Below are positions 1 through 64,000 of a stretch of DNA of 64,000 nt, piece after piece. The DNA is from Nitrospirota bacterium (GTDB taxonomy: Bacteria > Nitrospirota > UBA9217). Each line of letters starts with the position of its first letter. The stretch's first letter is position 1. The stretch is taken from positions 352,001 to 416,000 of the forward strand of contig CAWFSF010000002.1 of NCBI GenBank assembly GCA_963818475.1. The letters run 5' to 3'. The notes below the pieces were generated by a model. The model saw nothing but the letters and a program-made list of their open reading frames with translations, made no database searches and had not been told where the DNA came from. A program made the translations under genes and the position numbers.

Positions 1-601
1 GATCTCGCGGAGGGACTGGGCGCAGAAGTCGATGATCCACTTCATCTCGACGTTGTGGGGATCGATGTTGAGCCGCTTCAGCTTTCGCTTGGCAAGCTGC
101 TCGTCGTTGTAGTTGAACTCATGCTGCATGCGCGAGGTGAGCGCCACCATGGCCAGGTTGTGGGCGTTCATGATGGCGTTGATGTCGCCGGTGAGGCCCA
201 GCGAGAACGGCGTGAGCGGGATGACCTGGGAGAGGCCGCCGCCGGCCGCGGAACCCTTGATGTTCATGGTCGGACCGCCCGAAGGCTGGCGGATCGCGGC
301 GATCACGTTCTTGCCGCGCTTGCCCAGGCCCTGGGTCAGACCGATGGTCGAGGTGGACTTGCCTTCGCCCAGCGGGCGTCGGGCGTGATGGCCGTCACGT
401 CGATGTACTTGCCGTCGGGCTTGTCCTTCAAGCCGCTTCAGCACCTTCTTGAAGTCCACCTTTGCGATATGGTGGCCATGCGGCAGCAGCTCTTCCGTCG
501 TGCAGCCCCATCTTCGCCGCGATCTCGGCGATCGGCTTCATTCGCTTTTCCGATTCTTCTGCGATTTCCCAGTCTGCGTGCTTCGTTGGATCAAGTGCCA
601 T
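1..601 (-). CDS. fhs: formate--tetrahydrofolate ligase (5' part, runs off window; frameshifted)
   Basis: Starts [16 protein letters not shown]. Minus-strand translation continues [48 protein letters not shown], the Fhs N-terminal motifs. Confidence 0.95.
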
Positions 602-695
602 GTCTAAACCTCCTGTAATTTTATGATTCAAGAATCAAATTCAATATTTTTAATATTGAGTGTTTCCTTTTGAATTGACCGCTCTTCAGAGGTCA

Positions 696-1160
696 TTAGT
701 AGCTGATCAGAAGCTTCATGAGCTTTTCGTTCATGGAGTGCACGTTCTTGCTCGCGATGCGCGCGATGGTCTTCATGATCTTGTACATCATCATGCGTGT
801 CGCTTTTTTCGAAGCGCTTTGAAGTCATCGGTCTTGAGCCGGAAGACCTCCGTGCCTTCGATGGCCGTTGCATCGCGCCGTGCATCTTTGTTTTCCTCGA
901 TCACCGACAAGTTCGCCGAAGATGTGGTTTTCCGTCAGGATGGCGAGCGTCTGCTTCCAGCCGTCGGCCGTGATCTTCGAGATCTCCACCTTCCCGCTCT
1001 TGACGAGGTAGATCCCCTTGGTCGGCTCGCCTTCCTTGAAGATCGGCTTCCCCTTGGGATAGCTTCTCGACCGCGATCTTCTGGCGCCATCAATCCCGAG
1101 TTCGGCGTCGGTCAGGTCGCTGAAGAGCATCTGTTTCTTGAGTTCCGATTTGTCGGCCAT
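696..1160 (-). CDS. stand-alone cyclic nucleotide-binding (Crp-type) domain protein, no HTH
   Basis: YPKGKPIFKEGEPTKGIYLVKSGKVEISK..IFGEL cNMP motif. Ends ..IARIASKNVHSMNEKLMKLLISY after frameshifts; about 155 aa. Confidence 0.8.
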
Positions 1161-1256
1161 TGTTGCCTCCTTGCTGAATAACCGCTGATGTTAACTATAC
1201 GATGCGACGCTGTGTCTCTGTATGTTTCGTCCCTGCGTCCATCATCCCTCTGGAGC

Positions 1257-3931
1257 TTACGCCTTCTCGATCCGTACCGCCGAGACCTTGAACGACGGGA
1301 TCTTGGCCATCGGGTCGAGGGACGTGCTGCTCGTGAGCACATTGGCCGCCGCTTCCTTGAAATGGAAGGGGATGAACACCACTCCCTTGGCCGGCCGTTT
1401 TGACACGAGCGTCTTGACGGTTATCGATCCCCGGCGCGAGGTGACCTTCACCTGCGTCCCGTCGCTGACGGACAGCTTCCGGGCATCTCCGGCATTTATC
1501 TCGATATACGCTTCCGGCGACACGGCGTCGATCGGCTTCACCCGCCTGGTCATGCCTCCCGGTATGGTACTGGAACAGGAGCCTGCCCGGTCGTCAGGAT
1601 GAACGGGTACTCCTTGTCCGTCTGTTCAGCCGATGTCTTTATAGTTCACCAGGGTGAACCTGCCCTTGCCGCGCGGGAACCCGCCCTTGAACAGGAACTG
1701 CGTGCCCGGATGGTCCGGCGTGGGACAGGGCCACTGCAGGCCGCCTTCCTCGAGCCTGGCGTAGCTCATGCCGGCGAGCGCCGGCCAGGCCTGGCCGATT
1801 TCCCGGAAGATCTCGACGGTATGGGGATAGGACATCTCGTAGCCCATTCTTTTGGACAGCTCCATGATGATGAGCGAGTCCTTCATGGCCGACCCCGGAG
1901 AGCTGACCGCCCTCCTGACGCGCTGCACGCGGCGTTCGGTGTTCGTGAAGGTGCCGACCTTCTCGGCAAAGGACGAACCGGGCAGCACCACATGGGCAAG
2001 CTCCGCCGTCTCGGTCATGAAGATGTCCTGGACCACGAGCAGCTCAAGCGCCTTGAGCGCCTTGATGGTGTGGTGATGTTCGGGGTCAGAGACCACCGGG
2101 TTCTCGCCCATGATGTAGAGGGCCTTCAGCGTGCCCTTTTCCGCCGCCGGCAGCATCTCCGTTGCGGTCAGGCCTTCCTTGTCCGACAGCTTCGCCTTCC
2201 AGAGGGCCTCGAACTTTTCCCGGATCGCCGGGATGGCGACCCGCTGGTATCCCGGATACATGTTCGGGATGCAGCCCATGTCCGTAGCGCCCTGCACGTT
2301 GTTCTGGCCGCGGAGCGGGTTCACGCCCGCGCTCTCCTTGCCGAGGTTCCCGGTCATGAGCGCCAGGTTGGCGATGGAGAAAACGTTTTCCGTGCCGTGG
2401 GCATGCTGGGTGATCCCCATGGTGTAGTAGATGCCCGCTTTTCCGAGGCGCCGTACATGCGCGCGGCCTTGACGATCTGTGTCCGCGGGCACACCGGTGA
2501 TCTTCGACGCGGCCTCGGGCGTATAGGCTTCGAGATTTTTCCTGAACTCCTCGTCAAAGCCTTCGGTCATGGACGCGATAAAGTCCTGTTTGACCAGGCC
2601 TTCCTTCATGATCACGTGCATCATGCCGTTCAGGAGCGCCACGTCCGTGCCGGGCTTGTGCTGCATCCAGATGTCCGCGAACCGGACCATGCGGCACCCG
2701 CCGCGGGTCGGCAATGATGATCTTTGCGCCTTTCCGCTTTGCCTTGATCATCCTGAGCGCGACGATCGGATGGTTTTCCTTGGTGTTCGAGCCGATGACG
2801 AAGAGCACGTCGTTGTTCTCGATCTCGGCGATCGAGTTCGTCATTGCTCCGGAACCGAATACGGTGGCCAGACCGGCCACAGTCGAGCTATGTCAGAGGC
2901 GCGCGCAGTGATCGACATTGTTCGTGCCGATGCCCGCGCGGATGAATTTCTGGAACAGGTAGTTCTCTTCGTTCGTGCAGCGGGCGGAGGAGAGGCCGCC
3001 GATGGCGTCGGGACCGTGCTTCTCTTTGATGGCGCTCAGCTTCTCGGCGATGTAGCCGAACGCCTCGTCCCAGGACGCGGCGACGAGCTTGCCGTCCTTC
3101 CTGATCAGCGGCGTGGTGAGCCGGTCGGGGCTGTTGATGAAGCTGTATCCGAACCGGCCCTTGACGCAGAGCCAGCCTTCGTTGATCGTGTCCGGCTGCG
3201 ACGTGACGCGCACCACTTCGTTCCTGCTCACATGCAGGGTGAGGTTGCAGCCGCAGCCGCAGTAGGGGCAGATGGTCTCGACCTGCTTCACGTCCTTCTG
3301 CCTGCCCTTGCCGAGCGACTGTTTGCCCATGAGCGCGCCCGTGGGGCAGACGCTGACGCACTGGCCGCAGAACTCGCAATCGAGGTCCTTTTCAAAGGGC
3401 GGGGAGACCTTGGCGCCGAACCCGCGGCTTGCGATATCGATGGCGCCCACGCCCTGGATCTCGTCGCAGACGCGCACGCACTTGCCGCAGAGGATGCACT
3501 TCTCCATGTCGCGCTCGATAAAGGGGTTCATGTCCTTCTTCGTGTACTGGCGGCGCTCGCCGGCAAACCGGTTCGAGCGGATCTCGTAGAAGTAGGCAAG
3601 TTCCTGGAGCGTGCAGTCGCCGGCCCGCTCGCAGACCATGCAGTCGTTCGGATGGTCGGACAGGAGGAGTTCGACGATGGTGCGGCGCTGGCGCTCGATC
3701 TGCTCGTTCGAGGTCTCGACTTCCATGCCCTCGGTCACCGGCGTGGTGCACGCGGTCACCGGCCGGGGCATGCCCTTTACCTGGACGAGGCAGAGCCTGC
3801 AGCCTCCGTGCGGTTCGAGCCGCGGATCGTCGCAGAGCGTCGGGATGTAGATGTCGTTCCGCCGCGCGGCGTCGAGGATCGTCGTCCGTCCGGGACGGTT
3901 ATCTGTTGCCGTTTATTGTCAGTTTCATCAT
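1257..3931 (-). CDS. fdhA: selenocysteine-containing formate dehydrogenase alpha subunit with N-terminal NuoG-like Fe-S domains (frameshifted)
   Basis: [17 protein letters not shown], 2x[4Fe-4S], [49 protein letters not shown], and a C-terminal molydopterin-binding domain ([22 protein letters not shown]). Confidence 0.95.
2864..2895 (-). promoter_or_regulatory. Sec codon (TGA, 2893-2895) and bacterial SECIS stem-loop
   Basis: In-frame TGA at the catalytic Cys/Sec position, followed 12 nt later by GTGGCC-GGTCT-GGCCAC; the GGUCU apex resembles the E. coli fdhF SECIS. Confidence 0.85.
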
Positions 3932-4027
3932 GGTGACTCCGTATACGCTCTGCTGGAACAGGAAAGCGGTTTTGGAGTTTCATTCCGCAATCCGCATTCT
4001 CCCGGACGAGGCATCCGCATTGACGTC

Positions 4028-5811
4028 CTACCCTTTTTTGATCGCCTTGAACTTGCACGTCTCGAAGCAGGCTCCGCACTTGATGCAGATGTCCTGGACG
4101 ATCTTGTGCGGTTTTTTCTTCTCGCCGATGATGGCGCCCGCCGGGCAGACCCGCGTGCAGGCGGTGCAGCCCTTGCAGAACTCTTCGGTGATGCTGTACG
4201 ACAGGAGGTCTTTGCATACACCGGCGGGACAGCGCTTTTCGTAGATGTGCGCCTCGTACTCGTCGCGGTAATACTTGATCGTGGAGAGGACCGGGTTGGG
4301 CGCTGACTGGCCCAGGCCGCAGAGCGACGATGTTTTCACATCGCTGCTGAGCGTTTCGAGCAGGTCGATGTCGCCTTCCCTGCCTTTGCCTTCCGTGATC
4401 CTGGTCAGGATCTCGAGCAGCCTCTTGGTGCCGATCCTGCAGGGAACGCACTTGCCGCAGGATTCGGACTGGGTAAACTGCAGGAAGTACTTGGCGACAT
4501 TCACCATGCAGTCGGTCTCGTCGAGCACCACCATGCCGCCCGAGCCCATGATCGAACCGACCTTGCCGAGCGATTCGTAGTCCAGCGTGGTATCGACGAT
4601 GCTCGCCGGGATGCAGCCGCCGGACGGCCCGCCGGTCTGGACCGCCTTGAGTTTCTTGCCGCCTTCGATGCCGCCGCCGATATCGTAGATCGACCTCCCG
4701 GAGCGGGATGCCCATCGGGACTTCGATGAGCCCGGAGTTCAGGATCTTGCCGGTCAGGGCGAAGACCTTGGTCCCCTTGCTCTTCTCCGTGCCCATGGCC
4801 GCGTACCACGCCGCGCCTTTGCGCATGATGTAGGGAACGTTCGCGAGCGTCTCGACGTTGTTGATGATCGTGGGATATGCCCCAGAGGCCCTTCTGGACC
4901 GGGAAGGGCGGCTTGGCGCGCGGCTGGCCGCGCTTTCCCTCGATCGAACGCGATGAGCGCCGTCTCCTCGCCGCAGACAAAGGCGCCTGCGCCGAGCTTT
5001 ACCTTGATATTGAAATCGAAGCCCTTGCCGAGGATATTCTTGCCGAGGAATCCGCGCTCCTTTGCCTGCTTGATCGCGAGATGGAGCCGTTCCACGGCAA
5101 GCGGGTACTCCGCCCTGATGTAGACATAGCCGTATGGCGCACCGATGGCATAGGCGCCGATGATCATGCCCTCGATCACCGCATGGGGATTTCCTTCGAC
5201 GACCGACCGGTCCATGAACGCGCCCGGGTCTCCTTCGTCGGCATTGCAGATAAGGTACTTTATCGGACCCGGGCGCCTTGATCGCCATGTCCCACTTCAC
5301 ACCCGTGGGGAAGCCCGCGCCGCCGCGGCCCCGGAGACCCGAGGCCTTGATCACGTCGATCGTCTCCTGGGGGCGTCATGGTCATGAGGACCTTCTTGGT
5401 CGCCTCGTACCCGCCGCGGGCGATATAGGAATCGATGTCCTCGGGATCGACTTCGCCGCAGTCGGAAAGCACGACCTTGATCTGCTTGTTATGGAAGGTG
5501 TGGTAGTCGTCCTTCACGAGCCATTCGCCCACCGGCGTGCCGCCGACGATATGCTCGCTCACGATCCGCTCGACCATGTCCGGCTTGATGTACTCGTACG
5601 TGGACTTGCTGCCGTCGACGATCACGTCCACGAGCACGTCACGGGCGCAGAATCCCCGGCAACCGACCTTATGCACCGAGCAGTTCTTCTCTACCGTCGC
5701 CTGGATACGCTCGGCCGCAAAGGCCTTTTCAAAGGAGGCGATCACCTCTACGCCGCCTGCGGCAATGCCGCCCGTGCCCATACAGACTTTTATCGATACG
5801 TCTTTATTCAT
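4028..5811 (-). CDS. nuoF: NuoF/HydB-like NADH/FMN-binding subunit with C-terminal 2x[4Fe-4S] (frameshifted)
   Basis: [86 protein letters not shown]. Confidence 0.92.
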
Positions 5812-5880
5812 GATTACTCCGGAGTGAAACCTTTTGACCGTTGACGCGGTTTGATCTGTTTAAACGGCTTAACTCGTTCT

Positions 5881-6363
5881 TTAAATATAATCGGTGTACT
5901 CTTTCTTCCCCTCTTTGAGGGTCTTCATCTCTTTCATGAGCTTGTCCGGCGTCACCTTGCCGTGCACGGTCTTGTTGACGATGATGACCGGCGCGATGCT
6001 GCAGGCGCCGACGCAGTTCACCTTTTCCACGGTGAACTTGAGGTCTTCCGACGTGTCCTCGCCATCGGGAATACCCAGCTCTTTTACCAGGCTGTTGATC
6101 AGCCGCTCGGACCCCTTGACGTGGCATGCCGTGCCGCAGCAGGCCGTAATAACGTTCTTCCCTCTCGGCTTGAGATGAAACTGTGCGTAGAAGGTCGCTA
6201 TCCCGTAAAACTTCGCCGGCGGAACATCGAGCCGCTCCGAGACCCAGAGGATCGCGTCCTCGCGCAGATAGCCGAATTCGTTCTCAAGGTCCTGCAGGAT
6301 CGAGATCAGATTGCCTTCGTTCTCACGGTACCGCGCGATGATGCCTTCGAGTTTTTTTTCCAT
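5881..6363 (-). CDS. nuoE: NuoE/HydC-like [2Fe-2S] subunit
   Basis: LISILQDLENEFGYL..ATFYAQF..CCGTACHVKG..VNCVGACSIAP; ATG at 6363 with an AAGGAAG RBS. Confidence 0.92.
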   Translation of the reverse strand: MEKKLEGIIARYRENEGNLISILQDLENEFGYLREDAILWVSERLDVPPAKFYGIATFYAQFHLKPRGKNVITACCGTACHVKGSERLINSLVKELGIPDGEDTSEDLKFTVEKVNCVGACSIAPVIIVNKTVHGKVTPDKLMKEMKTLKEGKKEYTDYI

Positions 6364-6479
6364 CGTTCTCTTCCTTTTGAGACAAAAAGGGCCGCCTTGA
6401 TTGTCCCGGCAGCCGCGCAGATGCTCCACGGTCTTGGTGCTGGTGTGTGCTTGGAGAGCACGCTCCCGGCCTTCGACTG

Positions 6480-6508
6480 GTGCGCCCCTGGTTGCGACAG
6501 GGGCGCAC
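6480..6508. repeat. GC-rich stem-loop between acsB and nuoE
   Basis: GTGCGCCCCTG-N7-CAGGGGCGCAC. No U-tract on the transcribed strand, so a processing/stability hairpin is more likely than a terminator. Confidence 0.5.
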
Positions 6509-6532
6509 AAATCTGAAGTCTATCCGTCTTTA

Positions 6533-8740
6533 TCAGAACATCGGGTCCATGGTCAGCGCCGGATGGCCTTTGGCCGTCAGGTACTCCATCATTTTGTCCG
6601 AATCTTCAGCCACGGTCTCGTCGGCGATCTTGTCGAGCAGGTCCGGCATGCCCTCTTCCTCGGCGCGCTTCTTGAACTCCTCGGCAAAGGACTCCTTCAG
6701 GTTCTTGGTCATCCAGACGATGCGCTTGAACCCGCCGTCCGCGGAAAGGAACTTCTTGCTCGTCAGGAAGAACCGGCCGATGCCCATGAAGCCCGGGGTC
6801 TGCGCGCCGCCGCCCACGGTGCCGGCCAGGGTCGAGAACTTCATGCCGATGGGGGTCATGCCGGTGTAGCCGCGGTTCACGATCATCACGCCGTTCGCCT
6901 CGGGCACGATGGCCACGATGCACTCGAAGCAGCCGCAGGAGGTCATCGGCTCGTCCATGATGGTGTAGGCGTTGAAGTACTCCAGCGCCTGGTGCGAGTT
7001 CGTGTACACATACTCGTCGACGCCCTTCCAGCGGCCCTTGACCGCGTCGATGGTCTCGCCCTTCAGCGACCGGCTGGTTCGCGCCGTTCGGGTCGATCTC
7101 GTAGGCCGCCTTGGCATCGAGCCAGTTGTAGGCGCCGCAGAGGCCGAGCCGCTCCGGAGAAACAACGCACACATGGTTCGGCGCGAAGCTCTGGCAGAGG
7201 ATGCAGGAGTAGAACGTATCCACGGACTCGTCGGTCATCGATGGCAAGGCGGATGTCGCGTTCGAGGTAGGCCTTCCGCGCTTCCTCGAGCTTCTCCTTC
7301 ACATCGGCCTCGTCCACATAGAGCGTCACCTGGACCTTGTCGACGATATTGTTGAACTTGTGCTTGAGCTGGGTCGTGAGGATATCGCCGAAATGCTTCA
7401 GCACGATACCCTTCCTTGAGCGCATTGATGCTGACCCGGAACCAGTTCTGATCGCGCTGGCCCATGTGCCAGATGCCCTGCGCTTCGTTGATGAAGTGGT
7501 GGATCTTGCGCTCGAGCACGGGCTCGAAGTCCTTCTGCATCTTGCGGCCGCCCACCTCGACCACGACGCCGAGCGGCATCTGGCCGCCCTTCTGGTACCG
7601 GGCCTCGGCATCGGCGCCGACGATCGTGACCTTGCCGTCTTCGATGCTGTGTCAGGTCTACCATGTGGAGCCACTCGAAGGCCGGCGTGCGCTGACCGCC
7701 GAACTCGATATGCATGTCTTCCTTGCGGATGCGCTCGCCTTCGAAGGCCGGGCCGAAGGCAACCGGGATCGGCGGCTTGGAGACGGTGATCTTGAGGCCG
7801 CGCACTTCGATGCACTTCTCAACGATCTTTTTCGGATCGAGCTCCTTGGCCACTTCTTCGTAGATCGTGACGCCGGTAGGATTGATCACCGGGATGTCGG
7901 TGTTCGCGATGGCCGGGAAGCCCATGTTGATCGCGCCCGCGCCCGTGGTCCAGATGCGGTCGTTCAAGGGACCGAGCACCATGGCAAAGGCGAAGACCTT
8001 GTCCTTGGAGTATTTCAGGATCTTCTGGAAATCGCCGCCCTTCATGCCGCCGAAGGTGATGCCTGCGCGGGCCGCCCAGTTCAGGGCGTAGATGGCATGC
8101 TCCACTTCGGGTCCGAGCGGGACGAGACGCGTGTCCCAGCCGAGCTGCACGCCCTTTCGGAGAAGCTGCTTGGTCATGCTGTCGCCGTTCACATTGCCGC
8201 ACATAAGGGTGAGGATGTTCTTCTGCTGAAGTTCGCGGGCGATCTCGAGCGCGTGATCGTCGTCGTTCGCCGCGCCGATGATGCAGACGTAGCCGGGCAT
8301 GGAGCCGTCCACGAGCTGCACGCCCAGGTTGCGGAGGATCGTGTCGGAGATGAACCCGTTGTAGGTCAGGCCGATGGAGTCGTCCTTCACCGGCTCCTGC
8401 CCGTAGATGTACCGGATCGCCATGATCATTTCCTGGGCAAAGAGGGCGGCCATGCCGGCATCGAGCGCCTCGCCCAGATAGGGCTTGTACAGCTTGGTCA
8501 TCGGGCGCTTCCGTGAGAAGCGGCTTCACCTTCTTGCTCGAGCGCCGTCTTCATGTCGCCCACGGTCCGGACCTCGAAGCCCGTCATGGCGAACATCTGC
8601 GGCAGAAAGTACGCCGTATCGGGGAACTCGAACTTGAAGTCCGCGCCCTTCTCGGTGATGGCCTTCTCGACAAGGGCCTCGGCCTGCTTGACATAGTAGT
8701 GGGAACCCAGAATGGCCCCGGTGGCAATGACTTTTGACAT
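6533..8740 (-). CDS. acsB: acetyl-CoA synthase (bacterial-type ACS beta subunit; frameshifted)
   Basis: FPDTAYFLP, LGVQLVDGSMPG, AFGPAFEGERIRK, FYSCILCQSFAPNHVCVVSPERLGLCGAYNWLDA, PMTSCGCFECI, HPALTMDPMF. Confidence 0.96.
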
Positions 8741-8851
8741 GGTAAACTCCTTTGTAGAATCTGATTTCAGCACGGTAGGAACCGAGGTCGCAGAGGAATT
8801 CAACAGCTGTACTGTCTTACTCACTGTCTCTGTGACTTGACTGTACAGTTA

Positions 8852-10193
8852 TTACGCTCTTGCCTTCAGGAAGGTCGGCAGCTGGTTCGCTTCACGGGGA
8901 CCCACGGTGATCTTCCAGCCCGGCAGCTTCTCTTCCAGCGCGCCGGAGAGGATGGCGACGTAGCCCGGGATGATGAGCTCCTTGTGGCTGATGTTCTTTT
9001 CCACGCCGCTTTCGGTGACGAACTGGGCGATCTTGCTTGCCGTGAACTTGCCGGCGGCCCAGGCCGTGAGCACCGACAAGCCTTCGTTGTCCATGACCGC
9101 GAGCCATGACGGAACCTTGCTGTTCTCGACCTCGCCGCGGACGATGAAGTAGGAGAGCGAGAAGTTGGTGGTGATCATGAGCGGCGAATTTTCCTTGGCA
9201 TCGCCGACCTTGTAGATGTTCTGGGCGACCTGCATCGGGACCTGCGGGTCGGTGTAGATGTTCTGGCGGAGCGACAGCAGCGCGAGCATCTTCCACTTCT
9301 CGACGTTGTTCAGGATGACGATGGAGGCGTACTTCATGGTGCCGACGGCGGCGGCCATGGTCTCGGATACCGAGTTGTCGCGGGTCGCAAACGTGATGAC
9401 CGGATAGCCCAGCGGCTTGAAGTTCTTCTTGATGGCTGCGCGGCGGATGATCGTGAAGTGCTCGATCATGTCCTTGGCCTTGCGTGCGCCGGAATCGAGC
9501 ACCAGGTCGTCCACGCCCAGGGCCTTGACCTTCTCGGAAAGCGCGGTCAGCGCATCGAGCCCGTCAGCGGACAACGGCGAGGGAGGCCTTCTTTTCCTTG
9601 GCGATCTTTGCCATGGCTTCGGCGTTCTCGGCAGTTGCGGCATAGATGAGCGGCTTCTTGTCGGCGCAATGCGCGATGCCTGCCTCGATGGTCGCCGGGG
9701 TCTTGCTCACCAGAATGATCGGCACGCCCGGCGCGCCGTCCACTACCTGCTTCACCACAGCGGCGAACTTCGCTGCATCGCCGCCCTCATCGGTCACGGC
9801 AATGGCGTCAACCCTGAGCTTCTGGCCCACGCGGTCGATCTCGGAGGTCTTGACCGCCTCGATCTTCTTCGCCGCGGCGTCACCGGCCTCGGAGGCCTTG
9901 ATCGCGACGGCGAATACGTTGGGATTGAAGAACTTCTTTTCATGGCGGAACATGCAGATCTCTTCGCCCACCTTCACGGCCTTGTCGCCCACGCCGATCG
10001 AGATGCCCCGGATCGGCGGTGCGGCCGACTCGCCCAGTATCTTCTTGGCGTCCTCGGACGCGTCCGGGCAGGCATCGAGGCTCGCCTGCTTTGCGGCCAG
10101 CTTCATGGCAAAGGCAAGGCAGGTCGGATGCCCGCATTTTTTGCAGTTCGTCTTCGGAAGATGCTTGAATATTTCAACTCCAGAGAGTGCCAT
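8852..10193 (-). CDS. acsC: corrinoid iron-sulfur protein large subunit
   Basis: LPKTNCKKCGHPTCLAFAMKLA..CP, RQNIYTDPQVP, TTNFSLSYF, GLSVLTAWAAGKF; one frameshift near 9570. Confidence 0.96.
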
Positions 10194-10314
10194 TTATTAA
10201 ACTCCTTTCGGATAAATCCGAAGGTTAGAGATTAAGAAGTTGGGAAGGCAAGAAGTGATCCGGAATCATCGCTGTTTCCCCTTCCGTACATTCTCGCCTT
10301 CTTGATGTACTGCT

Positions 10315-11259
10315 TTACCCATCAACTCGGCAATGAGTTCCTTTGCCTTCTGCCGCGGCTCCGGGATGGCGCATGATCAGCATGTCCGCACCTGCCGTGA
10401 TCATGGCCGACGCGGTCACTGCTTCCCATGCCAGGGCGCGGTCTTCGAGACCGCCCCATTCCGGCATTTCAGCGTCAGCCGCCATGGTTTCCTTGACCTT
10501 CCAGACGTTCGCGCCGATGTCGCAGACGATGGGGGTCTGCATCATGGGATCGTTCTGCAGGAGCGCTGCAAGACGGATACGCTCCATCACGCTGTAGGTA
10601 TATTCAAGACCGTACCCGAGGGCCGAGGACATGGGATCCATGATGATCCGCTCCTTGTCGAAGCCCATCTGGGTAAGCAGGATGTTCAGCTGCTTGGCCA
10701 GGTTCACATCGAGCTGGCTCATGGCGATCAGCTTGTGGTCGTTCGCCATGGCTGCGGCCGCGATGGTCTTGTAGTTCTCTTCCACGGCCTTGCCGATGGC
10801 GCAGTTCTTGCCGCGCGTTGCCGCCGCGGCCGCCTGCAGCACCTGCGTGTCCTTTTCCACATGACCGCTGCCGAGAATGATGAGCGGAATGTCGATGGCT
10901 GCCGCAACATCGGCCGCTATCTTGGCCGCTTCCTCGGCGCTCTTGTTCTTCTGGTCCGGATGCGTGCCCATGAGCCGGAGCGCAACCATGTCCGCGCCGC
11001 TCTTCTGGCAGAACTTTGCCCACTGACACGGGATTGGCCGCCTCGCCGCCGAGCGCTTTCTTCAGGGTCTCGGGCCAGTCGTCAGGCGCGATGTCCATGA
11101 CTTCGAGCGCCACGGCGGGCTTGTTCGGGAAGGTGCCTTCGAATCCAAGGAACGGGAGTGCATTCGCACCGCCGATGGTCACGGCCTTTGCGCCGCTGCC
11201 GAGCTGTACATTGATAGATTTTGCCGCTATAGGACTTCTTTCGGTATTACGAGTGCCAT
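10315..11259 (-). CDS. acsD: corrinoid iron-sulfur protein small subunit
   Basis: IGGANALPF..FEG, DVNLAKQLNILL, DPMSSALGYGLEYTYSVMERIRLAAL, LIMRHP; frameshifted. Confidence 0.94.
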
Positions 11260-11449
11260 GAAAACCTCCTCAAAATTGTTACCGCATAGTAACAGAAATT
11301 GCCGGTGTAAAAACAAGTGCAAATACGGCAATCAATCCAGCTCCAAATCTCAGAATAATTTGCAAATTCAAAATATCAATTTCGGAGCATTTGTGATTTG
11401 GTGCTTGGAATTATCTGCTTTGGTGCTGCTATCTGGAATCTCGTCTCGA

Positions 11450-12239
11450 TTACATGTCCAGATACGAATGAGCGTACATCTTCTTGCCCATGATCATCTC
11501 GACGGTCTTGACCGTATCCATCATGTCCTTGTCAAGCGGATCGATGATGGCAGCCGTAAGTCCCTCGTATATGAGCATGGTGAGAAAGTTCCGGTTGATG
11601 ATCGGACGAACATGCTTCGGCGCCCCGTTCGAGATGTTCGAAAGCCCGACCACGGTCTGCATCGGCGGATCGTTCAGCTGCTGGAACATCTTGACGGCAC
11701 GGATCGCCTGCTAGCCCTGGTCCTGCATGGTGCAGAGCTGGAGGATGAGCGGATCGAGGAAGAGGTTCTCCATGGGCACGCCGTTCTCCATGGCGCGAGC
11801 CATGATCTCCGCTGCGATGCCGCAGCGGTCCTCGGCGTCCGCGGGGATGCTGCCCTTGCCCAGGGTGAGCGCGATGATCTTCGCGTTGTACTTGCCGGCG
11901 AGCTCCATCATCGGAAACCGCTCGGGCTCATTGGAGGTGGAGTTGATGATCGGCACGCCCCATTTGTTGTTGTGCGCCTTGAGCCCGGCTTCCATGGCCT
12001 TGATGTTCGTCGTATCGAGGCAGAGCGGCTTTTCCACCACTTCCTGCAGCACCTTCACTGCCCAGTCCATGAGCTGAGGACCGTTCTCTTCGGCAGGACC
12101 GATGGAAATGTCGATAAAATGCGCGCCGGCCTTGTCCTGCGCCACGGCGAGTTCCTGGAGCGGCTTGGGGTCGCTTTTTGCCCAGGGCCTCACGCACCTT
12201 CTTTGCAATAACACTGATCTTTTCTCCGATAATTATCAT
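11450..12239 (-). CDS. acsE: methyl-THF:corrinoid/Fe-S protein methyltransferase
   Basis: MIIIGEKI, LCLDTTN, INSTS, LFLDPL, VGLSNISNG, AIIDPLD, YAHSYL; frameshifted. Confidence 0.93.
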
Positions 12240-12319
12240 GCTCCGATACTTCTCCTTTCAAAGTCTGGATCTAAACCGAAAACTTTTATATCAAATGTAT
12301 TGCATTCCGTGCTCAGCTG

Positions 12320-13213
12320 CTATTGCACCAGGTCCAGCAGTTCTTCTGCCGCCTCCTGCGTAATGCTTCCCCTGTCCCGGGCCACCGAGACCGTCTGTCT
12401 CGCCAGTTCTTTATAGAGACTCACCAGCTCCGGCGTCCGTTTCTCGCATCGCCGCGAGATGGTCCCGGACCGTTTCCACGTCGCCCCGCATGATCGGCCC
12501 GGTAAGCGCATCCGGTATGCCGAGGGTTTCTATATTATGCAGCGTCCCCTTGATGAGCGGAAGCACGGCCTTGAGCGCTTCTTGCTTTGTCTGCGCCCAG
12601 TGCCTCGTAGAACTTCAGGCCGTAATCAACGAGCGCAACGAAGTAATTCGAGACCGCCACGGCGCCTGCATGGTACAGTGCGGCCGAATCCTTGTCCGAA
12701 CTCCACTTCGGCATCACCAGCTCGATGCCGCCCAGTGCTTTGACGATCTCCCTGGCCGCGCCTGTGCAGCGCCGGATCGGCTTCGATCCGGAAATAGGAG
12801 CCGGGAAGCGTCCTGATGCCCTGCTCTCTGCTTGCCAGCGACTGGAGCGGATGGAGCACTGCCCGGTCCGCTCCGATGCTCTTCGCTGCATCGAGCAGTC
12901 CGAGCGAGTGAGCGCCTGACATATGGATCACGAGTCACGCCCGGCCTCAGCGCTCCGGCCGACGCGATCGTTTCGCAGACTTCCTGGATGACCCGGTCAG
13001 GGGTCGTGATAAAAACGATTTCGCTGCCGGCTGCTGCCTGCACGACATCCGTGGTCGCTTTCCCTGCGCCGATGAAGGCGGCTGCCTTTTCCGCCGAATG
13101 CTGCCGTGCGTGCCGCAACCGAGATCACTGCATACCCTGCCCGGTTGAGCAAGATAGCCCACTGAACTGCCGACACGACCTGCGCCGATGATGGCGACGG
13201 TTTTGGTGGTCAT
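12320..13213 (-). CDS. Rossmann-like + DUF2520 protein (PanG-type ketopantoate reductase candidate)
   Basis: IIGAGRVGS, FITTPD, HMSGA, HPLQS, LYHAGAVAVSNY, ALTGP..RGD; frameshifted. Confidence 0.85.
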
Positions 13214-13217
13214 CTGG

Positions 13218-13995
13218 TTAGGGGATCAGCCTGTCCAGCATTCTGGAATAAAAAAGCTCGTCAAGGCCTTTGAGTCGGCCGGGAAGCTGGACCAGCGGCT
13301 TTGCCGTTCAGATCGTATTCAAAGATCAGCTCGTCTGCGGGAACGAAACCCGCGAACTCCACGCCCTGCTGCGCGATGGCCTGCTGAAGCGCCTTGTCCT
13401 CGCTCGTACCGTCCTGCACCCGGTTCACGATCAGGACCACCCGCTTGACGTTCAGGTTCAGTTCCTTGACCAGTTCGCCGATGCGGCCGGCGGTCATGAT
13501 CCCGCGCACCGAGGAATCGCTGATGATGAGCAGCAGGTCCGTGTCCTGCGTGGTGCGCCGCGACAGATGCTCGAGGCCGGCCTCATTGTCCATGACCGTA
13601 TACGGGTACGTGTCGGCCAGCTTGTCCATGTACTTGCGGATGATGTTGTTCGCCGCGCAGTAGCAGCCCGCGCCTTCGGGCCTGCCCATCACCAGGAGGT
13701 CAAAACCCTTTGCTTCGACCAGCGCCTGCTGGATCTGGTAGTCGAAGAGCTGCTCCATGCTCATGCCGCCGGGACGGGGCGCCGTGGACTTGATGGCCTC
13801 CAGCGAGGTCTCCCGCAGCGCGCCCACGGTCGCATGGACCGTGACACCGAGCACGTCGTGAAGGTTCGCGTTCGCATCGGCATCAACAGCGAGCACGGCG
13901 CCGCGCTTCTTCTCTGTCAAATATCGTATGGTAAGGCCGCAGAGGCTGGTCTTGCCCGTGCCGCCCTTGCCTGCAACTGCTATGGAAAAACCCAT
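13218..13995 (-). CDS. cooC: CooC/AcsF nickel-insertion ATPase
   Basis: AVAGKGGTGKT, VDADANANL, MGRPEGAGCYC, DNEAGLEHLSRRTT. Confidence 0.92.
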
Positions 13996-14068
13996 TAGCA
14001 ACCTCAACGGCAGGGTACAGGGTCCTGGGTCCAGTTTAAACGGTTTCCTGACCCCTGACTACTGGACC

Positions 14069-14800
14069 CTATGCTTTTTTCACTCCGAACTTCTTCCTGA
14101 CCTCTTCGATCTTGCCGCAGGTCATCTTGCCCTCGGGGCAGGCCGCATACAGACAGCCGGGGCCGGATTTGGCAAAGATCGTCGGGGCAACCTTCTTTAC
14201 GTGGGCCAGCATGCGGTCGGCCATCTCCCGGATCTCCCACTGCGCCCGGTTGCAGCAGCGCACGCGGAAGAAGTGCAGAAGCTCCCGGGCGTTCATGGTG
14301 ACCACGATCTTGGTCTCTGCCGCGTTCGGCAGCAGATACCGCGCATCCTGCTGCCCTGCTTCGCCCTTGTACCCGAGCTCCTCGAGCCGCTTCAGGACCT
14401 TGGTATAGTTCGCCTGCGCCTCGTCCATGCACTGCTCGAATTCTCTGGCCAGCGCAGGGTCCTGCTTGATGCTCGGCGGGATCACGTAGTCGAAATGCTC
14501 TTCCTTGACATAGCGCTGGCTCTGCTGCGAATAGGACGCCACGCGATGGCGGACCAGCTGATGCGAGCAGGCCCGGGAAATACCCTCGATGCCGAAGGAG
14601 AAGGTCACATGCTCGATCGGCGATAGATGCCCGATGGAAGCCAGCTTCTCCACAAAGGCCGCCTGGTCCTTGGCCTCGATCTTCTGCTTCAGTTCATCCA
14701 CACCGGACGGGCTGTAGCAGAGCTTCGCTGCCATGGCCACGACCTCTTCCGGATCCGGCGTATACCGCAGCAGTACGACGTTCAATGGTGCTTCAGGCAT
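14069..14800 (-). CDS. thyX: FAD-dependent thymidylate synthase
   Basis: GHLSPIEH, HQLVRHRVASYSQQSQRYV (ThyX motif), DARYLLP, AQWEIR. Confidence 0.96.
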   Translation of the reverse strand: MPEAPLNVVLLRYTPDPEEVVAMAAKLCYSPSGVDELKQKIEAKDQAAFVEKLASIGHLSPIEHVTFSFGIEGISRACSHQLVRHRVASYSQQSQRYVKEEHFDYVIPPSIKQDPALAREFEQCMDEAQANYTKVLKRLEELGYKGEAGQQDARYLLPNAAETKIVVTMNARELLHFFRVRCCNRAQWEIREMADRMLAHVKKVAPTIFAKSGPGCLYAACPEGKMTCGKIEEVRKKFGVKKA

Positions 14801-14877
14801 GGTCCCCTCCTCTCAGAATGTCCCTCAGCACCCTGCAGCATGAGAAAAGGGGTAAAAGCGGATGATAAGGGAATGAC

Positions 14878-14907
14878 ATTATAGCTAGCACCTATCTCGT
14901 GAGTCAA
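14878..14907 (-). promoter_or_regulatory. sigma70-type promoter upstream of thyX-cooC-acs genes
   Basis: TTGACT-18 nt-TATAAT on the minus strand in an AT-rich gap. Confidence 0.6.
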
Positions 14908-15033
14908 GAAAAATGAAAGATTTGCAGACAATATTTTTTAATTAACTTATAAATTTCATTGATAAAAACCGCAGCGCTACAAAAAGTAGCCGGGCATATG
15001 CTACCAAAGTCTACACGCTATTTGCTTGTATGA

Positions 15034-15836
15034 TTATTTAAAACTGTGCTCTTCTGAAGGGAATGTGCCGCCCTCTACGTCCTGCTTATACTCTTTTACC
15101 GCCTTGATCGCCTGTTCCTTCAGGTTGGCGTACTTCTTGACGAACTTCGGGCGTAAACCGGTCGAAAAGACCCAGAAGATCATGGATCACCAGCACCTGC
15201 CCGTCGCAGTCAGGACCGGCCCCGATCCCGATGGTCGGGATACGGAGCGCCTTATGGATCTCTGAGCCGAGCGAAGACGGAATCACCCTCAACCACCACG
15301 GAAAAGGCTCCGGCATCCTGCACCGCCCGTGCGTCGGCAAGGATCTTCTCCCGCGCCGCGTCGTCCTTGCCCTGGACCTTGAACCCACCCAGCATATGCA
15401 CATACTGCGGGGTAAGCCCGATATGGGCCACCACCGGAATACCTGCGTCCACGATGGCCCTGATGGTCTCCGCCATCTGACTGCCGCCTTCGAGCTTGAC
15501 CGCTTCGGCGCCAGCTTCTTTGAGGAACCGCCCCGCGTTCCGGATGGCTTCCGCTTTGTGCGTTTGATACGAGAGGAACGGCATGTCGCCGACCACCATT
15601 GCCGACTGAGTGCCCGCGACGACCATCTTCGTGTGGTAGATCATCTCGTCCATGGTGACCGGCAGCGTGCTCGCAACGCCCTGCACAACCATGCCGAGGG
15701 AGTCGCCGACCAGGATCATATCGATCCCGGCCTGGTCCACGATCTGGGCAGTAGGATAGTCGTAGGCCGTCAGCATGGTGATCTTTTTGCCTTCGGCTTT
15801 CTTCTTATAGATATCGAGAACGGTAATCTTTGGCAT
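15034..15836 (-). CDS. panB: 3-methyl-2-oxobutanoate hydroxymethyltransferase
   Basis: [46 protein letters not shown]; frameshifted near the 3' end. Confidence 0.96.
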
Positions 15837-15843
15837 GGTCTAA

Positions 15844-15969
15844 TTTCGGATTGCGGATTTCGGATTGCGGATTAAAACCCGCAACAAAAATTCCGAACCC
15901 TCCGTCTTAACATCGTTGAGATCTGCTTCAGTTTCCCAATCCGCATTCCGCAATCCGAAATCCGCAATT
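15844..15969. repeat. inverted-repeat element made of 7-nt tandem units (ATCCGCA/TTCCGCA/ATCCGAA)
   Basis: Left arm (T)TTCGGATTGCGGATTTCGGATTGCGGATT and right arm AATCCGCATTCCGCAATCCGAAATCCGCAATT fill the metF-panB gap. Single arms also at ~3981-3999, 20064-20096 and 48859-48892. Confidence 0.8.
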
Positions 15970-15970
15970 G

Positions 15971-16942
15971 CTACACCGCCGGTCTCGGATACAACCCCGC
16001 TGCCTTGACGATTCCCTCGATTGCGCTCTCCCACTCGATGGCCTGGATATGCACGCCCTTGACACCCGGGGTCTCCAGGACCTGATGGATGAGCTCGATC
16101 GTGATCTTGATGCCTTCCTGCTCCTGCAGCTCCCGGGCCTTTTTCTTGTCATCGCCAGCCGCTTCCTTTGCCTTGTTCATCCGGTCGATGAGGGCCTTGG
16201 GAACCGACACGCCCGCAACAGAGGAATCCATGTACTTCAGCATCATGGCGCTCTTCGGCACGATGATGCCGCCAAGGATCGCGGTCTTCTCGTGCAGCCC
16301 CATGTTCACGATCTTTGCCATCTGCGTGCGGAAGCCTTCGATATCGTAAATGCCCTGGGTCTGGATGAAATCAGCGCCTGCATTCACCTTTTTCATGAGG
16401 TTGATCGGCCTGAAATCGATGGGGTCGGCCATGGGCGTCCAGGAGGCGCCGATAAAGAACTTGGGCGGCACTTCGATGGGGTCGCCGCCGTCCTGCTTGC
16501 TCTCGTCGCGCATCTTTTTCATGATGCCGACGAGCTGGCAGGTATCCACGTCATACACGTTCTTTGCGCCGGGATGGCCCTTGAGCCTTCCTGCTGCGCT
16601 GAACTTCTGATGGTCTCCGGCAAGGCAGAGGCAGTTCTTAAGCCCGAGGGCTGCTGCGCCGAGAAGGTCCGCCTGCATGGCGATCCGGTTGCGGTCGCGG
16701 CAGGTCATCTGCATGACCGGCTCCAGACCCTGCTGCAGCGCGATGGCCGCCGCTGCAATGCTCGAGATGCGGACGACCGCGGTCTGGCAATCGGTGATGT
16801 TCGCCGCGTCGCAGAAGCCTTTCAGCTGCTGCGCTTTTTTAATGACCTCATGGGGATCGGCGCTCATGGGAGGGCCGAGCTCCGCCGTTACCGCGGGCTT
16901 GCCGCTGGCGAGTACTTTTTCGAGTGTGCTTCCGCTCTTCAT
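15971..16942 (-). CDS. metF: methylenetetrahydrofolate reductase
   Basis: TAELGPP, NITDCQTAVVR, QMTCRDRNRIAMQ, LAGDH, GADFIQTQ. Confidence 0.95.
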   Translation of the reverse strand: MKSGSTLEKVLASGKPAVTAELGPPMSADPHEVIKKAQQLKGFCDAANITDCQTAVVRISSIAAAAIALQQGLEPVMQMTCRDRNRIAMQADLLGAAALGLKNCLCLAGDHQKFSAAGRLKGHPGAKNVYDVDTCQLVGIMKKMRDESKQDGGDPIEVPPKFFIGASWTPMADPIDFRPINLMKKVNAGADFIQTQGIYDIEGFRTQMAKIVNMGLHEKTAILGGIIVPKSAMMLKYMDSSVAGVSVPKALIDRMNKAKEAAGDDKKKARELQEQEGIKITIELIHQVLETPGVKGVHIQAIEWESAIEGIVKAAGLYPRPAV

Positions 16943-17115
16943 TATCTATCCTCCAAAAGGGTTATATACTGATTCAAGGAAGCCAGCATTGACACTGAAC
17001 GCAGATGACACGCAGATCGATAAAAATCTACATGATCAGTGTAAATCAGTGTCAAAAAATTCGATCTGGTTTTCTCCAGTGTCTCTGCGTTCTCCGTGGT
17101 GCAAAAGACTTTGCC

Positions 17116-17817
17116 TTACTTCCCCGCCTTCGCCTCTTCCTTCGCCTCATACTCCCGGATATGCTCGACCGATATGCGCCGCGGTCCGCCGTCACGGGAG
17201 GTCGACCAGTTGCGCGGAGGCTGGATCTCGGAGAGCTTCTCGAGCGTGCCGAGCTTCTTCATCCGCTCGACGATGAGGTACCAGGCGCAGTCCACGTCCT
17301 TGCTGATCTCGCACTTGCCCTTGTTCGTGCCGCCGCAGGGCCCGTTCATCAGCGTCTTGGCGCAGCGCGCAATGGGGCAGATCCCGCCGGTCATATGCAC
17401 GATGCAGTTCCCGCAGCCTGCGCAGAGCTCCTTGAAATCGCCCGGCGCTTCGACAGCGCCGTAGAACGAGGTGTTGATGCCGGGATAGACCGGCACCGTT
17501 CCCGTCCGGTCGGACAGGAAGTTCACGCCCACGCCGCAGGCTGTGGAGAGCACGAGGTCGTATTTTTTCACCTCGTCGATGACCGGCTCGAAATACTCCG
17601 GTTCGCAGTGGCGCATGACGCCCATGTGGTTCACCACCATGGACTTGCCTTCCTGCGACGCCTTCATCTTAATGAGCGACGCAATGGTCTCGGCTTCCTT
17701 CTCGCCGCCCGCATGGCAGATGGCCACGCAGGTGTTGCATCCGAACACGAGGACCTTCTTGAAGTCCTTCACCATGTTCCAGATTTCATCGATTGGTTTT
17801 TGTGATCCTACGATCAT
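17116..17817 (-). CDS. metV: MTHFR Fe-S/Zn accessory subunit
   Basis: GCNTCVAIC, ACGVG, CAGCGNC..GGICPIARCAKTLMNGPCGG..CE..CAW; directly upstream of metF. Confidence 0.92.
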   Translation of the reverse strand: MIVGSQKPIDEIWNMVKDFKKVLVFGCNTCVAICHAGGEKEAETIASLIKMKASQEGKSMVVNHMGVMRHCEPEYFEPVIDEVKKYDLVLSTACGVGVNFLSDRTGTVPVYPGINTSFYGAVEAPGDFKELCAGCGNCIVHMTGGICPIARCAKTLMNGPCGGTNKGKCEISKDVDCAWYLIVERMKKLGTLEKLSEIQPPRNWSTSRDGGPRRISVEHIREYEAKEEAKAGK

Positions 17818-17866
17818 GGTTTATTGCTCCTTTTATCTTGTACTCGTTACTCGTTAAAACAGACAG

Positions 17867-19969
17867 TTATTTTCCGCTTCTCATCCCTATCGTCTTCACC
17901 CGTTCCGAAAATTCCTTGCACACCGCTGCATAAGGATTGCCTTCATTGGTCGAAGACTGCGGACAGGATCTCCACACGGCCGGTTTCGATCTTCAGCATA
18001 GCCGAGCAGGTCCTGCACGCGCTTAACCCGGGCGTTCACACGCGGGGCAATGTCCTTATACTTACAGTTGCCATCGCCGCATCGGATAACAGCCACACCG
18101 TCTACACCGACCTCAAAAGCCTTCAGCATATCGAGGATGTCGATCCTGCTCGTGCAGTGCACGGGTACGGTCTTCACATTCTTCGGAAGATCGAGTCCGA
18201 GCATGCCTGCATGGTTCGTACACGTAAAAGCTACGATCATTGGTTCCTGCCGTTTGGGATCAACCTTGCCCACAAGGGTGGGGAGAGTATTCCTGATCTC
18301 GCGCACATCATAGCTCACCATGCTGATGGCCTCGGCAGGACATTCAGGAGCGCAGAGGCCGCAGGCCTGGCAGTATTCGGGCCGGATCGTGGAATAGGCC
18401 TCGACCACCGGCGCGCCGTAGGGACAGACACGCAGACAGGTGAGGCAGGCCATGCACTTCTTCTGGTCCACCACAGCGCCGCCGCCGCAGCCACGGCACC
18501 GGCCCGCTTCTTCGAGCGCTTCTTTTTCAGTGAAGCCTTCCTCGAAGTGCTCCATGGTCTTGACGCGGACCTCGGGAGCCAGGTGCCGCACCTTCATGCG
18601 CGGCTGTTTGCCGATCTTCTCAACAACTTCTGCCGGCATCTCGGCGATCTTTTCCTTTTCCTGCACAGGAAGCTTGCCTTCGATGGACTCGCCCTGGAGA
18701 AAGAGATGCATGGCAATGGCCGAGCGGTGGCCGTTCGCAACAGCTGCGATGGCGGACCCCGGGCCGGTCACGACCTCGCCGGCAACGAATACGTTCTTTG
18801 CGCTGCTCATCTGGGTCGCCGGGTTCCACTCGACGCGGCCGCGCTCGTCCACCTTAACGGCGCTGTTCTTCAGGAACGAGAGGTCCGACATCTGGCCGAT
18901 GGTGATGATGATCGTGTCTGCTTCGAGCAGCGTGGTTACGTTGTTGTCAAAGGTCGGAGCAAAACGCTTGTTCGCATCAAAGACCGACAGGACCTTCGTG
19001 ACCTCGAGGCCTTTTACCTTGTCGCCTTCGCGCTTGACCGCCTTGGGCCCCCAGCGGTAGTTGATCTTGACCGCTTCTTCGACCGCCTCGTCCACTTCCC
19101 ATTTCCATGCAGGAATTTCCTGCTCGTTCTCGAGGCAGACCATCTCGACGTTCTTCACCCCGAGCCGCCGGGCCGAGCGCGCAACGTCCATGGCAACGTT
19201 TCCGCCGCCGATGACCAGCACCTTTTCTCCCAGCTTCGGCTTGCGGCCGAATGCAACATCCTCAAGATAAGGGATCGCAAGCAGCACGCCCGGGCCTTCG
19301 ACACCCGGGATGTTCAAAGACCGGCTGAGCGAAAGACCGATGGCGACCAGCACGGCATCGTGCTTCTTCATGAGGTCGTCGAGCGTTGCATCTTTGCCGA
19401 CCATGAAGTTCGTCTTCACCTCGATGCCTTTGGTGACGACGTCGTCAATATCTTCTTTCAATACTTCTCGCGGCAACCGGTAGGGCGGGATCGCTGCTGC
19501 GAGCATGCCGCCGAGCACGGGGTGGCGCTCGTAGATCGTGACGCTGTAGCCGAGGTTGGCGAGGTCCCGCGCCGCGGTCAGGCCCGAGGGGCCGGAGCCG
19601 ATGATGCCGACGCTCTTGTTTTTTGTCTTCTGGACAAGCTTTCGCTTGGCGCGGCGATAGTCCTTGGACTGCTCGATGGCGAAGCGCTTGAGGTGCCGGA
19701 CCGCCAGGGGTTCGTCAACACCGCAGCGCCTGCAGGACTGTTCGCAGGGATGGTGGCAGATCATGGAGCAGACCGATGCGATGGGGTTCACCGAGGTGAT
19801 GACCTCGAAGGCCTCGGTATATTTGCCCTGGGCTGATCAGGCCCACATAGGCCTGCACGTCCGTGTGCGCCGGGCAGGCTGCACGGCAGGGCGAATAGGG
19901 CCTTGTTTCCTTGATCTCAGCGCCGTAGGGCCGGTACTCGGTCGGGATGCATGTCGTATCTGTTGCCAT
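17867..19969 (-). CDS. GltD/NfnB-like FAD/NAD Fe-S oxidoreductase fused to 2x[4Fe-4S] and a C-terminal MvhD domain
   Basis: SPCRAACPAH, CSMICHHPCEQSCRR, IGSGPSG, IGGGNVAMD, CMACLTCLRVCP, CQACGLCAPECP, then MvhD-like AFTC..VPVHCTSRID..AFEVGVDGVAVIRCGDGNCKY; frameshifts near both ends. Confidence 0.85.
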
Positions 19970-20029
19970 TATGAACTCCTGCCATTAATGATATTTACCA
20001 CGGAGGCACGGAGACACGGAGGAAAAACT

Positions 20030-20056
20030 CTGGATTCCCGCATTCGCGGGAATGAC
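20030..20056. repeat. short palindromic element (ATTCCCGC..GCGGGAAT type)
   Basis: CTGGATTCCCGCATTCGCGGGAATGAC, flanked by a CACGGAG(G/A) tandem unit (19997-20022) and a heptamer arm (20064-20096). Confidence 0.7.
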
Positions 20057-20097
20057 GGCTTTTCATTCCGAAATCCGCAATCCGAATTCCGCAATTG

Positions 20098-20662
20098 TTA
20101 CTCTTTTTTCGTCAACAGCTCCAGCATTTCCATGCGCGTTGACTCCTTGGTGCGGAAGCTGCCGCGCACCGCGGACGTCACCACCCGGGCGCCGGGCTTC
20201 TTTACGCCGCGCATGCTCATGCAAAGATGTTCTGCGTCAATGACCACCATGGCGCCTTTGGGCTTCAAGTGGCTCACGATGAGATCGATGAACTGTGCCG
20301 TCAAGCCGCTCCTGCACCTGGGGCCGCTTGGCGAAGACCTCGAGCGCCTTGGCCAGGCTGCTGATGCCCACGATCTTGCCTGCGCCCGGGATGTAGGCGA
20401 TATGCGCCTTGCCGAAGAACGGCAGCAGATGGTGCTCGCATACCGAATAGAACGGGAGGTCGCGGATCATCACCATCTCGTCGTGGCTCTCTCCCGCCAT
20501 GGGGATCAGGAGCTTCTCCGTGTCGGTGGAAATGCCGGAGAAGATCTCAGCGTACATTTCGGCAACGCGCTGCGGCGTGTCTTTTAGCCCCGGCCGGTCG
20601 GGATCTTCGCCGATGCCTTCGATGATGAGCCTGACGCCTTTTTCTATTTTTTTAATATCCAT
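20098..20662 (-). CDS. folE: GTP cyclohydrolase I
   Basis: [47 protein letters not shown]. Confidence 0.96.
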
Positions 20663-20764
20663 AAGGGGAAAGCTCTAAATCCCACGCATCAAATCCAAAC
20701 AATATCAAAATTCAAAACATCAATTTCCGAAACGTTTGGTTCATTGAACCTTGGCGTTTGGAAT

Positions 20765-21343
20765 TTATTTGTTATTTGGTGCTTGGACTTTGAAACTTGT
20801 TTCTATGACCCTCTTTTCCGTCACGATCTTCTTCACCGGCACATCGTGGGCATCAGCAGGAACCTGCGGCACGACCTGGAGCTCGAATGCCAGCGCTACG
20901 GTCATCCCCTGGTACAGCGCAAGAAGCTTGTCGTAAAAGCCCGCCCCGTATCCCACGCGATTGCCGCGTTCATCGAACACCGCGCCCGGTACGACGATGA
21001 GCCCGATGTCCTGAACCACCGCCGTCTTCCCCTGGTCCGGCTCGGGAATGCCCCAGGCGCCGGGGCTCACGTCCCGGTCGAAATTCTCGATCTCCAGGAG
21101 TTCGAGCTCTTTGCCCTTTACCCGCGGCAGCACCACCTGTTTGCCCTCTGCCAGAGCGCGGCGGATCATGCCATGCGTCTCCACCTCGCTCTGAAAGGAC
21201 GCATAGAACATGACCGTGGCAGCGCTATTGAATTCCGGGAGGCTGAACAACCGCTGCTCGATCTCCCTGCTTTTCGCCCGTCGCGCTTCGGGCGTGAGCG
21301 CAAACCGAGCGTCCAGTATCTTTTTTCTGAGCTTGTCTTTCAC
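20765..21343 (-). CDS. ygfA: 5-formyltetrahydrofolate cyclo-ligase
   Basis: EVET, VLPRV, GIPEP, VPGAVFDERGNRVGYGAGFYDKLL, HDVPV. Confidence 0.95.
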   Translation of the reverse strand: MKDKLRKKILDARFALTPEARRAKSREIEQRLFSLPEFNSAATVMFYASFQSEVETHGMIRRALAEGKQVVLPRVKGKELELLEIENFDRDVSPGAWGIPEPDQGKTAVVQDIGLIVVPGAVFDERGNRVGYGAGFYDKLLALYQGMTVALAFELQVVPQVPADAHDVPVKKIVTEKRVIETSFKVQAPNNK

Positions 21344-21348
21344 GTTAC

Positions 21349-22127
21349 TTATGTCATGAGCTGGTCGAGCGCGGCCTTGATCTTCACGGCCTCTTCCCGC
21401 GTGGCAGGAGCTGCATCGTAGGGCGACTTCCCGTCAAGATCAGCGGTTACGGCATCTCCGGCATAGCTCATGAAGCCCAGGAACTTCATCCCCTTGAGGT
21501 GCTCCAGGATGAACTCCTTTTCCGACTCGGTCCGGATCTTGTTGCCCACAACAAAGACCTCTTTCACGCCAAGACCATGGGCCAGCGATTCTATCTGGCG
21601 GGCGGTCTGCATGCTCCGCTGGCCCGGCTCCACCACCACGATGAACGCATTGACACTGCCGGCCGTGCCGCGGGTCAGGTGCTCGATGCCCGCTTCCATA
21701 TCGAGGATGACGACTTCGTCGCGCCGAAGGATAAGGTGACTGATCAGGCGGCGCAGAAGCACATGTCTCAGGACAGTAACAACCCGAGCCCGCCTCTTTC
21801 GACTTTCCCACGACAAGCAGCCGCACGCCCTCGTGCTGGACGCTGTATCGGTCGGGAATATCATCAACCTTGGGATTGATGCTGAACATGCCGCCGGGAC
21901 TGCCCGGGCCTCGAACCGGTGCGCTCCTCGATCATGTCCGACTGCTCTGCCAGCGGCAGGGCCCGCGCCGCGACCTCAGGTGAGATGCCGAGCGCAGAGG
22001 CAAGGTTCGCATCCGGGTCAGCGTCGACTGCAAGCACTTTTTTGCCTTCTGCGGCATAAAGCCTTGCCAAAAGGCCGGAAAGTGTGGTTTTCCCCACGCC
22101 GCCCTTGCCCGTAATAGCGATTTTCAC
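21349..22127 (-). CDS. cooC: CooC nickel-insertion ATPase (second copy)
   Basis: KIAITGKGGVGKTT, VDADPDANL, INPKVDDIP, GSGCYCPE, DMEAGIEHLTRGT; frameshifted. Confidence 0.93.
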
Positions 22128-22153
22128 AGCGAATCTCCTTAATATACTGAGAC

Positions 22154-22183
22154 AAAATAACATCTAACGATCGAAAGTGTCAA
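22154..22183 (-). promoter_or_regulatory. possible sigma70 promoter for the cooC-folE-metVF unit
   Basis: TTGACA, then TG-n-TATTTT (18-nt spacer), just upstream of the GGAG RBS of cooC. Confidence 0.45.
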
Positions 22184-22607
22184 GGAATTTTTGTCTTCAG
22201 CGGGAGGTTACGAATGGTAGCACGTACTAAGCCAAACTATCCTGCAGGGCATTATAATCATAGGGAAATTAACTCATTGCACTTTGCACTTTTTCTTTCC
22301 TCTAACTGGTCGAATCACTGGTGATGCCGCAGGTGTGGTCTGTTCCTGGGCGCTGGCGCTGCAACGGCGGTTTCAGCGTCAGCGAAATCACGTCAAAGGT
22401 TTACGAGGACTGCAGGATGGAAGTGCCTCATGAAGAAAAACGAAGGTGAAACATGTCAGGCTTGAGAGCGTGGAAAAAGAATACCTGCTCCTTTTACCAG
22501 CAACAGCAGGAACAGGAAGAGCACAAGAACTGATCGTCGGCAGAAACGCAGCGCCGGAGAAGCAACTCCGGCACTGCGTCGGATAAAGGTGGATCTTGTA
22601 TATAGGG

Positions 22608-22931
22608 CTAGAGTGTTGACATTCTTTGCCTGGTCCGGTCCATACCGAGCCGCGTGTGAGAAAAGCCAAGGGGTGCAGCTTCCTCTTCATGCTTGACCAG
22701 CTTTAAGAAATCGCACTCCCAGCATGCTGTGCGCTTTTGCTCTTCGTTGCCCTGTACTTTTCCCCCGCACAAAGACCCGGCGATAACCCAGCAGGAACGG
22801 CCCGCATTTTGCCCCCCATGCATGCCGTTCAGAGCCGTATAGGTCGTTACCGGGCACGTCCCGAACTCCTTTTCATGCAAACCGCCAGATTCTCTGCCGC
22901 ATTTTTTCACTTCCCAGCAATTCAGTTTCAT
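22608..22931 (-). CDS. small Cys-rich two-CW-domain protein
   Basis: MKLNCWEVKKCGRE..CP..GGQNAGRSCWVIAGSLCGGKVQG..CWECDF; GGGGGGAG RBS. Confidence 0.8.
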   Translation of the reverse strand: MKLNCWEVKKCGRESGGLHEKEFGTCPVTTYTALNGMHGGQNAGRSCWVIAGSLCGGKVQGNEEQKRTACWECDFLKLVKHEEEAAPLGFSHTRLGMDRTRQRMSTL

Positions 22932-23045
22932 TCTCCCCCCTTTCGCAATGCATGTGCATGCTTCTTTAAGCTGCATCACATGCGCACAGATCCATCACGA
23001 TCGTGTTTCCCGTTCTTGGTATGGCCCCCAGCCTGAACGATCAGG

Positions 23046-23943
23046 CTAGCACCGGCCGATCCTGGAAATCGCCTTGCGAGCGACATCGCCGATGTCCCGG
23101 TCGGCGCACAATCCGGCAAGAGAAGGCAATGCTTCCTGTATTTTGCAGCAGCCAAGCGTGATCGCGGCATTCCGCTTCGCCTCGTGGTTGTTCGAGCTGA
23201 GGATTTCGAGCAGGAAGCCTGTTAGTCTCGGGCTGACCAGACAGGTTGCCCCCGCTATCCGGCCATCGCGCAAAAATGGCGGCAACGGCTTCCAGCGTCC
23301 ACTCGCGCAATGACGGTTCCTCATCCTCAAGCAGCTTGCCGAGCGGCCCCAGTGCGGCGGGATCGCCGATCTTTCCCAAGGCCTGGATCGCCGGCATATT
23401 CGCACCCGGCACTTCCAGCAGCGCAATAAGCGGCCCGACCGCGCGGCTGTCAGCCAGTTCGCCCAGGGCCATCGCTGCCGGGAACTGGAGCCACATATCG
23501 CCGGTCAGCGCATCGATGAGGGGGAGCACTGCCCGGTCGTCCCTGATCCTGCCCAAAGACTCTGCCGCCGCATGCTTCACATTGAGGTCCTCATCGACCA
23601 GTGCGTTGATCAGCGCCGGTACGGCCTCGCGGATTCCCATGGTGCCGAGCATGACCGCCGCAAAGGTCCGGACCTCCTCGTCGGCATCCTGCAGCAGCAA
23701 GGCAAGACGGGGCAGCGACCGGCTGCCGAATGCAACATACAATTCCATGCCCGCATTTCTGACGTTGGCATTGGCGTCGTTACGGAGGGCCTGCTCCAGA
23801 ACGGAGTAGATAATATCATCCGGTTTGGCGCTAAGCAGTGCTGCGATCCGAACCTGCTCTTCGCTGCCGTGGTCATAGTAGGTTGCGAGCAGCGACATGA
23901 GCGCATCCTGTGTATTCAGTATCTCGTTGTTGTTATTCGTCAT
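23046..23943 (-). CDS. HEAT-repeat (PBS lyase-like) protein
   Basis: Repeats of D..EVR..AA..LG.I.D.RAV.PLI.AL; frameshift near 23240. Confidence 0.88.
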
Positions 23944-24019
23944 GCTTGTGCTGCATCCTTTCTCTTGAACCTGCTCACGGGAGTTCGTCGCAAACTGTCC
24001 TGAGGAGTTCCCCTCCCGG

Positions 24020-24881
24020 CTAGAACGCGCCTACAGCGATCGCTGCCTGGCGAAGCTGATCATAGTCGTGGTCCGACACGGGAACGAATCCCGTCAGCTG
24101 CGCAGGTCCAAGAATCTGACGGGCGCGGGTGCTGCCTGGCTTGAGCTTGAGCAGCGCCGTCCGGAGCTTCTCTGAGAACTCTTTGCGAAGCGTGGGTGCG
24201 GCAAAGAGCGGCCAGTTCGGATAGTAATCCGTGTATGCCACGATCCTTATCTTTGAAATGTCCAGCGATCCTTTCTGCTTTTCCAGGTCATCTTCACGGA
24301 GTCCGCCGGCATCTGCAGCGCCGTTGATCACCGCCCTCACGACAACATCGTGTTTTTTTGCAAAAGGCAGCGTGATGAAATCCTTTTTCACGTCCAGGCC
24401 GGCACTGCTCAAGGTCATCATCTGGAAAAGGTAACCTGCGGCAGAGCTCTTTTCCACGAACAGGAGCCTCTTGCCCTTAAGGTCGCGAATGCTGCGGATC
24501 GCGCTGTCCTTCCGGGCGATGATGATCCCCCGGAACCGTGTTCCCCCTTTGGGTTCTGATGCCAGGGCCAGGGGATCGAGAAGCAGTTCCTTTTTCAGCT
24601 GGACATAGATCAGGGGGTTTGCGAAACCAGCATCGATCTGACCCGCCCGGGCTGCGGCCTTGAACGCATCGAAATCCCTGGGTATCACCAGGCTCACTTT
24701 TTCTCCCGTTTCTTCGCTCAGGTAGAGGGCAAGGGGATTGAACATGTCATAGAGCTCGACAGCGCTTAAACGCGGCAGGATGCCGAGCCGGACCTCTGCC
24801 TGTGCTCGGGCCGTTATGCCGGACACCGCCGCGATGACCATAGCTGGCCACTATTAATCGAATCAATGCCCTGTTCAGCAT
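24020..24881 (-). CDS. PhnD/phosphonate-type solute-binding protein without transporter genes
   Basis: RLGILP..FNPLALYLSEETG, ANPLIYV, DLKGK..SSAAGYL, HDVVVRAV..ADAG; signal-peptide-like N-terminus (start approximate). Confidence 0.85.
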
Positions 24882-24900
24882 AGCCCCTTTGCAAGAACCG

Positions 24901-25281
24901 CTATTTGACTTCAGCAGGATAGAACTTTTCGATCAACTGATGCAGATCGCTCGGCTGGAAAGGTTTTTTCACGTAGCCCTTGGCGCCGAGAGCGAGGCCG
25001 CGCATCGTGTCTTCTTCCTTCCCCTCCGTGCTCACCAGGACGATCGGAATATGGTTGAACGAGCCGAGCTCTTTCACTTTTTTGATGAAATCGAGCCCGT
25101 TCATCACCGGCATGTTGATGTCGAGCAGGATAAGGTCGGTATCCGGATTTTTAGCCAGTTTGTCCAGCCCGTCCTGACCGTTCAGGGCATCCACGATCTG
25201 ACACTTGTACCGCATCAGCACCATCTTATACATCTGGTGAATCAGGGCGGAATCATCCACCACCAGCACCTTTTTCAACAT
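24901..25281 (-). CDS. CheY-like single-domain response regulator
   Basis: VLVVDDS, LLDINMPVMNG, VSTEG, YVKKPF. Confidence 0.92.
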   Translation of the reverse strand: MLKKVLVVDDSALIHQMYKMVLMRYKCQIVDALNGQDGLDKLAKNPDTDLILLDINMPVMNGLDFIKKVKELGSFNHIPIVLVSTEGKEEDTMRGLALGAKGYVKKPFQPSDLHQLIEKFYPAEVK

Positions 25282-25327
25282 TGTTCTTCCTCCCGATCAT
25301 GAGCGTGCCGCGTTGCTCAAGACAATT

Positions 25328-25722
25328 TCATGCTATGGAATAAATACTCATTTCCTGAACGCCGCGCATCAGTTCCGTGATGTTTATTGGTTTGTCATAG
25401 TAGTAGTCGGCGCCGCGCTCCAGAGCCTGCTTGCGCAGGTCACCCGAACCGAAGCCTGACATGATGATCACTTTTGTTTTCGGCGAGTTTTTTTTGACGT
25501 AGCTCAGGATCTCGAGCCCCTCTTCACCGAGGATCCCCGTCATTCTGATATCGGCGATGACCAGGTCAAAAAAATATTTTTCCAAGGCCGCTTCCGCGGA
25601 CTCAAGCCTGCTCGCCGTCACCACTTCAACACCCTGTGACCGCAGCGAATAGGACAGGGACAACAAGACCGCAGGCTCATTATCCACGATCAGTATTTTT
25701 TTGTTTCCGTTATCGTAGCCAT
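25328..25722 (-). CDS. single-domain response regulator
   Basis: ILIVDNEP, IADIRMTG, IMSGFG, YYDKP; the start needs a one-base correction in an A-run. Confidence 0.85.
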
Positions 25723-26055
25723 ACGAGACACCTGAGTGATGATTTTCAACAGTCGATATTTTGCAATATCTATACCGTCATGTAATATAAATTTAAGTTG
25801 TTATTTATCAATTTGTTACCTTTGCAGCAGGTGCCGAACCTGTCCGAAAACACTACAGACGCTGCCGGAGATTGGTCAAAATTTGGCATAATTGATTGCC
25901 CTTCTTGATTTTGCAGTATAAAGGTGTTACTCTTCTGCGCTATAGAGACCTTTCGTTGCAGATGGACCGGACGAGGTCCGGTTTTACCAGCTGTTATGCT
26001 CGGTCGATTGAGCCCAGCCATTATTTTCGGATTCACACCCCTGGATGACAATATC

Positions 26056-27129
26056 TTGACGACTCCCAAAATAAATATTAAATCCCTGACCCTGGAGGAA
26101 CTCAAAGCTTTGCTCACCGAGCTTGGATGCAAACCTTTCCGGGCAGGACAACTCTTCGCCTGGATCTACAGCAGGGGCGCCCAGTCCTTTGACGAGATGA
26201 CCGATATTGCCAAGGCCGAGCGGACGCTGCTTGAGCTCCCGCTTTTCCGTCGCCTCGCTCAGACCTGCTCCGCCAGGAACTCTCTTCAGACGGGACCCGG
26301 AAGTTCCTGTTCGGGCTTGAGGACGGGCATACGGTCGAGAGCGTGCTTATTCCTGAAGAGGACCGGCAGACGCTCTGCATCTCTTCGCAGGTAGGCTGCG
26401 CCCAGGCCTGCCGGTTCTGCATCACCGGCGGGGGCGGGTTCCAGAGGAACCTCAAGGCCTATGAAATTGCCGATCAGGTCGTGATCGTGGAAAAGTTCCT
26501 GGCAGGAGGTAAAAAGTATTCGCCCGAGACGCGCAGTATAACGAACATCGTTCTCATGGGCATGGGTGAACCGCTGGCGAACTTCGACGAGGTGGTAAAG
26601 GCACTGGCCATCATAACCGGCGAGCCGGGCCTTGGCTTTTCTACCCGGCGCGTGACGCTTTCAACAGCAGGCCTGGTCCCGGAGATCGAGAAGCTCGGCA
26701 GATCAGGCATAAAGGTGAATCTTGCCGTATCGCTGAACGCGACGACCGACGAGGTGCGGGACCGGATCATGCCGGTGAACAAGCGCTATCCGATCAAAGA
26801 GCTCCTGACCGCCTGCAGGCACTACCCCCTTGAACCCCGGCGGCGCATCACCTTTGAGTATGTTCTGCTGCAGCAAGGTGAACGACTCGCCAGAGGATGC
26901 GCTCCGGCTGACTAAACTGCTGCGCGGCATCAAAGCAAAGATCAACCTCATTCCGTACAACCCCTCGCCCGGAAGCGAGTTCAAAAGACCCTCCGACGCC
27001 ACGGTCAAGCGCTTCCAGCAGATCCTGCAGGAGCACGACTACACGGCGCTGATCCGAGAGTCGCGCGGGAGAGATATTGCTGCTGCATGTGGGCAATTGA
27101 GAGAGCGGGAAGCAGGTGCAAAAAAGTAA
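26056..27129 (+). CDS. rlmN: 23S rRNA/tRNA m2A radical SAM methyltransferase (frameshifted)
   Basis: [52 protein letters not shown]. Confidence 0.96.
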
Positions 27130-27149
27130 AAGCAATGAACCAAAAAACG

Positions 27150-27293
27150 GCATTTGGACACGGAAGAATCGGAAATATCTGATTAATGCGGATAAATTCC
27201 AAAGCAAAGCATTCACCTATTGGGCGAACCTTTTATAAAAGAAATAATCCGCCGTTATCCGGCTCTTATCCGTGTTAATCCGTGTCCAAATGC
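27150..27293. repeat. MITE-like element with 15-bp terminal inverted repeats
   Basis: GCATTTGGACACGGA (27150-27164) and TCCGTGTCCAAATGC (27279-27293) with internal 9-nt sub-repeats. Confidence 0.7.
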
Positions 27294-27482
27294 TTTTTTA
27301 AGGATGAAATCTGTACCTACACGCTGCTAACGCCGTCGTAATCCTCAAAAAAAAGCTGCCTGCTTTGCGGACAGGGTCGATACTGTTGCAGTTAACGTTC
27401 TCGTGACTAAACAAAAAGGACGAGAAACCGTCTCTCGTCCTTCGTCTCGCGTCGCATTTCATCGTCACCCATCGCTCAACCG

Positions 27483-27863
27483 CTACTTCTTGCCCCCCAG
27501 GATCTGGTTGACCACGTTCAGGAGGTCTGCGGTCTGGATGGGTTTCGGGATGTAGGCATTGGCGCCGAGCGCGAGGCCGCGCTTCCGGTCCTCGTCGGCG
27601 CCCTCGGTCGTGATGATGATGATGGGGATGGTCTTGTGCGCCGGATCGTTGCGGACCATGGAGACGAGCTTCAGGCCGTCCATGATCGGCATGTTGATGT
27701 CGGTCAGGATGATGTCGAACTTCTGGGTCGACAGCTTCTTGAGCGCGTCGATGCCGTCGTTCGCCTCGACGATCTTGCTCCCCGGGATGCGCTTCAGGGC
27801 AAAGGAGATGAGCTGCCGCATCGTCGGGGAGTCTTCAACCACCAGAAAATTATACTCGGGCAT
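27483..27863 (-). CDS. cheY: CheY response regulator
   Basis: VVEDSPTMRQL, LTDINMPIMDG, ITTEG, YIPKPI. Confidence 0.93.
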   Translation of the reverse strand: MPEYNFLVVEDSPTMRQLISFALKRIPGSKIVEANDGIDALKKLSTQKFDIILTDINMPIMDGLKLVSMVRNDPAHKTIPIIIITTEGADEDRKRGLALGANAYIPKPIQTADLLNVVNQILGGKK

Positions 27864-27875
27864 TTCGACCTCCGT

Positions 27876-28682
27876 TTATTTTTCCTTCAGCAGATCGAGG
27901 AAGCTCTGGATCGTCGTGAGCTTGCGCTCCGACTGCGAATAGAGCTTTGACGAGAAGAGCGCCGTGGCCGCGTGGCCGGCGAGCATGGAGAACAGCTCGT
28001 AGTCCACGTTCGAGAAGGCCTGCTTCTGCACCAGCAGCTTGTAGATCGACGATCACGCCGATCACGTGCTCCTTGATCTTGAGCGGGATGCAGACGAGCG
28101 GGTGGATGATAATCGACGCCCGTGAGATCGGTGGGATCGCCTTCGCGGTAGATAGGCTTCGCCGGACTTGGCGCGCCTGCCGATGATGCCCTCGCCGAGC
28201 TTGACGCTCGGCCGCGGCCTCGGGGCCCATCCCTTCCTGGCCACGATCGTCAGCTCGTTCGTCTTTTCATCGAGCATCATGATCGAGAACTCCTCGGCGC
28301 CGATCAGGTTCATGACGATCTCGAGGATGATCTTGAGCGACTCGCTGAAGTCGAGGGTCGAGTGGAGCTGATAGCTGGCCACGTAGAGGTTCGCCAGGTT
28401 GTTGTTCTCGGCCTCGACCTCGATGTACCGGTTCGCGAAATCCTTGTTCTCTTCCTCCACCTCGCGGTAGCGGTCGAGCAGGTTCTTGTTCTCCTCCTCG
28501 AGGAACTTGATCCGCTCCTCCATGGAGTGCACCTTGAAGGTGCCGTCGCGGTCCGAGAACTTGGTGAGCTCTTCGAGCTTGGCGACCCGGTACCGCAGCT
28601 TCTCGTTCTCCTTGAGCAGCTCCTGGGTGAATTCCTCGCCCTTTTTGAAGACCTGGAGAAAGTCCTCGACCTTTTTCGACAT
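27876..28682 (-). CDS. coiled-coil + GAF domain protein
   Basis: N-terminal coiled coil (ELLKENEKLR..EEENKDFANRY), LYVASYQLHSTLD, GEGIIG, PLVCIPLKIKEHVIGVI; frameshifted. Confidence 0.85.
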
Positions 28683-28830
28683 CGATGCCGGTTTCCTTTT
28701 CCATCATACCCTCCTCGACTGCCGCGGTAATGAACGGAGCCATCTCTCCCCAACGAGAAATCTGTCCGGGGGCCGCCGGCGAGCTGCGGCGCCGTCAGCC
28801 ACATTGATACAGATATGTTGCCAATTATAG

Positions 28831-29954
28831 TCAGGAGTCCGACAAATTTATCAAGGACACATTTCTTTTTCTCATGACAGCCCAGTCCCGCTCCGTGCAC
28901 CGCCGCAGGATCTCGCCGGCCATGCTGCCGAGCGGCAGCACCTTGTCCACCGCGCCGGTCCGGATCGCCTCCTGCGGCATGCCGAAGATGACAGCGCTCT
29001 CCTCGCTCTCGGCAAGACACTGCCCTCCCTGCTTTTTGATGGCAGCTGCGCCCTCTGCGCCGTCACGCCCCATACCGGTCAGCACGACCCCCAGCGCTGC
29101 CGGCCCGCAGGCTTCGGCGACCGATACCATCATCCGGTCAGCCGAGGGCACATACTTGTCCTCCGGCGTCCGGGGCGCGAGCTCGACAACAAGCCGTTCG
29201 GTCCCTCTTTACGTACCAGCAGGTGATAACCGCCGGGCGCGATCAGCACCCGGCCGGGACGGATGCGGTCGCCGGCCTCGGCCTCGCTCACCATGAGCGC
29301 CGAGAGCTTGTTCAGCCGCTCGGCAAAGCTCCGGGTAAATCCCGGCGGCATGTGCTGCGAAATGACGATCCCGGCGCCGAATCGCTGCGGCAGCGCCGTG
29401 AGGATCGCCTGCAGCGCAGGCGGCCCGCCGGTGGAGGATGCGATAGCAACCACCTCGATCGGGCCCTGTTCCTGCGAAGCGTCGTCTTCCTTGCGGGTGC
29501 CGGCGACGGCTCTGGTCCCTGCGCCAGCAGGTCCATGGCCGACTGGACCTTGGACATTTCAGGTTCAGCACGGCATGCACCTTGGCCACCAGTTCGTCCC
29601 GGATGCCCCTCGATGCTCTGCGAGATCCGGGCTTCCGGCTTGGCCAGAAAATCGACGGCACCGAGTTCCAGGGCCCGGAACACGCTGCGGCTGTCCGAAC
29701 GGGACGAGAGGACCAGCACGGGCGTGGGCCGCTCCTTCATGAGCCAGCGCAGGAAGGTAAACCCGTCCATGTTCGGCATCTCAAGGTCGAGGGTGATGAC
29801 ATCGGGCTGGAGGCGCAGCGTCTTGGCGATGGCATCAATGCCGTCACGCGGCAACACCGACGACCTCGATGCCCGGATCGCGCTCGAGCATCTTGGTGAT
29901 GGTCATGCGGTTATATGCCGAGTCGTCGACGACCAGCACCTTGATCTTTTTCAT
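28831..29954 (-). CDS. cheB: chemotaxis methylesterase
   Basis: Receiver ([15 protein letters not shown]) plus [32 protein letters not shown]; frameshifted. Confidence 0.94.
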
Positions 29955-29982
29955 TGCGGCCTGCATTTCTTCCCCCGCATGC

Positions 29983-30844
29983 TCAAGTCCTGACCCGCGC
30001 CGGTTTCTGATAGACCATGTCGTTCTTGAGCGTGCGCAGCACGAAGGCGTTCGAGATGTTGATCAGCGACTCGGAGTGACCCAGGAGGAGATATCCGCCC
30101 TCGCGGAGCTTGTCGTGAAAACTTTCGATCACCTTTTTCTTTGCTTCACGGTCGAAATAGATGATCACGTTCCGGCAGAAAATGACGTCCATGTTGCTGA
30201 TCAGGCTGGTCTTATAGGGATCGAGCAGGTTCACGTAGCTGAACGATACGAGTTCGCGCACCGTGTCGATGATCCGGTAGTCGCCTTTGCCTTCTTCGAC
30301 AAAATATTTTTCCAGCATCTCGGGCGTCGAGACCCGGTGCGACGTCTTTTTGTAAACACCCTTGCGCGCCGTGTGCAGAACACGCTGATTGATGTCGCTC
30401 CCGAGGATCTCCACCTGCCAGTCGCGCCACCAGGCGCCGGACTCCAGCAGCAGCATGGCAATGGTGTAGGGCTCTTCGCCGGTGGAGCATCCGGCGCTCC
30501 AGATCCGGAGCGATTTGCGGTCTGCGAGGATCGTGCGCAGCTCGGGCAGGATCTCCTCGGAAAAGGCCCGGAGCTGCGGGCTCTCCCGAAAGAAGTAGGT
30601 TTCGTTCGTCGTCAGGTTGTCGACAAGGACCGCCAGTTCCTCGTCCCGCTTCCGGTCATAGCGGAGAAAGTGATAGTATTCCTCGAAGGTCTTGACCTGG
30701 CGCTGCTCGAGCCGGCGCGCCAGCCGGCGTTCAACGAGGAACTTGGAGCCGTCGTCGAAATAGATGCCGCAGTAGCCGTGGACCAAATCCCGCAAGAAGC
30801 CTGAAGACATCGTCGGGCAGCGGAATGTGTTGTTCTTCGAACAT
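29983..30844 (-). CDS. cheR: chemotaxis methyltransferase
   Basis: TTNETYFFRE, WSAGCSTGEEPYT, IFCRNVIIYF, LLGHSE. Confidence 0.96.
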
Positions 30845-32839
30845 CTATCTCCCCAGCGCTTCCGTCGCCGCCTGACGCACGGTCTTGTCCGCGTCGCCGG
30901 CCGCCATCGTTGCCAGGAGCGCCTCCAGTGCGGCATCCCGATGCTGCCTGACGATCTCGATCGCCGCCTTCCGCACGCTCCAATGCGGGTCCGACAACCG
31001 GGACACCACGGCCGGCCGGACAGCCTCCCAGGGGTAACCTGCCAGGGTCGTCAGCACGATCTTGCGCACCTCGGGGTCGTCGTGGTCGACAAGCCGCAGC
31101 AGGGCGGCCTGCGCCTCGCCGACCCGAAGCTTCCCCATGATCTCGACAAGCGCCAGAAGAAAGATATCGGTTGCCTTGTCAAGATAGGATGCCAGGAGCT
31201 GCCCGATCTGCGCGCTTCCGATCCTGCCGAGCCCGCGTGCCGCTGCAGCCCGGACCCAGAGGTCCTGGTCCTCGAGCAGCGAGATGAGCGCCTCAGAGAC
31301 ACCGGGCGCAGAAAGCCTGCCCAGGGCCTCGGCAGCAAGCATCCGGACCTCGGGGTCGTCGTCGGTCACTGCCAGCATGAGCGGCCGCAGCGACCGCTCT
31401 TCCGGCAGATTGCCCAGTGCATGGACAACGGCCTTGCGGACCTCGGCCTCCTCGTCCTTAAGCGCGAAAACCAGGGCGTCTGCAGCACTGGCGGTTGCGA
31501 ACTTCCCGAGCAGCAGCGCGATATTCCTGCGCAGCGGCACATCCTGCAGGGTATACTCCTTCACCAGCCGCTCGAGGACGGATTCGATCGCCGATCGCGG
31601 CCAGCGCCTGGATTGCCGATTCCTGCACGCTCTTGTATTCGTCCGTCAGAAGATCGAGCAGCGGCGACCACCGCCTTGCCGCTCCGCAGCCGGCCCAGCG
31701 CCTCTGCGGCCGTGCTGCGCACATGTCCGTTCTCGTCGTCCAGCAGCTCGATCAGCGGCTCTTCCGCCTCGGGCCTGCCGAATTCTCCCAGGACCCGGGC
31801 CACCGTCCGCCGGACCAGCGCGTTCTCGTCGGAAAGATAGGCCAGCAGCTGCGGTCCTGTCCCGGAAGGCATGGCAATGAGCGCCTGCGCCATCGGTTCT
31901 TCAAGCTCCTCTTCGTTAAGCAGGGCAAGCAGCTTCGGAATGGAATGCTCCCTGCCGGCCCAGCCGAGCACGGCAAGGCACGCCTTCTGCAGCTCACCGG
32001 TCGTGGTGCCGAGCATCTGTTCGGCAAGGGCCACGGTTTCGTCGCTCATGCCCTCGCGCACCGTCCGCGCGATCGTCAGCCGCGTCGCCTGACCGCTCTT
32101 CCGGTAAATCGCCAAAAGCGCGGCCATGGACACCTCGCGCACGATGCGGAGCGGATCGGAAAGGCCGGCGACCAGCGGCGCCAGCGTATTTTCGTTGCCG
32201 ATCTTGCCGAGCGCTTCCAGCACCGGCTCCCGGAGCGTGATGCGGCCCAGGGCGGCCATCAGCGGACCCAGCGCCCGTTCGTCCCCGATCTCGCCGAGCG
32301 CCTCGGCTGCGGCATAGTCGAGCCAGCCCTGATCGGCACGCTGCAGACATGCCAGCAGTGCGTCCACGGCCCGGGGGTCCCGGATCTTGCCCAGCGCCTC
32401 TGCCGATGCCACCCGGATATTTTCGTCGGGATCACTCAGCGCATTGATCAGAACGGGCACGGCCCGCTGGTCCCGGATGTCGCCGAGGATATCGACAATG
32501 AACTTCCGCACATCGGCATCAGTGGTGCCCAGTCATCGGCAGGAGGTCGTCGACCGCACCGGCGCCGATCTGCACCAGCGCTTCGATGGCCGCGTTTCGC
32601 GCGCCGGCATTATCATGGAGCGACAGGGTCTTGATCAGCTGCGCAATGACGCCGGCGCCGCCGATCTGCACCAGCGCCTCCACCGCCGTCTTGCGCACCC
32701 GCCAGTCCATGTCACCCAGGGCACGAAAGAGCAGCGGCACGGCCCCGGCCCCCGAGCGACCGAGATCGATGACCGCTTCACGGCGCTCTTCTGCGTCGGC
32801 ACTCTGCAGTTTTTTCCCGAGGAACTCCTGATCAGGCAT
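30845..32839 (-). CDS. long HEAT-repeat protein (frameshifted)
   Basis: Continuous D..WRVRK.A.EAL / VR..AAEALG repeats across ORFs 32519-32839, 31561-32511 and 30845-31564. Confidence 0.9.
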
Positions 32840-33359
32840 CGCCCGCCTCCGCCAATGCTTCCCGCTCCTGCCGGCTCAGGATCTTCGTAATATCAAGCAG
32901 GATCACCAGCCGATCACCTACCTTGCCCACGCCGTCGATAAAGTCCGCCTGCAGCCCCCGTGCTGCAGCCGGCGCCGGATCGATCTGCTGCCGCGGGATG
33001 TGCAGTACTTCGCGCACCCCATCGACCACCAGGCCGAGCAGGTCGGTGCCCGCGCTGCCGGGGCCGCGCACCGCTCCCCGGGTGATCAGCATGCGCACCT
33101 TCTTCGCCGGACCCGGCGCGAGCTCCAGTCCGAAGCGCTTTCGCAGGTCCACGACGGGAATGATCGCGCCGCGCAGGTTGACGACCCCCTCGATGAATTC
33201 CGGCATCCGGGGAAGCGTGGTGATGCGCAGCGGACGGACCACCTCGGCGATCGACCGGATGTCGAGGCCGAACTCCTCAGCGCCGACCTGGAAGGTAACG
33301 AGCTGCACGCTCTCTTCTGCGACGACGGCCTTTTTTTCTCTCGTGTCTCTCACGTTCAT
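32832..33359 (-). CDS. cheW: CheW coupling protein
   Basis: QLVTFQVGAEEFG, GVVNLRGAIIPVVDLR, GLVVDGV, LVILLD. Confidence 0.94.
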   Translation of the reverse strand: MNVRDTREKKAVVAEESVQLVTFQVGAEEFGLDIRSIAEVVRPLRITTLPRMPEFIEGVVNLRGAIIPVVDLRKRFGLELAPGPAKKVRMLITRGAVRGPGSAGTDLLGLVVDGVREVLHIPRQQIDPAPAAARGLQADFIDGVGKVGDRLVILLDITKILSRQEREALAEAGDA

Positions 33360-33413
33360 TGACCTGTATTAGCAACTCAGGAATTAGATTCCGACCAAAA
33401 TGGCAAGGCTATT

Positions 33414-33527
33414 TCTCGCAAAGGCGCAAAGGACGCGAAGGAAACCATACGTCGATAATTAATTGGTTTAAAACAAAAAGCAATCCTTGTCCCGGATTTT
33501 CTTGGCGACCTTTGCGCCTTTGCGAGA
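33414..33527. repeat. MITE-like element with 19-bp perfect inverted repeats
   Basis: TCTCGCAAAGGCGCAAAGG (33414-33432) and CCTTTGCGCCTTTGCGAGA (33509-33527) around an AT-rich core. Confidence 0.78.
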
Positions 33528-33554
33528 GACGCCGTTAACGTTGCATTATTGTTA

Positions 33555-35673
33555 CTACGTTTTGAACTTCTCGATCTCTTTGTTCAGCGCGCCGGCCTGT
33601 CCGGCGATCACGTCCATGGCGACATGCAGCCCTGAAGCCAGGTCCGCGTTCGCCCGGGCGATCTCCTTGATCCGGTCGATGGCCTGCACGATGAGGTCGC
33701 TCCCTGTTTGGACCTCGCCGGCCGCCCGGTTCACCAGGCTGATCTTGGCGCTCATATTTTCAACAGCGCCGGTGATGTCTTTGCTCCCCTTCACCTGTTC
33801 ATCGGTGGAGCGCTTGACCACCCGCGTCAGTTCCCGCATCTTCTCCGCGGCGCGCATGATCTGCTCGCTGCCGGTCCGCTGCTCGGTCGTGGCCCGGGCG
33901 ATCTGGTGCGCCATGTCGTTGATCTTGTCCACGGCAGCGCCCACCTGCCGGATGCCCTGGGACTGTTCGCTCGCAGCCCGATTGATGCTCTTGCTCATGC
34001 TCCGGGACTGCCCGGCGCGCTCAAGGATCTTGGTGAGCGCTGCTCCGGCATCCTGGGAAAGCCGCACACCCTCTTCGACCATGACGGACTCTTCCCGCAT
34101 GACCTCCACCGCTTCCCGCGCTTCTTCCTGGACCGAGGTGATCAGCGCACTGATCTCCTGCGTGGAGGACGCCGTACGGTTCGCCAGCTCCCGGATCTCC
34201 GCGGCCACCACGGCAAATCCTCTGCCGTGCTCGCCGGCCTGTGCGGCAAGGATGGCCGCATTAAGGGCAAGAAGGCCCGTCTGGTCCGTGATGTCCTCGA
34301 TCACGGTCAGAATGCTGCCGATGTTCTCGGCACGCTCACCCAGGCGGTTCACCACACCGGACGTCTTGCCCGTCGACTCCGCGATCCTGTTCATGCCGTC
34401 GATCGTCTTTTCTATGGACCGCATGCCAAGCTGTTCGGCATCGGCGGCAACGGCCTCGGCGATGACCGCCGATTCCCTGGCAATGGCCTCCACTTCCCGT
34501 ACGGAAGCGCTGATCTCCGTGGTTGACGCAGCGGTTTCCTCGGCCGCCGAGGACAGGACCGCCACATTCTCGGCGATCTGCCGGACCGCGGCGGACATCT
34601 GGGTGATGGCGGTTGACGGTCTCCTCGATGGAGGAGGAGAGCTCGGACATCGTCAGGGCCACTTCCTGGATCGAGGCCGCCATCTCGATGACCGACGAGG
34701 ATGTCTGCTCGGAGGTCTCATAGATGTCTTCGACGTTCCCGGCGATCTCCTTGAGCGAATAGTGCATCTCATTCACCGACGAAGCCGCCTCTTCAACCGA
34801 CTCGGCCTGAACCCTGCTGCCGTCGGCTATTGCCGAGGATTTCTCCTGCACTTCCTTCCAGACCAGGGCGCTGTTGCCGGCGGCCTTCCGCACGTTCTCG
34901 ATCATGCCTTTCAGGCCGATGATCATGCGGTTCAGGCCGCGGCCGAGCATCCCGAGCTCATCAACGGACTTCACATGCACGCTCACCCTGAGGTCGCCGG
35001 CGGCAATGTTCGAAGCCACGGCAACGGCCTCCTTCGTGGGCGCCACGATCATTTTCCGCGACATGACGTAGAGAAGGAACGACAGCAGCAGCACGATCCC
35101 GACGCTCGTCCCGAGGAGCAAAAAAACGACATGCCGGATGTCCTGTTCAACAGCTGACGTTGCAAAACCCATGGTGACGGTGCCAAGCTTCGTCCCGCGG
35201 GGATTGATCTCGACCGCCACTTCCAGCACGTCGAACTGCCGGCGGACCTTGGCAATAAGGGCGAAAACATCGCCGGCCCCCTCCCCGGTCATGAGCGCCT
35301 TCACGTCAGGGTTGTCGCGGTTGAAGCTGACGGAGGAGGTGCTGAGCGCTGCGCCGTTGGCGTCGGTGACCACGGCGTACAGCACATCCTTTGATTTCGC
35401 CACCTCGTCGACCAGCGAGTCCAGTGCCACGAGGTTCCAGTCCAGAATGAAGTCGCTGCCCGCCTTGCCCAGGAACTGGCCGAGCTCCCGCCCCCGCGTT
35501 TCGAGGGACCGGTACTCCCCTTTCCTCAGGGTCTGCGCGACAAAGGAGGTCCCGACGACCATCAGGAGAGAAACAAAACAGGTCATGACCACCACGAGTT
35601 TCAGCCCCATGCTGGCATCGACCTTCTTCTTCAATTTGCTGGCGGCTATTTTTTCCTTGATCCTTCGTAACAT
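33555..35673 (-). CDS. methyl-accepting chemotaxis protein (2 TM, HAMP, elongated signalling domain; one frameshift)
   Basis: TM1, periplasmic domain, TM2, [41 protein letters not shown]. Confidence 0.94.
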
Positions 35674-35724
35674 GGTTCCTTTCCCTTCACCGGGGAGCCC
35701 GGGTTCCCGGCGGCGATGGCGCTG

Positions 35725-38506
35725 TCAGGCGATCAGGTGCATGAGCCTTCGTACGCCGTCGTAGTCGCTGTCCTCGGCAGGAAACGAAGCCTGTGTAATC
35801 CCGGTCGATCATGGACAGCACCTGCGCGTGGCCGGCATTGCTGCGGTCGAGTGCAATGAGCGCTTGTTTAATGGATTCAAGCGTGCCGGCGTCAAGGTTC
35901 TTCGACGCGCAGATGTTGAACTCGGGGACCTCGACAGAGGTCTTCAGCACCTTCAGTCCCTGTTCGAGAAATTTCCCTGCCGTGGACTCCATGAGCCCGC
36001 CGGCGTCATACTCGCCGGCAAGGACCGCCCGGGCAACATCATCGTGATGTCCCAGGAACGCATGGTCCTTCAGATCTTCCAGGAGGACACCTGCTTCGGC
36101 CAGCATGGAGCGGGGGATCAGATAGCTCGACGTGGACATCCGGTCACCGAAGGCGAACCGCTTCCCCCGAAGGTCCTCAAGCCGCTCGATCCCGTCCGCG
36201 GACCTTGCAACGATCGCCGCATGCGTATAGGGCAGCCCCTTGCGGAGCGCTTTTACCAGCAGCACGGCGCCGTATTTTTGGTGCGCTTCGATATAGGTTG
36301 TCGGCGTCAGAAAGGCCAGGTCCGTCACACCGTCCTCGAGGTCCCTGATCGTCTGCATGAAATCGAGGCCCACGACCAGGTCGACCTTTCGGCCAAGCGA
36401 CTGCGTCAGATATTCCGTAAGCGGCTGGAACCGCCGGTGCATCGCTGCGGGCACTTCCAGCGGGATGACCCCGAACTTCAGCCCGGTATGGAGCGCCGTG
36501 CGGGGGCCGCGGGCGCTGACGGTCATGGTAACAAGCTCCTGGTTCAATAGCGCTGCCTGTTCGTTCAGTATCTTCAATGCGCCGGCCATGCCTTCCATCC
36601 GCTTCATGGTCTGGCGCGGCAGATCCTGGATCTGCTCCATGGCATGCAGGATCTGGCTGGCGCCCTGCCGTTGTTCGCTGGTCCCGGCGGCGATCTTGCC
36701 GGCGCGCGCGGTCACGTTCTCCGCCGCCTCGGCGATCTGTCTGCCGCCGCGGCCCTGCTCCGTCAGGGTGAGGTTCACGCGGCGGGCGATGTCCCGCATG
36801 CCCTCCGAGGCCTTGAGGATGATCTCCGAACCGCTGCTCTGCGCCTGGGTGGCCGATGCGATCTGGCCCATCATCTGCTTGACGTGCGCCACCGCCTCGC
36901 TCACCTGCTTGATCCCGCGGGTCTGCTCCGTCATGGCGCGCTCGATCATGGTGGCCATCTCCGCGGACCGGCTGGCGCTTCCCACGATCTTCTCCAGCGC
37001 CGCACCGGCGTCCTGTGACCGCTGTACGCCGCGGTCAACGGCCGTCAGACTTTCGGTCATGGCGGTCACGGCCTCCTTGGCCTCCTTCTGAACCGCCGTA
37101 ATGAGCTTTGCAATGTCCTGGGCGGAACCGGCCGTCCGGTCCGCAAGGGCCTTGATCTCTCCCGCCACGACGGCAAAACCCTTGCCGTGCTCGCCCGCCT
37201 GCGCCGCCAGGATCGAAGCGTTCAGCGCCAGCAGGTTCGTCCGCTCCGTTACTTCAACGATGACGCCAAGGATCTTGCCGATCTCGCCGGAGCGCTTGTC
37301 GAGACGGGTGATAAGGCCGGAATAGCGTTCCACGGCCTCCTTGATGGTGTCCATGGCGCGCATGGTCTCCTGAATGGACCGGCTGCCGCTGTCCCGCGCC
37401 TCGAACGAGACCTGCTCCGACAGGCGCGCAGACTCCTGTGCCAGCCGCTCCACCTCGCGGATGGTCGCCTCGATCTGGATCGCCGATGACGACGTCTCCT
37501 CTGCGGCCGACGAGAGGGTCTCGGCATGGCCGGCGACCTCGCGGATGGACCCGATCATCTCGAGCACCGAGGTGGTGACGTTCTCCACCGACGAGGTCAG
37601 TTCTCCCGTGTGGCGCGCCACCTCCTGGTTCGACGCGTTCATCTCGAGGATGGCCGACGATGTTTCTTCGGCGGAGGTCGACAGGCTTCCGGCGCTCTCC
37701 GCGATCGACTGGATGGACGAGGACATCTCTCCCACGGACGTGGAGACGCTCATGATGGCATCCGCCTCGGCCTCCGAGTTCTTCCGGATGGCGCGCGAGT
37801 CTTCCGCGATCGTCGGACCCAGGTCGTTGATGCGCACCGCAATGGCGCTCATCTCGACGATGAACTGCTCGAGCCGCTCGACCAGGTAGTTCACGCCGTC
37901 GGCGAGCATGCCGATCTCGTCGTTTCTTCCGGCCTCGACGCGCTGGGTGAAATCCTTCCGGTCGATCATGCCCGTCAGCGCGTCACCCAGCGCCCTGACG
38001 CGGTCGGTCACCGTGCGGGAAAGGGAAAAGTAGAGGATGGCCGCCAGAATGAGAAAAATGAAGGCGTGTTCGAAGAGCGCGCTTATGGCATAGGCCCGGA
38101 GCCTGCTGTCGAGGTCCGCAGGATAGACGGAAAGACGGACCTCGCCCAGCCGGGTCTGTTCGGCCATGATCGGCAGCGGCCCTACCGTCAGGCGCTTCGC
38201 TGCCAGGTCCGCCCGGCCGTCACGGATGATCTCCCTGCCCGATCCGTCGGTGATCATTACCTCCTGCGCATCGGGCAGGTGCATGAAGTTCTTCGCCATG
38301 GCGTTGAGACCGCCGAAGTCCGACACCAGCAGGTACGGCGTTGCCAGTTCGGCCATGAGGCTGCAGGACTGCTCGCCCCGAATGCGGGCTTCGCTCATCA
38401 GGGCGCGTTTTTCCATGACGTAGCGGTACGCCCCGATCAGCGCCATGGTCACGAACAACCCTGCGAAGATCATGAAGATCAGTTTCTGTCGTATGCCTAT
38501 GCGCAT
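35725..38506 (-). CDS. methyl-accepting chemotaxis protein with C-terminal PhnD-like binding domain
   Basis: [27 protein letters not shown], followed in frame by [52 protein letters not shown]. Likely true end ..[15 protein letters not shown] after a frameshift. Confidence 0.92.
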
Positions 38507-38575
38507 GATTCCCCCAACCTGCTGAACGCTGCCGTAGGCGAGGAAACGCCTGCGACGAGATCTCCGGTCGAACCC

Positions 38576-38604
38576 GTAGGGGCGGGTTTAAAACCCGCCC
38601 CTAC
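38576..38604. repeat. GTAG-family REP-like palindrome
   Basis: GTAGGGGCGGGTTT-A-AAACCCGCCCCTAC with perfect 14-bp arms; second GTAG hairpin at 38533-38554. Confidence 0.8.
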
Positions 38605-38665
38605 CCTTGAAGAACATCCGGTGTGTACCTGAAATCAAAAAGTCGGATGACTGCCGAAAGGATTC

Positions 38666-40760
38666 CTAGAACTTGAACCGTGCAAGCTCCGCCTGGAGCG
38701 CATCGGCGCGGGACTTGAGCGTCTGGACCGCCATGTCCATTTCGATCGATACGTCAACATTGTCCTGCGTGATCTTCTGGATGCTGTCCACGGCCTGGCT
38801 GATCTGCTGCGCTCCGAGGCTCTGCTCCGACGTGGAGCGCGCGACCTGCGCCGCCTGCATGGTCACCGATTCGACCGCGTTCGCGATCTGCCGGCTGCCC
38901 GTCGTCTGCTCCTGCGACGCCGTCGTCACCAGCCGGGTGATGTCGCGCATCTGCTCCGCAGCCTGGGCGATCCGCTCGCTGCCGCGCCGCTGCTCCTGCA
39001 TGGCTGCGGCGATCTGCTCGATCTGGTTGGCAATATCGATGGAGGCGTCCGTGATCTGCGCCAGGCCGCGCGCCTGTTCCGCCGTGGTCTTCTCGATGGC
39101 CCGCGCCATGCCCGAGGACTGCCGCGAACTGTCGGCGACCTGCTCGAGCACGTCGCTCGTCACGTTCACCAGGGCCGCGCCGGCCTCGACGGCCTTCAGT
39201 CCGCGCGCCATGGCCTGCACGCTCTGCGCGGTCTCCTCCTGCACGGAGGCGATGAGGCTCACGATCTCCTGCGTGGACGCCGCCGTGCGCTCCGCCAGCT
39301 CCTTGATCTCCTCGGCAACAACGGCAAAGCCCTTGCCGTGCTCGCCGGCCTGTGCCGCAAGAATGGCGGCGTTCAGCGCCAGCAGGCCCGTCTGGTCCGT
39401 CACTTCGTCGATCACCTTCAGGATCTGGCCGATCTCCTGGGAACGCTTGCCCAGGCGGTTGACCACCTCGGCCGTTGCCTCGACCGCTTCCTTGATGTGG
39501 TCCATGCCCTTGATCGCCTCTGCCGCCGCGGCCATGCCGCGCTCCGAGGCCTCGGCCGCGACCTTTTCCGCCAGCCGCGCCGACTCGACGGCGCGCTGCT
39601 CCACCTCTTTCACCGACACGCTCATCTCGGTGATGGACGACGAGGTCTGCTCGGCCGAGGCCGAGAGCGCCTCGGTGTTTTCCGACACCTGCCTGATGGA
39701 GGCCAGCATCTGATCGATGGAGGAGGCCGTGTCTTCGACAGCCGGGGAAAGGGTCCCGGCGTTCCGGGCGACCTCCTCGATCGACGAGGCCATCTCGGTG
39801 GCCGACGAGGAGGCGTTCGCCGCCGACTGGGACATGTCTCCGGCGTTCTCCGCCACGCCGCGGATCGAAGCGACCATCTCGTTCACGGTCATGGCCGTCT
39901 GCTCCGTCGCCTCCTGCTGGCCCCGCGCGCCCAGGGTCATTTTCTGGGCCGCGCCGGTCAGCATCTTGAGCGCATCGCCCAGGCTGGTGCCGGTCTGCAT
40001 GATCCTGCCGAGGATCTCCCGGAGGTTCAGAGACATGGTATTGATGGCCGCGCCGAGCGTGGCGATCTCCGTTTTGCCTTCGATGACGATCTCCTGCGAC
40101 AGGTCGCCGGCGGCCATCCTGCCCGCGGACCTCGACAGCTCGATGATCGGATCGGTGATCACCTTGCCGACCAGGAAAGTAGACGAGGACCGTGGCGGCA
40201 AGAAAACTGATCAGCCCCACCGTGAGCGAGGTCAGGAGCAGGCCCCGGACCTGGCGGTTCACGGCTTCGGCCTTGAGCGCGATGCGGAACACGCCGACCT
40301 TCTTGCCGTCGGCTGCCATAAGAGGAATGACCTTTTCATAATGGCTGCCGCCCTCATCGGTGTACGACTGGGTCATCTCCCCGCTCGCACCAAGTGCCCG
40401 TTTGCTCGCCTTGTCATCCTTTATGGTATTTTCGGCTCCGGCCATGCTGGCATAGAGCACTTTGCCGCTCATGTCCATGATCATGGCCTGGGACAGGTCT
40501 TTATCTTCCTGGACCAGCATGCCCAGCTTCTCGCCCATCCCTTCGAGCGCGTTGAGCGGAATGCCGAACCCCAGGGCCTTGTTGATGTCCTTCCGGGTCC
40601 CCTCAGCCATTGCCGTGACCTTCTCGATCAACGCGTCCTTATACCGGCTCGTCGCCGTGTAGACGTTGATGAGCGTCGTCAGTGCCAGGATCAGCAGAAT
40701 GATGCCCGCGGTCGCAACGACCGCCCGCGTCTTGAGGTTCATGCCGGCGAAGATGTTCAT
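38666..40760 (-). CDS. methyl-accepting chemotaxis protein (Cache-like periplasmic domain; one frameshift)
   Basis: TM1, [12 protein letters not shown] sensor domain, TM2, [35 protein letters not shown]. Confidence 0.94.
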
Positions 40761-41683
40761 TTTATCACCTTGGTAGCGTCCGAGATCAGGTCGATGGGCA
40801 CCTTGATCCCGAGGGCGCCGGCCTCCTTCAGGTTGACGACCAGCTCGACCATCCGCGGGACCTCCACGGGAATGCTTGCCGGCTTTTCCCCTTTGAGCAG
40901 CCGTGCCACCATTCTGCCGGCGGCCGCGCCCTGCTCGGACGCGCTCGGAGCCAGGCTCAGGATCACCCCGTGCTCTGCCGTGCCCCCGATCTGGCTGATC
41001 GTCGGGATCTTCGCCTCCCGCGCCTGCTGCACGATCGCATCAATGGCCTCGTTCGCCGCAGCGCTCACGGATATGAGCACGGCGTCCGCCTTGCCGGCGA
41101 AGACAAGTTTTTTGGCCTCATCAGGCCGCTTGATGGCCATCTTGACCGTCTGGAACCCGTACTGGGACTCAAGTTCACCCAGCTCCTCGGCCTGCTTGAC
41201 CGAATCGGGCTCAAATTCGTTGTAGACCACCGCGATCCTGGTAAAGGGTGTCATCTTTTTCAGGTACTTCAGCAGGCTGGTCATCGGCACCTTGGCGCTG
41301 ATGCCCGTCATGTTCCGTGCCGACACGCCGGCAGCCCCGGGATCGTACACGCCGGCGTACACCATCGGAATGCTCTTGGTCTCCCGGATCATGGCCAGCG
41401 CCGCAGGCGCGCCGTAGGACACGAGCACGTTCACTTCCGCCACCACGAGCTTCCGGGCCGCGTTCGCCCAGGAAAGGGAGTCGGGCGACGGCATCTGGAG
41501 CAGCGTGTCGACCGTGCGAAAATCGAAGCCCTCTTTCCCGAGCGATGCGGCAAAGGCCTTATGCACCTCCTGATAATAGCCCAGGTTGCCGGACATGATC
41601 ACTCCCACGGTCTTGTCCGCGGCGCCGGCAGGCAGAGCGCTCAGAAGAAGCACGACTGCTAGGATCCATCGTATTGCTCTCAT
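40757..41683 (-). CDS. ABC-type substrate-binding protein without transporter genes
   Basis: Signal peptide (..LPAGA), IPMVYAGVYDP, NMTG, GEKPASIPVE..LVVNLKEA..LGIKVP; stop overlaps the MCP start. Confidence 0.9.
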   Translation of the reverse strand: MRAIRWILAVVLLLSALPAGAADKTVGVIMSGNLGYYQEVHKAFAASLGKEGFDFRTVDTLLQMPSPDSLSWANAARKLVVAEVNVLVSYGAPAALAMIRETKSIPMVYAGVYDPGAAGVSARNMTGISAKVPMTSLLKYLKKMTPFTRIAVVYNEFEPDSVKQAEELGELESQYGFQTVKMAIKRPDEAKKLVFAGKADAVLISVSAAANEAIDAIVQQAREAKIPTISQIGGTAEHGVILSLAPSASEQGAAAGRMVARLLKGEKPASIPVEVPRMVELVVNLKEAGALGIKVPIDLISDATKVIK

Positions 41684-41694
41684 TCTTCCTCCCC

Positions 41695-43628
41695 CTACCA
41701 TTTCAGGGACAGGGTTGCCATCACCGTTTTCACCCGCCCGTCCTGCGTATTGTCTATCTGGTCGTCGTAACTCCGGTACTGGTACCGGACGTCGCTGCTG
41801 AGGTTCCGGGTGAACTGCATCTCGATGCCGCCCGTGTACACGCTGTCGATGACCTTGAGGTCCGAAAGCTCCGCAATGCCGGCAGTGTTGGCGCCGGCGA
41901 GCCGGAAGTTCCCGCGCGAGTAGCTCTTGCTTCCCGATGCAGTGAGGTTCACGCCGTTCACGGGAGCAATGGTCGCGCTCAGCGTTCCGACGTTGGCAAT
42001 ATCATCATAGGGAACGCCGCCGTCGAGCGCAAAAGCGCCGGATCGCGTCCTGCTCGGTCACGGTCTGATCGACCTTGTTCTGGTAATGAGAGAAGCTGGC
42101 CGTGAGCGACGACCGTTTTCCGACCAGGAACGTCATGCTGGCCAGCGCCTGGTCATGCTCGGCGTCGCGGCTCCCGCCCCCAGGGGCGATCCGACTGGTC
42201 CCGCTTCTCATTCACGACGCTGTAGCTGAGCATCGTATTGAACCAGGTCAACGGCATCCAGGTGAGCGATGCACGCGACGTAGCGGACTTGTCCGGATCC
42301 GTGGCGTAGGCCGGATTGTCGACCGAGACCGCGGTGTAGTCGGCCCGGAAGATCATTTTTTTCATGATGCGATAGGTGACGCCGAGCTTGGCCGTGCTCT
42401 TGGTCGTGCTCTCCGGCACCAGCCAGTATGCCGGTGCGCCGGCCGGGGAGGCAGCAGGGTGGAGCCCAGGAGGCCCCGCGTGCGGTCGGTCGTGTCCGTG
42501 CCGTATTCGCCCTTCAAGCGTCAGGCGGTCCGTTGCCCGGTACCGGAGCGACCCGCTCACCACATCGCGTGTGGACGAAATGGAATCGCGGACCTGAACA
42601 GCGCGGCGCCCGCTGCGGTGATGTTGTTTCCGTGGCCGGGTTGGTCACGTCATGGTCATAGTGACGGTACTTGAGCGCGAACAGCACGCTCGTGACGGGC
42701 ATGAAGATGAGATCGCCTGCGGTGTTCGTGAACTTCTCCTTGACGCGCTGTCCTCGTTCTTCTTGTCGCCGTTCGTGTAGGTCCCGGAGAGGACCACCTG
42801 CCCGAATAGGTCGTATGGACCTTCAGCGTGTCCCAGGAGGACTCCAGGTCCGGAACGAGATTGTGCGGGACCGTGAACGTGGTCAGTCCCGAAGTATAAG
42901 TGTCGTTCAGCACCTTTTCCCCGATCGCCTCGAACTTCTTTTCCGTGTGGCTGTAATCGACCTCGATCGGGCCCAGGTGGCTGTTGACGCCGACCCGGAA
43001 CTCCTCGGTGTTCCAGTCGATGTCGCGCGACTTCGAGACCTTGGTCAAGGCCGCCGCTCAGTTCGCGCAGGAACCGCTGCTGGATGCTGCCTTCCCGGTC
43101 GATGGTCCGCACTTCGGCGTAGAGATGGAAGGGGAAATCCGGGGTCTTGAACCGGAGGAACGCCCTGCCAACTGGTTGCTCGATGCCCGTAGAGGTCGAT
43201 CGGGGTTCAGGTCGGTAAAGCTCGGCGACGGCGTGGCCGGATCGTCGAACGCCGAACTGGAAATGGTTCAGATTGTGGAACAGGCTCGCGCGTGTACCCG
43301 TTGAACACCACCACGTCCTTGTAGGCGTAATCAACCTCGCCGAAATAATCCTTGGTGTTCAGAAAGGTCGGATTCGAGCACGAAGCGGTGCGGGAGCGGG
43401 TCCCACTCCAGGTCCAGCGATCCCAATGGGGCCGGACTTGAGATACTCGTACTCTCCTGCTATCGGTGTTGCCGTGTCTCGTTATGCTGCGGTAGCCCAG
43501 GCCGAATCTTGCCCTCAAAGGGCTCGCCGAGCGCGGTCGCTTCTGGCCTGTTCCTCGCTGCCTGCTGCGCAACAGCCGGGGAGGCCCAGAACATCAGGAC
43601 GCTCAATGATCAGGATCAACTTTTTCAT
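41695..43628 (-). CDS. MtrB/PioB-like outer-membrane beta-barrel (heavily frameshifted)
   Basis: Signal peptide, alternating amphipathic strands and C-terminal ..RYQYRSYDD..MATLSLKW beta-signal; follows a decaheme cytochrome. Confidence 0.78.
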
Positions 43629-44653
43629 GTACGAGCCTCCTCTATCGTATGAAGTCTGCCTTTGCCGCTCGGCGAAGGCAGGTCGGAACCATGGATCTGG
43701 GAATGACAGTCGGAGCACCGCGTGTAGAATGCCTGCTTCTGCTCGGTCGTCGTGCTGCCGTCGATCGGGTGCGTCGGATGGCACTGGAGGCAGAGGAACG
43801 GCTCGCGCGCGTTCAGCAGGTTGTTGTTCACCGATCCGTGCGGGGTGTGGCAGGCGCGGCAGTCATCGGTCAGGTCGGCATGCTCATACACAAAGGGCCC
43901 TTCCTTCTCCGCGTGGCACTGCGTGCAGGTCGCCTTCACCGTATCGCGCCGCAGGCTCTTTTCCGCTGCGCTGCCGTGCGGGATCGTGGCAGTCGGTGCA
44001 GAAGACCTTCTTTTCCGGCACCGGGTGATGGTTCGGCAGGATGAAGGCCGCCTTCACTTCCTGGTGGCAGCGTTCGCACATCTCGGCCGTGTCCCGGATG
44101 CTTCACCTTCAGGTTGTGGCCGCCGTGGATCTTGTGGCAGTCGGAGCAGGAAACGTCGGCGATGTTGTGCGATGCCCGCGTTCCAGTTGTGCAGGTTGAA
44201 GGTTGCGTTGGCCGTGTGGCACTTGAGGCAGATGAGCGACTGGGCCTGCGCCGGAAGGTTCTTGATGTCGATGAAGGTCTTGTAGTTGCAGGCCGTCATC
44301 TTGCCCGCCTTGGCGTCGGCCTGCACTCTCTCCGGCGTGATCCCGTCGACGGCAAGGCTGCCCGGCCCGTGGCAGCTTTCGCAGTTCACGATCGGCATGC
44401 CCGATTCGCGCGAGAGCTGGGCGCCCATGGTCGAGAGGTCGAAATCCTTGCGCCGCTGGTCGTGCACATGACAGGCCGCGAGACAGGTGTCCGTGCCGAT
44501 ATAGTCGGCGTCGAGCCGGCCGACGATCAGCTTCTCGTACTCCTTGATCGGCAGGATCGGCCTCGCTTCCTTGAGCGCTGCGCATCCGGCGGCGAAGAAG
44601 ACGCCGATGATCCCGGCTGCCAGCCATTTCCTCCATTTCAGAAATTGTTCCAT
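43625..44653 (-). CDS. MtrA/DmsE-family decaheme c-type cytochrome with lipobox (frameshifted)
   Basis: FAAGC lipobox. Heme motifs CLAACH (Cx3CH), CESCH, CLKCH, CSDCH, CERCH, CTDCH, CTQCH, CRACH, CLQCH, CSDCH. EKEGPFVYEH, HTPHGS and IHGSD are DmsE-type signatures. Confidence 0.9.
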
Positions 44654-46869
44654 AAAAGAAAACCTCCTTTGTCCTGAGTGTGGGTTAGGGCCGTTCTGCT
44701 TCGATGCCGAGCGACACCGTTCGGCAGTAGATACGTTGTTGCCTCGGCACAATAAACAGGCGGCGTACCGCCGGCGCAGAGCGTGTCCAGCGTTGCGCCC
44801 ACCGAATAGTTCATGACATTGTCATCGAGCCAGTCGATGGAGTCATAAATGAGCCGCTTTGTGTACATCCGGTTGTGCACATAAGCCCCGGGATCATGCT
44901 CCAGCAGGTTGAAGTTGAAAGCCGCGCCCATGTTGTTCTGACCGGTGTCGGGAGTGCCTAGAACTGCAACAGCGACATTGGCCGTACAACTGTAAGCCCC
45001 TGCGACCCCTGACAGCGTAAAGGTTGAGCTGCCGCCGGTCTGCCAGTTCCTGACAGGTAGGTTTAATGTCGTCGTACAGTCCGAGGTTATCGCTTGGTTA
45101 TACGTAGTATCGAAACCCGGTGCAATGAAGAAGTAAGGGCTGTAGGGAGCAAAGAAGATCCCGCGAATTGCAAGTTGGTCCTTTAACGCTTCGATGGACT
45201 CGGTAAACTGAGCCTTCTGTTCTCTCACGAGGTCGAGGATAAGCGTCGTGGATGGGCCGTGGCAATTGAAGCAAACCTCGCTTGCGATGCCGGTGATCTG
45301 TCCGATCGAGGTTGTGCTCCGGGAGACCGGCAGGAACAGATGGTTCCCGTTCTTGTTCGGACGGGACATGTGGCAGCCGATGCAGGGACCGTTGGAGCCC
45401 GTATTCACAAAAGGCGGAAGCTTCTGCGTGGCTGCGGTGCCGATCTTATCATGGAGATATTCCGGAATGTTGTTGTAGGGCCGTCCGGGAAATTCGTAGC
45501 CCGTGACCGTGAAGACCTGTCCGCCGGCGGTCAGATAGTGGGAATTGATGAACCCGCTGTTTGCAAAGTTAAACGTGGTGATGGTTCCCACGGACAGCAG
45601 CGCCGGATCGTTCAAGCCTCTTACCGTGTCGCCACTTTCCCTGCCCGTGTGGCAGGCCATGCAGACGTTCGATCCTGCAAGGTCCGGGTAGGCGTGCGAG
45701 GCCTTGGCATAGATCTTGGGGGACGTGCCGTAATCATACTTCGCCGTGATCGCCCCGGGGTTCCTAAGAGCCCCCTTGTTGTCCGTGTGGCAACCGTTGC
45801 ATTTGAGCATCTCGGGTTTCCAGTTGAAAGAAGTAGTAGCACTGGAAAACTGCGAATTGAGGCCGCTGTTGATGTCGCTTGCGAGCTTGGCGTCCCCGGA
45901 CCTAAGCGCATCCGCGTAAGCAGTGTAGCCGGTGGTCGTGTGACAGCGCTGGCAAGCGTTGTATGAGCTTGCGCCCCAGGCATAGTGAGCCCAGGCGCCG
46001 CTGAAATAGCCGGTTCCGGTCGAGTTTAAGTTAAAAGGATTCTTGTCGGCATGCGCCGATTGCGCCCATTCTCTGTTCTGCGTGGGCGGTTTGTGAGGAT
46101 TGTGGCAGTTCACACAGACCTTCTTGTCGCTGTAGTCCGTTCTGTAAATACCCTGCGCATCCCGATAACTCATGGAATAGCCGGTAATGGCCTTGGTGCC
46201 GGAGTTTCCGATGCCAGTCCAGTCACCTGGAGTTGCAAAGTGCGTGTCCGTAATGCTGAACTGGTTGCCGCTTGCACTCAGCTCATCTGTTCCGCCGGGG
46301 TCATGCGCTGCTGGCGCGGTTCCTGTGCCCGTCGTGTCCAGCAACCCATGGCAGGAGGTGCACATGACGAACTGGGCTGAGGCCTGGACCGTGCCGGTGC
46401 CCCAGGTAACGGGAGGCGTGTCGGGAATAACAGAGATGGGCCCCATCCCGCCCGCACCCGCGTGCAGGCTTCCCCCGCCATGGCAGGTTTCGCAGCCGAT
46501 AACCGGTCGCAGGATGCCGGCAGCACCGAGATAGCCCGGGGTGAGCTTGCCGCTGTCCCCGTTCGGGTCATGGCAGGCCACACATTCGACTCCTCCTGCC
46601 TGTACCTGAGCAAACGTCGGACTCCCCACGCTGTACAGGTCACCCGGCGTACTCAGGTTCGCATGCTTGCTCGTCAGCCAGTCGGCGACCATCGCCGTAT
46701 GGCACGTGGCGCACGTGGCCAGTCCGACAGTCGGCGTTGATGCCGTTAGCACGTTTTCTGTTGCCGTGGGGGTATTCTCCTCTGTTGAGGAGCCGCACCC
46801 GGCGAGCAGGGCGGCCGCAGACATCACGGCCAGAAGCAGAAATACCATTCTTCGTTTATGCATATGCAA
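44638..46869 (-). CDS. OmcB/OmcC-like multiheme lipoprotein cytochrome c (10 CxxCH)
   Basis: LLAGC lipobox, ten CxxCH motifs, NSHYLTAGG and C-terminal GAAFNFNLLEHDPGAYVHNRMYTKRLIYDSIDW resembling Geobacter OmcB; 3' end approximate. Confidence 0.88.
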   Translation of the reverse strand: MHMHKRRMVFLLLAVMSAAALLAGCGSSTEENTPTATENVLTASTPTVGLATCATCHTAMVADWLTSKHANLSTPGDLYSVGSPTFAQVQAGGVECVACHDPNGDSGKLTPGYLGAAGILRPVIGCETCHGGGSLHAGAGGMGPISVIPDTPPVTWGTGTVQASAQFVMCTSCHGLLDTTGTGTAPAAHDPGGTDELSASGNQFSITDTHFATPGDWTGIGNSGTKAITGYSMSYRDAQGIYRTDYSDKKVCVNCHNPHKPPTQNREWAQSAHADKNPFNLNSTGTGYFSGAWAHYAWGASSYNACQRCHTTTGYTAYADALRSGDAKLASDINSGLNSQFSSATTSFNWKPEMLKCNGCHTDNKGALRNPGAITAKYDYGTSPKIYAKASHAYPDLAGSNVCMACHTGRESGDTVRGLNDPALLSVGTITTFNFANSGFINSHYLTAGGQVFTVTGYEFPGRPYNNIPEYLHDKIGTAATQKLPPFVNTGSNGPCIGCHMSRPNKNGNHLFLPVSRSTTSIGQITGIASEVCFNCHGPSTTLILDLVREQKAQFTESIEALKDQLAIRGIFFAPYSPYFFIAPGFDTTYNQAITSDCTTTLNLPVRNWQTGGSSTFTLSGVAGAYSCTANVAVAVLGTPDTGQNNMGAAFNFNLLEHDPGAYVHNRMYTKRLIYDSIDWLDDNVMNYSVGATLDTLCAGGTPPVYCAEATTYLLPNGVARHRSRTALTHTQDKGGFLLWNNF

Positions 46870-46948
46870 TACCCTCCTTCACAAATTGGCAATGTATTTT
46901 TTATCGGGCAGGAAAACGGCACGTACACCGCCCTCCCTGCGTCCGCTC

Positions 46949-47665
46949 TTAGCTGCCTGCAACCTTGTCAATATCGAGCAGGATGAACAACCGGCCGTCC
47001 TTGCGAGCAATGCCGCGAAGAAACTCGATGCCATGCTCGACCGTTTCCGGCACTGCCCGCACCAGGTCGGGCGAAAGCTTCACCACACCCGTCACCCGGT
47101 CCACAATGAATCCTATCTTTTCATCGTCCACCGAGACCACCACCACCCGGGACTTTTCGTTCATGGCTGCCGGGCCGAGGCCCAGGCGCTTGCCGAGGTC
47201 GATGATGGTCAGCATCGTGCCGCGCAGCGAGCTCACGCCGAGGATATACTCCGGCGCGTTCGGCACCGGCGTCAGGCTCCACATCTTGAGCACTTCGTTC
47301 ACTTGTTCGACGGCAACCACATACTCTTCCCCGCTCAGCAGAAAGGCGACCATCTCGGTCTCGGCCGCTGGTTCCGCGGGCAATGCTGCTTCAGCAACTG
47401 GCGGTCCCGGTGCCGGCCCATCACTTCGCAGGATTTCGGCAGCCTCAGGCGCAGGTAAAGCAGCCTCGGCTGCAACCATCGGAGCAACCTGCACTGCAGG
47501 TTCAGGCTCAACCGGCACAGGGGGCGACGGGACAACTGCTTCCGCTGGGGCGCTTTCCGGCGCTGCGGGGACTGGCTGCTGTTCGACGGAAGCGGACAGT
47601 TCTTCCTTCTTTTTTTCCGCCTGCGCCCGCTCAGCCGCCTTTTTTCGTGCTGCCAGAATGTCCAT
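46949..47665 (-). CDS. cheW: CheW with Pro/Ala/Glu-rich N-terminal extension
   Basis: VAFLLSGEEY, LTPVPNAPEYILGVSSLRG, GFIVDRV, FILLDI. Confidence 0.93.
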   Translation of the reverse strand: MDILAARKKAAERAQAEKKKEELSASVEQQPVPAAPESAPAEAVVPSPPVPVEPEPAVQVAPMVAAEAALPAPEAAEILRSDGPAPGPPVAEAALPAEPAAETEMVAFLLSGEEYVVAVEQVNEVLKMWSLTPVPNAPEYILGVSSLRGTMLTIIDLGKRLGLGPAAMNEKSRVVVVSVDDEKIGFIVDRVTGVVKLSPDLVRAVPETVEHGIEFLRGIARKDGRLFILLDIDKVAGS

Positions 47666-47701
47666 GGTAACCTTTAATACAAGATTCAATAGTGGTAATT
47701 A

Positions 47702-47845
47702 CTCAGGTCAAAACATTATCCGCAGATTTCACAGATTAAAACAAACTTGAATTATGTTTTATAAAATCTGCGTCGCTTAGAAGCGCCTACTTTTGGCCAT
47801 CTGCGTAATCTGCGGCCAAAAGGTTTTCTCTGGTGTAACGCCCTT
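47702..47845. repeat. ~140-bp intergenic element, copy 1
   Basis: CTCAGGTC..TATCCGCAGATT..GAATTATGTT..AAAATCTGCGTC..CATCTGCG.AATCTGCG..TTTTCTCTGGTGTAACGCCCTT; matches 48725-48858. Confidence 0.8.
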
Positions 47846-47875
47846 GCGGCCGATAGAGCGTAAGTGCGTTCTGTT

Positions 47876-48673
47876 CTACCCTAACTCCTTCACCACATCT
47901 TCAAGGATCTCCGCATTGATCATGGCAGCGCCCCGGCCGAAGCCCTCGAACAGGGCATTGCCGGCGATGATGTTGATGCGGCGCGGCACGCCGCCTGAAT
48001 GCTGATACAGGACTGCGATGGCTTCTTCGTCAAAGAGCGGTTCTGCCCTGCCTGCCACGCGGAGCCGGTGCTGGACGAACTCGCGGGTCTCGTCAAGGTC
48101 GAGCGGCCCCAGGTGATACTGCATCCCGATCCGCTGGCGAAGCGCCCGGTAGGGCTTTTTGTTCAGCCGCTCCCGGAGCTCGGTCTGGCCGATCAGCACC
48201 AGCGCCATGAGGTTGCGGTCGTCGAGCTGAAAGTTCGTGAGCAGCCGCAGCTCTTCGAAGGTCGCCTTGCCCGGAATAAGCTGCGCCTCGTCGATGATCA
48301 CGACGGTGCGCCGGCCTGCCTCAAAAAGCTCAAACAGCTTCGCATTGATCGCCTCGAGCACCTCATGCCGGTGCCTGCTTGCTTCTCCGATGCCCAGGCG
48401 GAGCGTAATGGTCCGCAGCAGCTGGGACGGCGAAAGCAGCGGATTGATGATCAGCACCGGATAATATCCGCTGTCCAGGGAATCGATGAGCGCCCGGGAC
48501 AGGGTCGTCTTGCCCGACCCGATATCGCCGGTCAACAGAACGATGTCCTGCTCTTCCACTGCAAGCTGGAGCCGCGCCAGCGCCTCGGCGTGCTTCCGCC
48601 CATGGAACAGGAAACGCGGGTCCGGCGTCTTGCTGAACGGCTTTTCCCTCAGTCCGTAAAAGTCTTCGTACAT
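47876..48673 (-). CDS. ExeA/GspA-family AAA ATPase
   Basis: YGLREKPFSKTPDPRF, GDIGSGKT, IIDEAQ, LIGQTEL, SGGVPRRIN. Confidence 0.93.
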   Translation of the reverse strand: MYEDFYGLREKPFSKTPDPRFLFHGRKHAEALARLQLAVEEQDIVLLTGDIGSGKTTLSRALIDSLDSGYYPVLIINPLLSPSQLLRTITLRLGIGEASRHRHEVLEAINAKLFELFEAGRRTVVIIDEAQLIPGKATFEELRLLTNFQLDDRNLMALVLIGQTELRERLNKKPYRALRQRIGMQYHLGPLDLDETREFVQHRLRVAGRAEPLFDEEAIAVLYQHSGGVPRRINIIAGNALFEGFGRGAAMINAEILEDVVKELG

Positions 48674-48724
48674 AGCGCGTTAACCATGGAATCTGGGTGA
48701 GAAACATGAAACCCTTTACACCTG

Positions 48725-48858
48725 CTCAGGTCCATATACTATCCGCAGATTACGCAGATTACGCAGATTAAAAAACAAACCCGAATTATGTTATTTAAAA
48801 TCTGCGTCCATCTGCGAAATCTGCGAACAAAAGGGTTTTTCTCTGGTGTAACGCCCTT
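48725..48858. repeat. ~135-bp intergenic element, copy 2
   Basis: Same blocks and orientation as 47702-47845; internal CGCAGATTA x3 / AATCTGCG inverted units. Confidence 0.8.
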
Positions 48859-48894
48859 CATTCCGCAATCCGAAATCCGCATTCCGCAATTTCG

Positions 48895-50904
48895 TTACGA
48901 GTATTGTCTCGTAACTCCTGCTTTTCTGAACGCTCCTTCGATGAGCGACTCCACGTCCAGAACGAGCACAACGCCCCGCTTGTCGCCGAGCTCGGTGGCG
49001 CCGGCGATGCCGGGGATCTCCGCCAGCCGCTTCCCGAGCGGTTTGATCACGATCTCCTGCTGGTCTTTGAGCCCTTCCACCACGATCCCGAGACGGCGCT
49101 CCGCAAGGCCGACAAGAATGACATAGAACGATCCGAACCGCTGCTCCCCGGCCAAATTGAAGGCCCGCGTAAGCCGAAGCAGCGGAACGGTGTCTTCCCG
49201 GATGGCGATGACCTCGCGCGTTTCCACGGTCCGCACCTGGTCCGGTGTGGCCTGCAGGATCTCGAGCACGGCGTTGAGCGGGATGGCGAACACCTGGCCG
49301 GCCGCCTCGACGATCAGCGCCTTGATGATGGCGAGCGTGATCGGGAGCGTCAGCGTGAACCGTGTTCCCACGCCGAGCTCGGTCTCGATGTCGATCATAC
49401 CGGAGAGCCGCGAGACGTTCTTTTTCACGACGTCCATGCCCACGCCGCGGCCGGAGATCTCGGTCACCGTATCGCGGGTGGTGAAGCCCGGCAGGAAGAT
49501 AAGATCGAGAATGTCCTTGCGGTCGATCACCGGATCGAGCCCGTGGTCGCTCTCAAGGATGCCCTTTTCGCACGGCCTTGGCCAGGATCGCTTCGGCCGA
49601 TATGCCGGCGCCGTCGTCCTCGACCGTGATCACCACGTGGTTGCCGCGCGGGAACGCCGTGAGCCTGACGCTGCCCTGCTCCGGCTTCCCGACCTGCCGC
49701 CGCACCTCGGGCGGTTCGATGCCGTGATCGATGGCGTTCCTGATGAGGTGCATCAGCGGGTCCGCAAGGTCTTCGATCATGAGCTTGTCGAGCTCCGTCT
49801 CTTCGCCCTGAAGCTGCAGATCGATCTCCTTGCCCGCATCCTTGGCGTATTTGCGGACCACCGACGACAGGCGCGTAAAGATCTGGCCGATGGGCACCAT
49901 CCGGACCTCGAGGATGCCCTCCTGCAGTTCGTTCAGCTTCCGCTCGAGGCTCTTGTGCGCCTTGTGCAGCTCCACGGAGATGCCGGTATAGCCCTGGAGC
50001 TGCCGCAGTTCCTTCACGATCCTGCCGATGATGTTCTTGGTCAGATGCATCTCGCCGACGGTGTTCATGAGGCTGTCGAGGCGGAAGATGTCGACGCGCA
50101 CGGTATTGCTCACGGATTTGAGCATCGTTGCTTCGGGTTTCGCTTCTTCGGCCTTCGCGCCCTGGCGGTACGCCACCGGCTCGATCGAGACGTTCGGCAG
50201 GGCCAGGGCCGCGGTCAGCGCGGCGCGGTCCTTTGGCGTGCCGAGGACCATGGTAAAACCGATGCCGCTGCCCTGTGCGCCTGCGGTCGGCAGGGTGCAG
50301 ATGATCTCGCCGTTCTTCTTGAGCGGTCTCGTTCAGGGCCTTGATCCCGGCTTCGAAATCAGTGAGCTCGTACGACAACCTTGACCATGAACAGGTTCGT
50401 TCGCTCTCGGATGTTCTCCTTCAGCCGGTATTCCTCGTACTCCGTCAGGACCTGCAGGATCCCCCGGTCGAGATCGATCTGCTCCAGCAGCGACCGGCCC
50501 TCTGCTGCCGAGGGTTTTGCCTTCAGGACCGCGTCAATGCGTTCCATGGCCGGGGTGATGTCATCGCTCGGCTGGCGGGCAGCCACCTGCTGCACCAGCC
50601 GCCCGATGAGCGAAAGCGTCTCGAGCACCACATCCAGGGCCTGCCGGCCCAGAGCGACCTTGCCGAGCCTGAGTTCGTCCAGCAGGAACTCCAGCTTATG
50701 CGTGATGTCCGACGGGGCCTTGAGCCCGTACATCCCGGCCAGGCCCTTGAACGAATGAACGGCGCGGAACAGCGAGTTCAGGACGTCCGGGTCGGTGCGG
50801 CCCGCGGCCAGGGCGTTCTCGAGCGACAGCAGCGCCTGGTTGGCCGTCTCCAGGATGTCCTCCGCCTCTGCCAGAAAATCTTTTATGGGCCGGTCTGAAG
50901 TCAC
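48895..50904 (-). CDS. cheA: chemotaxis histidine kinase (frameshifted)
   Basis: Hpt LFRAVHSFKG, VRVD..LDSLMN, HLIRNAIDHG, EDDGAGI, FLPGFTT..SGRGVGMDVV, C-terminal CheW domain. Confidence 0.95.
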
Positions 50905-50998
50905 GCTATCGCTCCCGATCAAATGCGGATCAAATGTGGAATGCACGCATATGTCCTACAGGCTTTCTCGCTCCGAACTCCGAACTCCAGGCTCCGCA

Positions 50999-51373
50999 CT
51001 ACGTACCACTCCCCAGCACCTTCCCTACCGCAGCCATGAGGTCGGCCCTGGTAAACGGCTTCACCACATAGCCGGCCGCGCCGAGCGCCAGGCCGCGCTT
51101 CACGTCCTCCTCGGTCTTTTCCGTGCTGACGATGATCAGCGGGATGTCCCGGTAGGCGGGGTTGGACTTCACAAAGCCGATCAGTTCAAGTCCGTTGATG
51201 TCGGGCATGTTGATGTCGGTGATGATGAGGTCGAAGCGGCGCGTCGGGAGCGTTTTCAGGGCCTCGAATCCGTTCGCCGCCTCGACAACGTAGAATCCGC
51301 CGGCCTCCTCGAGCGACACGCGGATCATCGAGCGGATGGCCTTGGAATCCTCCACGATGAGAATGTTCTTCAT
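50999..51373 (-). CDS. cheY: CheY response regulator
   Basis: MKNILIVEDS, ITDINMPDING, VSTE, YVVKPF. Confidence 0.92.
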   Translation of the reverse strand: MKNILIVEDSKAIRSMIRVSLEEAGGFYVVEAANGFEALKTLPTRRFDLIITDINMPDINGLELIGFVKSNPAYRDIPLIIVSTEKTEEDVKRGLALGAAGYVVKPFTRADLMAAVGKVLGSGT

Positions 51374-52582
51374 CTTCTCTCCTTCTGCAGTTCCGCGATC
51401 CGCTTTTCGAGCAGCGCCTTTTCGAGCGCCATTCCCGCCTGGTTCATGAAGATCTCGAGCGTGTCGACGCCCCTGATCGGACTGCCGTTCGGGCAGGTTG
51501 TCGCCGTAGACGACCAGGACCACCTTGCTGTCGACGACCAGGGGAATGGCAAGCACCGGATCGGGCTGCGCGCCGCCGAGCTCGTTGGCAAGATAATTAT
51601 TGCATTCGTTCGATTCGAGCGGCCCCAGATAGCTGCGCCGGTTCTCGATGACGGTCAGGAACAGGGACGGTTTGTTGAGCGGGATCTTGATGTTGCGCAC
51701 GACCTGGTCGGCCGAGCGCCCCTTCAGCTCGATGCCGAACTGGCCGAGCCCCCGCACCTCGTCCTTCTTGACCATGAACAGAACAGCGCGGTTCACGACC
51801 TCGCTGGCATAGCGCAGGATCAGCAGCGTGACTTCGGAAGTCGCCGTGGGAAACCGAAGCTCATCGAACATGGACCTGAGCGTCGAGATCTCTCGCTGCG
51901 GCGCTTCGGTCTCGATGCGGGTGCGGAATTCTTCTTTGGCGGGTTCGTAGCTGACATGCGCCGGAGCAGCAGGCGGCGGCAGGGGCCGCAGCCGGCGGCT
52001 GGCGGCGTTGGCGGCGCTGCAGGGGCCGGGGCTGCTTTGGACGCCGGGGAAGGCGCCGATTTCCGGCTTTCGTGGCGCCGCTCGTCGAGGATCCGGGTGC
52101 CCTCCATCAGCAGATACTCGGCGCTGATGCCGCGACTTGAGGAGGAACTCCTGGGTGTCGATCTCGATCTTGTCCTTCGGCGCGATCTCGCCGAGCTCAA
52201 AATTGAAAAATCCTTCTTCCCAGGCCAGCAGGTCGTAAATGATCTCCTCGATCTGCTTGCGCACCACGGTCTGGAGGGTCTCCGGCGGGACCAGCCCCAT
52301 CTCGACAAGGATCATGCCGAGCGGGGTATCGGTCTCCTTTTTCTGGCGCGCCAGCGCCTGCGCAAGGCCCGGTGCGGTCAGCATGCCCTGCGACACCAGG
52401 ATGTTGCCCAGCGAGTCGCGGATGCCGTCACTGGCGGCCTGGATGACCTGGCCGTTCTTGAACACAACCATCCCCATTCCCTTGCGGCTTCGCACAACAA
52501 GGGTGCCGGTCTTTTTACTTAGACTGATGATCTGGAAAATATCCGGTAAGGCAAGATCTTCCAGCCTGCCGACAAGGCTCAT
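51370..52582 (-). CDS. DUF4388 (PatA-like N-terminal) + GAF-like domain protein
   Basis: MSLVGRLEDLALPDIFQIISLSKKTGTL, LLAWEEGFFNF, YLLMEG, YASEVVNRAVLF, VYGDN; natural end ..AELQKERR* overlaps the cheY start. Confidence 0.85.
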
Positions 52583-52610
52583 GCATTCTCCGTAGTACGC
52601 AGTTCGCCAA

Positions 52611-52638
52611 ATTATAGCAGTTTAGACAATAAATGCAA
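52611..52638 (-). promoter_or_regulatory. sigma70 promoter at the head of the chemosensory cluster
   Basis: TTGCAT-16 nt-TATAAT with an extended -10 (TG-C-TATAAT), about 30 nt upstream of the ATG. Confidence 0.6.
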
Positions 52639-52881
52639 GATTAATTCATCAGTTAGGGGGGGTGCGCGGAAGGAGGATAAGCAGGGCTAACGCTGATGCA
52701 GGGCCGGTCAGAGCACCGGTGTTTTCTCTCATGATGGCAGGCAAAGAAGCCATGACAGAGATATTAAAACAGAAAATCTCAAATCACAAAAGCAGGTGTA
52801 TTGCGGCGTCCAGGGAATGCACAGAATTGCACCCCCGTGTGATTTTTCTGCAGCCGGGGCTATGAAGCGTGGCTCCCCGGA

Positions 52882-53379
52882 TCAGGTGTTCCTGAAGTTC
52901 TCGAACTGAAGCTCGATGCCGAAGTCCTTTCCTTTCAGGAGTTGGATGACCGTCTGGAGGTCATCCCTGCTTTTGCCGGTGACGCGGACCTGGTCCGACT
53001 GGATCGAGGCCTGCACCTTGATCTTGGAGTCCTTGATCGCCTTCACGACCTCTTTGGCCTTGTCGACGGGGATGCCCTGCTGAAGGGTCAGCCGCTGCCG
53101 TACCGTGCCCGAGAGGGCCGGCTCCAGCTTGCCGTAGGAGATGTTCCGGGTCGGCACGCCGCGCTTCACGAGCTTTCCCTGGAGGATATCGATGACGCTC
53201 TTGAGCTTATATTCATCGTCGGACGCGACCACGAGGTCGTCCTTTTCCTGCGTGATGTTCGACTTGCTTCCTTTAAAATCGAAGCGCTGGCCGATCTCCT
53301 TCAGGGCCTGGGTCACGGCGTTCGTGACCTCGGCCATGTCGATCTTTGATACCACGTCAAAAGAATTTTCTGCAGCCAT
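52882..53379 (-). CDS. yajQ: YajQ family nucleotide-binding protein
   Basis: [48 protein letters not shown]. Confidence 0.95.
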
Positions 53380-53525
53380 GGTTGCCTCCTTAGTGAAATT
53401 CAGATCACGAAGGCAGGAAGATCCAAGAAGTTTCAAGAATCAAATTCAAACTTCGTTTCGGTTATTTGCACTGCCATTTGGCTTCTTACTTCTGTAATTC
53501 GTTACTTTTGCCTGATTTTTATCTT

Positions 53526-54222
53526 TCACTGTTCAATAACTTCCGTTCCCTTGGGCGCTTTGAACACGAAGCGCTTGTCGTCGATGCCTGCGCCTTCCCG
53601 CATGTCGGAAAAAATAATTTCCGTCCTGTTCCCCGTTTTGTCCAAAATATCAAGCGAAGCAATGCGGCCGGCGTCATCGGACCCGAGGATCAGTTTTTTC
53701 ATGGCAGCGCCGGTCTTTTTCGGGACCAGTTCGAGCCGCCGCGGAGCTGTTGGATCGGGCTGGCGCACCTCGAAATCGTCGCGGATATGCGCTGCGCCCA
53801 GCAGGAACGCAACGGGAATGTTCATCTGCTCGATATCGGAAAAGGTCTTCTTGACGACCTGCTCGCTCTTCAGGGAATAGAACAGCGCTGCCTTGCCATC
53901 GACCAGGATGACCTGGCCGTTCGTGTAGTCAAGGCGCAGCCTGCCCGGCTTTTTGATCCAGAGCACAGCCTCAAAGGTCTGCGTCTTATCGAGCGACTTG
54001 AGGTGGTTCTTCTGGACCACTTTTGCCGTAAGGTCAATGAGTTCCCGGTAATGGTTCTCGACGGCCAGAACCGCCTCCTCAACGGACTGAGCTGCTGCCG
54101 GCGGCACGAACGCGGCTGCGACTAGAGCGAGGAAGAAGGCTGCCGCTGCAAGAATTCGTTCTTTCCCTGCAGGAGCACCGGAGGATACCTTTGAGTTCGT
54201 TTGTTCGATTAGTAGTTGCCAT
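53526..54222 (-). CDS. lolA: outer-membrane lipoprotein carrier LolA (start approximate)
   Basis: Signal peptide, IKKPGRLRLDY..ILVDG, LELVPK, DKTGNRTEIIF, FVFKAPKGTEVI. Confidence 0.88.
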
Positions 54223-54442
54223 GTTCTTCTCCAATGTGTAGCATCATACCATAAATAATTTTCCCTGAGAAGATAGAAAAGAACAGGTCTTGATGACTCG
54301 TGGCAGACTGTTTCACTCAGGGGCACTGAGGGAACAGAGAGAGCGGCGGCGTTTTCAGATCGATTATCGACCTGCAGGTTTTTACTGTTAACGAATGCAT
54401 CAACCTTGACAATACCCTGTCTCACGATTATCATGCAGCCTT

Positions 54443-55327
54443 ATGAACCCTCGCACTGCTGTTGACGACTCCATCCTGCAATGCCCGGTCTGCCGGGAAG
54501 CCCTGCTCCGTGCCGCAAGCGGCTACCAATGCGCGAATAAACACAGCTTTGATGCCGCCCGCCAGGGATACGTCAATTTTCTCCTTGCCCACAAGAAGCA
54601 TTCCAAAGAACCTGGCGATAGCCGGGAAATGATTGAGAGCCGGAGAAGATTTCTGGACCGGGGGGTTTACAACAGGGTATCTGACGGCATCAACGGGGCC
54701 GTTGCCGACGATCTCGGCCGGCCGGAGCGCGGACGGCCTTTCACCATTCTTGACGCCGGCTGCGGAGAGGGCTTTTATCTGAAGCGGCTCAAAGAATCTC
54801 TGGCACAGAGGCCGGGGACGCCATGCCCCGTTGATTATTACGGCGTCGACATCTCCAAGGTTGCAGTCCGCCAGGCAACACAGCGCGACAAGACGATGAA
54901 CTGGTTCGTTGCCAGCATCGTTGACCTGCCTTTTGCGCCCGGCGCCCTCGATATTGTTCTGAATGTTTTTTCGCTGGCGGATTTTGCCGAGTTCTCCCGC
55001 ATCCTGCGAGCCTCGGGAAAACTCGTGATCGCGAGCCCCGGCCCGCGGCACCTCAACGGCTTGCGGGAGATCATTTATCCGGTAGCCCGGGAGCATGCCG
55101 GGTCAACAAGGGCTGAACAAGCGAGAGGCCTTTTTTCTCTTGCTGATGAAAAGAGAATTAATTATCAGCTGGAGCTGCAGAGCAGCCAGGAGATCATGGA
55201 CCTTCTGGCAATGACTCCCTATTTCTGGAACATCGACCTGAACACGAAATCCAAGGTGGAGGCTCTTGACCGGCTGGCGCTGGATGTCGACGTGCTGATA
55301 AGCGTCTTCAAAAAGACCGCGCGATGA
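54443..55327 (+). CDS. rlmA: RlmA-family rRNA m1G methyltransferase
   Basis: CPVC..CANKHSFDAARQGYVNFL, PGDSREM, LDAGCGEGFY, MTPYFW. Confidence 0.88.
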   Translation: MNPRTAVDDSILQCPVCREALLRAASGYQCANKHSFDAARQGYVNFLLAHKKHSKEPGDSREMIESRRRFLDRGVYNRVSDGINGAVADDLGRPERGRPFTILDAGCGEGFYLKRLKESLAQRPGTPCPVDYYGVDISKVAVRQATQRDKTMNWFVASIVDLPFAPGALDIVLNVFSLADFAEFSRILRASGKLVIASPGPRHLNGLREIIYPVAREHAGSTRAEQARGLFSLADEKRINYQLELQSSQEIMDLLAMTPYFWNIDLNTKSKVEALDRLALDVDVLISVFKKTAR

Positions 55328-55458
55328 AGCCGACGGAGAGGCCGCACGCCATGGAATGAAAAGCGACACGCAAAGCAGAAGGCCGTCAGACTATTGCGTT
55401 CGGGCAGGGGCGGGACAAGAGATACTGAGTGAGAAAAGACCTGGTGAGGAAAAGAACG

Positions 55459-55489
55459 AGGCCCGCTTCTTGGAAGATGAGCGGGCCTC
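55459..55489. terminator. hairpin between convergent rlmA and HU genes
   Basis: AGGCCCGCT..AGCGGGCCT followed by a T-run on the minus strand. Confidence 0.55.
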
Positions 55490-55507
55490 ATTCCTGAAAA
55501 GAAATGA

Positions 55508-55795
55508 TTACTTTGCGCCGAGGATCGCGTCTTTGGCTGCTTTGGCAACGCGGAACTTGACGACTTTCTTCGCCTTGATCTTGATGGCTTCACCGGTCGC
55601 AGGGTTTCTGCCCATACGGGCTTTGCGCTGTACGAGCACGAGCTTGCCGATGCCGGGCAGCGTGAAGGTGTTCTTCGCTTCCTTATAGGCAACTTCTGCG
55701 ATGAACTCCAGGATGTCGCTGGCAGCCTTCTTGGTAAGTGATGCCTTCTCTGCGAGCTTTGCTACCAACTGCGATTTCGTCATTGCTTTTGCCAT
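55508..55795 (-). CDS. hup: HU family DNA-binding protein
   Basis: MTKSQLV, PGIGKL..RKARMGRNPATGEAIKI..VKFR. Confidence 0.95.
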   Translation of the reverse strand: MAKAMTKSQLVAKLAEKASLTKKAASDILEFIAEVAYKEAKNTFTLPGIGKLVLVQRKARMGRNPATGEAIKIKAKKVVKFRVAKAAKDAILGAK

Positions 55796-55889
55796 GTAAC
55801 CCCTCCTGTAAAGTAGAATGTGCGTACAATGCTGTAACTATAAGCTATTGAGCGCTTGTTGGCAAGCACTCTCTTCATTTTATTTTTGA

Positions 55890-57101
55890 TCAGAAATTTG
55901 CACCTTCCCCTGCCCTCCGTTCCAGGAGCATGGCTTTCAGCACCTTGCCGAGCCTGCTTATCCCCGTCCTGATCGTCTCCTCATCAACGCTCGAAAAATT
56001 GAGCCGCAGGGTGTTGACGTTCTTTCTGTTGACGTAAAAGGGATCACCCGGTACAAATGCCACTTTCTGCTGAATGGCCCGCTCGAACACCGTAAGCGCT
56101 GCCAGTCCTACGGGCAGGGTGATCCAGAGGAACATTCCGCCTTCCGGCAGGGTGTACCGCGTCTCCGCGGGAAAGTGTTCCTGGATAGCCGCGACCATTG
56201 CCTCCCGCTGGCTCCCATATGCCTTTCTGATCAGGGCGATATGTTTGTCGAGATCGTTATCCTTCAGGTACTGGAGAATGATCCTTTGTCCAAGATAGTT
56301 CGTGTGCAGATCAGCTGCCTGCTTTGCGGTGATCAGCTTGTCCATGATCGCATCAGTGGCAACGATCCATCCTATCCTGAGCGACGGGGCGATGATCTTT
56401 GAAAACGAGCCGAGCAGCACGCTCGTATCGGGCATGAACTGACGGAAGGACGGTTTCTGCTGCCCGAGGAAGCGCAATTCACCGTAGGGATCATCTTCAA
56501 CAAGGATCGTTTTCCTTCCCTTCAGCGCCTGCGCCACAGCTTCCCGATTCTCTTTTGAATAGCTGATGCCTGAAGGATTCTGAAAATTCGGCACACAATA
56601 GAACAGCTTTGGCGCGTGCTGCGACAACACGTTTTGCAGCACATCAAGAGCAGCGCCTTCCTCGCTGACGGGTACCGGATGGAAAACCGGCCTGTAGAGC
56701 GAGAACGCCTGGATCGCACCCAGATATCCCGGCTCCTCGACGATAACGCCATCCCCTTCGTTGATGATCGTTTTCCCGAGAAGGTCGAGACCCTGCTGCG
56801 AACCGGTGGTGATGAGGATATGGCTGGGATCGATTCTTATGCCCTGCTTCAAATAATACCGGTTCGCGATCCATCTGCGCAGCTCCGGGTCGCCCTCGGT
56901 GGAGCTGTATTGCAGCGCATCTTTACCGGACTCCTCCAACACTTTGTTGGCAGCCGCTTGTATCTCCCGGACCGGGAACAGATCGCGGTTCGGCAGCCCG
57001 CCGGCAAAGGAGATGATGGATTCATCGATCGCAACTTTCAGGATCTCCCGGATGAATGACCGGGGAACATCGCTTATCCGGTCGGAAAAAATGCTGTTCA
57101 T
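55890..57101 (-). CDS. PLP-dependent aminotransferase class I/II (LysN/ARO8-like)
   Basis: ISFAGGLP, ITTGSQQGL, PNFQNPSG, EDDPYGEL, SFSKIIAPSLRIGW, PEGGMFLW, LRLNFS. Confidence 0.93.
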   Translation of the reverse strand: MNSIFSDRISDVPRSFIREILKVAIDESIISFAGGLPNRDLFPVREIQAAANKVLEESGKDALQYSSTEGDPELRRWIANRYYLKQGIRIDPSHILITTGSQQGLDLLGKTIINEGDGVIVEEPGYLGAIQAFSLYRPVFHPVPVSEEGAALDVLQNVLSQHAPKLFYCVPNFQNPSGISYSKENREAVAQALKGRKTILVEDDPYGELRFLGQQKPSFRQFMPDTSVLLGSFSKIIAPSLRIGWIVATDAIMDKLITAKQAADLHTNYLGQRIILQYLKDNDLDKHIALIRKAYGSQREAMVAAIQEHFPAETRYTLPEGGMFLWITLPVGLAALTVFERAIQQKVAFVPGDPFYVNRKNVNTLRLNFSSVDEETIRTGISRLGKVLKAMLLERRAGEGANF

Positions 57102-57318
57102 AACCCGCCCCCCGCTCTCTTGTCCTGGTGAATTTTTATATCATACTCCAAGTGAGCCGTCCAATCAAGTGGGGGAGCAAAAAGGAACACGGGGGGACAT
57201 CCTTGTGTTCGCCGCTTACGGTTGTCAAACGTTCTGCGGTAAATGAAAGAGAAATAGAACGTAGAGAAAACGATCAGCGTAACGGAGAGCATATTTTTCT
57301 ATACGCTGCCAAAAATAA

Positions 57319-57374
57319 AAACCTCCTGCTAAGAATTAGTTTATGACGGAACTAATTCAAGAGGCAGGAGGTTT
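57319..57374 (-). terminator. long hairpin downstream of the giant surface-protein gene
   Basis: AAACCTCCTGC..GAATTAGTT-loop-AACTAATTC..GCAGGAGGTTT, followed by a T-run on the minus strand. Confidence 0.65.
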
Positions 57375-57449
57375 ATATGAACTGTATTGACATCAGACCT
57401 GAGCAGTTTCTTCACTGCAGAAACCGCCATTATTACCACCGCCTACGCC

Positions 57450-60400
57450 TTAGTTGCAGGACGAAAGCAGCGCCAGAATGAAGATAGATGCCAGCAATTT
57501 TAGCGCGAATGACCGGCGTCCTGCCTGAACAGGCCGTGGAAGTTCTATAAATCCCGAGGACATCTTTCGCTTCATGATGAGCGCCAGCAACACCAATTCG
57601 ATCACCATAAGGAATGTCCACGGATATTCTATTGCATAAATAAGTGGTGTCAGAATTAATCTCGTCATCATTCTCAAGATATCATGCTGCCTGATAAAAG
57701 CTGCGACCGGCGGTGAGTGCCGGTAATAGGTACTTACGAAGAGCCTTCCGGGACCATTCGTCAGGAGGTATTTATCCCTGAAATCGCGAAGCACTTTGAC
57801 ATGAGGATCGAGATACGAGCCGTATGCCGCAGTCGCAATGAAGCAACCGCCGCCCCCGCCTCCGCCGCCGGCACCACTGTTCCCGGTCCCGCCTCCGTCT
57901 CCAGATGCCAAGCCTGTGCCGGTCAGCGCGACCGAGATGGCGTTTTTGTCCGGATCGGTCGATGCGATGTTCAGAGTTGCCGACCTTGTTCCTTCAGCAG
58001 AGGGGGTGAATCTCAGAAAGATGCTGCAGCTGCTGCCGGCACTTTTGCTGCTGGTGCAGTAATTGGAGGAAATCGAAAATTCCGAGGAATTGTCTCCTGC
58101 TATAGTGAAATTGTTCAGCAGTAATGAATCATTTCCATTATTCGTTATTGTGAGCGTCCGGGCACCGGGCACCAAGCCGATATACGCAGTTCCAAAATCG
58201 AGCGAGGATGCGCTTAAATCGGCCACCGGCTGCTGCCCGGTGCCGCTCAGCGCAATATTCATCGTCGGCCTGTTGGGGTCATTCGTGGTCAACGCGATGG
58301 TTGCTCCCCTCGCAAATGCGCCTTGCGGTTCGAAGGTCACCGTAAACGTGCAGTTCTGGTCGGGATTGATCGTGGCCGAAGACCCGCAGGTGCCTCCTAT
58401 GTTGAAATCTCCCGGGTTCGTTCCTGTTACTGCGCTGGAAATGTTCAAAGGAGCTGTCCAGACATTCTTTACTGTTACCGTTTGCAAAGACGAAAGGCTT
58501 CCCCGCTTAACAGTGCCGAAATTCAGGAACGCGGGACTGAGCGAAATCTCGGGCTCCGGTGCCGGTGCGCTGACTGGCGTCAGTGTCGGGGTCTGCAGAA
58601 TAAAGCCGGCAGATCCATAATTCCCGCCTACGATAACAAACGTATTATTGCCGAATGCTCCACTGTTAATCGAGCCGGTCCCGCCTGATATCCTCAGGGT
58701 CCAGGTCCGGGCGTCATTCGAGGACAACAGGGTGCTACCGCCGAAGACAAGATAGGTATTGTTTCCGAAAGCAGCTCCGTAGAGAGAGCTCGAAGTTCCC
58801 GATGACCGGCTGGTCCAGAATTCCGTGCCGCTCGATGTATACAATGTTCCCAAATAGCTGGTAGCAACCGTTACCCCGTTCCCGAAGGCAAGCGCATCGA
58901 GGCTGTAGCTGCTGTTCGTGGGCCTGGAGTTCCAGGTCGCGCCGTCCGGGGAGGTCCAGGCAGTGCTTTGAGAGCCGGAACCGATAAAGACACTGTTGAC
59001 GAAAGTGACATCGTACAATGTTGGAGTTGCTGCATGGAGACTCCAGGATGTGCCGTCTGGGGACGTAGCGGTCAGGTCGTAACCAGTGGCGACAAATGTT
59101 CCGTTCCCGTAAGCAACATGGTCCAAGTCCGAGGCAGTGCCGGAGTTCTGGGCAGTCCACGTCGAACCGTTGAGTGAGGTTATTATTGCGCCGGAGTCAC
59201 CGACAGCAACATATGTTCCGTTTCCATATGCCACCGAACTAAGCAGCCGGGTTGTCCCAGTCATCCGGGAAGTCCAGTTCACTCCGTCAGAAGAAGTCAC
59301 AATGGTGCCGTTGTTTCCTACAGCAACAAATCCATTATTCCCGTAGGTCACGCCGTACAGTTGATGCTCGTAGGAATCGGGGACCCATGACGTCCAGGTG
59401 ATGCCGTTCGGAGAAGTAAGGATTGCACCGTAATTGCTGATCACGGCGAATTCGTTATTGATAAACCGTACAGCCTTGGGGGTGATCGGCCCGCCGAAAG
59501 ACCGCGCAGTCCAGACAGCGCCGTCCGTGGAGGTGAGAAGCGTGTTGTTCGTTCCGACAGCGACGAACACGTTGTTCCCGAAGGCCACGCCGATCAGGTT
59601 TTCCGCAGTGTTGGAAGTCTGCAACGTCCAGTCCGTTCCTTCATTATTAGTGTTTTGATTCGGCGAGGTGTTTACGGACCTGTAGATCGTGCCGCGAGTG
59701 CCGACGGCCACGAAGGCATTGTTCCCATAGGCAACTCCGGAAAACTGATCCGGGTCAATAAACAACCGCTGTATTACGCCCGCGGCACTGTACGTCCATA
59801 TTTTCCCCCCATAACCCACATAGTAAGCTCCGGCAACCACATATGTGTTGCTGTTCGGGCTGTACGCTACTCCAGTCAGTTTATAATCGATAGTCGAGTT
59901 GACCGTTGTCCAGTTTTCACCGTCCGTTGATTTCGCGATGCCATAGCCGACTGCTACGATAGCGGGGACTCCACCGCTGCCAATGGTGACATCCGACCCG
60001 GTGGCCAGGCTGTAAAGACTGATCGCCACCTGAGTGCCCGCAGTCCAGTTCGTTCCAGTCGTTGAAGTATAAGTTTCTCCGTTCTCGTTGACGCCGACGA
60101 ATTTCCCATTGAAATACATCACACTATTGAAACCATATTGAGGGCTGGCAAAAGTATCTTCAATCCACTCGTGCTTGTCAGCTGATGTCAGGACGGCATT
60201 GACCTGCGTTGTGAATGGCACATTCGTCCGACCGAATGCCGCATACATCCCATTGCCGTAGGCAATGTCGGCAGTAGACACGGGAAACATTCTTGGTTTC
60301 CACGTGTACAGGGGGTCCGTCAGAGACGGCGCGGACCTCACGGCCTGCAACTGCTTGCTCTCCTTTTGATCTGCCGGACCTGCTGTCGTACTGGTGCCAG

Positions 60401-63400
60401 GCGAGCTGCAGCCGCTGACGAAGACGGATATGAAACAAAGAATCGAGATAAGACGCATTGCCGGAACCTGTTCCATCTGGCAATTGAAGCTGCCTCCGGC
60501 GACAACGCCTGACCACCGGCTTTCGGATACTCTTCTCAAATTCGCAGCAGTCATCATAACGGCCATACCAAAACAAAGCATCAGGAACAGATTCGGATAT
60601 GCCAAAGCAAGAACTACCGGTGTGAGCAGCATCCGTGTTATTGCCCGAAGTACCTCGCTCTGCCTGATGAAGTCGGCTATCGGCGGCGAGTGCCGGTAAT
60701 AGGTACTTACGAAGAGCCTTCCGGGACCATTCGTCAGGAGGTATTTATCCCTGAAATCGCGAAGCACTTTAACATGAGGATCGAGATAAGAGCCGTATGC
60801 AGCCGTGGCGATGAAGCAACCGCCGCCCCCGCCTCCGCCCCCGCCGCCTGCACCGGAATTGCCTGTGTCGCCGGTGCCCGAACCGACGCCAGTGCCCGTA
60901 ACAGTAACCGCAACGGTTGAATTGTCAGGATCATCTGATGATACTGAAATCGTGGCGGACTTCGCGCCTGATGATGCCGGAGCAAAGGTGATCGTCTTCA
61001 TGCAGCTCCCCGTCGTAATGGGGCTCGAGCAGCTCGTACTGCTCAGACCGAACTCCGAAGCGTTCGGCCCGCTGATGCTGATCCCGGTGACCGTCAAGGG
61101 GGCCGGCGTGCCGCCGGTGTTGTTGATTACAAGATAGCCCGCGGAAGAAGACCCGACATTTACGCTCCCTAGATTGCTCGGGCTGGCTGTAACCACGATA
61201 TGGGGCTGAACGCTGTTGCCGTTGAGCGGGATGTTTATGGTCGGGTGATTGGGATCATTAGTCGTGAGCACGAGGCTGGCAACGCGACTGCCCGCTCCCG
61301 CCGGAATAAAGGTCACCTCCAGGCCGCAGCTCCCGTCGGGTGCGACCGTGAAGGAGCCTGAGCTGCTGCACGTGCCCGCCGCGACGCTGAAGTCCCCGGT
61401 ATTCGTCCCCGTGACAGAGGTGGCAACGTTGAGATCTCCGGTCCAGGTATTCGTGATGGTCAGGGTCTGAGCGGTTGAAGAGCTCCCGCGGTTCACGCTG
61501 CCGAAACTGAAGTAGGTTTTGTCATAGGTTATCTCCGGTTCGACGGGAGGCGCAGCAACCGTCGCAAGGGGTGCGGACTGAAATATCTGACCAAGATCTC
61601 CGACAGCGACGAAGCTGTTGTTGCCGAAGGCAATACCCTGCAGCAGCGTGATTGATTCGACCGGGTTCGTGTTCCACGTGCGGCCGTCATGAGAACTGAA
61701 CACCTGATCGCTTCCGCCGATGGCGGCGAACGTATTGTTGCCGAAGGCCACGCTGAACAAATCGGAGCTTTGGTAAACTGCCATTCGCTGTGTCCAGTGC
61801 ACGGAACCGCTCGAGGTGTAAACATTTTTGTCGTCCCCGACCGTCACCATTGCGCCGTTACCGAAGGCCGCTGAGTACAGATAGGGGACATTGGCCGTGA
61901 TTTCGTTTCGCTTTGTCCAGACTGCACCGTCGGCAGAGGTGTAAATGCCGGAGTATTCACCCACGGCCGTGAAAATACCATTGTTGAAAGCAACACCCTT
62001 CAGATCCTGGATCAGCCCGACAGTCTGCGGAATCCAGCTGGAACCATCAGCAGACGTATAGACCACGCCATTTGTCCCGTTCGTACCCACTGCCACGAAC
62101 ATGTTATTCCCGAAGGCCACGCTTTCAAGGACATTGGGTGCAGAGGCCTCCGCCACTGACCAGGTAATTCCGTCCGAGGAGGTTGTGATAGCTCGCCCAA
62201 CTGCTACATATTTTCCGTTGCCATAGGTCAGCGCATACAGGTCCTGGGTAGTGTTCGAAACGCGTCCGCCCCAGGTTGCTCCGTCGGTCGACGTAAGAAT
62301 CGTGCCGTACGTCCCGACGGCAACGAACAGATTGTTCAGGTAAGCGACATCTTTGATATTGCGATACTGAGAACCCAGGCTGACCGTGGCATTGTAGCCG
62401 GCAAAGACAGGATTCCAGGCTGTGCCCGTGGAGCTTGACATCATGCCGGCCCCCAAGGCGTACAGCGTGTTGTTCATTATGGCCAGACGCGTCGGCTGCT
62501 CATCGAGGCTATAGTTCCTTGCGGTCCAGGTGGTGCCGTTCGGCGAGGTATAATAGCGCCCCGGTCCGTTCGGCGCCGCATTGCTGTATTCGCTTACCAC
62601 GAAGAGACCATTGATATACTCTATGTCCCAGAGGATGCCGGCCCCATTGATAACCGTTGTAGATTGGACTTTAGTCCAGGTGAGTCCGTCCGTCGAAGTT
62701 GAGTAAACGCCGCCATCACCGACAGCAACGAACTTGTTGCTGCCGTTGTATGCGATACTGTAGAAATTCGGCGACATTCCTACATCCGATGGGACCTCAC
62801 GGGCTGTCCAGACGGACCCTGTCGGCGAGGTCACAATGTTGTCGTCGGATACCCCCATAAACTGGCCGTTCACGAAGATGACTTTTTTTATCGGAAGCGG
62901 ATAGAAACCCGCGTCTATGGCTGTCCAGTTGATCCCGTCTGTTGATCGAATAACGTATCCGTCCAGGGTTGTCGCAACAAAAACTCCATTGCCATACTCG
63001 ACATCCAGCAGCATATCCAGGGGATAATTGTAGGGAGGACTTAACGGGAGCGTCGGCGTTGTCCAGGTAATAAGATCGGTCGATGTCATTATCCGGGCGC
63101 CGCCGCTCCCGCCGGCAGCTACCGCAATTCCATTCCCGATCGCGACTCCGCTCAGGGCATAACCGCCCTGGGGCCGATGGGTCCAGGCAATCCCGTCGGT
63201 TGAGGTAAGGATCGCGTCCGCTCCGCTCTTGCTGCCGACGGCAACATAACGATAAACTCCGTTTACGGTGCCGCTCGCCGCAGACTGAAGGCTCGTCAAG
63301 GGAAAGCTTCGCGGGTACCAGGTGTTCAAAGGACCGGTGCCCGTGGTGTAGGTCATGATCGGGGAGGCAAGCGCCTTCTCCCTGCGGTCCCCTGCTGGCG

Positions 63401-63479
63401 TCTGGTTTTCCAATTTGCTGCAGCCGGAAATAATAAACAGCAAGGATGCGAGGAAGCAAAATAAAACTTTTCTTATCAT
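57450..63479 (-). CDS. 2009-aa surface lipoprotein of two tandem modules (beta-propeller repeats + 2 Ig-like domains + CFI-box-CTERM), with internal lipoboxes
   Basis: N-terminal IISGC lipobox, many (Y/F)GNxxFVAVG..TSxDGxxW repeats, ASH/choice-of-anchor-D-like domains, [12 protein letters not shown] twice, internal FVSGC and terminal LSSC. Confidence 0.88.
57715..57797. repeat. 83-bp perfect direct repeat (partner 60688-60770) within the CFI-box-CTERM coding region
   Basis: GAGTGCCGGTAATAGGTACTTACGAAG..CGCGAAGCACTTT is identical in both copies; near-identity continues about 70 bp further. Confidence 0.9.
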
Positions 63480-64000
63480 GATATTCGTCCCCCTGATATG
63501 TAATACTTTTTTATTATTTTATTTTATTTGATTATACGAAAACTCGCAAGCAGAAATACTGGGAAAACGGGGTATTTTTAGGGTATTTTTTTATGAAAAG
63601 TTGAACTTTGTGCAACAAATTGTGAACCAGCCCCTGGGATTAGAGTTGCCTTTTTAATACGTTGTTTTTTAACGCTACGCTTATCGGACTTGGCAATACT
63701 GCTGCTCGGTGAATTTTCCGCCATGTTTTTTGGGAAACCAGAAAGGATTATACGGTGATTTTAACCTTTATGAGCTCTATGATTGTTCACAGCAGCCCCG
63801 GAGAAACGTAGTTGTTGACGTTACGCGGTGAAATCAATGATGCCCGGCCATACGCTCTGCCGATGAACCCAGCATGCTTATATTGAATCGTTGTCTGAAT
63901 TTCGCGAAATTGTCTTGGGGGAAAGAAACAACTGGTGAGGCTGGTCATGAGAACTCAGCTGCAGCAATTTCCGAAGCCTGGCCCCGGTATGCCCGGGCTC

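What the first reader, a model, noticed from the sequence alone, without database searches (positions are those of the whole stretch)
27483..52582. Porin-cytochrome electron conduit encoded inside a Che5-like chemosensory cluster
Seen, all on the minus strand with short gaps or overlaps: DUF4388-cheY-cheA-ExeA ATPase-cheW-[OmcB-like decaheme lipoprotein, MtrA-like decaheme, MtrB-like porin, binding protein, 3 MCPs]-cheW-HEAT-cheR-cheB-GAF-cheY. Known (from recall): the flanking order matches the Geobacter sulfurreducens Che5 cluster, whose CheA/CheW were implicated in electrode colonisation and cytochrome regulation, but conduits are normally encoded elsewhere. Inference: a dedicated system for sensing extracellular redox partners (minerals, electrodes, partner cells), in an organism that also has the Wood-Ljungdahl pathway.
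Basis: partly seen in the sequence, partly recalled or inferred. Interest (0 to 1): 0.82.

Follow-up and report, generated by a model that had tools for sequence, protein, structure and literature searches.

The report
Electron conduit inside a chemosensory operon
A set of genes for an outer-membrane "wire" that passes electrons to or from minerals sits in the middle of a bacterial chemosensory gene cluster, and the arrangement is kept in many related species, which suggests that these bacteria sense and respond to solid redox partners.

Summary
As given, about 10 of the 18 genes are broken by single-base frameshifts, 17-19 of them in the porin. Housekeeping genes elsewhere in the window are broken too, and the frame-corrected genes have no in-frame stops, so I read this as assembly indel noise. 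The same order, PATAN-CheY-CheA-ATPase-CheW-[decahaem lipoprotein, MtrA-family decahaem, MtrB/PioB-like barrel, binding protein, MCPs]-CheW-HEAT, occurs in 26 of 38 species-level loci fetched through the cytochrome, all labelled Nitrospirota. That rules out misassembly and chance. Porin, binding protein and the first MCP overlap at their stop and start codons. The flanks are colinear with G. sulfurreducens GSU2224-GSU2212, which include esnB/esnC. There only a cheY lies between the two cheW genes, and a cytochrome gene abuts the terminal cheY. That the system senses extracellular electron exchange is inference. I found no description of this arrangement in print.

The parts
51373..52582 (-). 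DUF4388 (PATAN-type) protein with an MshEN-type c-di-GMP-binding motif; 4 frameshifts in the window
   Evidence: PF14332 E 6e-31. NF053729 scores 47 bits against a cut-off of 38 at residues 58-110; the same motif is in L009, L030 and L005. Frameshifts.
50999..51373 (-). CheY-like receiver; reads as fused to the DUF4388 ORF in the window, a separate gene in L009
   Evidence: PF00072 E 2.7e-27. L009 has 391-aa and 123-aa genes. Frame-aware alignment finds no frameshift.
48895..50946 (-). CheA (Hpt, dimerisation, HATPase, CheW-like domains) spread over three frames
   Evidence: 3-4 frameshifts and 0 in-frame stops over 694 aligned codons against L003. The intact 664-aa homologue in L009 carries all four domains.
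47876..48673 (-). AAA_22 (ExeA-like) ATPase, intact
   Evidence: PF13401 E 9e-23. TIGR03015 PEP-CTERM-associated ATPase, 243.5 bits, below the cut-off of 324.5. Same position as GSU2221.
46949..47689 (-). CheW with a ~100-aa Pro/Ala-rich N-terminal extension, intact
   Evidence: PF01584 E 6.8e-35; translation.
44638..46869 (-). Outer-surface decahaem lipoprotein: lipobox LLAGC, 10 CxxCH, one MtrC/MtrF domain II/IV. A frameshift after V719 adds a false C-terminal tail
   Evidence: PF22113, 63.3 bits. (invariant C25 and the haem motifs). (P0001 is identical over 717 aa, then ends 8 aa later).
43642..44653 (-). MtrA/DmsE-family decahaem cytochrome with a lipobox (FFAAGC); 4 frameshifts
   Evidence: Window pieces score 46.5 and 128.4 bits to TIGR03508. 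The L009 homologue scores 242 bits against a cut-off of 192.2 and E 2e-41 to PDB 6r2q chain A..
41695..43628 (-). Outer-membrane barrel related to the MtrB/PioB and GSU2204 (omcL) families; 17-19 single-base frameshifts, 0 in-frame stops after correction
   Evidence: 80-83% aa identity to intact P0198, P0187 and P0197 over about 620 codons. (NF041027). (32 of 60 relatives hit PF11854). (hhalign probability 77%).
40757..41701 (-). Periplasmic binding protein (PF04392) with a signal peptide. Its start overlaps the porin stop by 7 nt, and its stop overlaps the MCP3 start (ATGA)
   Evidence: The ATGA overlap with MCP3 is present in 17 of 17 loci examined.
38666..40760 (-). MCP3: TM, periplasmic domain (sCache_3_2 in the L009 homologue), TM, HAMP, MCP signalling domain; 1 frameshift
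35687..38575 (-). MCP2: HAMP and signalling domain, then a C-terminal PhnD-like binding domain with no intervening membrane segment
   Evidence: PF12974 E 1.7e-58 at residues 705-936. (same architecture in L009)..
33555..35673 (-). MCP1 (HAMP and signalling domain), 1 frameshift near 34617
32832..33359 (-). Second CheW, intact
   Evidence: PF01584 E 3.2e-35.
30848..32875 (-). HEAT / PBS-lyase-like repeat protein in three frames
   Evidence: Same position as GSU2216.
29983..30936 (-). CheR methyltransferase
   Evidence: PF01739 E 8.6e-61 and PF03705.
28831..29902 (-). CheB (receiver and methylesterase) in three frames
27850..28703 (-). Coiled-coil protein with a probable broken GAF domain
   Evidence: GAF_3 E 0.035, GAF_2 E 0.063, GAF E 0.28, first half of the domain only. 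GSU2213 GAF occupies the same position in Geobacter.
27483..27863 (-). Terminal CheY-like receiver
   Evidence: PF00072 E 2.2e-28.
33400..33540 (-). Long REP-like hairpin in the MCP1-to-CheW2 spacer (31-nt arms)
   Evidence: I1. (-56.9 kcal/mol, z -6.3). No U-run follows.
48745..48894 (-). REP-like hairpins in the CheA-to-ATPase spacer
   Evidence: (-53 kcal/mol, z -5.8).

Best explanation
This is one chemosensory gene cluster of the Geobacter 'Esn / class-40H' type. It holds a DUF4388 regulator, CheY, CheA, an ExeA-like ATPase and CheW at one end, and CheW, HEAT, CheR, CheB, GAF and CheY at the other. In one clade of Nitrospirota a 13.5-kb block lies between the two cheW genes. The block encodes an Mtr-type outer-membrane electron conduit (surface decahaem lipoprotein, MtrA-family decahaem, MtrB/PioB-like barrel), a periplasmic binding protein and two or three chemoreceptors.

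Proposed working. The conduit carries electrons across the outer membrane to or from solids. The binding protein and the Cache-type receptor, which are made in step with the barrel through overlapping stop and start codons, report a periplasmic consequence of that traffic to CheA through the CheW proteins. CheR and CheB give adaptation. Phosphorylated receiver proteins, together with the c-di-GMP-binding DUF4388 protein, the HEAT protein and the ATPase, then change surface behaviour (attachment, pilus-type motility or matrix production) rather than flagellar rotation.

Shown: gene content, order, family membership, conservation of the linkage, and coupling of the reading frames. Inferred: the direction of electron flow, what the receptors detect, and the output.
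For: Gene content and order.

Conservation. 26 of 38 loci fetched through the outer cytochrome have CheW directly upstream and the MtrA-like and barrel genes downstream. 23 of those 26 also show DUF4388/REC, CheA and the ATPase; the other 3 are cut by the locus end. 25 of 26 show the binding protein and 23 of 26 an MCP. The identity of the outer cytochrome to the window is 37-78% in these loci. They form one starred clade of 24 che-linked rows plus L018, and the label needs only 2 changes on the tree against 8.1 in shuffles.

Coupling. In the window the gaps are about 31 nt (outer cytochrome to MtrA-like) and 13 nt (MtrA-like to barrel); the barrel and binding-protein genes overlap by 7 nt, and the binding-protein and MCP3 genes share ATGA. 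The ATGA overlap is present in 17 of 17 loci examined. No promoter-like or terminator-like site and no significant hairpin lie in the CheW-to-cytochrome spacer of the window.

Families. The MtrA-like protein scores 242 bits against the TIGR03508 cut-off of 192.2 and E 2e-41 to 6r2q_A. For the barrel, 32 of 60 relatives hit PF11854, NF041027 scores 78-128 bits, and hhalign to a bona fide MtrB from L032 gives probability 77%.

Adaptation enzymes and three MCPs are present. The c-di-GMP motif in the DUF4388 protein scores above its cut-off in 4 of 4 proteins tested.

Geobacter. The flanks are colinear with GSU2224-GSU2212. Deletions of esnB (cheW, GSU2220) and esnC (cheA, GSU2222) impair electrode growth but not Fe(III) oxide reduction, and GSU2221 (ATPase) is also a Tn-seq hit (passages). 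A GSU2224 insertion mutant was isolated in a screen for oxygen-tolerant, more strongly aggregating mutants; its authors propose that losing the regulator triggers matrix and biofilm formation (passages).
Against: There is no direct evidence for any signalling link. None of the MCP or binding-protein sequences examined carries CxxCH, and no Cys is invariant in the alignments of the binding protein and of the MCP3 sensor region. The binding protein's nearest named family is a tryptophan-binding SBP (125 bits, cut-off 390), so the receptors may detect an ordinary soluble ligand.

Strong REP-like hairpins sit in four spacers of the cluster (z -3.3 to -6.3), and in several relatives also in the CheW-to-cytochrome spacer. 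They could partition the transcripts.

The homologous Geobacter cluster works without an internal conduit or MCP genes, and its mutants still reduce Fe(III) oxide.

In this window the barrel gene carries 17-19 frameshifts, about nine times the density of its neighbours. Decay of the conduit in this particular genome is therefore not excluded.

The barrel fails the TIGR03509 cut-off (22 bits against 240). The outer cytochrome has no sequence match to any solved structure.
Confidence: 0.5

Rival explanations
1. The conduit is cargo, not a sensor. The che-like system is a regulatory pathway with an 'alternative cellular function' that controls production, export or assembly of the conduit and of extracellular matrix, as is suspected for Geobacter cluster 5 / Esn. 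The conduit genes are simply in the operon they are regulated with, and the MCPs sense unrelated cues.
For: Tran et al. 2008 report, as unpublished observations, that cluster 5 knock-outs change extracellular matrix expression (section 12 read). esn mutants fail on electrodes. For the GSU2224 insertion mutant, its authors propose that loss of the regulator triggers exopolysaccharide expression and aggregation. The ATPase is nearest to a PEP-CTERM/exopolysaccharide-associated ATPase family (243-255 bits, below the cut-off). The DUF4388 protein carries a c-di-GMP-binding motif.
Against: This reading does not explain why a periplasmic binding protein and a Cache-type MCP are translationally coupled to the barrel gene in 17 of 17 loci. 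It also does not explain why the Nitrospirota version gained MCP genes together with the conduit, while the Geobacter cluster has none. CheR and CheB point to temporal sensing with adaptation.
Confidence: 0.28
2. The linkage has no functional meaning. A cassette of conduit, binding protein and MCP genes was inserted once between the two cheW genes and has been inherited vertically. The receptors sense a soluble organic ligand through the binding protein.
For: The linkage has a single origin on the cytochrome tree. The binding protein resembles TrpX-type amino-acid binding proteins. The sensors have no haem motifs. Related outer cytochromes work in ordinary clusters without che genes.
Against: The order is kept across 26 species whose outer cytochromes have diverged to 37-78% identity, with the same tight junctions. 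The homologous Geobacter cluster also has a cytochrome gene joined to it by 4-nt coordinate overlaps and has an electrode phenotype.
Confidence: 0.15
3. The feature is dead or artefactual in this genome. Either the conduit genes are pseudogenes (the barrel especially), or the many frameshifts show an assembly too poor to trust.
For: 17-19 frameshifts fall in 1.93 kb of the barrel gene, against about 1 per kb in neighbouring genes. No identical intact barrel was found in the protein collection; the best hit has 80% identity.
Against: Frameshifts also split formate dehydrogenase, ACS/CODH, CdhD, folE, panB and rlmN elsewhere in the window. After frame correction the barrel (623 codons), CheA (694) and the MtrA-like gene (330) have 0 in-frame stops and no multi-codon deletions, and they keep 80-93% identity to intact relatives. 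An independent contig gives the outer cytochrome 100% identical over 717 aa with the expected short C-terminus. Gene order is confirmed by 26 other assemblies.
Confidence: 0.07

Closest known systems
Geobacter sulfurreducens che cluster GSU2212-GSU2224 (Esn genes esnB/esnC; 'class 40H'; probably Tran et al.'s cluster 5, beta group)
   Same: The order is the same: regulator, cheY, cheA, ATPase, cheW ... cheW, HEAT, cheR, cheB, GAF, cheY. The cluster is implicated in electrode colonisation. A cytochrome c gene (GSU2210) is joined to its terminal cheY through GSU2211 by 4-nt coordinate overlaps. omcK/omcL (GSU2203/2204), the nearest NCBIfam families of the window's MtrA-like and barrel proteins, lie five genes further on.
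   Different: Geobacter has only cheY (GSU2219) between the two cheW genes, an extra cheY (GSU2217), and no mcp, binding-protein or conduit genes inside the cluster. Orthology of the individual proteins was not tested, because no Geobacter sequence was at hand. That GSU2212-2224 is Tran's 'cluster 5' is recalled; the readable text does not give locus tags.
Shewanella MtrCAB outer-membrane conduit (solved complex 6R2Q)
   Same: Gene order is surface cytochrome, periplasmic decahaem, barrel. The MtrA-like protein passes the DmsE/MtrA family cut-off and matches 6r2q chain A at E 2e-41. The surface protein is a decahaem lipoprotein with an MtrC/MtrF domain II/IV. That 6r2q chain A is MtrA and that mtrCAB is the Shewanella order are recalled; the PDB label printed was a different name.
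   Different: The barrel only borders the MtrB/PioB models. The surface cytochrome has no sequence match to solved MtrC/OmcA and no hit to an OmcA/MtrC family model. The MtrA-like protein has a lipobox and one CxxxCH motif. The Shewanella operon is not inside a che cluster.
Shewanella 'congregation' / energy taxis toward insoluble electron acceptors
   Same: The behaviour links outer-membrane cytochromes with chemotaxis signalling (PMC5789149; only the start of its abstract in a search listing was seen).
   Different: In Shewanella the genes are unlinked (recalled). Here they share an operon-like block.
Geobacter porin-cytochrome clusters (OmaB/OmbB/OmcB, ExtABCD and others)
   Same: They have the same three-part logic. 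Relatives of the window's outer cytochrome outside the clade sit in such clusters: L018 has porin, multihaem and outer cytochrome; L032 has MtrA and MtrB. An Atlas lead at 0.83 points to an 'OmcB family' cluster (a lead only).
   Different: No family-level match to OmcB was obtained. The periplasmic partner here is MtrA/DmsE-type.
PatA/PixG-type PATAN-receiver regulators of pilus-based taxis, and the Myxococcus Che7 HEAT-repeat partner (both recalled, not tested)
   Same: A DUF4388 protein next to a receiver at the head of a che operon, and a HEAT/PBS-lyase-like protein inside the cluster.
   Different: No comparison was run. The DUF4388 protein here carries an inserted MshEN-type c-di-GMP motif.

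Membership tests
MtrA/DmsE-family periplasmic decahaem cytochrome (TIGR03508) | Score at or above the curated family cut-off | tested here: met
   The intact homologue in L009 scores 242 bits against a cut-off of 192.2. The window's two larger pieces score 46.5 and 128.4 bits.
MtrA/DmsE-family periplasmic decahaem cytochrome (TIGR03508) | Ten haem-binding motifs | tested here: inconclusive
   Most intact homologues have 9 CxxCH. A conserved CLAACH (CxxxCH) is visible in the window translation. Whether it binds a tenth haem is untested.
MtrA/DmsE-family periplasmic decahaem cytochrome (TIGR03508) | Sequence similarity to the MtrA chain of a solved MtrCAB complex | tested here: met
   phmmer E 2e-41 to 6r2q_A, residues 52-327 of 336. 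The identity of the chain as MtrA is recalled.
MtrB/PioB outer-membrane barrel (PF11854 / TIGR03509) | Pfam gathering score of 23 bits | tested here: inconclusive
   L030 scores 23.2 bits, L009 21.6 bits and the window piece 16 bits. 32 of 60 relatives match at E <= 1e-3, best 4.5e-9.
MtrB/PioB outer-membrane barrel (PF11854 / TIGR03509) | NCBIfam TIGR03509 cut-off of 240 bits | tested here: not met
   22.1 bits. The best NCBIfam match is the GSU2204 (omcL) family at 78-128 bits, below its cut-off of 350.
MtrB/PioB outer-membrane barrel (PF11854 / TIGR03509) | Profile homology to a bona fide member | tested here: inconclusive
   hhalign of A2 against the L032 MtrB (PF11854, 443 bits) gives probability 77%, E 2e-5, 272 columns.
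MtrB/PioB outer-membrane barrel (PF11854 / TIGR03509) | Large beta-barrel fold that sheathes the decahaem | not testable with these tools
A crude amphipathic-strand count was not discriminating.
OmcA/MtrC surface decahaem lipoprotein | Lipobox and ten CxxCH | tested here: met
   LLAGC and 10 CxxCH. C25 and the haem motifs are invariant in 21 sequences.
OmcA/MtrC surface decahaem lipoprotein | MtrC/MtrF pentahaem domain (PF22113) | tested here: met
   63.3 bits against a cut-off of 30, one copy, residues 247-415.
OmcA/MtrC surface decahaem lipoprotein | Whole-protein match to the OmcA/MtrC family or to a solved MtrC/OmcA | tested here: not met
   No NCBIfam OmcA/MtrC hit at E <= 0.01. No PDB sequence hit at E <= 0.01.
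Chemosensory pathway with adaptation | CheA, CheW, MCP, CheR, CheB and CheY all present | tested here: met
   for the window; for the intact homologues.
Geobacter GSU2212-GSU2224 type cluster | Order: regulator, cheY, cheA, ATPase, cheW ... cheW, HEAT, cheR, cheB, GAF, cheY | tested here: met
   Window order compared with the annotation table and passages. GAF in the window is weak.
Geobacter GSU2212-GSU2224 type cluster | No mcp genes inside the cluster (beta group of Tran et al.) | tested here: not met
   Three MCP genes are inside. Tran et al., section 12.
Geobacter GSU2212-GSU2224 type cluster | Orthology of CheA, CheW and the ATPase; chemosensory class (Wuichet-Zhulin); MCP heptad class 40H | not tested
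   No Geobacter sequences or class models were at hand. A motif search for the MCP hairpin tip found nothing usable.

The most novel reading that the evidence does not exclude
The Mtr-type conduit is itself the antenna of the chemosensory system, an 'electroreceptor'. The redox state of a solid outside the cell is relayed through the decahaem chain to the periplasmic end of the MtrA-like protein. There the co-translated binding protein and the Cache-type MCP read it, so the cell measures the potential of minerals, electrodes or partner cells and adapts through CheR and CheB. The Geobacter Esn cluster with its adjoining cytochrome GSU2210 would be a reduced form of the same device.
Probability: 0.2. 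Interest if true: 0.9.

Novelty: new variant of a known kind. Interest (0 to 1): 0.72.

Why it matters
How bacteria find and commit to insoluble electron acceptors or donors is unresolved. In Shewanella and Geobacter the chemosensory genes and the conduits involved are scattered, so the link rests on phenotypes. Here the two are in one conserved, tightly packed block in at least 26 species of uncultured Nitrospirota that also carry the Wood-Ljungdahl pathway.

The block names specific candidates for the missing sensor: a binding protein and a Cache-type receptor coupled to the barrel gene. It also gives a genomic reason why the homologous Geobacter Esn genes matter for electrodes. The parts are few and defined, so the idea can be tested by reconstitution even though the organisms are not in culture.

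The window also carries a caution. It has many single-base indels, so gene calls made from it alone would report the conduit as missing or broken.

Tried and rejected
- Complex prediction for the binding protein with the MCP3 sensor domain (alignments A3, A4) was unavailable. Nothing was folded.
- The Atlas did not hold the window's cytochrome. A stored homologue gave only leads below 0.9.
- PDB sequence searches found nothing for the barrel or the outer cytochrome.
- I looked for an identical intact barrel to prove assembly error. The best hit has 80% identity.
- I tested whether frameshift sites cluster at GATC, as a methylation-linked base-calling error would. 8 of 33 sites lie within 8 nt, against 4.8 expected, p about 0.1, so this was dropped.
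- A crude amphipathic beta-strand count gave 15 segments against 11.5 +/- 2.7 in shuffles, which is not informative.
- A sigma-54 pattern search gave 21 matches against 29.9 expected. Rfam at gathering scores gave 0 hits. There are no tRNA genes.
- RNAalifold on the CheW-to-cytochrome spacers of 21 sequences found no consensus structure, only a conserved GGAGG before the ATG.
- The TGCGGAAT-type hairpins seen there in relatives also occur in other spacers, so they are REP-like and not a specific switch.
- A regular expression for the MCP hairpin tip, meant to set the heptad class, matched nothing.
- Literature searches for a conduit inside a che cluster found no such description. Hits that looked promising concerned Cyc2 or were irrelevant.
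- Figure S6 of Tran et al. is in a PDF that cannot be read here, and the readable supplement has no locus tags.
I therefore could not search for 'insert-free' versions of this che cluster or fetch the Geobacter region.

Full report
**What is in the sequence.**
- DUF4388 plus receiver (51002-52621)
- CheA domains (48898-50955)
- an AAA_22 ATPase (47879-48679)
- CheW (46952-47698)
- a 743-aa lipoprotein with ten CxxCH motifs and one MtrC/MtrF domain II/IV (44638-46869)
- multihaem pieces (43628-44821)
- a region with one weak MtrB_PioB hit (41.7-43.6 kb)
- a PF04392 binding protein (40760-41701)
- three MCPs (33558-40760)
- a second CheW, HEAT repeats, CheR, CheB, a gene without a clear domain, and a final receiver (27486-27875)

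The GAF call is weak. Only half-domain hits at E 0.035-0.28 appear in 28065-28703.

**The genes are broken in the window as given.**
CheA, CheB and the HEAT gene are each spread over three frames, and the porin region falls into at least seven pieces. I aligned intact homologue proteins to the window DNA with a frameshift-aware dynamic programme.

| Gene | Single-base frameshifts |
|---|---|
| barrel (porin) | 17-19 |
| MtrA-like | 4 |
| CheA | 3-4 |
| DUF4388 | 4 |
| outer cytochrome | 1 |
| MCP3 | 1 |
| MCP2 | 1-2 |
| MCP1 | 1 |
| ATPase, both CheW, binding protein, first receiver | 0 |

After correction the barrel (623 codons), CheA (694) and the MtrA-like gene (330) contain no in-frame stop and no multi-codon deletion. 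They are 83%, 93% and 82% identical to intact relatives. An independent contig encodes the outer cytochrome 100% identical over 717 residues and then ends 8 residues later, whereas the window runs on in another frame. Housekeeping genes elsewhere in the window are split between frames in the same way: formate dehydrogenase, ACS/CODH beta, CdhD, folE, panB and rlmN.

I therefore read the breaks as indel noise of the assembly. The barrel has about nine per kb, against about one per kb in its neighbours. I could not find an identical intact copy (best 80%), so decay of that gene in this one genome is not excluded. A link of the error sites to GATC was not significant.

**The linkage is conserved.**
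The outer cytochrome has 735 relatives at E <= 1e-3 among the candidates scored. It returned 38 loci. I mapped the window's protein pieces onto them with tblastn.
- 26 of 38 have CheW directly upstream and the MtrA-like and barrel genes downstream, in the window's order.
- 23 of those 26 also show DUF4388/receiver, CheA and the ATPase; the other three are cut by the locus end.
- 25 of 26 show the binding protein and 23 of 26 an MCP.
- 9 reach the second CheW and the HEAT gene within the 10-kb flank.
- L019 has CheA, ATPase, CheW and the cytochrome, then its contig ends. L012 and L035 are too short to judge.
- 9 loci have a cytochrome homologue (27-43% identity) and none of CheA, CheW or the ATPase: L018, L025, L028, L029, L031-L034 and L037. 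L037 has only 306 bases upstream. L032 shows one weak receiver-like match about 7 kb upstream, and L025 a weak DUF4388 protein.

All 26 linked loci are labelled Nitrospirota, Nitrospirae, Nitrospiraceae or Nitrospiria. They include both short-read and long-read assemblies. In most of them every gene is a single ORF of the expected size.

I built a tree of 33 outer cytochromes. L003, L007 and L020 were left out as frameshifted, and L012, L019 and L035 as partial. The 24 che-linked rows fall in one starred clade that also holds the unlinked L018. The label needs two changes, against 8.1 in shuffles. Misassembly, chance and 'no other genome' are thus excluded.

**What the conduit proteins are.**
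I used the intact L009 and L030 versions.
- The periplasmic cytochrome passes the DmsE/MtrA family cut-off (242 bits against 192.2). It matches chain A of PDB 6r2q at E 2e-41. I recall that chain as MtrA of the MtrCAB complex; the label printed by the tool was a different name. It has nine CxxCH plus a conserved CxxxCH, and, unlike what I recall for MtrA, a lipobox.
- The barrel is about 640 aa with a signal peptide, no haem motif and a C-terminal ...KW. It scores at the edge of PF11854 (23.2 and 21.6 bits against 23). 32 of 60 relatives match that model at E <= 1e-3. It fails TIGR03509 (22 bits against 240). Its best NCBIfam match is the GSU2204 family (78-128 bits, cut-off 350), which a 2026 review lists as an MtrB/PioB-family barrel (table passage). 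A profile comparison with a bona fide MtrB from L032 gives probability 77%.
- The outer cytochrome has one MtrC/MtrF pentahaem domain but no whole-protein match to solved structures or to an OmcA/MtrC family model.

I therefore call this an Mtr-type conduit by its parts and its gene order. I do not call it a member of the MtrCAB family in the strict sense. Outside the clade, relatives of the outer cytochrome sit in ordinary clusters: porin, multihaem and cytochrome in L018, and MtrA plus MtrB in L032.

**How tightly the sensory genes are joined to it.**
In the window the spacers run as follows:

| Junction | Spacer |
|---|---|
| CheW to outer cytochrome | 79-85 nt |
| outer cytochrome to MtrA-like | about 31 nt |
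| MtrA-like to barrel | 13 nt |
| barrel to binding protein | 7-nt overlap |
| binding protein to MCP3 | ATGA overlap |

The ATGA overlap is present in 17 of 17 loci where both genes are intact. By the ORF coordinates, the barrel to binding-protein junction is a 7-nt overlap in most loci and a gap of at most 12 nt in the rest.

MCP3 has two membrane segments around a periplasmic domain, which is sCache_3_2 in L009. MCP2 carries a C-terminal PhnD-like domain that follows the signalling domain without a membrane segment, so it should be cytoplasmic. None of the MCPs examined has a CxxCH.

The consensus scan found no promoter-like or terminator-like site in the CheW-to-cytochrome spacer, and that spacer does not fold better than shuffles (z +0.4). 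Strong hairpins made of short tandem repeats sit in four spacers: CheA to ATPase, ATPase to CheW, MCP3 to MCP2, and MCP1 to CheW2 (z -3.3 to -6.3). Relatives have similar elements in several spacers, sometimes including the one before the cytochrome. They look REP-like. None is followed by a U-run, and what they do to the transcripts is open.

**The Geobacter counterpart.**
Passages and a supplementary table of Chan et al. 2017 (PMC5585712), with a passage of PMC8242959, give the G. sulfurreducens order: GSU2224 response regulator, 2223 cheY, 2222 cheA (esnC), 2221 ATPase, 2220 cheW (esnB), 2219 cheY, 2218 cheW, 2217 cheY, 2216 HEAT-like, 2215 cheR, 2214 cheB, 2213 GAF, 2212 cheY. The window's flanks are colinear with this. 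Where Geobacter has one cheY between the two cheW genes, the window has the conduit, the binding protein and three MCPs.

Tran et al. [quoted passage not shown] They also report, as unpublished observations, that cluster 5 knock-outs alter extracellular matrix. That cluster 5 is GSU2212-2224 is my recollection.

Deletion of esnB or esnC impairs growth on electrodes but not Fe(III) oxide reduction, and the ATPase is also a Tn-seq hit.

The same table shows something I did not find discussed. GSU2210, a 2.1-kb cytochrome c gene, is joined to the terminal cheY through the small GSU2211 by two 4-nt coordinate overlaps. omcK and omcL (GSU2203 and GSU2204, the latter annotated 'outer membrane channel cytochrome c') lie five genes further on, beyond rpsT, holA, lptE and leuS. 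These are the nearest NCBIfam families of the window's MtrA-like and barrel proteins. Both are induced with hematite and magnetite (table passage). The association of this che cluster with cytochromes is therefore not confined to the Nitrospirota clade. What is special here is a complete conduit plus receptors inside the cluster.

**How it most likely works.**
I commit to functional coupling. This is a chemosensory pathway with adaptation (CheR and CheB) whose receptors are made together with an Mtr-type conduit and which monitors extracellular electron exchange.

The output more likely affects surface behaviour than flagella, for four reasons:
- The first gene is a DUF4388 protein with an MshEN-type c-di-GMP-binding motif, above its cut-off in 4 of 4 proteins tested.
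- The ATPase is nearest to an exopolysaccharide-system ATPase family.
- A HEAT-repeat protein is present.
- The Geobacter mutants have electrode, aggregation or biofilm phenotypes.

Content, order, families, conservation and frame coupling are shown. The direction of electron flow, the stimulus and the output are inferred.

The main rival is that the conduit is cargo regulated by the pathway. A weaker rival is that the linkage is a historical accident and the receptors sense a soluble ligand; the binding protein is nearest to a tryptophan-binding family, below its cut-off.

**Novelty.**
Five full-text searches found no description of a conduit inside a che cluster: Nitrospirota with EET, chemotaxis and multihaem; Nitrospirota with porin-cytochrome and Wood-Ljungdahl; MtrCAB with MCP, gene cluster and CheA; Nitrospirota with MtrA, MtrB and MtrC; and porin-cytochrome with CheW. 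The library does not cover subscription journals. Both halves are known kinds, and their conserved fusion is a new variant.

**What stayed unchecked.**
- The chemosensory and heptad classes.
- Orthology to the Geobacter proteins.
- Versions of the cluster without the insert.
- Metagenome and viral collections, which were closed.
- The reads behind this window.

Noticed in passing
window 1-27000 and 27483-52582: Single-base frameshifts are window-wide. Outside the cluster one Pfam family is split between overlapping frames in formate dehydrogenase (1260-3912), the NuoF-like gene (4031-5375), ACS/CODH beta (6536-8848), CdhD (8855-10193), panB (15089-15839), folE (20101-20674) and rlmN (25909-26912). 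The 2022-aa ORF at 57453-63518 is nevertheless intact.
   Followed up: partly
window 1-20000, minus strand: A Wood-Ljungdahl gene cluster is present: FTHFS, formate dehydrogenase, HydBC-like subunits, ACS/CODH beta, corrinoid protein subunits, a pterin-binding methyltransferase, CooC-like, MTHFR with its C-terminal partner, and an HdrA/MvhD-like gene.
   Followed up: no
window 33400-33540, 38520-38665, 47690-47839, 48745-48894, 27140-27289: REP-like hairpins built from short tandem repeats sit in the longer spacers of the cluster (z -3.3 to -6.3), and none is followed by a U-run. Related repeats of TGCGGAAT type occur in several spacers of the homologous clusters.
   Followed up: partly
window 52133-52582; L009, L030, L005: The DUF4388 (PATAN-type) protein carries an inserted MshEN-type c-di-GMP-binding motif (NF053729, 45-47 bits against a cut-off of 38) in 4 of 4 proteins tested.
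   Followed up: partly
window 35687-38575; L009 18739-21594: MCP2 has a PhnD-like periplasmic-binding-protein fold domain fused after the signalling domain with no membrane segment between them, so the domain should be cytoplasmic. MCP2 is absent from, or shorter in, some relatives.
   Followed up: partly
window 23044-25777, minus strand: A second small signalling module lies beyond rlmN: a HEAT protein (CpcE/NblB-like), a stand-alone PhnD-like binding protein, and two receivers. It echoes the HEAT gene and the PhnD-like domain of MCP2 inside the cluster.
   Followed up: no
window 43642-44653 and homologues: The MtrA-family decahaem has a conserved lipobox (FFAAGC) and a CxxxCH in place of one CxxCH. 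I recall MtrA as a soluble periplasmic protein.
   Followed up: no
G. sulfurreducens GSU2203-GSU2212 (supplement of PMC5585712): The cytochrome c gene GSU2210 is joined to the terminal cheY (GSU2212) through GSU2211 by two 4-nt coordinate overlaps. omcK and omcL lie five genes further on. The table gives no strand.
   Followed up: partly
window 57453-63518, minus strand: A 2022-aa ORF carries Cep192/ASH/HYDIN-type Ig-like domains and is probably a giant surface protein.
   Followed up: no
L019 (3553-base contig): A contig labelled Betaproteobacteria carries CheA, the ATPase, CheW and the outer cytochrome at 48-77% identity to the window, then ends. This could be a mis-binned contig or a transfer.
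   Followed up: no
window 28000-52000 against the flanks: The cluster has G+C of 0.62-0.65, against 0.52-0.56 in the immediate flanks. GC skew turns positive over the cytochrome and porin genes at 42-46 kb.
   Followed up: no
window 52885-54440; L009 3709-4299: A DUF520 gene lies directly upstream of the cluster in both the window and L009. LolA follows it in the window.
   Followed up: no

Follow-up and report, generated by a model that had tools for sequence, protein, structure and literature searches.

Two CFI-box-CTERM lipoprotein modules joined end to end in one open reading frame, with a candidate lipoprotein signal at the junction

The window analysed here, a stretch of DNA of 64,000 nucleotides, carries a single open reading frame (57450..63479, minus strand; 2009 codons plus a stop, with an ATG start and zero internal stops) that contains two complete modules arranged end to end. 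Each module follows the same plan, in which a lipobox signal precedes ~13 repeats of propeller-like type, a pair of choice-of-anchor-D Ig domains, a poly-Gly stretch, a CFI-box-CTERM domain and a transmembrane segment (TM). What we observe is the open frame itself, its domain content, its pattern of hydrophobic segments and charges, its single-module relatives and the recurrence of the plan elsewhere. The explanation that we tentatively prefer is a genuine in-frame stop-loss fusion of tandem paralogues with a self-consistent topology, which would be resolved at the internal lipobox by Lgt and LspA. The features of the region, in the direction of transcription, are as follows.

63488..63493, minus strand: GGGGGA resembling a Shine-Dalgarno sequence, 8 nt before the ATG (anti-SD duplex -9.4 kcal/mol)
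63420..63479, minus strand: signal 1, aa 1-20, with lipobox ISG-C (Cys20)
61560..63347, minus strand: passenger 1, aa ~45-640, ~13 propeller-like repeats of ~40 aa (TS.DG..W)
60885..61544, minus strand: pair of Ig-like domains in module 1, choice-of-anchor-D / HYDIN type, aa ~646-865 (NCBIfam and Pfam)
60819..60848, minus strand: poly-Gly 1, aa 878-887
60612..60818, minus strand: CFI-box-CTERM domain 1, aa 888-956, internal (NCBIfam and our own HMM)
60540..60599, minus strand: TM1, aa ~961-980 (hydropathy), at the same position as the TM of the family
60459..60539, minus strand: linker 1, aa 981-1007, 27 aa, basic, with no in-frame stop
60408..60458, minus strand: putative internal signal 2, Met1008 to Cys1024, with lipobox VSG-C (hydropathy and lipobox pattern)
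58590..60302, minus strand: passenger 2, propeller-like repeats, aa ~1060-1630 (10 motif matches; alignment to module 1)
57912..58562, minus strand: pair of Ig-like domains in module 2, choice-of-anchor-D type, aa ~1640-1856 (NCBIfam best stretch 1741-1844; Pfam 1643-1738)
57846..57869, minus strand: poly-Gly 2, aa 1871-1878
57687..57875, minus strand: 189-nt direct repeat over the CFI boxes, with its other copy at 60660-60848
57639..57845, minus strand: CFI-box-CTERM domain 2, aa 1879-1947 (NCBIfam and our own HMM)
57573..57623, minus strand: TM2, aa ~1953-1969 (hydropathy)
57513..57572, minus strand: linker 2, aa 1970-1989
57453..57512, minus strand: third signal-like helix with lipobox LSS-C (Cys2008), then Asn2009; stop at 57450-57452
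57311..57374, minus strand: intrinsic-terminator-like strong hairpin followed by a U-run, ~75-140 nt beyond the end of the ORF

An earlier, sequence-only reading had described repeated lipobox-passenger-CFI-box-TM-linker units in this frame, and the ORF, its hydropathy and the NCBIfam matches agree with that description; the protein strings that it quoted are all present, coordinate arithmetic places Cys1024 at 60408-60410 and Met1008 at 60458 as it stated, and the sequence of the window contains no N. The NCBIfam model NF041770 (CFI_box_CTERM) matches two stretches of the protein (210.8 bits against a cut-off of 40), the best being residues 888-956, aligned to profile positions 1-69 of 69. 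Neither CFI box is truncated, and our own HMM search of the window finds these two copies and no further ones. Four stretches match the choice-of-anchor D model NF012200 (NCBIfam; 235.2 bits, cut-off 45), and the Pfam matches to the Ig-like domains are to HYDIN/VesB-like Ig, Cep192_D4 and ASH. Passenger 1 contains 11 matches to its repeat motif and a match to Pfam DUF6242; a PDB sequence search with module 1 gave 0 matches, and the best PDB match to the CFI-box profile (E 0.095) is not significant. The modules are 39% identical to each other as protein (401/1023, E 5e-166), although the two DNA copies of the direct repeat over the CFI boxes are 92% identical, a pattern that we read as a sign of gene conversion or else of strong constraint. 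Neither an Rfam scan nor a tRNA scan of the window gave any match.

The CFI box of this family has an invariant Cys and 18 other invariant columns in an alignment of 31 sequences, and both the N-terminal export signal and the Gly-rich spacer before the invariant Cys are present in the ORF protein (signal 1; aa 878-887 and 1871-1878). The domain had been described as normally C-terminal, and this is borne out by a median distance of 103 aa from the Cys to the C-terminus in 275 domains. Copy 1 departs from the terminal position of NF041770, after which only a TM and a short basic tail follow, since it lies 1122 aa from the C-terminus. Copy 2 lies 131 aa from the end, to be compared with the median of 103 and a 5-95% range of 95-132 among the domains of the other proteins.

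With a hydrophobic cluster defined as a mean Kyte-Doolittle value of at least 1.8 over 15 residues, the whole protein has five (aa 1-24, 946-980, 1005-1027, 1953-1972 and 1990-2009), in the order signal, TM, signal, TM, signal. A loose lipobox pattern has six matches, among which Cys20, Cys1024 and Cys2008 fall on the hydrophobic signals, Cys888 and Cys1879 belong to the poly-Gly-Cys that opens each CFI box, and Cys826 sits inside an Ig-like domain. The motifs ISG-C20, VSG-C1024 and LSS-C2008 each close a hydrophobic h-region that follows a basic n-region, as judged from hydropathy and pattern and not by a SignalP-type predictor. The N-terminal position of a lipoprotein signal holds for Cys20 only, Cys1024 and Cys2008 being internal, and both internal motifs fit the standard lipobox [LV][ASTVI][GAS]C as given in an excerpt of PMC8048626. 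Signal 2 has 1007 residues ahead of it and signal 3 has 1989. Out-in-out threading of the chain had been proposed, and hydropathy is consistent with it: an even number of spans separates the exported parts (TM1 with signal 2, TM2 with signal 3), and the cytoplasmic loops would be positive, linkers 1 and 2 having net charges of +2 and +5, in keeping with the positive-inside rule. When frame 1 is aligned with 30 other CFI proteins, the LRR of linker 1 coincides with the basic cluster found after their TM. Codon-usage scores are low, at 0.02 for linker 1 (5th percentile of coding windows) and -0.22 for linker 2, both segments being too short for the score to decide.

Upstream of the ORF, an AT-rich, promoter-like region lies beyond the GGGGGA. 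The SD of Met1008 is weak: its duplex of -4.2 kcal/mol stands near the 25th percentile among 29 internal ATGs, against -9.4 at Met1 and -9.4 to -12.5 at 4/7 neighbouring starts. A GGAGG at 60493-60497 is 16 nt upstream of the Met1002 ATG and 34 nt from Met1008; module 2 therefore probably depends on read-through. A third signal had also been reported, and such a helix is present at the end of the ORF; the third module, however, consists of the signal only, followed by Cys-Asn-stop. The frame closes with ...LLSSCN, the stop lying one residue past the third lipobox Cys. There is no start codon directly before this helix, the nearest in-frame ATG being Met1973, and no SD. Because the ORF ends here and is followed by the terminator-like hairpin (161-nt segment, MFE -51.3 kcal/mol, z -3.46), there is no third passenger, and we read the third signal as the probable vestige of a lost third module.

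The closest relatives of the ORF protein are P0261 (1010 aa; 49% identity at 96% coverage) and P0123 (1009 aa; 47% identity), both of them single modules that end 103-104 aa past the CFI Cys. At 47-49% identity to module 1, they share with it the whole per-module architecture, including the basic tail; the differences are that module 1 reads on into a second complete module and that module 2 bears an extra signal-like helix. That these closest relatives are ordinary single-module proteins points to two genes that became fused rather than to a conserved polyprotein family. No orthologue was found in protein searches, where the best relatives are 47-49% identical, and the 90% cluster of the protein has one member on one contig, a single copy among 5.8 billion proteins. 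Among 119 non-self proteins from a search for longer relatives of module 1, 2 have a CFI motif and none is a multi-module member of this subfamily. A whole-protein scan of the genome contigs, a collection that lacks the window's own genome, reduced 55 pattern matches to nine relatives, all propeller-repeat proteins of at most 41% identity and none an orthologue, and a CFI box is absent at all nine loci.

The fused plan is nevertheless seen elsewhere in the CFI family. The CFI-box search gave 19,373 matches, 150 of them among the matches listed, and we fetched a comparison set of 273 other CFI-box proteins holding the 275 domains. In 263 domains the protein ends within 135 aa of the CFI Cys and in 12 the tail is longer. 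It had been suggested that databases be searched for an internal CFI box followed by a TM, a linker and a new signal, and the comparison set contains such proteins: 11 of the 12 long-tailed proteins read through a TM, a basic linker and a signal-like helix into more protein, a rate of 11/273 that comes from lists partly ranked by a query containing the junction and has no control family beside it. A lipobox Cys is present at the downstream signal in four of these 11. Internal lipoboxes are found in P0014/P0089, P0094/P0529 and P0133 and SPase-I-like internal signals in P0017/P0021, P0219, P0250 and P0444; the downstream signals of other fused proteins also keep lipobox or AxA-like cleavage motifs. 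Two CFI modules are also present in P0004, whose halves are 51% identical, and in P0127, and P0004 is the only other read-through protein that is a fusion of two paralogues, as in the ORF. Because the read-through proteins differ in passengers and lineages, they represent independent fusions rather than orthologues. In several cases the plan is reproducible across independent contigs or diverged homologues, with P0014 and P0127 each found on two contigs, P0014 and P0089 both fused at 55-59% identity, and P0094 and P0529 both fused with linkers that differ in sequence; the fused state is conserved only within such other fused lineages (P0014/P0089 and P0094/P0529).

The base-level accuracy of the assembly is poor, with at least 12 frameshifts in nine ordinary or housekeeping genes over 55 kb of its sequence, including rlmN (in three frames), cdhD, ACS, folE, cheB, cheA and an MCP. 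Homopolymers were considered as the cause and rejected, as runs of at least 4 are absent from two of the nine frameshift zones and homopolymer-run density in the ORF is that of the rest of the window. An MCP with a PhnD-like domain (35687-38506) carries no signal between its parts and was set aside as a second, analogous read-through on that ground. An ORF as unusual as this one, in a MAG with so many frameshifts, should be trusted only once the reads confirm it. We consider it unlikely, though not negligible, that the modules are separate genes in the real genome and that the stop of module 1 was lost or bypassed through an indel or a wrong base, and likewise that of module 2. The frame changes, not tied to homopolymers, the single copy of the protein and the weak coding signal of the linkers would fit such an error, and at junction 2 an indel within ~24-30 nt would restore from the present sequence a canonical tail (...KRK..RDL and a stop, ~102 aa past the Cys), leaving a 37-codon mini-ORF from Met1973. 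At junction 1, however, the observed frame 3 runs past 100 codons without a stop and the sole usable stop in frame 2 lies directly after the TM, so a single indel could have created the fusion only within ~12-15 nt, where 0.003-0.005 events are expected, and it would imply a tail without the basic cluster of the family. Indels also disrupt reading frames much more commonly than they fuse them, the chance that 6 kb stays open at the measured indel rate is 0.12-0.27, and the fused plan is reproducibly present in other assemblies. The sequence-only reading had argued that the same junction design occurring twice speaks against a one-off sequencing fusion; this argument is weakened by junction 2, which leads only to a signal and Cys-Asn-stop and could arise from a canonical tail by one indel within ~24-30 nt. 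On a rough estimate, junction 1 is quite probably real.

If the fusion is real, the chain might still remain uncut, as a single ~200-kDa polytopic protein that crosses the inner membrane four or five times, with two periplasmic passengers and its internal lipoboxes unused, which we regard as rather unlikely. An uncut chain accounts for the same sequence facts as the fusion resolved by Lgt and LspA; each module is already TM-anchored at its C-terminus, so membrane attachment needs no release, and a literature search found no natural case of LspA cutting an internal lipobox, and nothing on CFI-box-CTERM. The exact consensus match of both internal lipoboxes points the other way, as do the cleavage motifs kept by the downstream signals of other fused proteins and the action of the enzymes, which work at the outer leaflet and not near the signal's N-terminus, as described in an excerpt of PMC8048626. 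It is improbable, in our view, that the fused frame functions as two genes, with most of module 2 arising from starts inside the frame, at Met1002 or Met1008, and with read-through tolerated as a source of by-product. The surviving GGAGG and a Met just before the internal signal, kept in most fused relatives, suggest this possibility. The usual spacing from an SD to the start is 5-10 nt, however, and neither Met lies within it; the SD of Met1008 is weak, and ribosomes translating through would be expected to occlude the start.

The other read-through CFI proteins share with the ORF the succession of CFI box, TM, basic linker, new signal and further exported protein. Known substrates of Lgt, LspA and Lnt have an N-terminal signal, whereas 2/3 of the signals in the ORF are internal. 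In bacteria, the polytopic FbcH cytochrome b/c1 precursor of Bradyrhizobium is divided at a signal peptide inside its chain; it uses a type I signal peptidase, and these proteins are unrelated to the ORF. Viral envelope polyproteins (HCV core-E1; SFTSV Gn/Gc) would work like the ORF: according to excerpts of PMC5402940 and PMC5113920, an internal signal behind a membrane anchor starts translocation anew, and a host signal peptidase cleaves that signal. Theirs is a system of the eukaryotic ER, with signal peptidase I and without a lipobox, and has no sequence relationship to the ORF.

For the fusion resolved at the internal lipobox, we infer the topology, cleavage, lipidation and evolutionary route as follows. 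Each ancestral gene would have encoded an ordinary CFI-box-CTERM lipoprotein and the first would have lost its stop codon, the third helix being the signal peptide left by a since-deleted third paralogue. Signal 1 would carry passenger 1 over the inner membrane, CFI-box 1 and TM1 would act as a stop-transfer anchor, basic linker 1 would remain cytoplasmic, and signal 2 would restart translocation so that passenger 2 also becomes periplasmic; TM2, linker 2 and the third helix would repeat the pattern. Provided that junction 1 is real, we judge this threading likely, again roughly. According to an excerpt of PMC8048626, it is at the outer leaflet that Lgt and Lsp recognise a lipobox whose signal is embedded in the membrane, and the internal lipobox would be placed there just as an N-terminal one is. 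Cys1024 would then most likely receive its lipid from Lgt, and LspA would cut ahead of it, giving two separate lipoproteins, with module 1 keeping a TM1-linker-signal 2 hairpin. The surface location that the sequence-only reading gave to such products would be a further conjecture. Given the proposed topology, we lean by a rough judgement towards cleavage at this Cys. Such fusions would be topologically neutral and self-resolving, which would explain their recurrence in the CFI family.

We speculate further, and consider it possible but doubtful, that CFI-box-CTERM proteins include natural bacterial polyproteins, threaded out-in-out, cut by housekeeping signal peptidases at internal lipobox or type-I signals into two or more exported products of fixed ratio, and maintained by selection (P0014/P0089 and P0094/P0529), with the ORF as the first case to combine an internal LspA site with two full lipoprotein modules. 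Should the internal lipobox be in use, the enzymes of lipoprotein maturation would tolerate a signal at a great distance from the N-terminus, and bacteria would be able to export polyproteins as enveloped viruses do. The recurrence would then follow a rule, in which a gene ending in a TM and a cytoplasmic tail fuses harmlessly with a downstream signal-peptide gene, and the second protein would escape gene callers and those signal-peptide predictors that are restricted to N-termini.

The open reading frame lies on the minus strand, starting at 63479 and ending at 57450, and the ORF listing gives 2009 codons with an ATG start and zero internal stops; a GGGGGA is located 8 nt upstream of the start in AT-rich surroundings, with an anti-SD duplex energy of -9.4 kcal/mol. 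Only five hydrophobic clusters are seen in a hydropathy scan of the entire protein:

aa 1-24, hydrophobic cluster ending in the lipobox ISG-C20
aa 946-980, hydrophobic cluster
aa 1005-1027, hydrophobic cluster ending in the lipobox VSG-C1024
aa 1953-1972, hydrophobic cluster
aa 1990-2009, hydrophobic cluster ending in the lipobox LSS-C2008

NCBIfam reports two full-length matches to CFI-box-CTERM (NF041770; 210.8 bits against a cut-off of 40, the best stretch being aa 888-956, profile positions 1-69 of 69) and four to choice-of-anchor-D (NF012200; 235.2 bits, cut-off 45), and Pfam adds HYDIN/VesB-type Ig and DUF6242 domains. The ORF listing, hydropathy and NCBIfam matches confirm the observation made in the sequence-only reading, which described an unbroken ORF joining lipobox, passenger, CFI box, TM, linker and new lipobox, and which correctly placed Cys1024 at 60408-60410 and Met1008 at 60458. 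The repeat motif TS.DG..W matches 10–11 times per module at intervals of about 40 aa, suggesting about 13 propeller-like blades in each passenger. Taken alone, each module is an ordinary CFI-box-CTERM and choice-of-anchor-D family member, but within the ORF copy 1 breaks the C-terminal position that defines the CFI-box-CTERM family. The two modules share 39% amino acid identity across 1023 columns, whereas their CFI-box DNA (57687-57875 and 60660-60848) is 92% identical over 189 nt, a disparity suggestive of either gene conversion of tandem copies or very strong constraint.

Among the proteins retrieved, the closest relatives of the ORF are single modules of equal architecture. The database protein P0261 (1010 aa, 49% identity, 96% coverage) is one, and P0123 (1009 aa) is another, with 47% identity to module 1 and 39% identity to module 2; the tails of both stop 103-104 aa past the CFI Cys. 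A local HMM survey of all proteins retrieved (275 CFI domains, 273 non-self proteins) gives a median Cys-to-C-terminus distance of 103 aa (5-95% range 95-132), with 263 of the 275 domains at 135 aa or less. In an alignment of 31 sequences the conserved CFI box leads into a TM, behind which comes a basic cluster; the LRR of module 1 aligns with this cluster. No second copy of the ORF protein was found in the protein collection searched, and it is present on one contig, 850 kb in length.

Tails longer than 135 aa are found in 12 of the 275 CFI domains, and 11 of these 12 contain a TM, a basic linker, a signal-peptide-like second helix and further protein, so that the internal CFI box with its TM, linker and signal, as noted from the sequence, has counterparts in the databases. 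The internal signal has a lipobox Cys in four (P0094, P0133, P0014 and P0089) and an AxA-like site in six (P0444, P0127, P0250, P0017, P0021 and P0219); in P0004 the segment after the linker is signal-anchor-like. NF041770 scores above cut-off in all ten fused examples tested, and twice in P0004 and P0127; P0004, whose two halves share 51% identity over 1009 columns, is therefore also a paralogue fusion. Fusions in CFI-box proteins are reproducible: P0014 and P0127 each occur on two contigs; the TM and linker differ between P0094 (1644 aa) and P0529 (1647 aa), both of which are fused; and the likewise fused P0014 and P0089 share 59% identity over the body and 55% over the tail. The rate of 11 in 273 derives from source lists partly ranked by a junction-containing query, one of them of long proteins only, and with no control family cannot be called above the general neighbour-fusion rate; the family numbers 19,373 representatives at E <=0.001, of which the best 150 were examined. 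In P0014 and P0089 the chain continues from the CFI box to a lipobox signal and a small domain of the DsbC_N type (Pfam PF10411). This partner adjoins a domain whose first residue is the invariant Cys, and may hint at thiol chemistry of the CFI Cys.

The third signal proposed in the sequence-only reading does exist, ending in LSS-C2008, but no third module follows: the ORF terminus reads LLSSCN, with the stop one residue past the lipobox Cys, and no frame reads on. The ORF consists of two modules and a leftover signal. This signal lacks a nearby start codon: the closest ATG in its frame is that of Met1973, which has no SD (-1.0 kcal/mol). Two features lie beyond the stop:

57395-57449, minus strand, directly after the stop and in the ORF frame, GVGGGNNGGFCSEETAQV and then a stop, a Gly-rich run ending Phe-Cys
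~57311-57374, strong hairpin followed by a U-run

The Gly-rich run bears a faint likeness to the poly-Gly-Cys at the start of a CFI box; it may be what is left of a deleted third module, or may have arisen by chance.

The window looks like part of a MAG built from long reads in which some indels remain, and Pfam searches of stop-to-stop ORFs show ordinary genes broken across frames, an FdhA-like gene also being split:

25909-27126, plus strand, rlmN, pieces in three frames
8855-10193, minus strand, cdhD, split between frames
6536-8848, minus strand, ACS beta subunit, split between frames
20101-20674, minus strand, folE, split between frames
28834-29902, minus strand, cheB, split between frames
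48898-50955, minus strand, cheA, split between frames
33558-35724, minus strand, MCP, split between frames

From the coordinates, 12 frame changes separate consecutive gene pieces in 9 genes over 55 kb (window 1-55000), a rate of at least 0.22 per kb and likely about 0.35 per kb; a homopolymer origin was rejected, as the breaks show no association with homopolymers. This abundance of indels raises the prospect that sequencing error made the junctions, which we nonetheless regard as unlikely. At junction 1, frame 3 is observed open for more than 100 codons after the TM and the sole usable frame 2 stop sits immediately past the TM, so that a single indel would have to fall within about 12-15 nt, where 0.003-0.005 indels are expected; the resulting tail would moreover lack the basic cluster found in every aligned relative. 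Linker 1 contains no homopolymers of four or more. Error can thus hardly explain junction 1. Recurrence of the same junction, offered in the earlier reading as an argument against error, carries less weight at junction 2, where an indel within about 24-30 nt would bring back a canonical tail about 102 aa long, and which leads solely to Cys-Asn. The probability of 6 kb staying open at the measured indel rate is 0.12-0.27, and the long frame is therefore unremarkable.

Several other genes in the window are of note. The FdhA/NuoG-like gene has an in-frame TGA at 2893-2895 (minus strand), the position of the selenocysteine codon in formate dehydrogenases; an Rfam scan of the window gave no matches. 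A second in-frame TGA (1626-1628, minus strand), between same-frame Molybdopterin and Molydop_binding pieces, may stem from a wrong base or from recoding. A 939-aa ORF (35687-38506, minus strand) contains HAMP, MCP signalling and C-terminal phosphonate-binding-type domains with no signal between them, and its last ~30 residues look out of frame. Regions 1-20000 and 43628-46878 (minus strand) jointly encode a Wood-Ljungdahl set (FTHFS, CODH/ACS subunits, MTHFR and a corrinoid-type pterin-binding protein) and an MtrC/MtrF-like multihaem cytochrome. A LolA-like gene lies at 53529-54440, in keeping with a diderm that sorts lipoproteins.

The reading we favour is that two tandem paralogues have genuinely fused through loss of a stop, that the fusion is neutral for topology, and that it is probably resolved at the internal lipobox. 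In frame 1 the module 1 tail resembles a normal basic tail, and a GGAGG at 60493-60497 lies 16 nt before the Met1002 ATG and 34 nt before Met1008, a layout in which the end of one gene, an intergenic spacer carrying a ribosome site and the start of the next gene follow one another, with the stop missing. In the simplest history a point change would have removed the stop of the first gene, the two genes sharing a frame by chance. Codon-usage scores are low in both linkers, which fits young coding sequence without proving it. Because the SD at Met1008 is weak (-4.2 kcal/mol), expression of module 2 probably depends on read-through.

The predicted topology is coherent: the passengers are separated by two membrane spans, with linker net charges of +2 and +5. 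Each module combines a lipid site at its N-terminus with a TM at its C-terminus. To our knowledge no sorting enzyme for CFI-box-CTERM has been described, and none was found among the window genes; if such an enzyme removes the CFI C-terminal domain, as the name implies, the existing single-module machinery would fully resolve the fused chain. The passages of PMC8048626 on the two enzymes describe how Lgt recognises, at the outer leaflet, the lipobox Cys of a signal embedded in the bilayer, and how Lsp afterwards cuts before the modified Cys, from which we infer that a free signal N-terminus would not be required. The proposal of repeated lipoprotein units cut by signal peptidase II is partly supported. 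The ORF would work like viral envelope polyproteins, which have an anchor and then an internal signal that signal peptidase cuts (PMC5402940, PMC5113920). The FbcH cytochrome b/c1 precursor is a further parallel. Literature searches for CFI-box-CTERM and for an internal lipobox found nothing, a weak negative in each case with most subscription journals outside coverage. The value of the case lies more in the recurring plan across the CFI family than in the single ORF, and this arrangement of CFI box, TM, linker and signal would provide a clean, cheap test case for internal lipobox processing.
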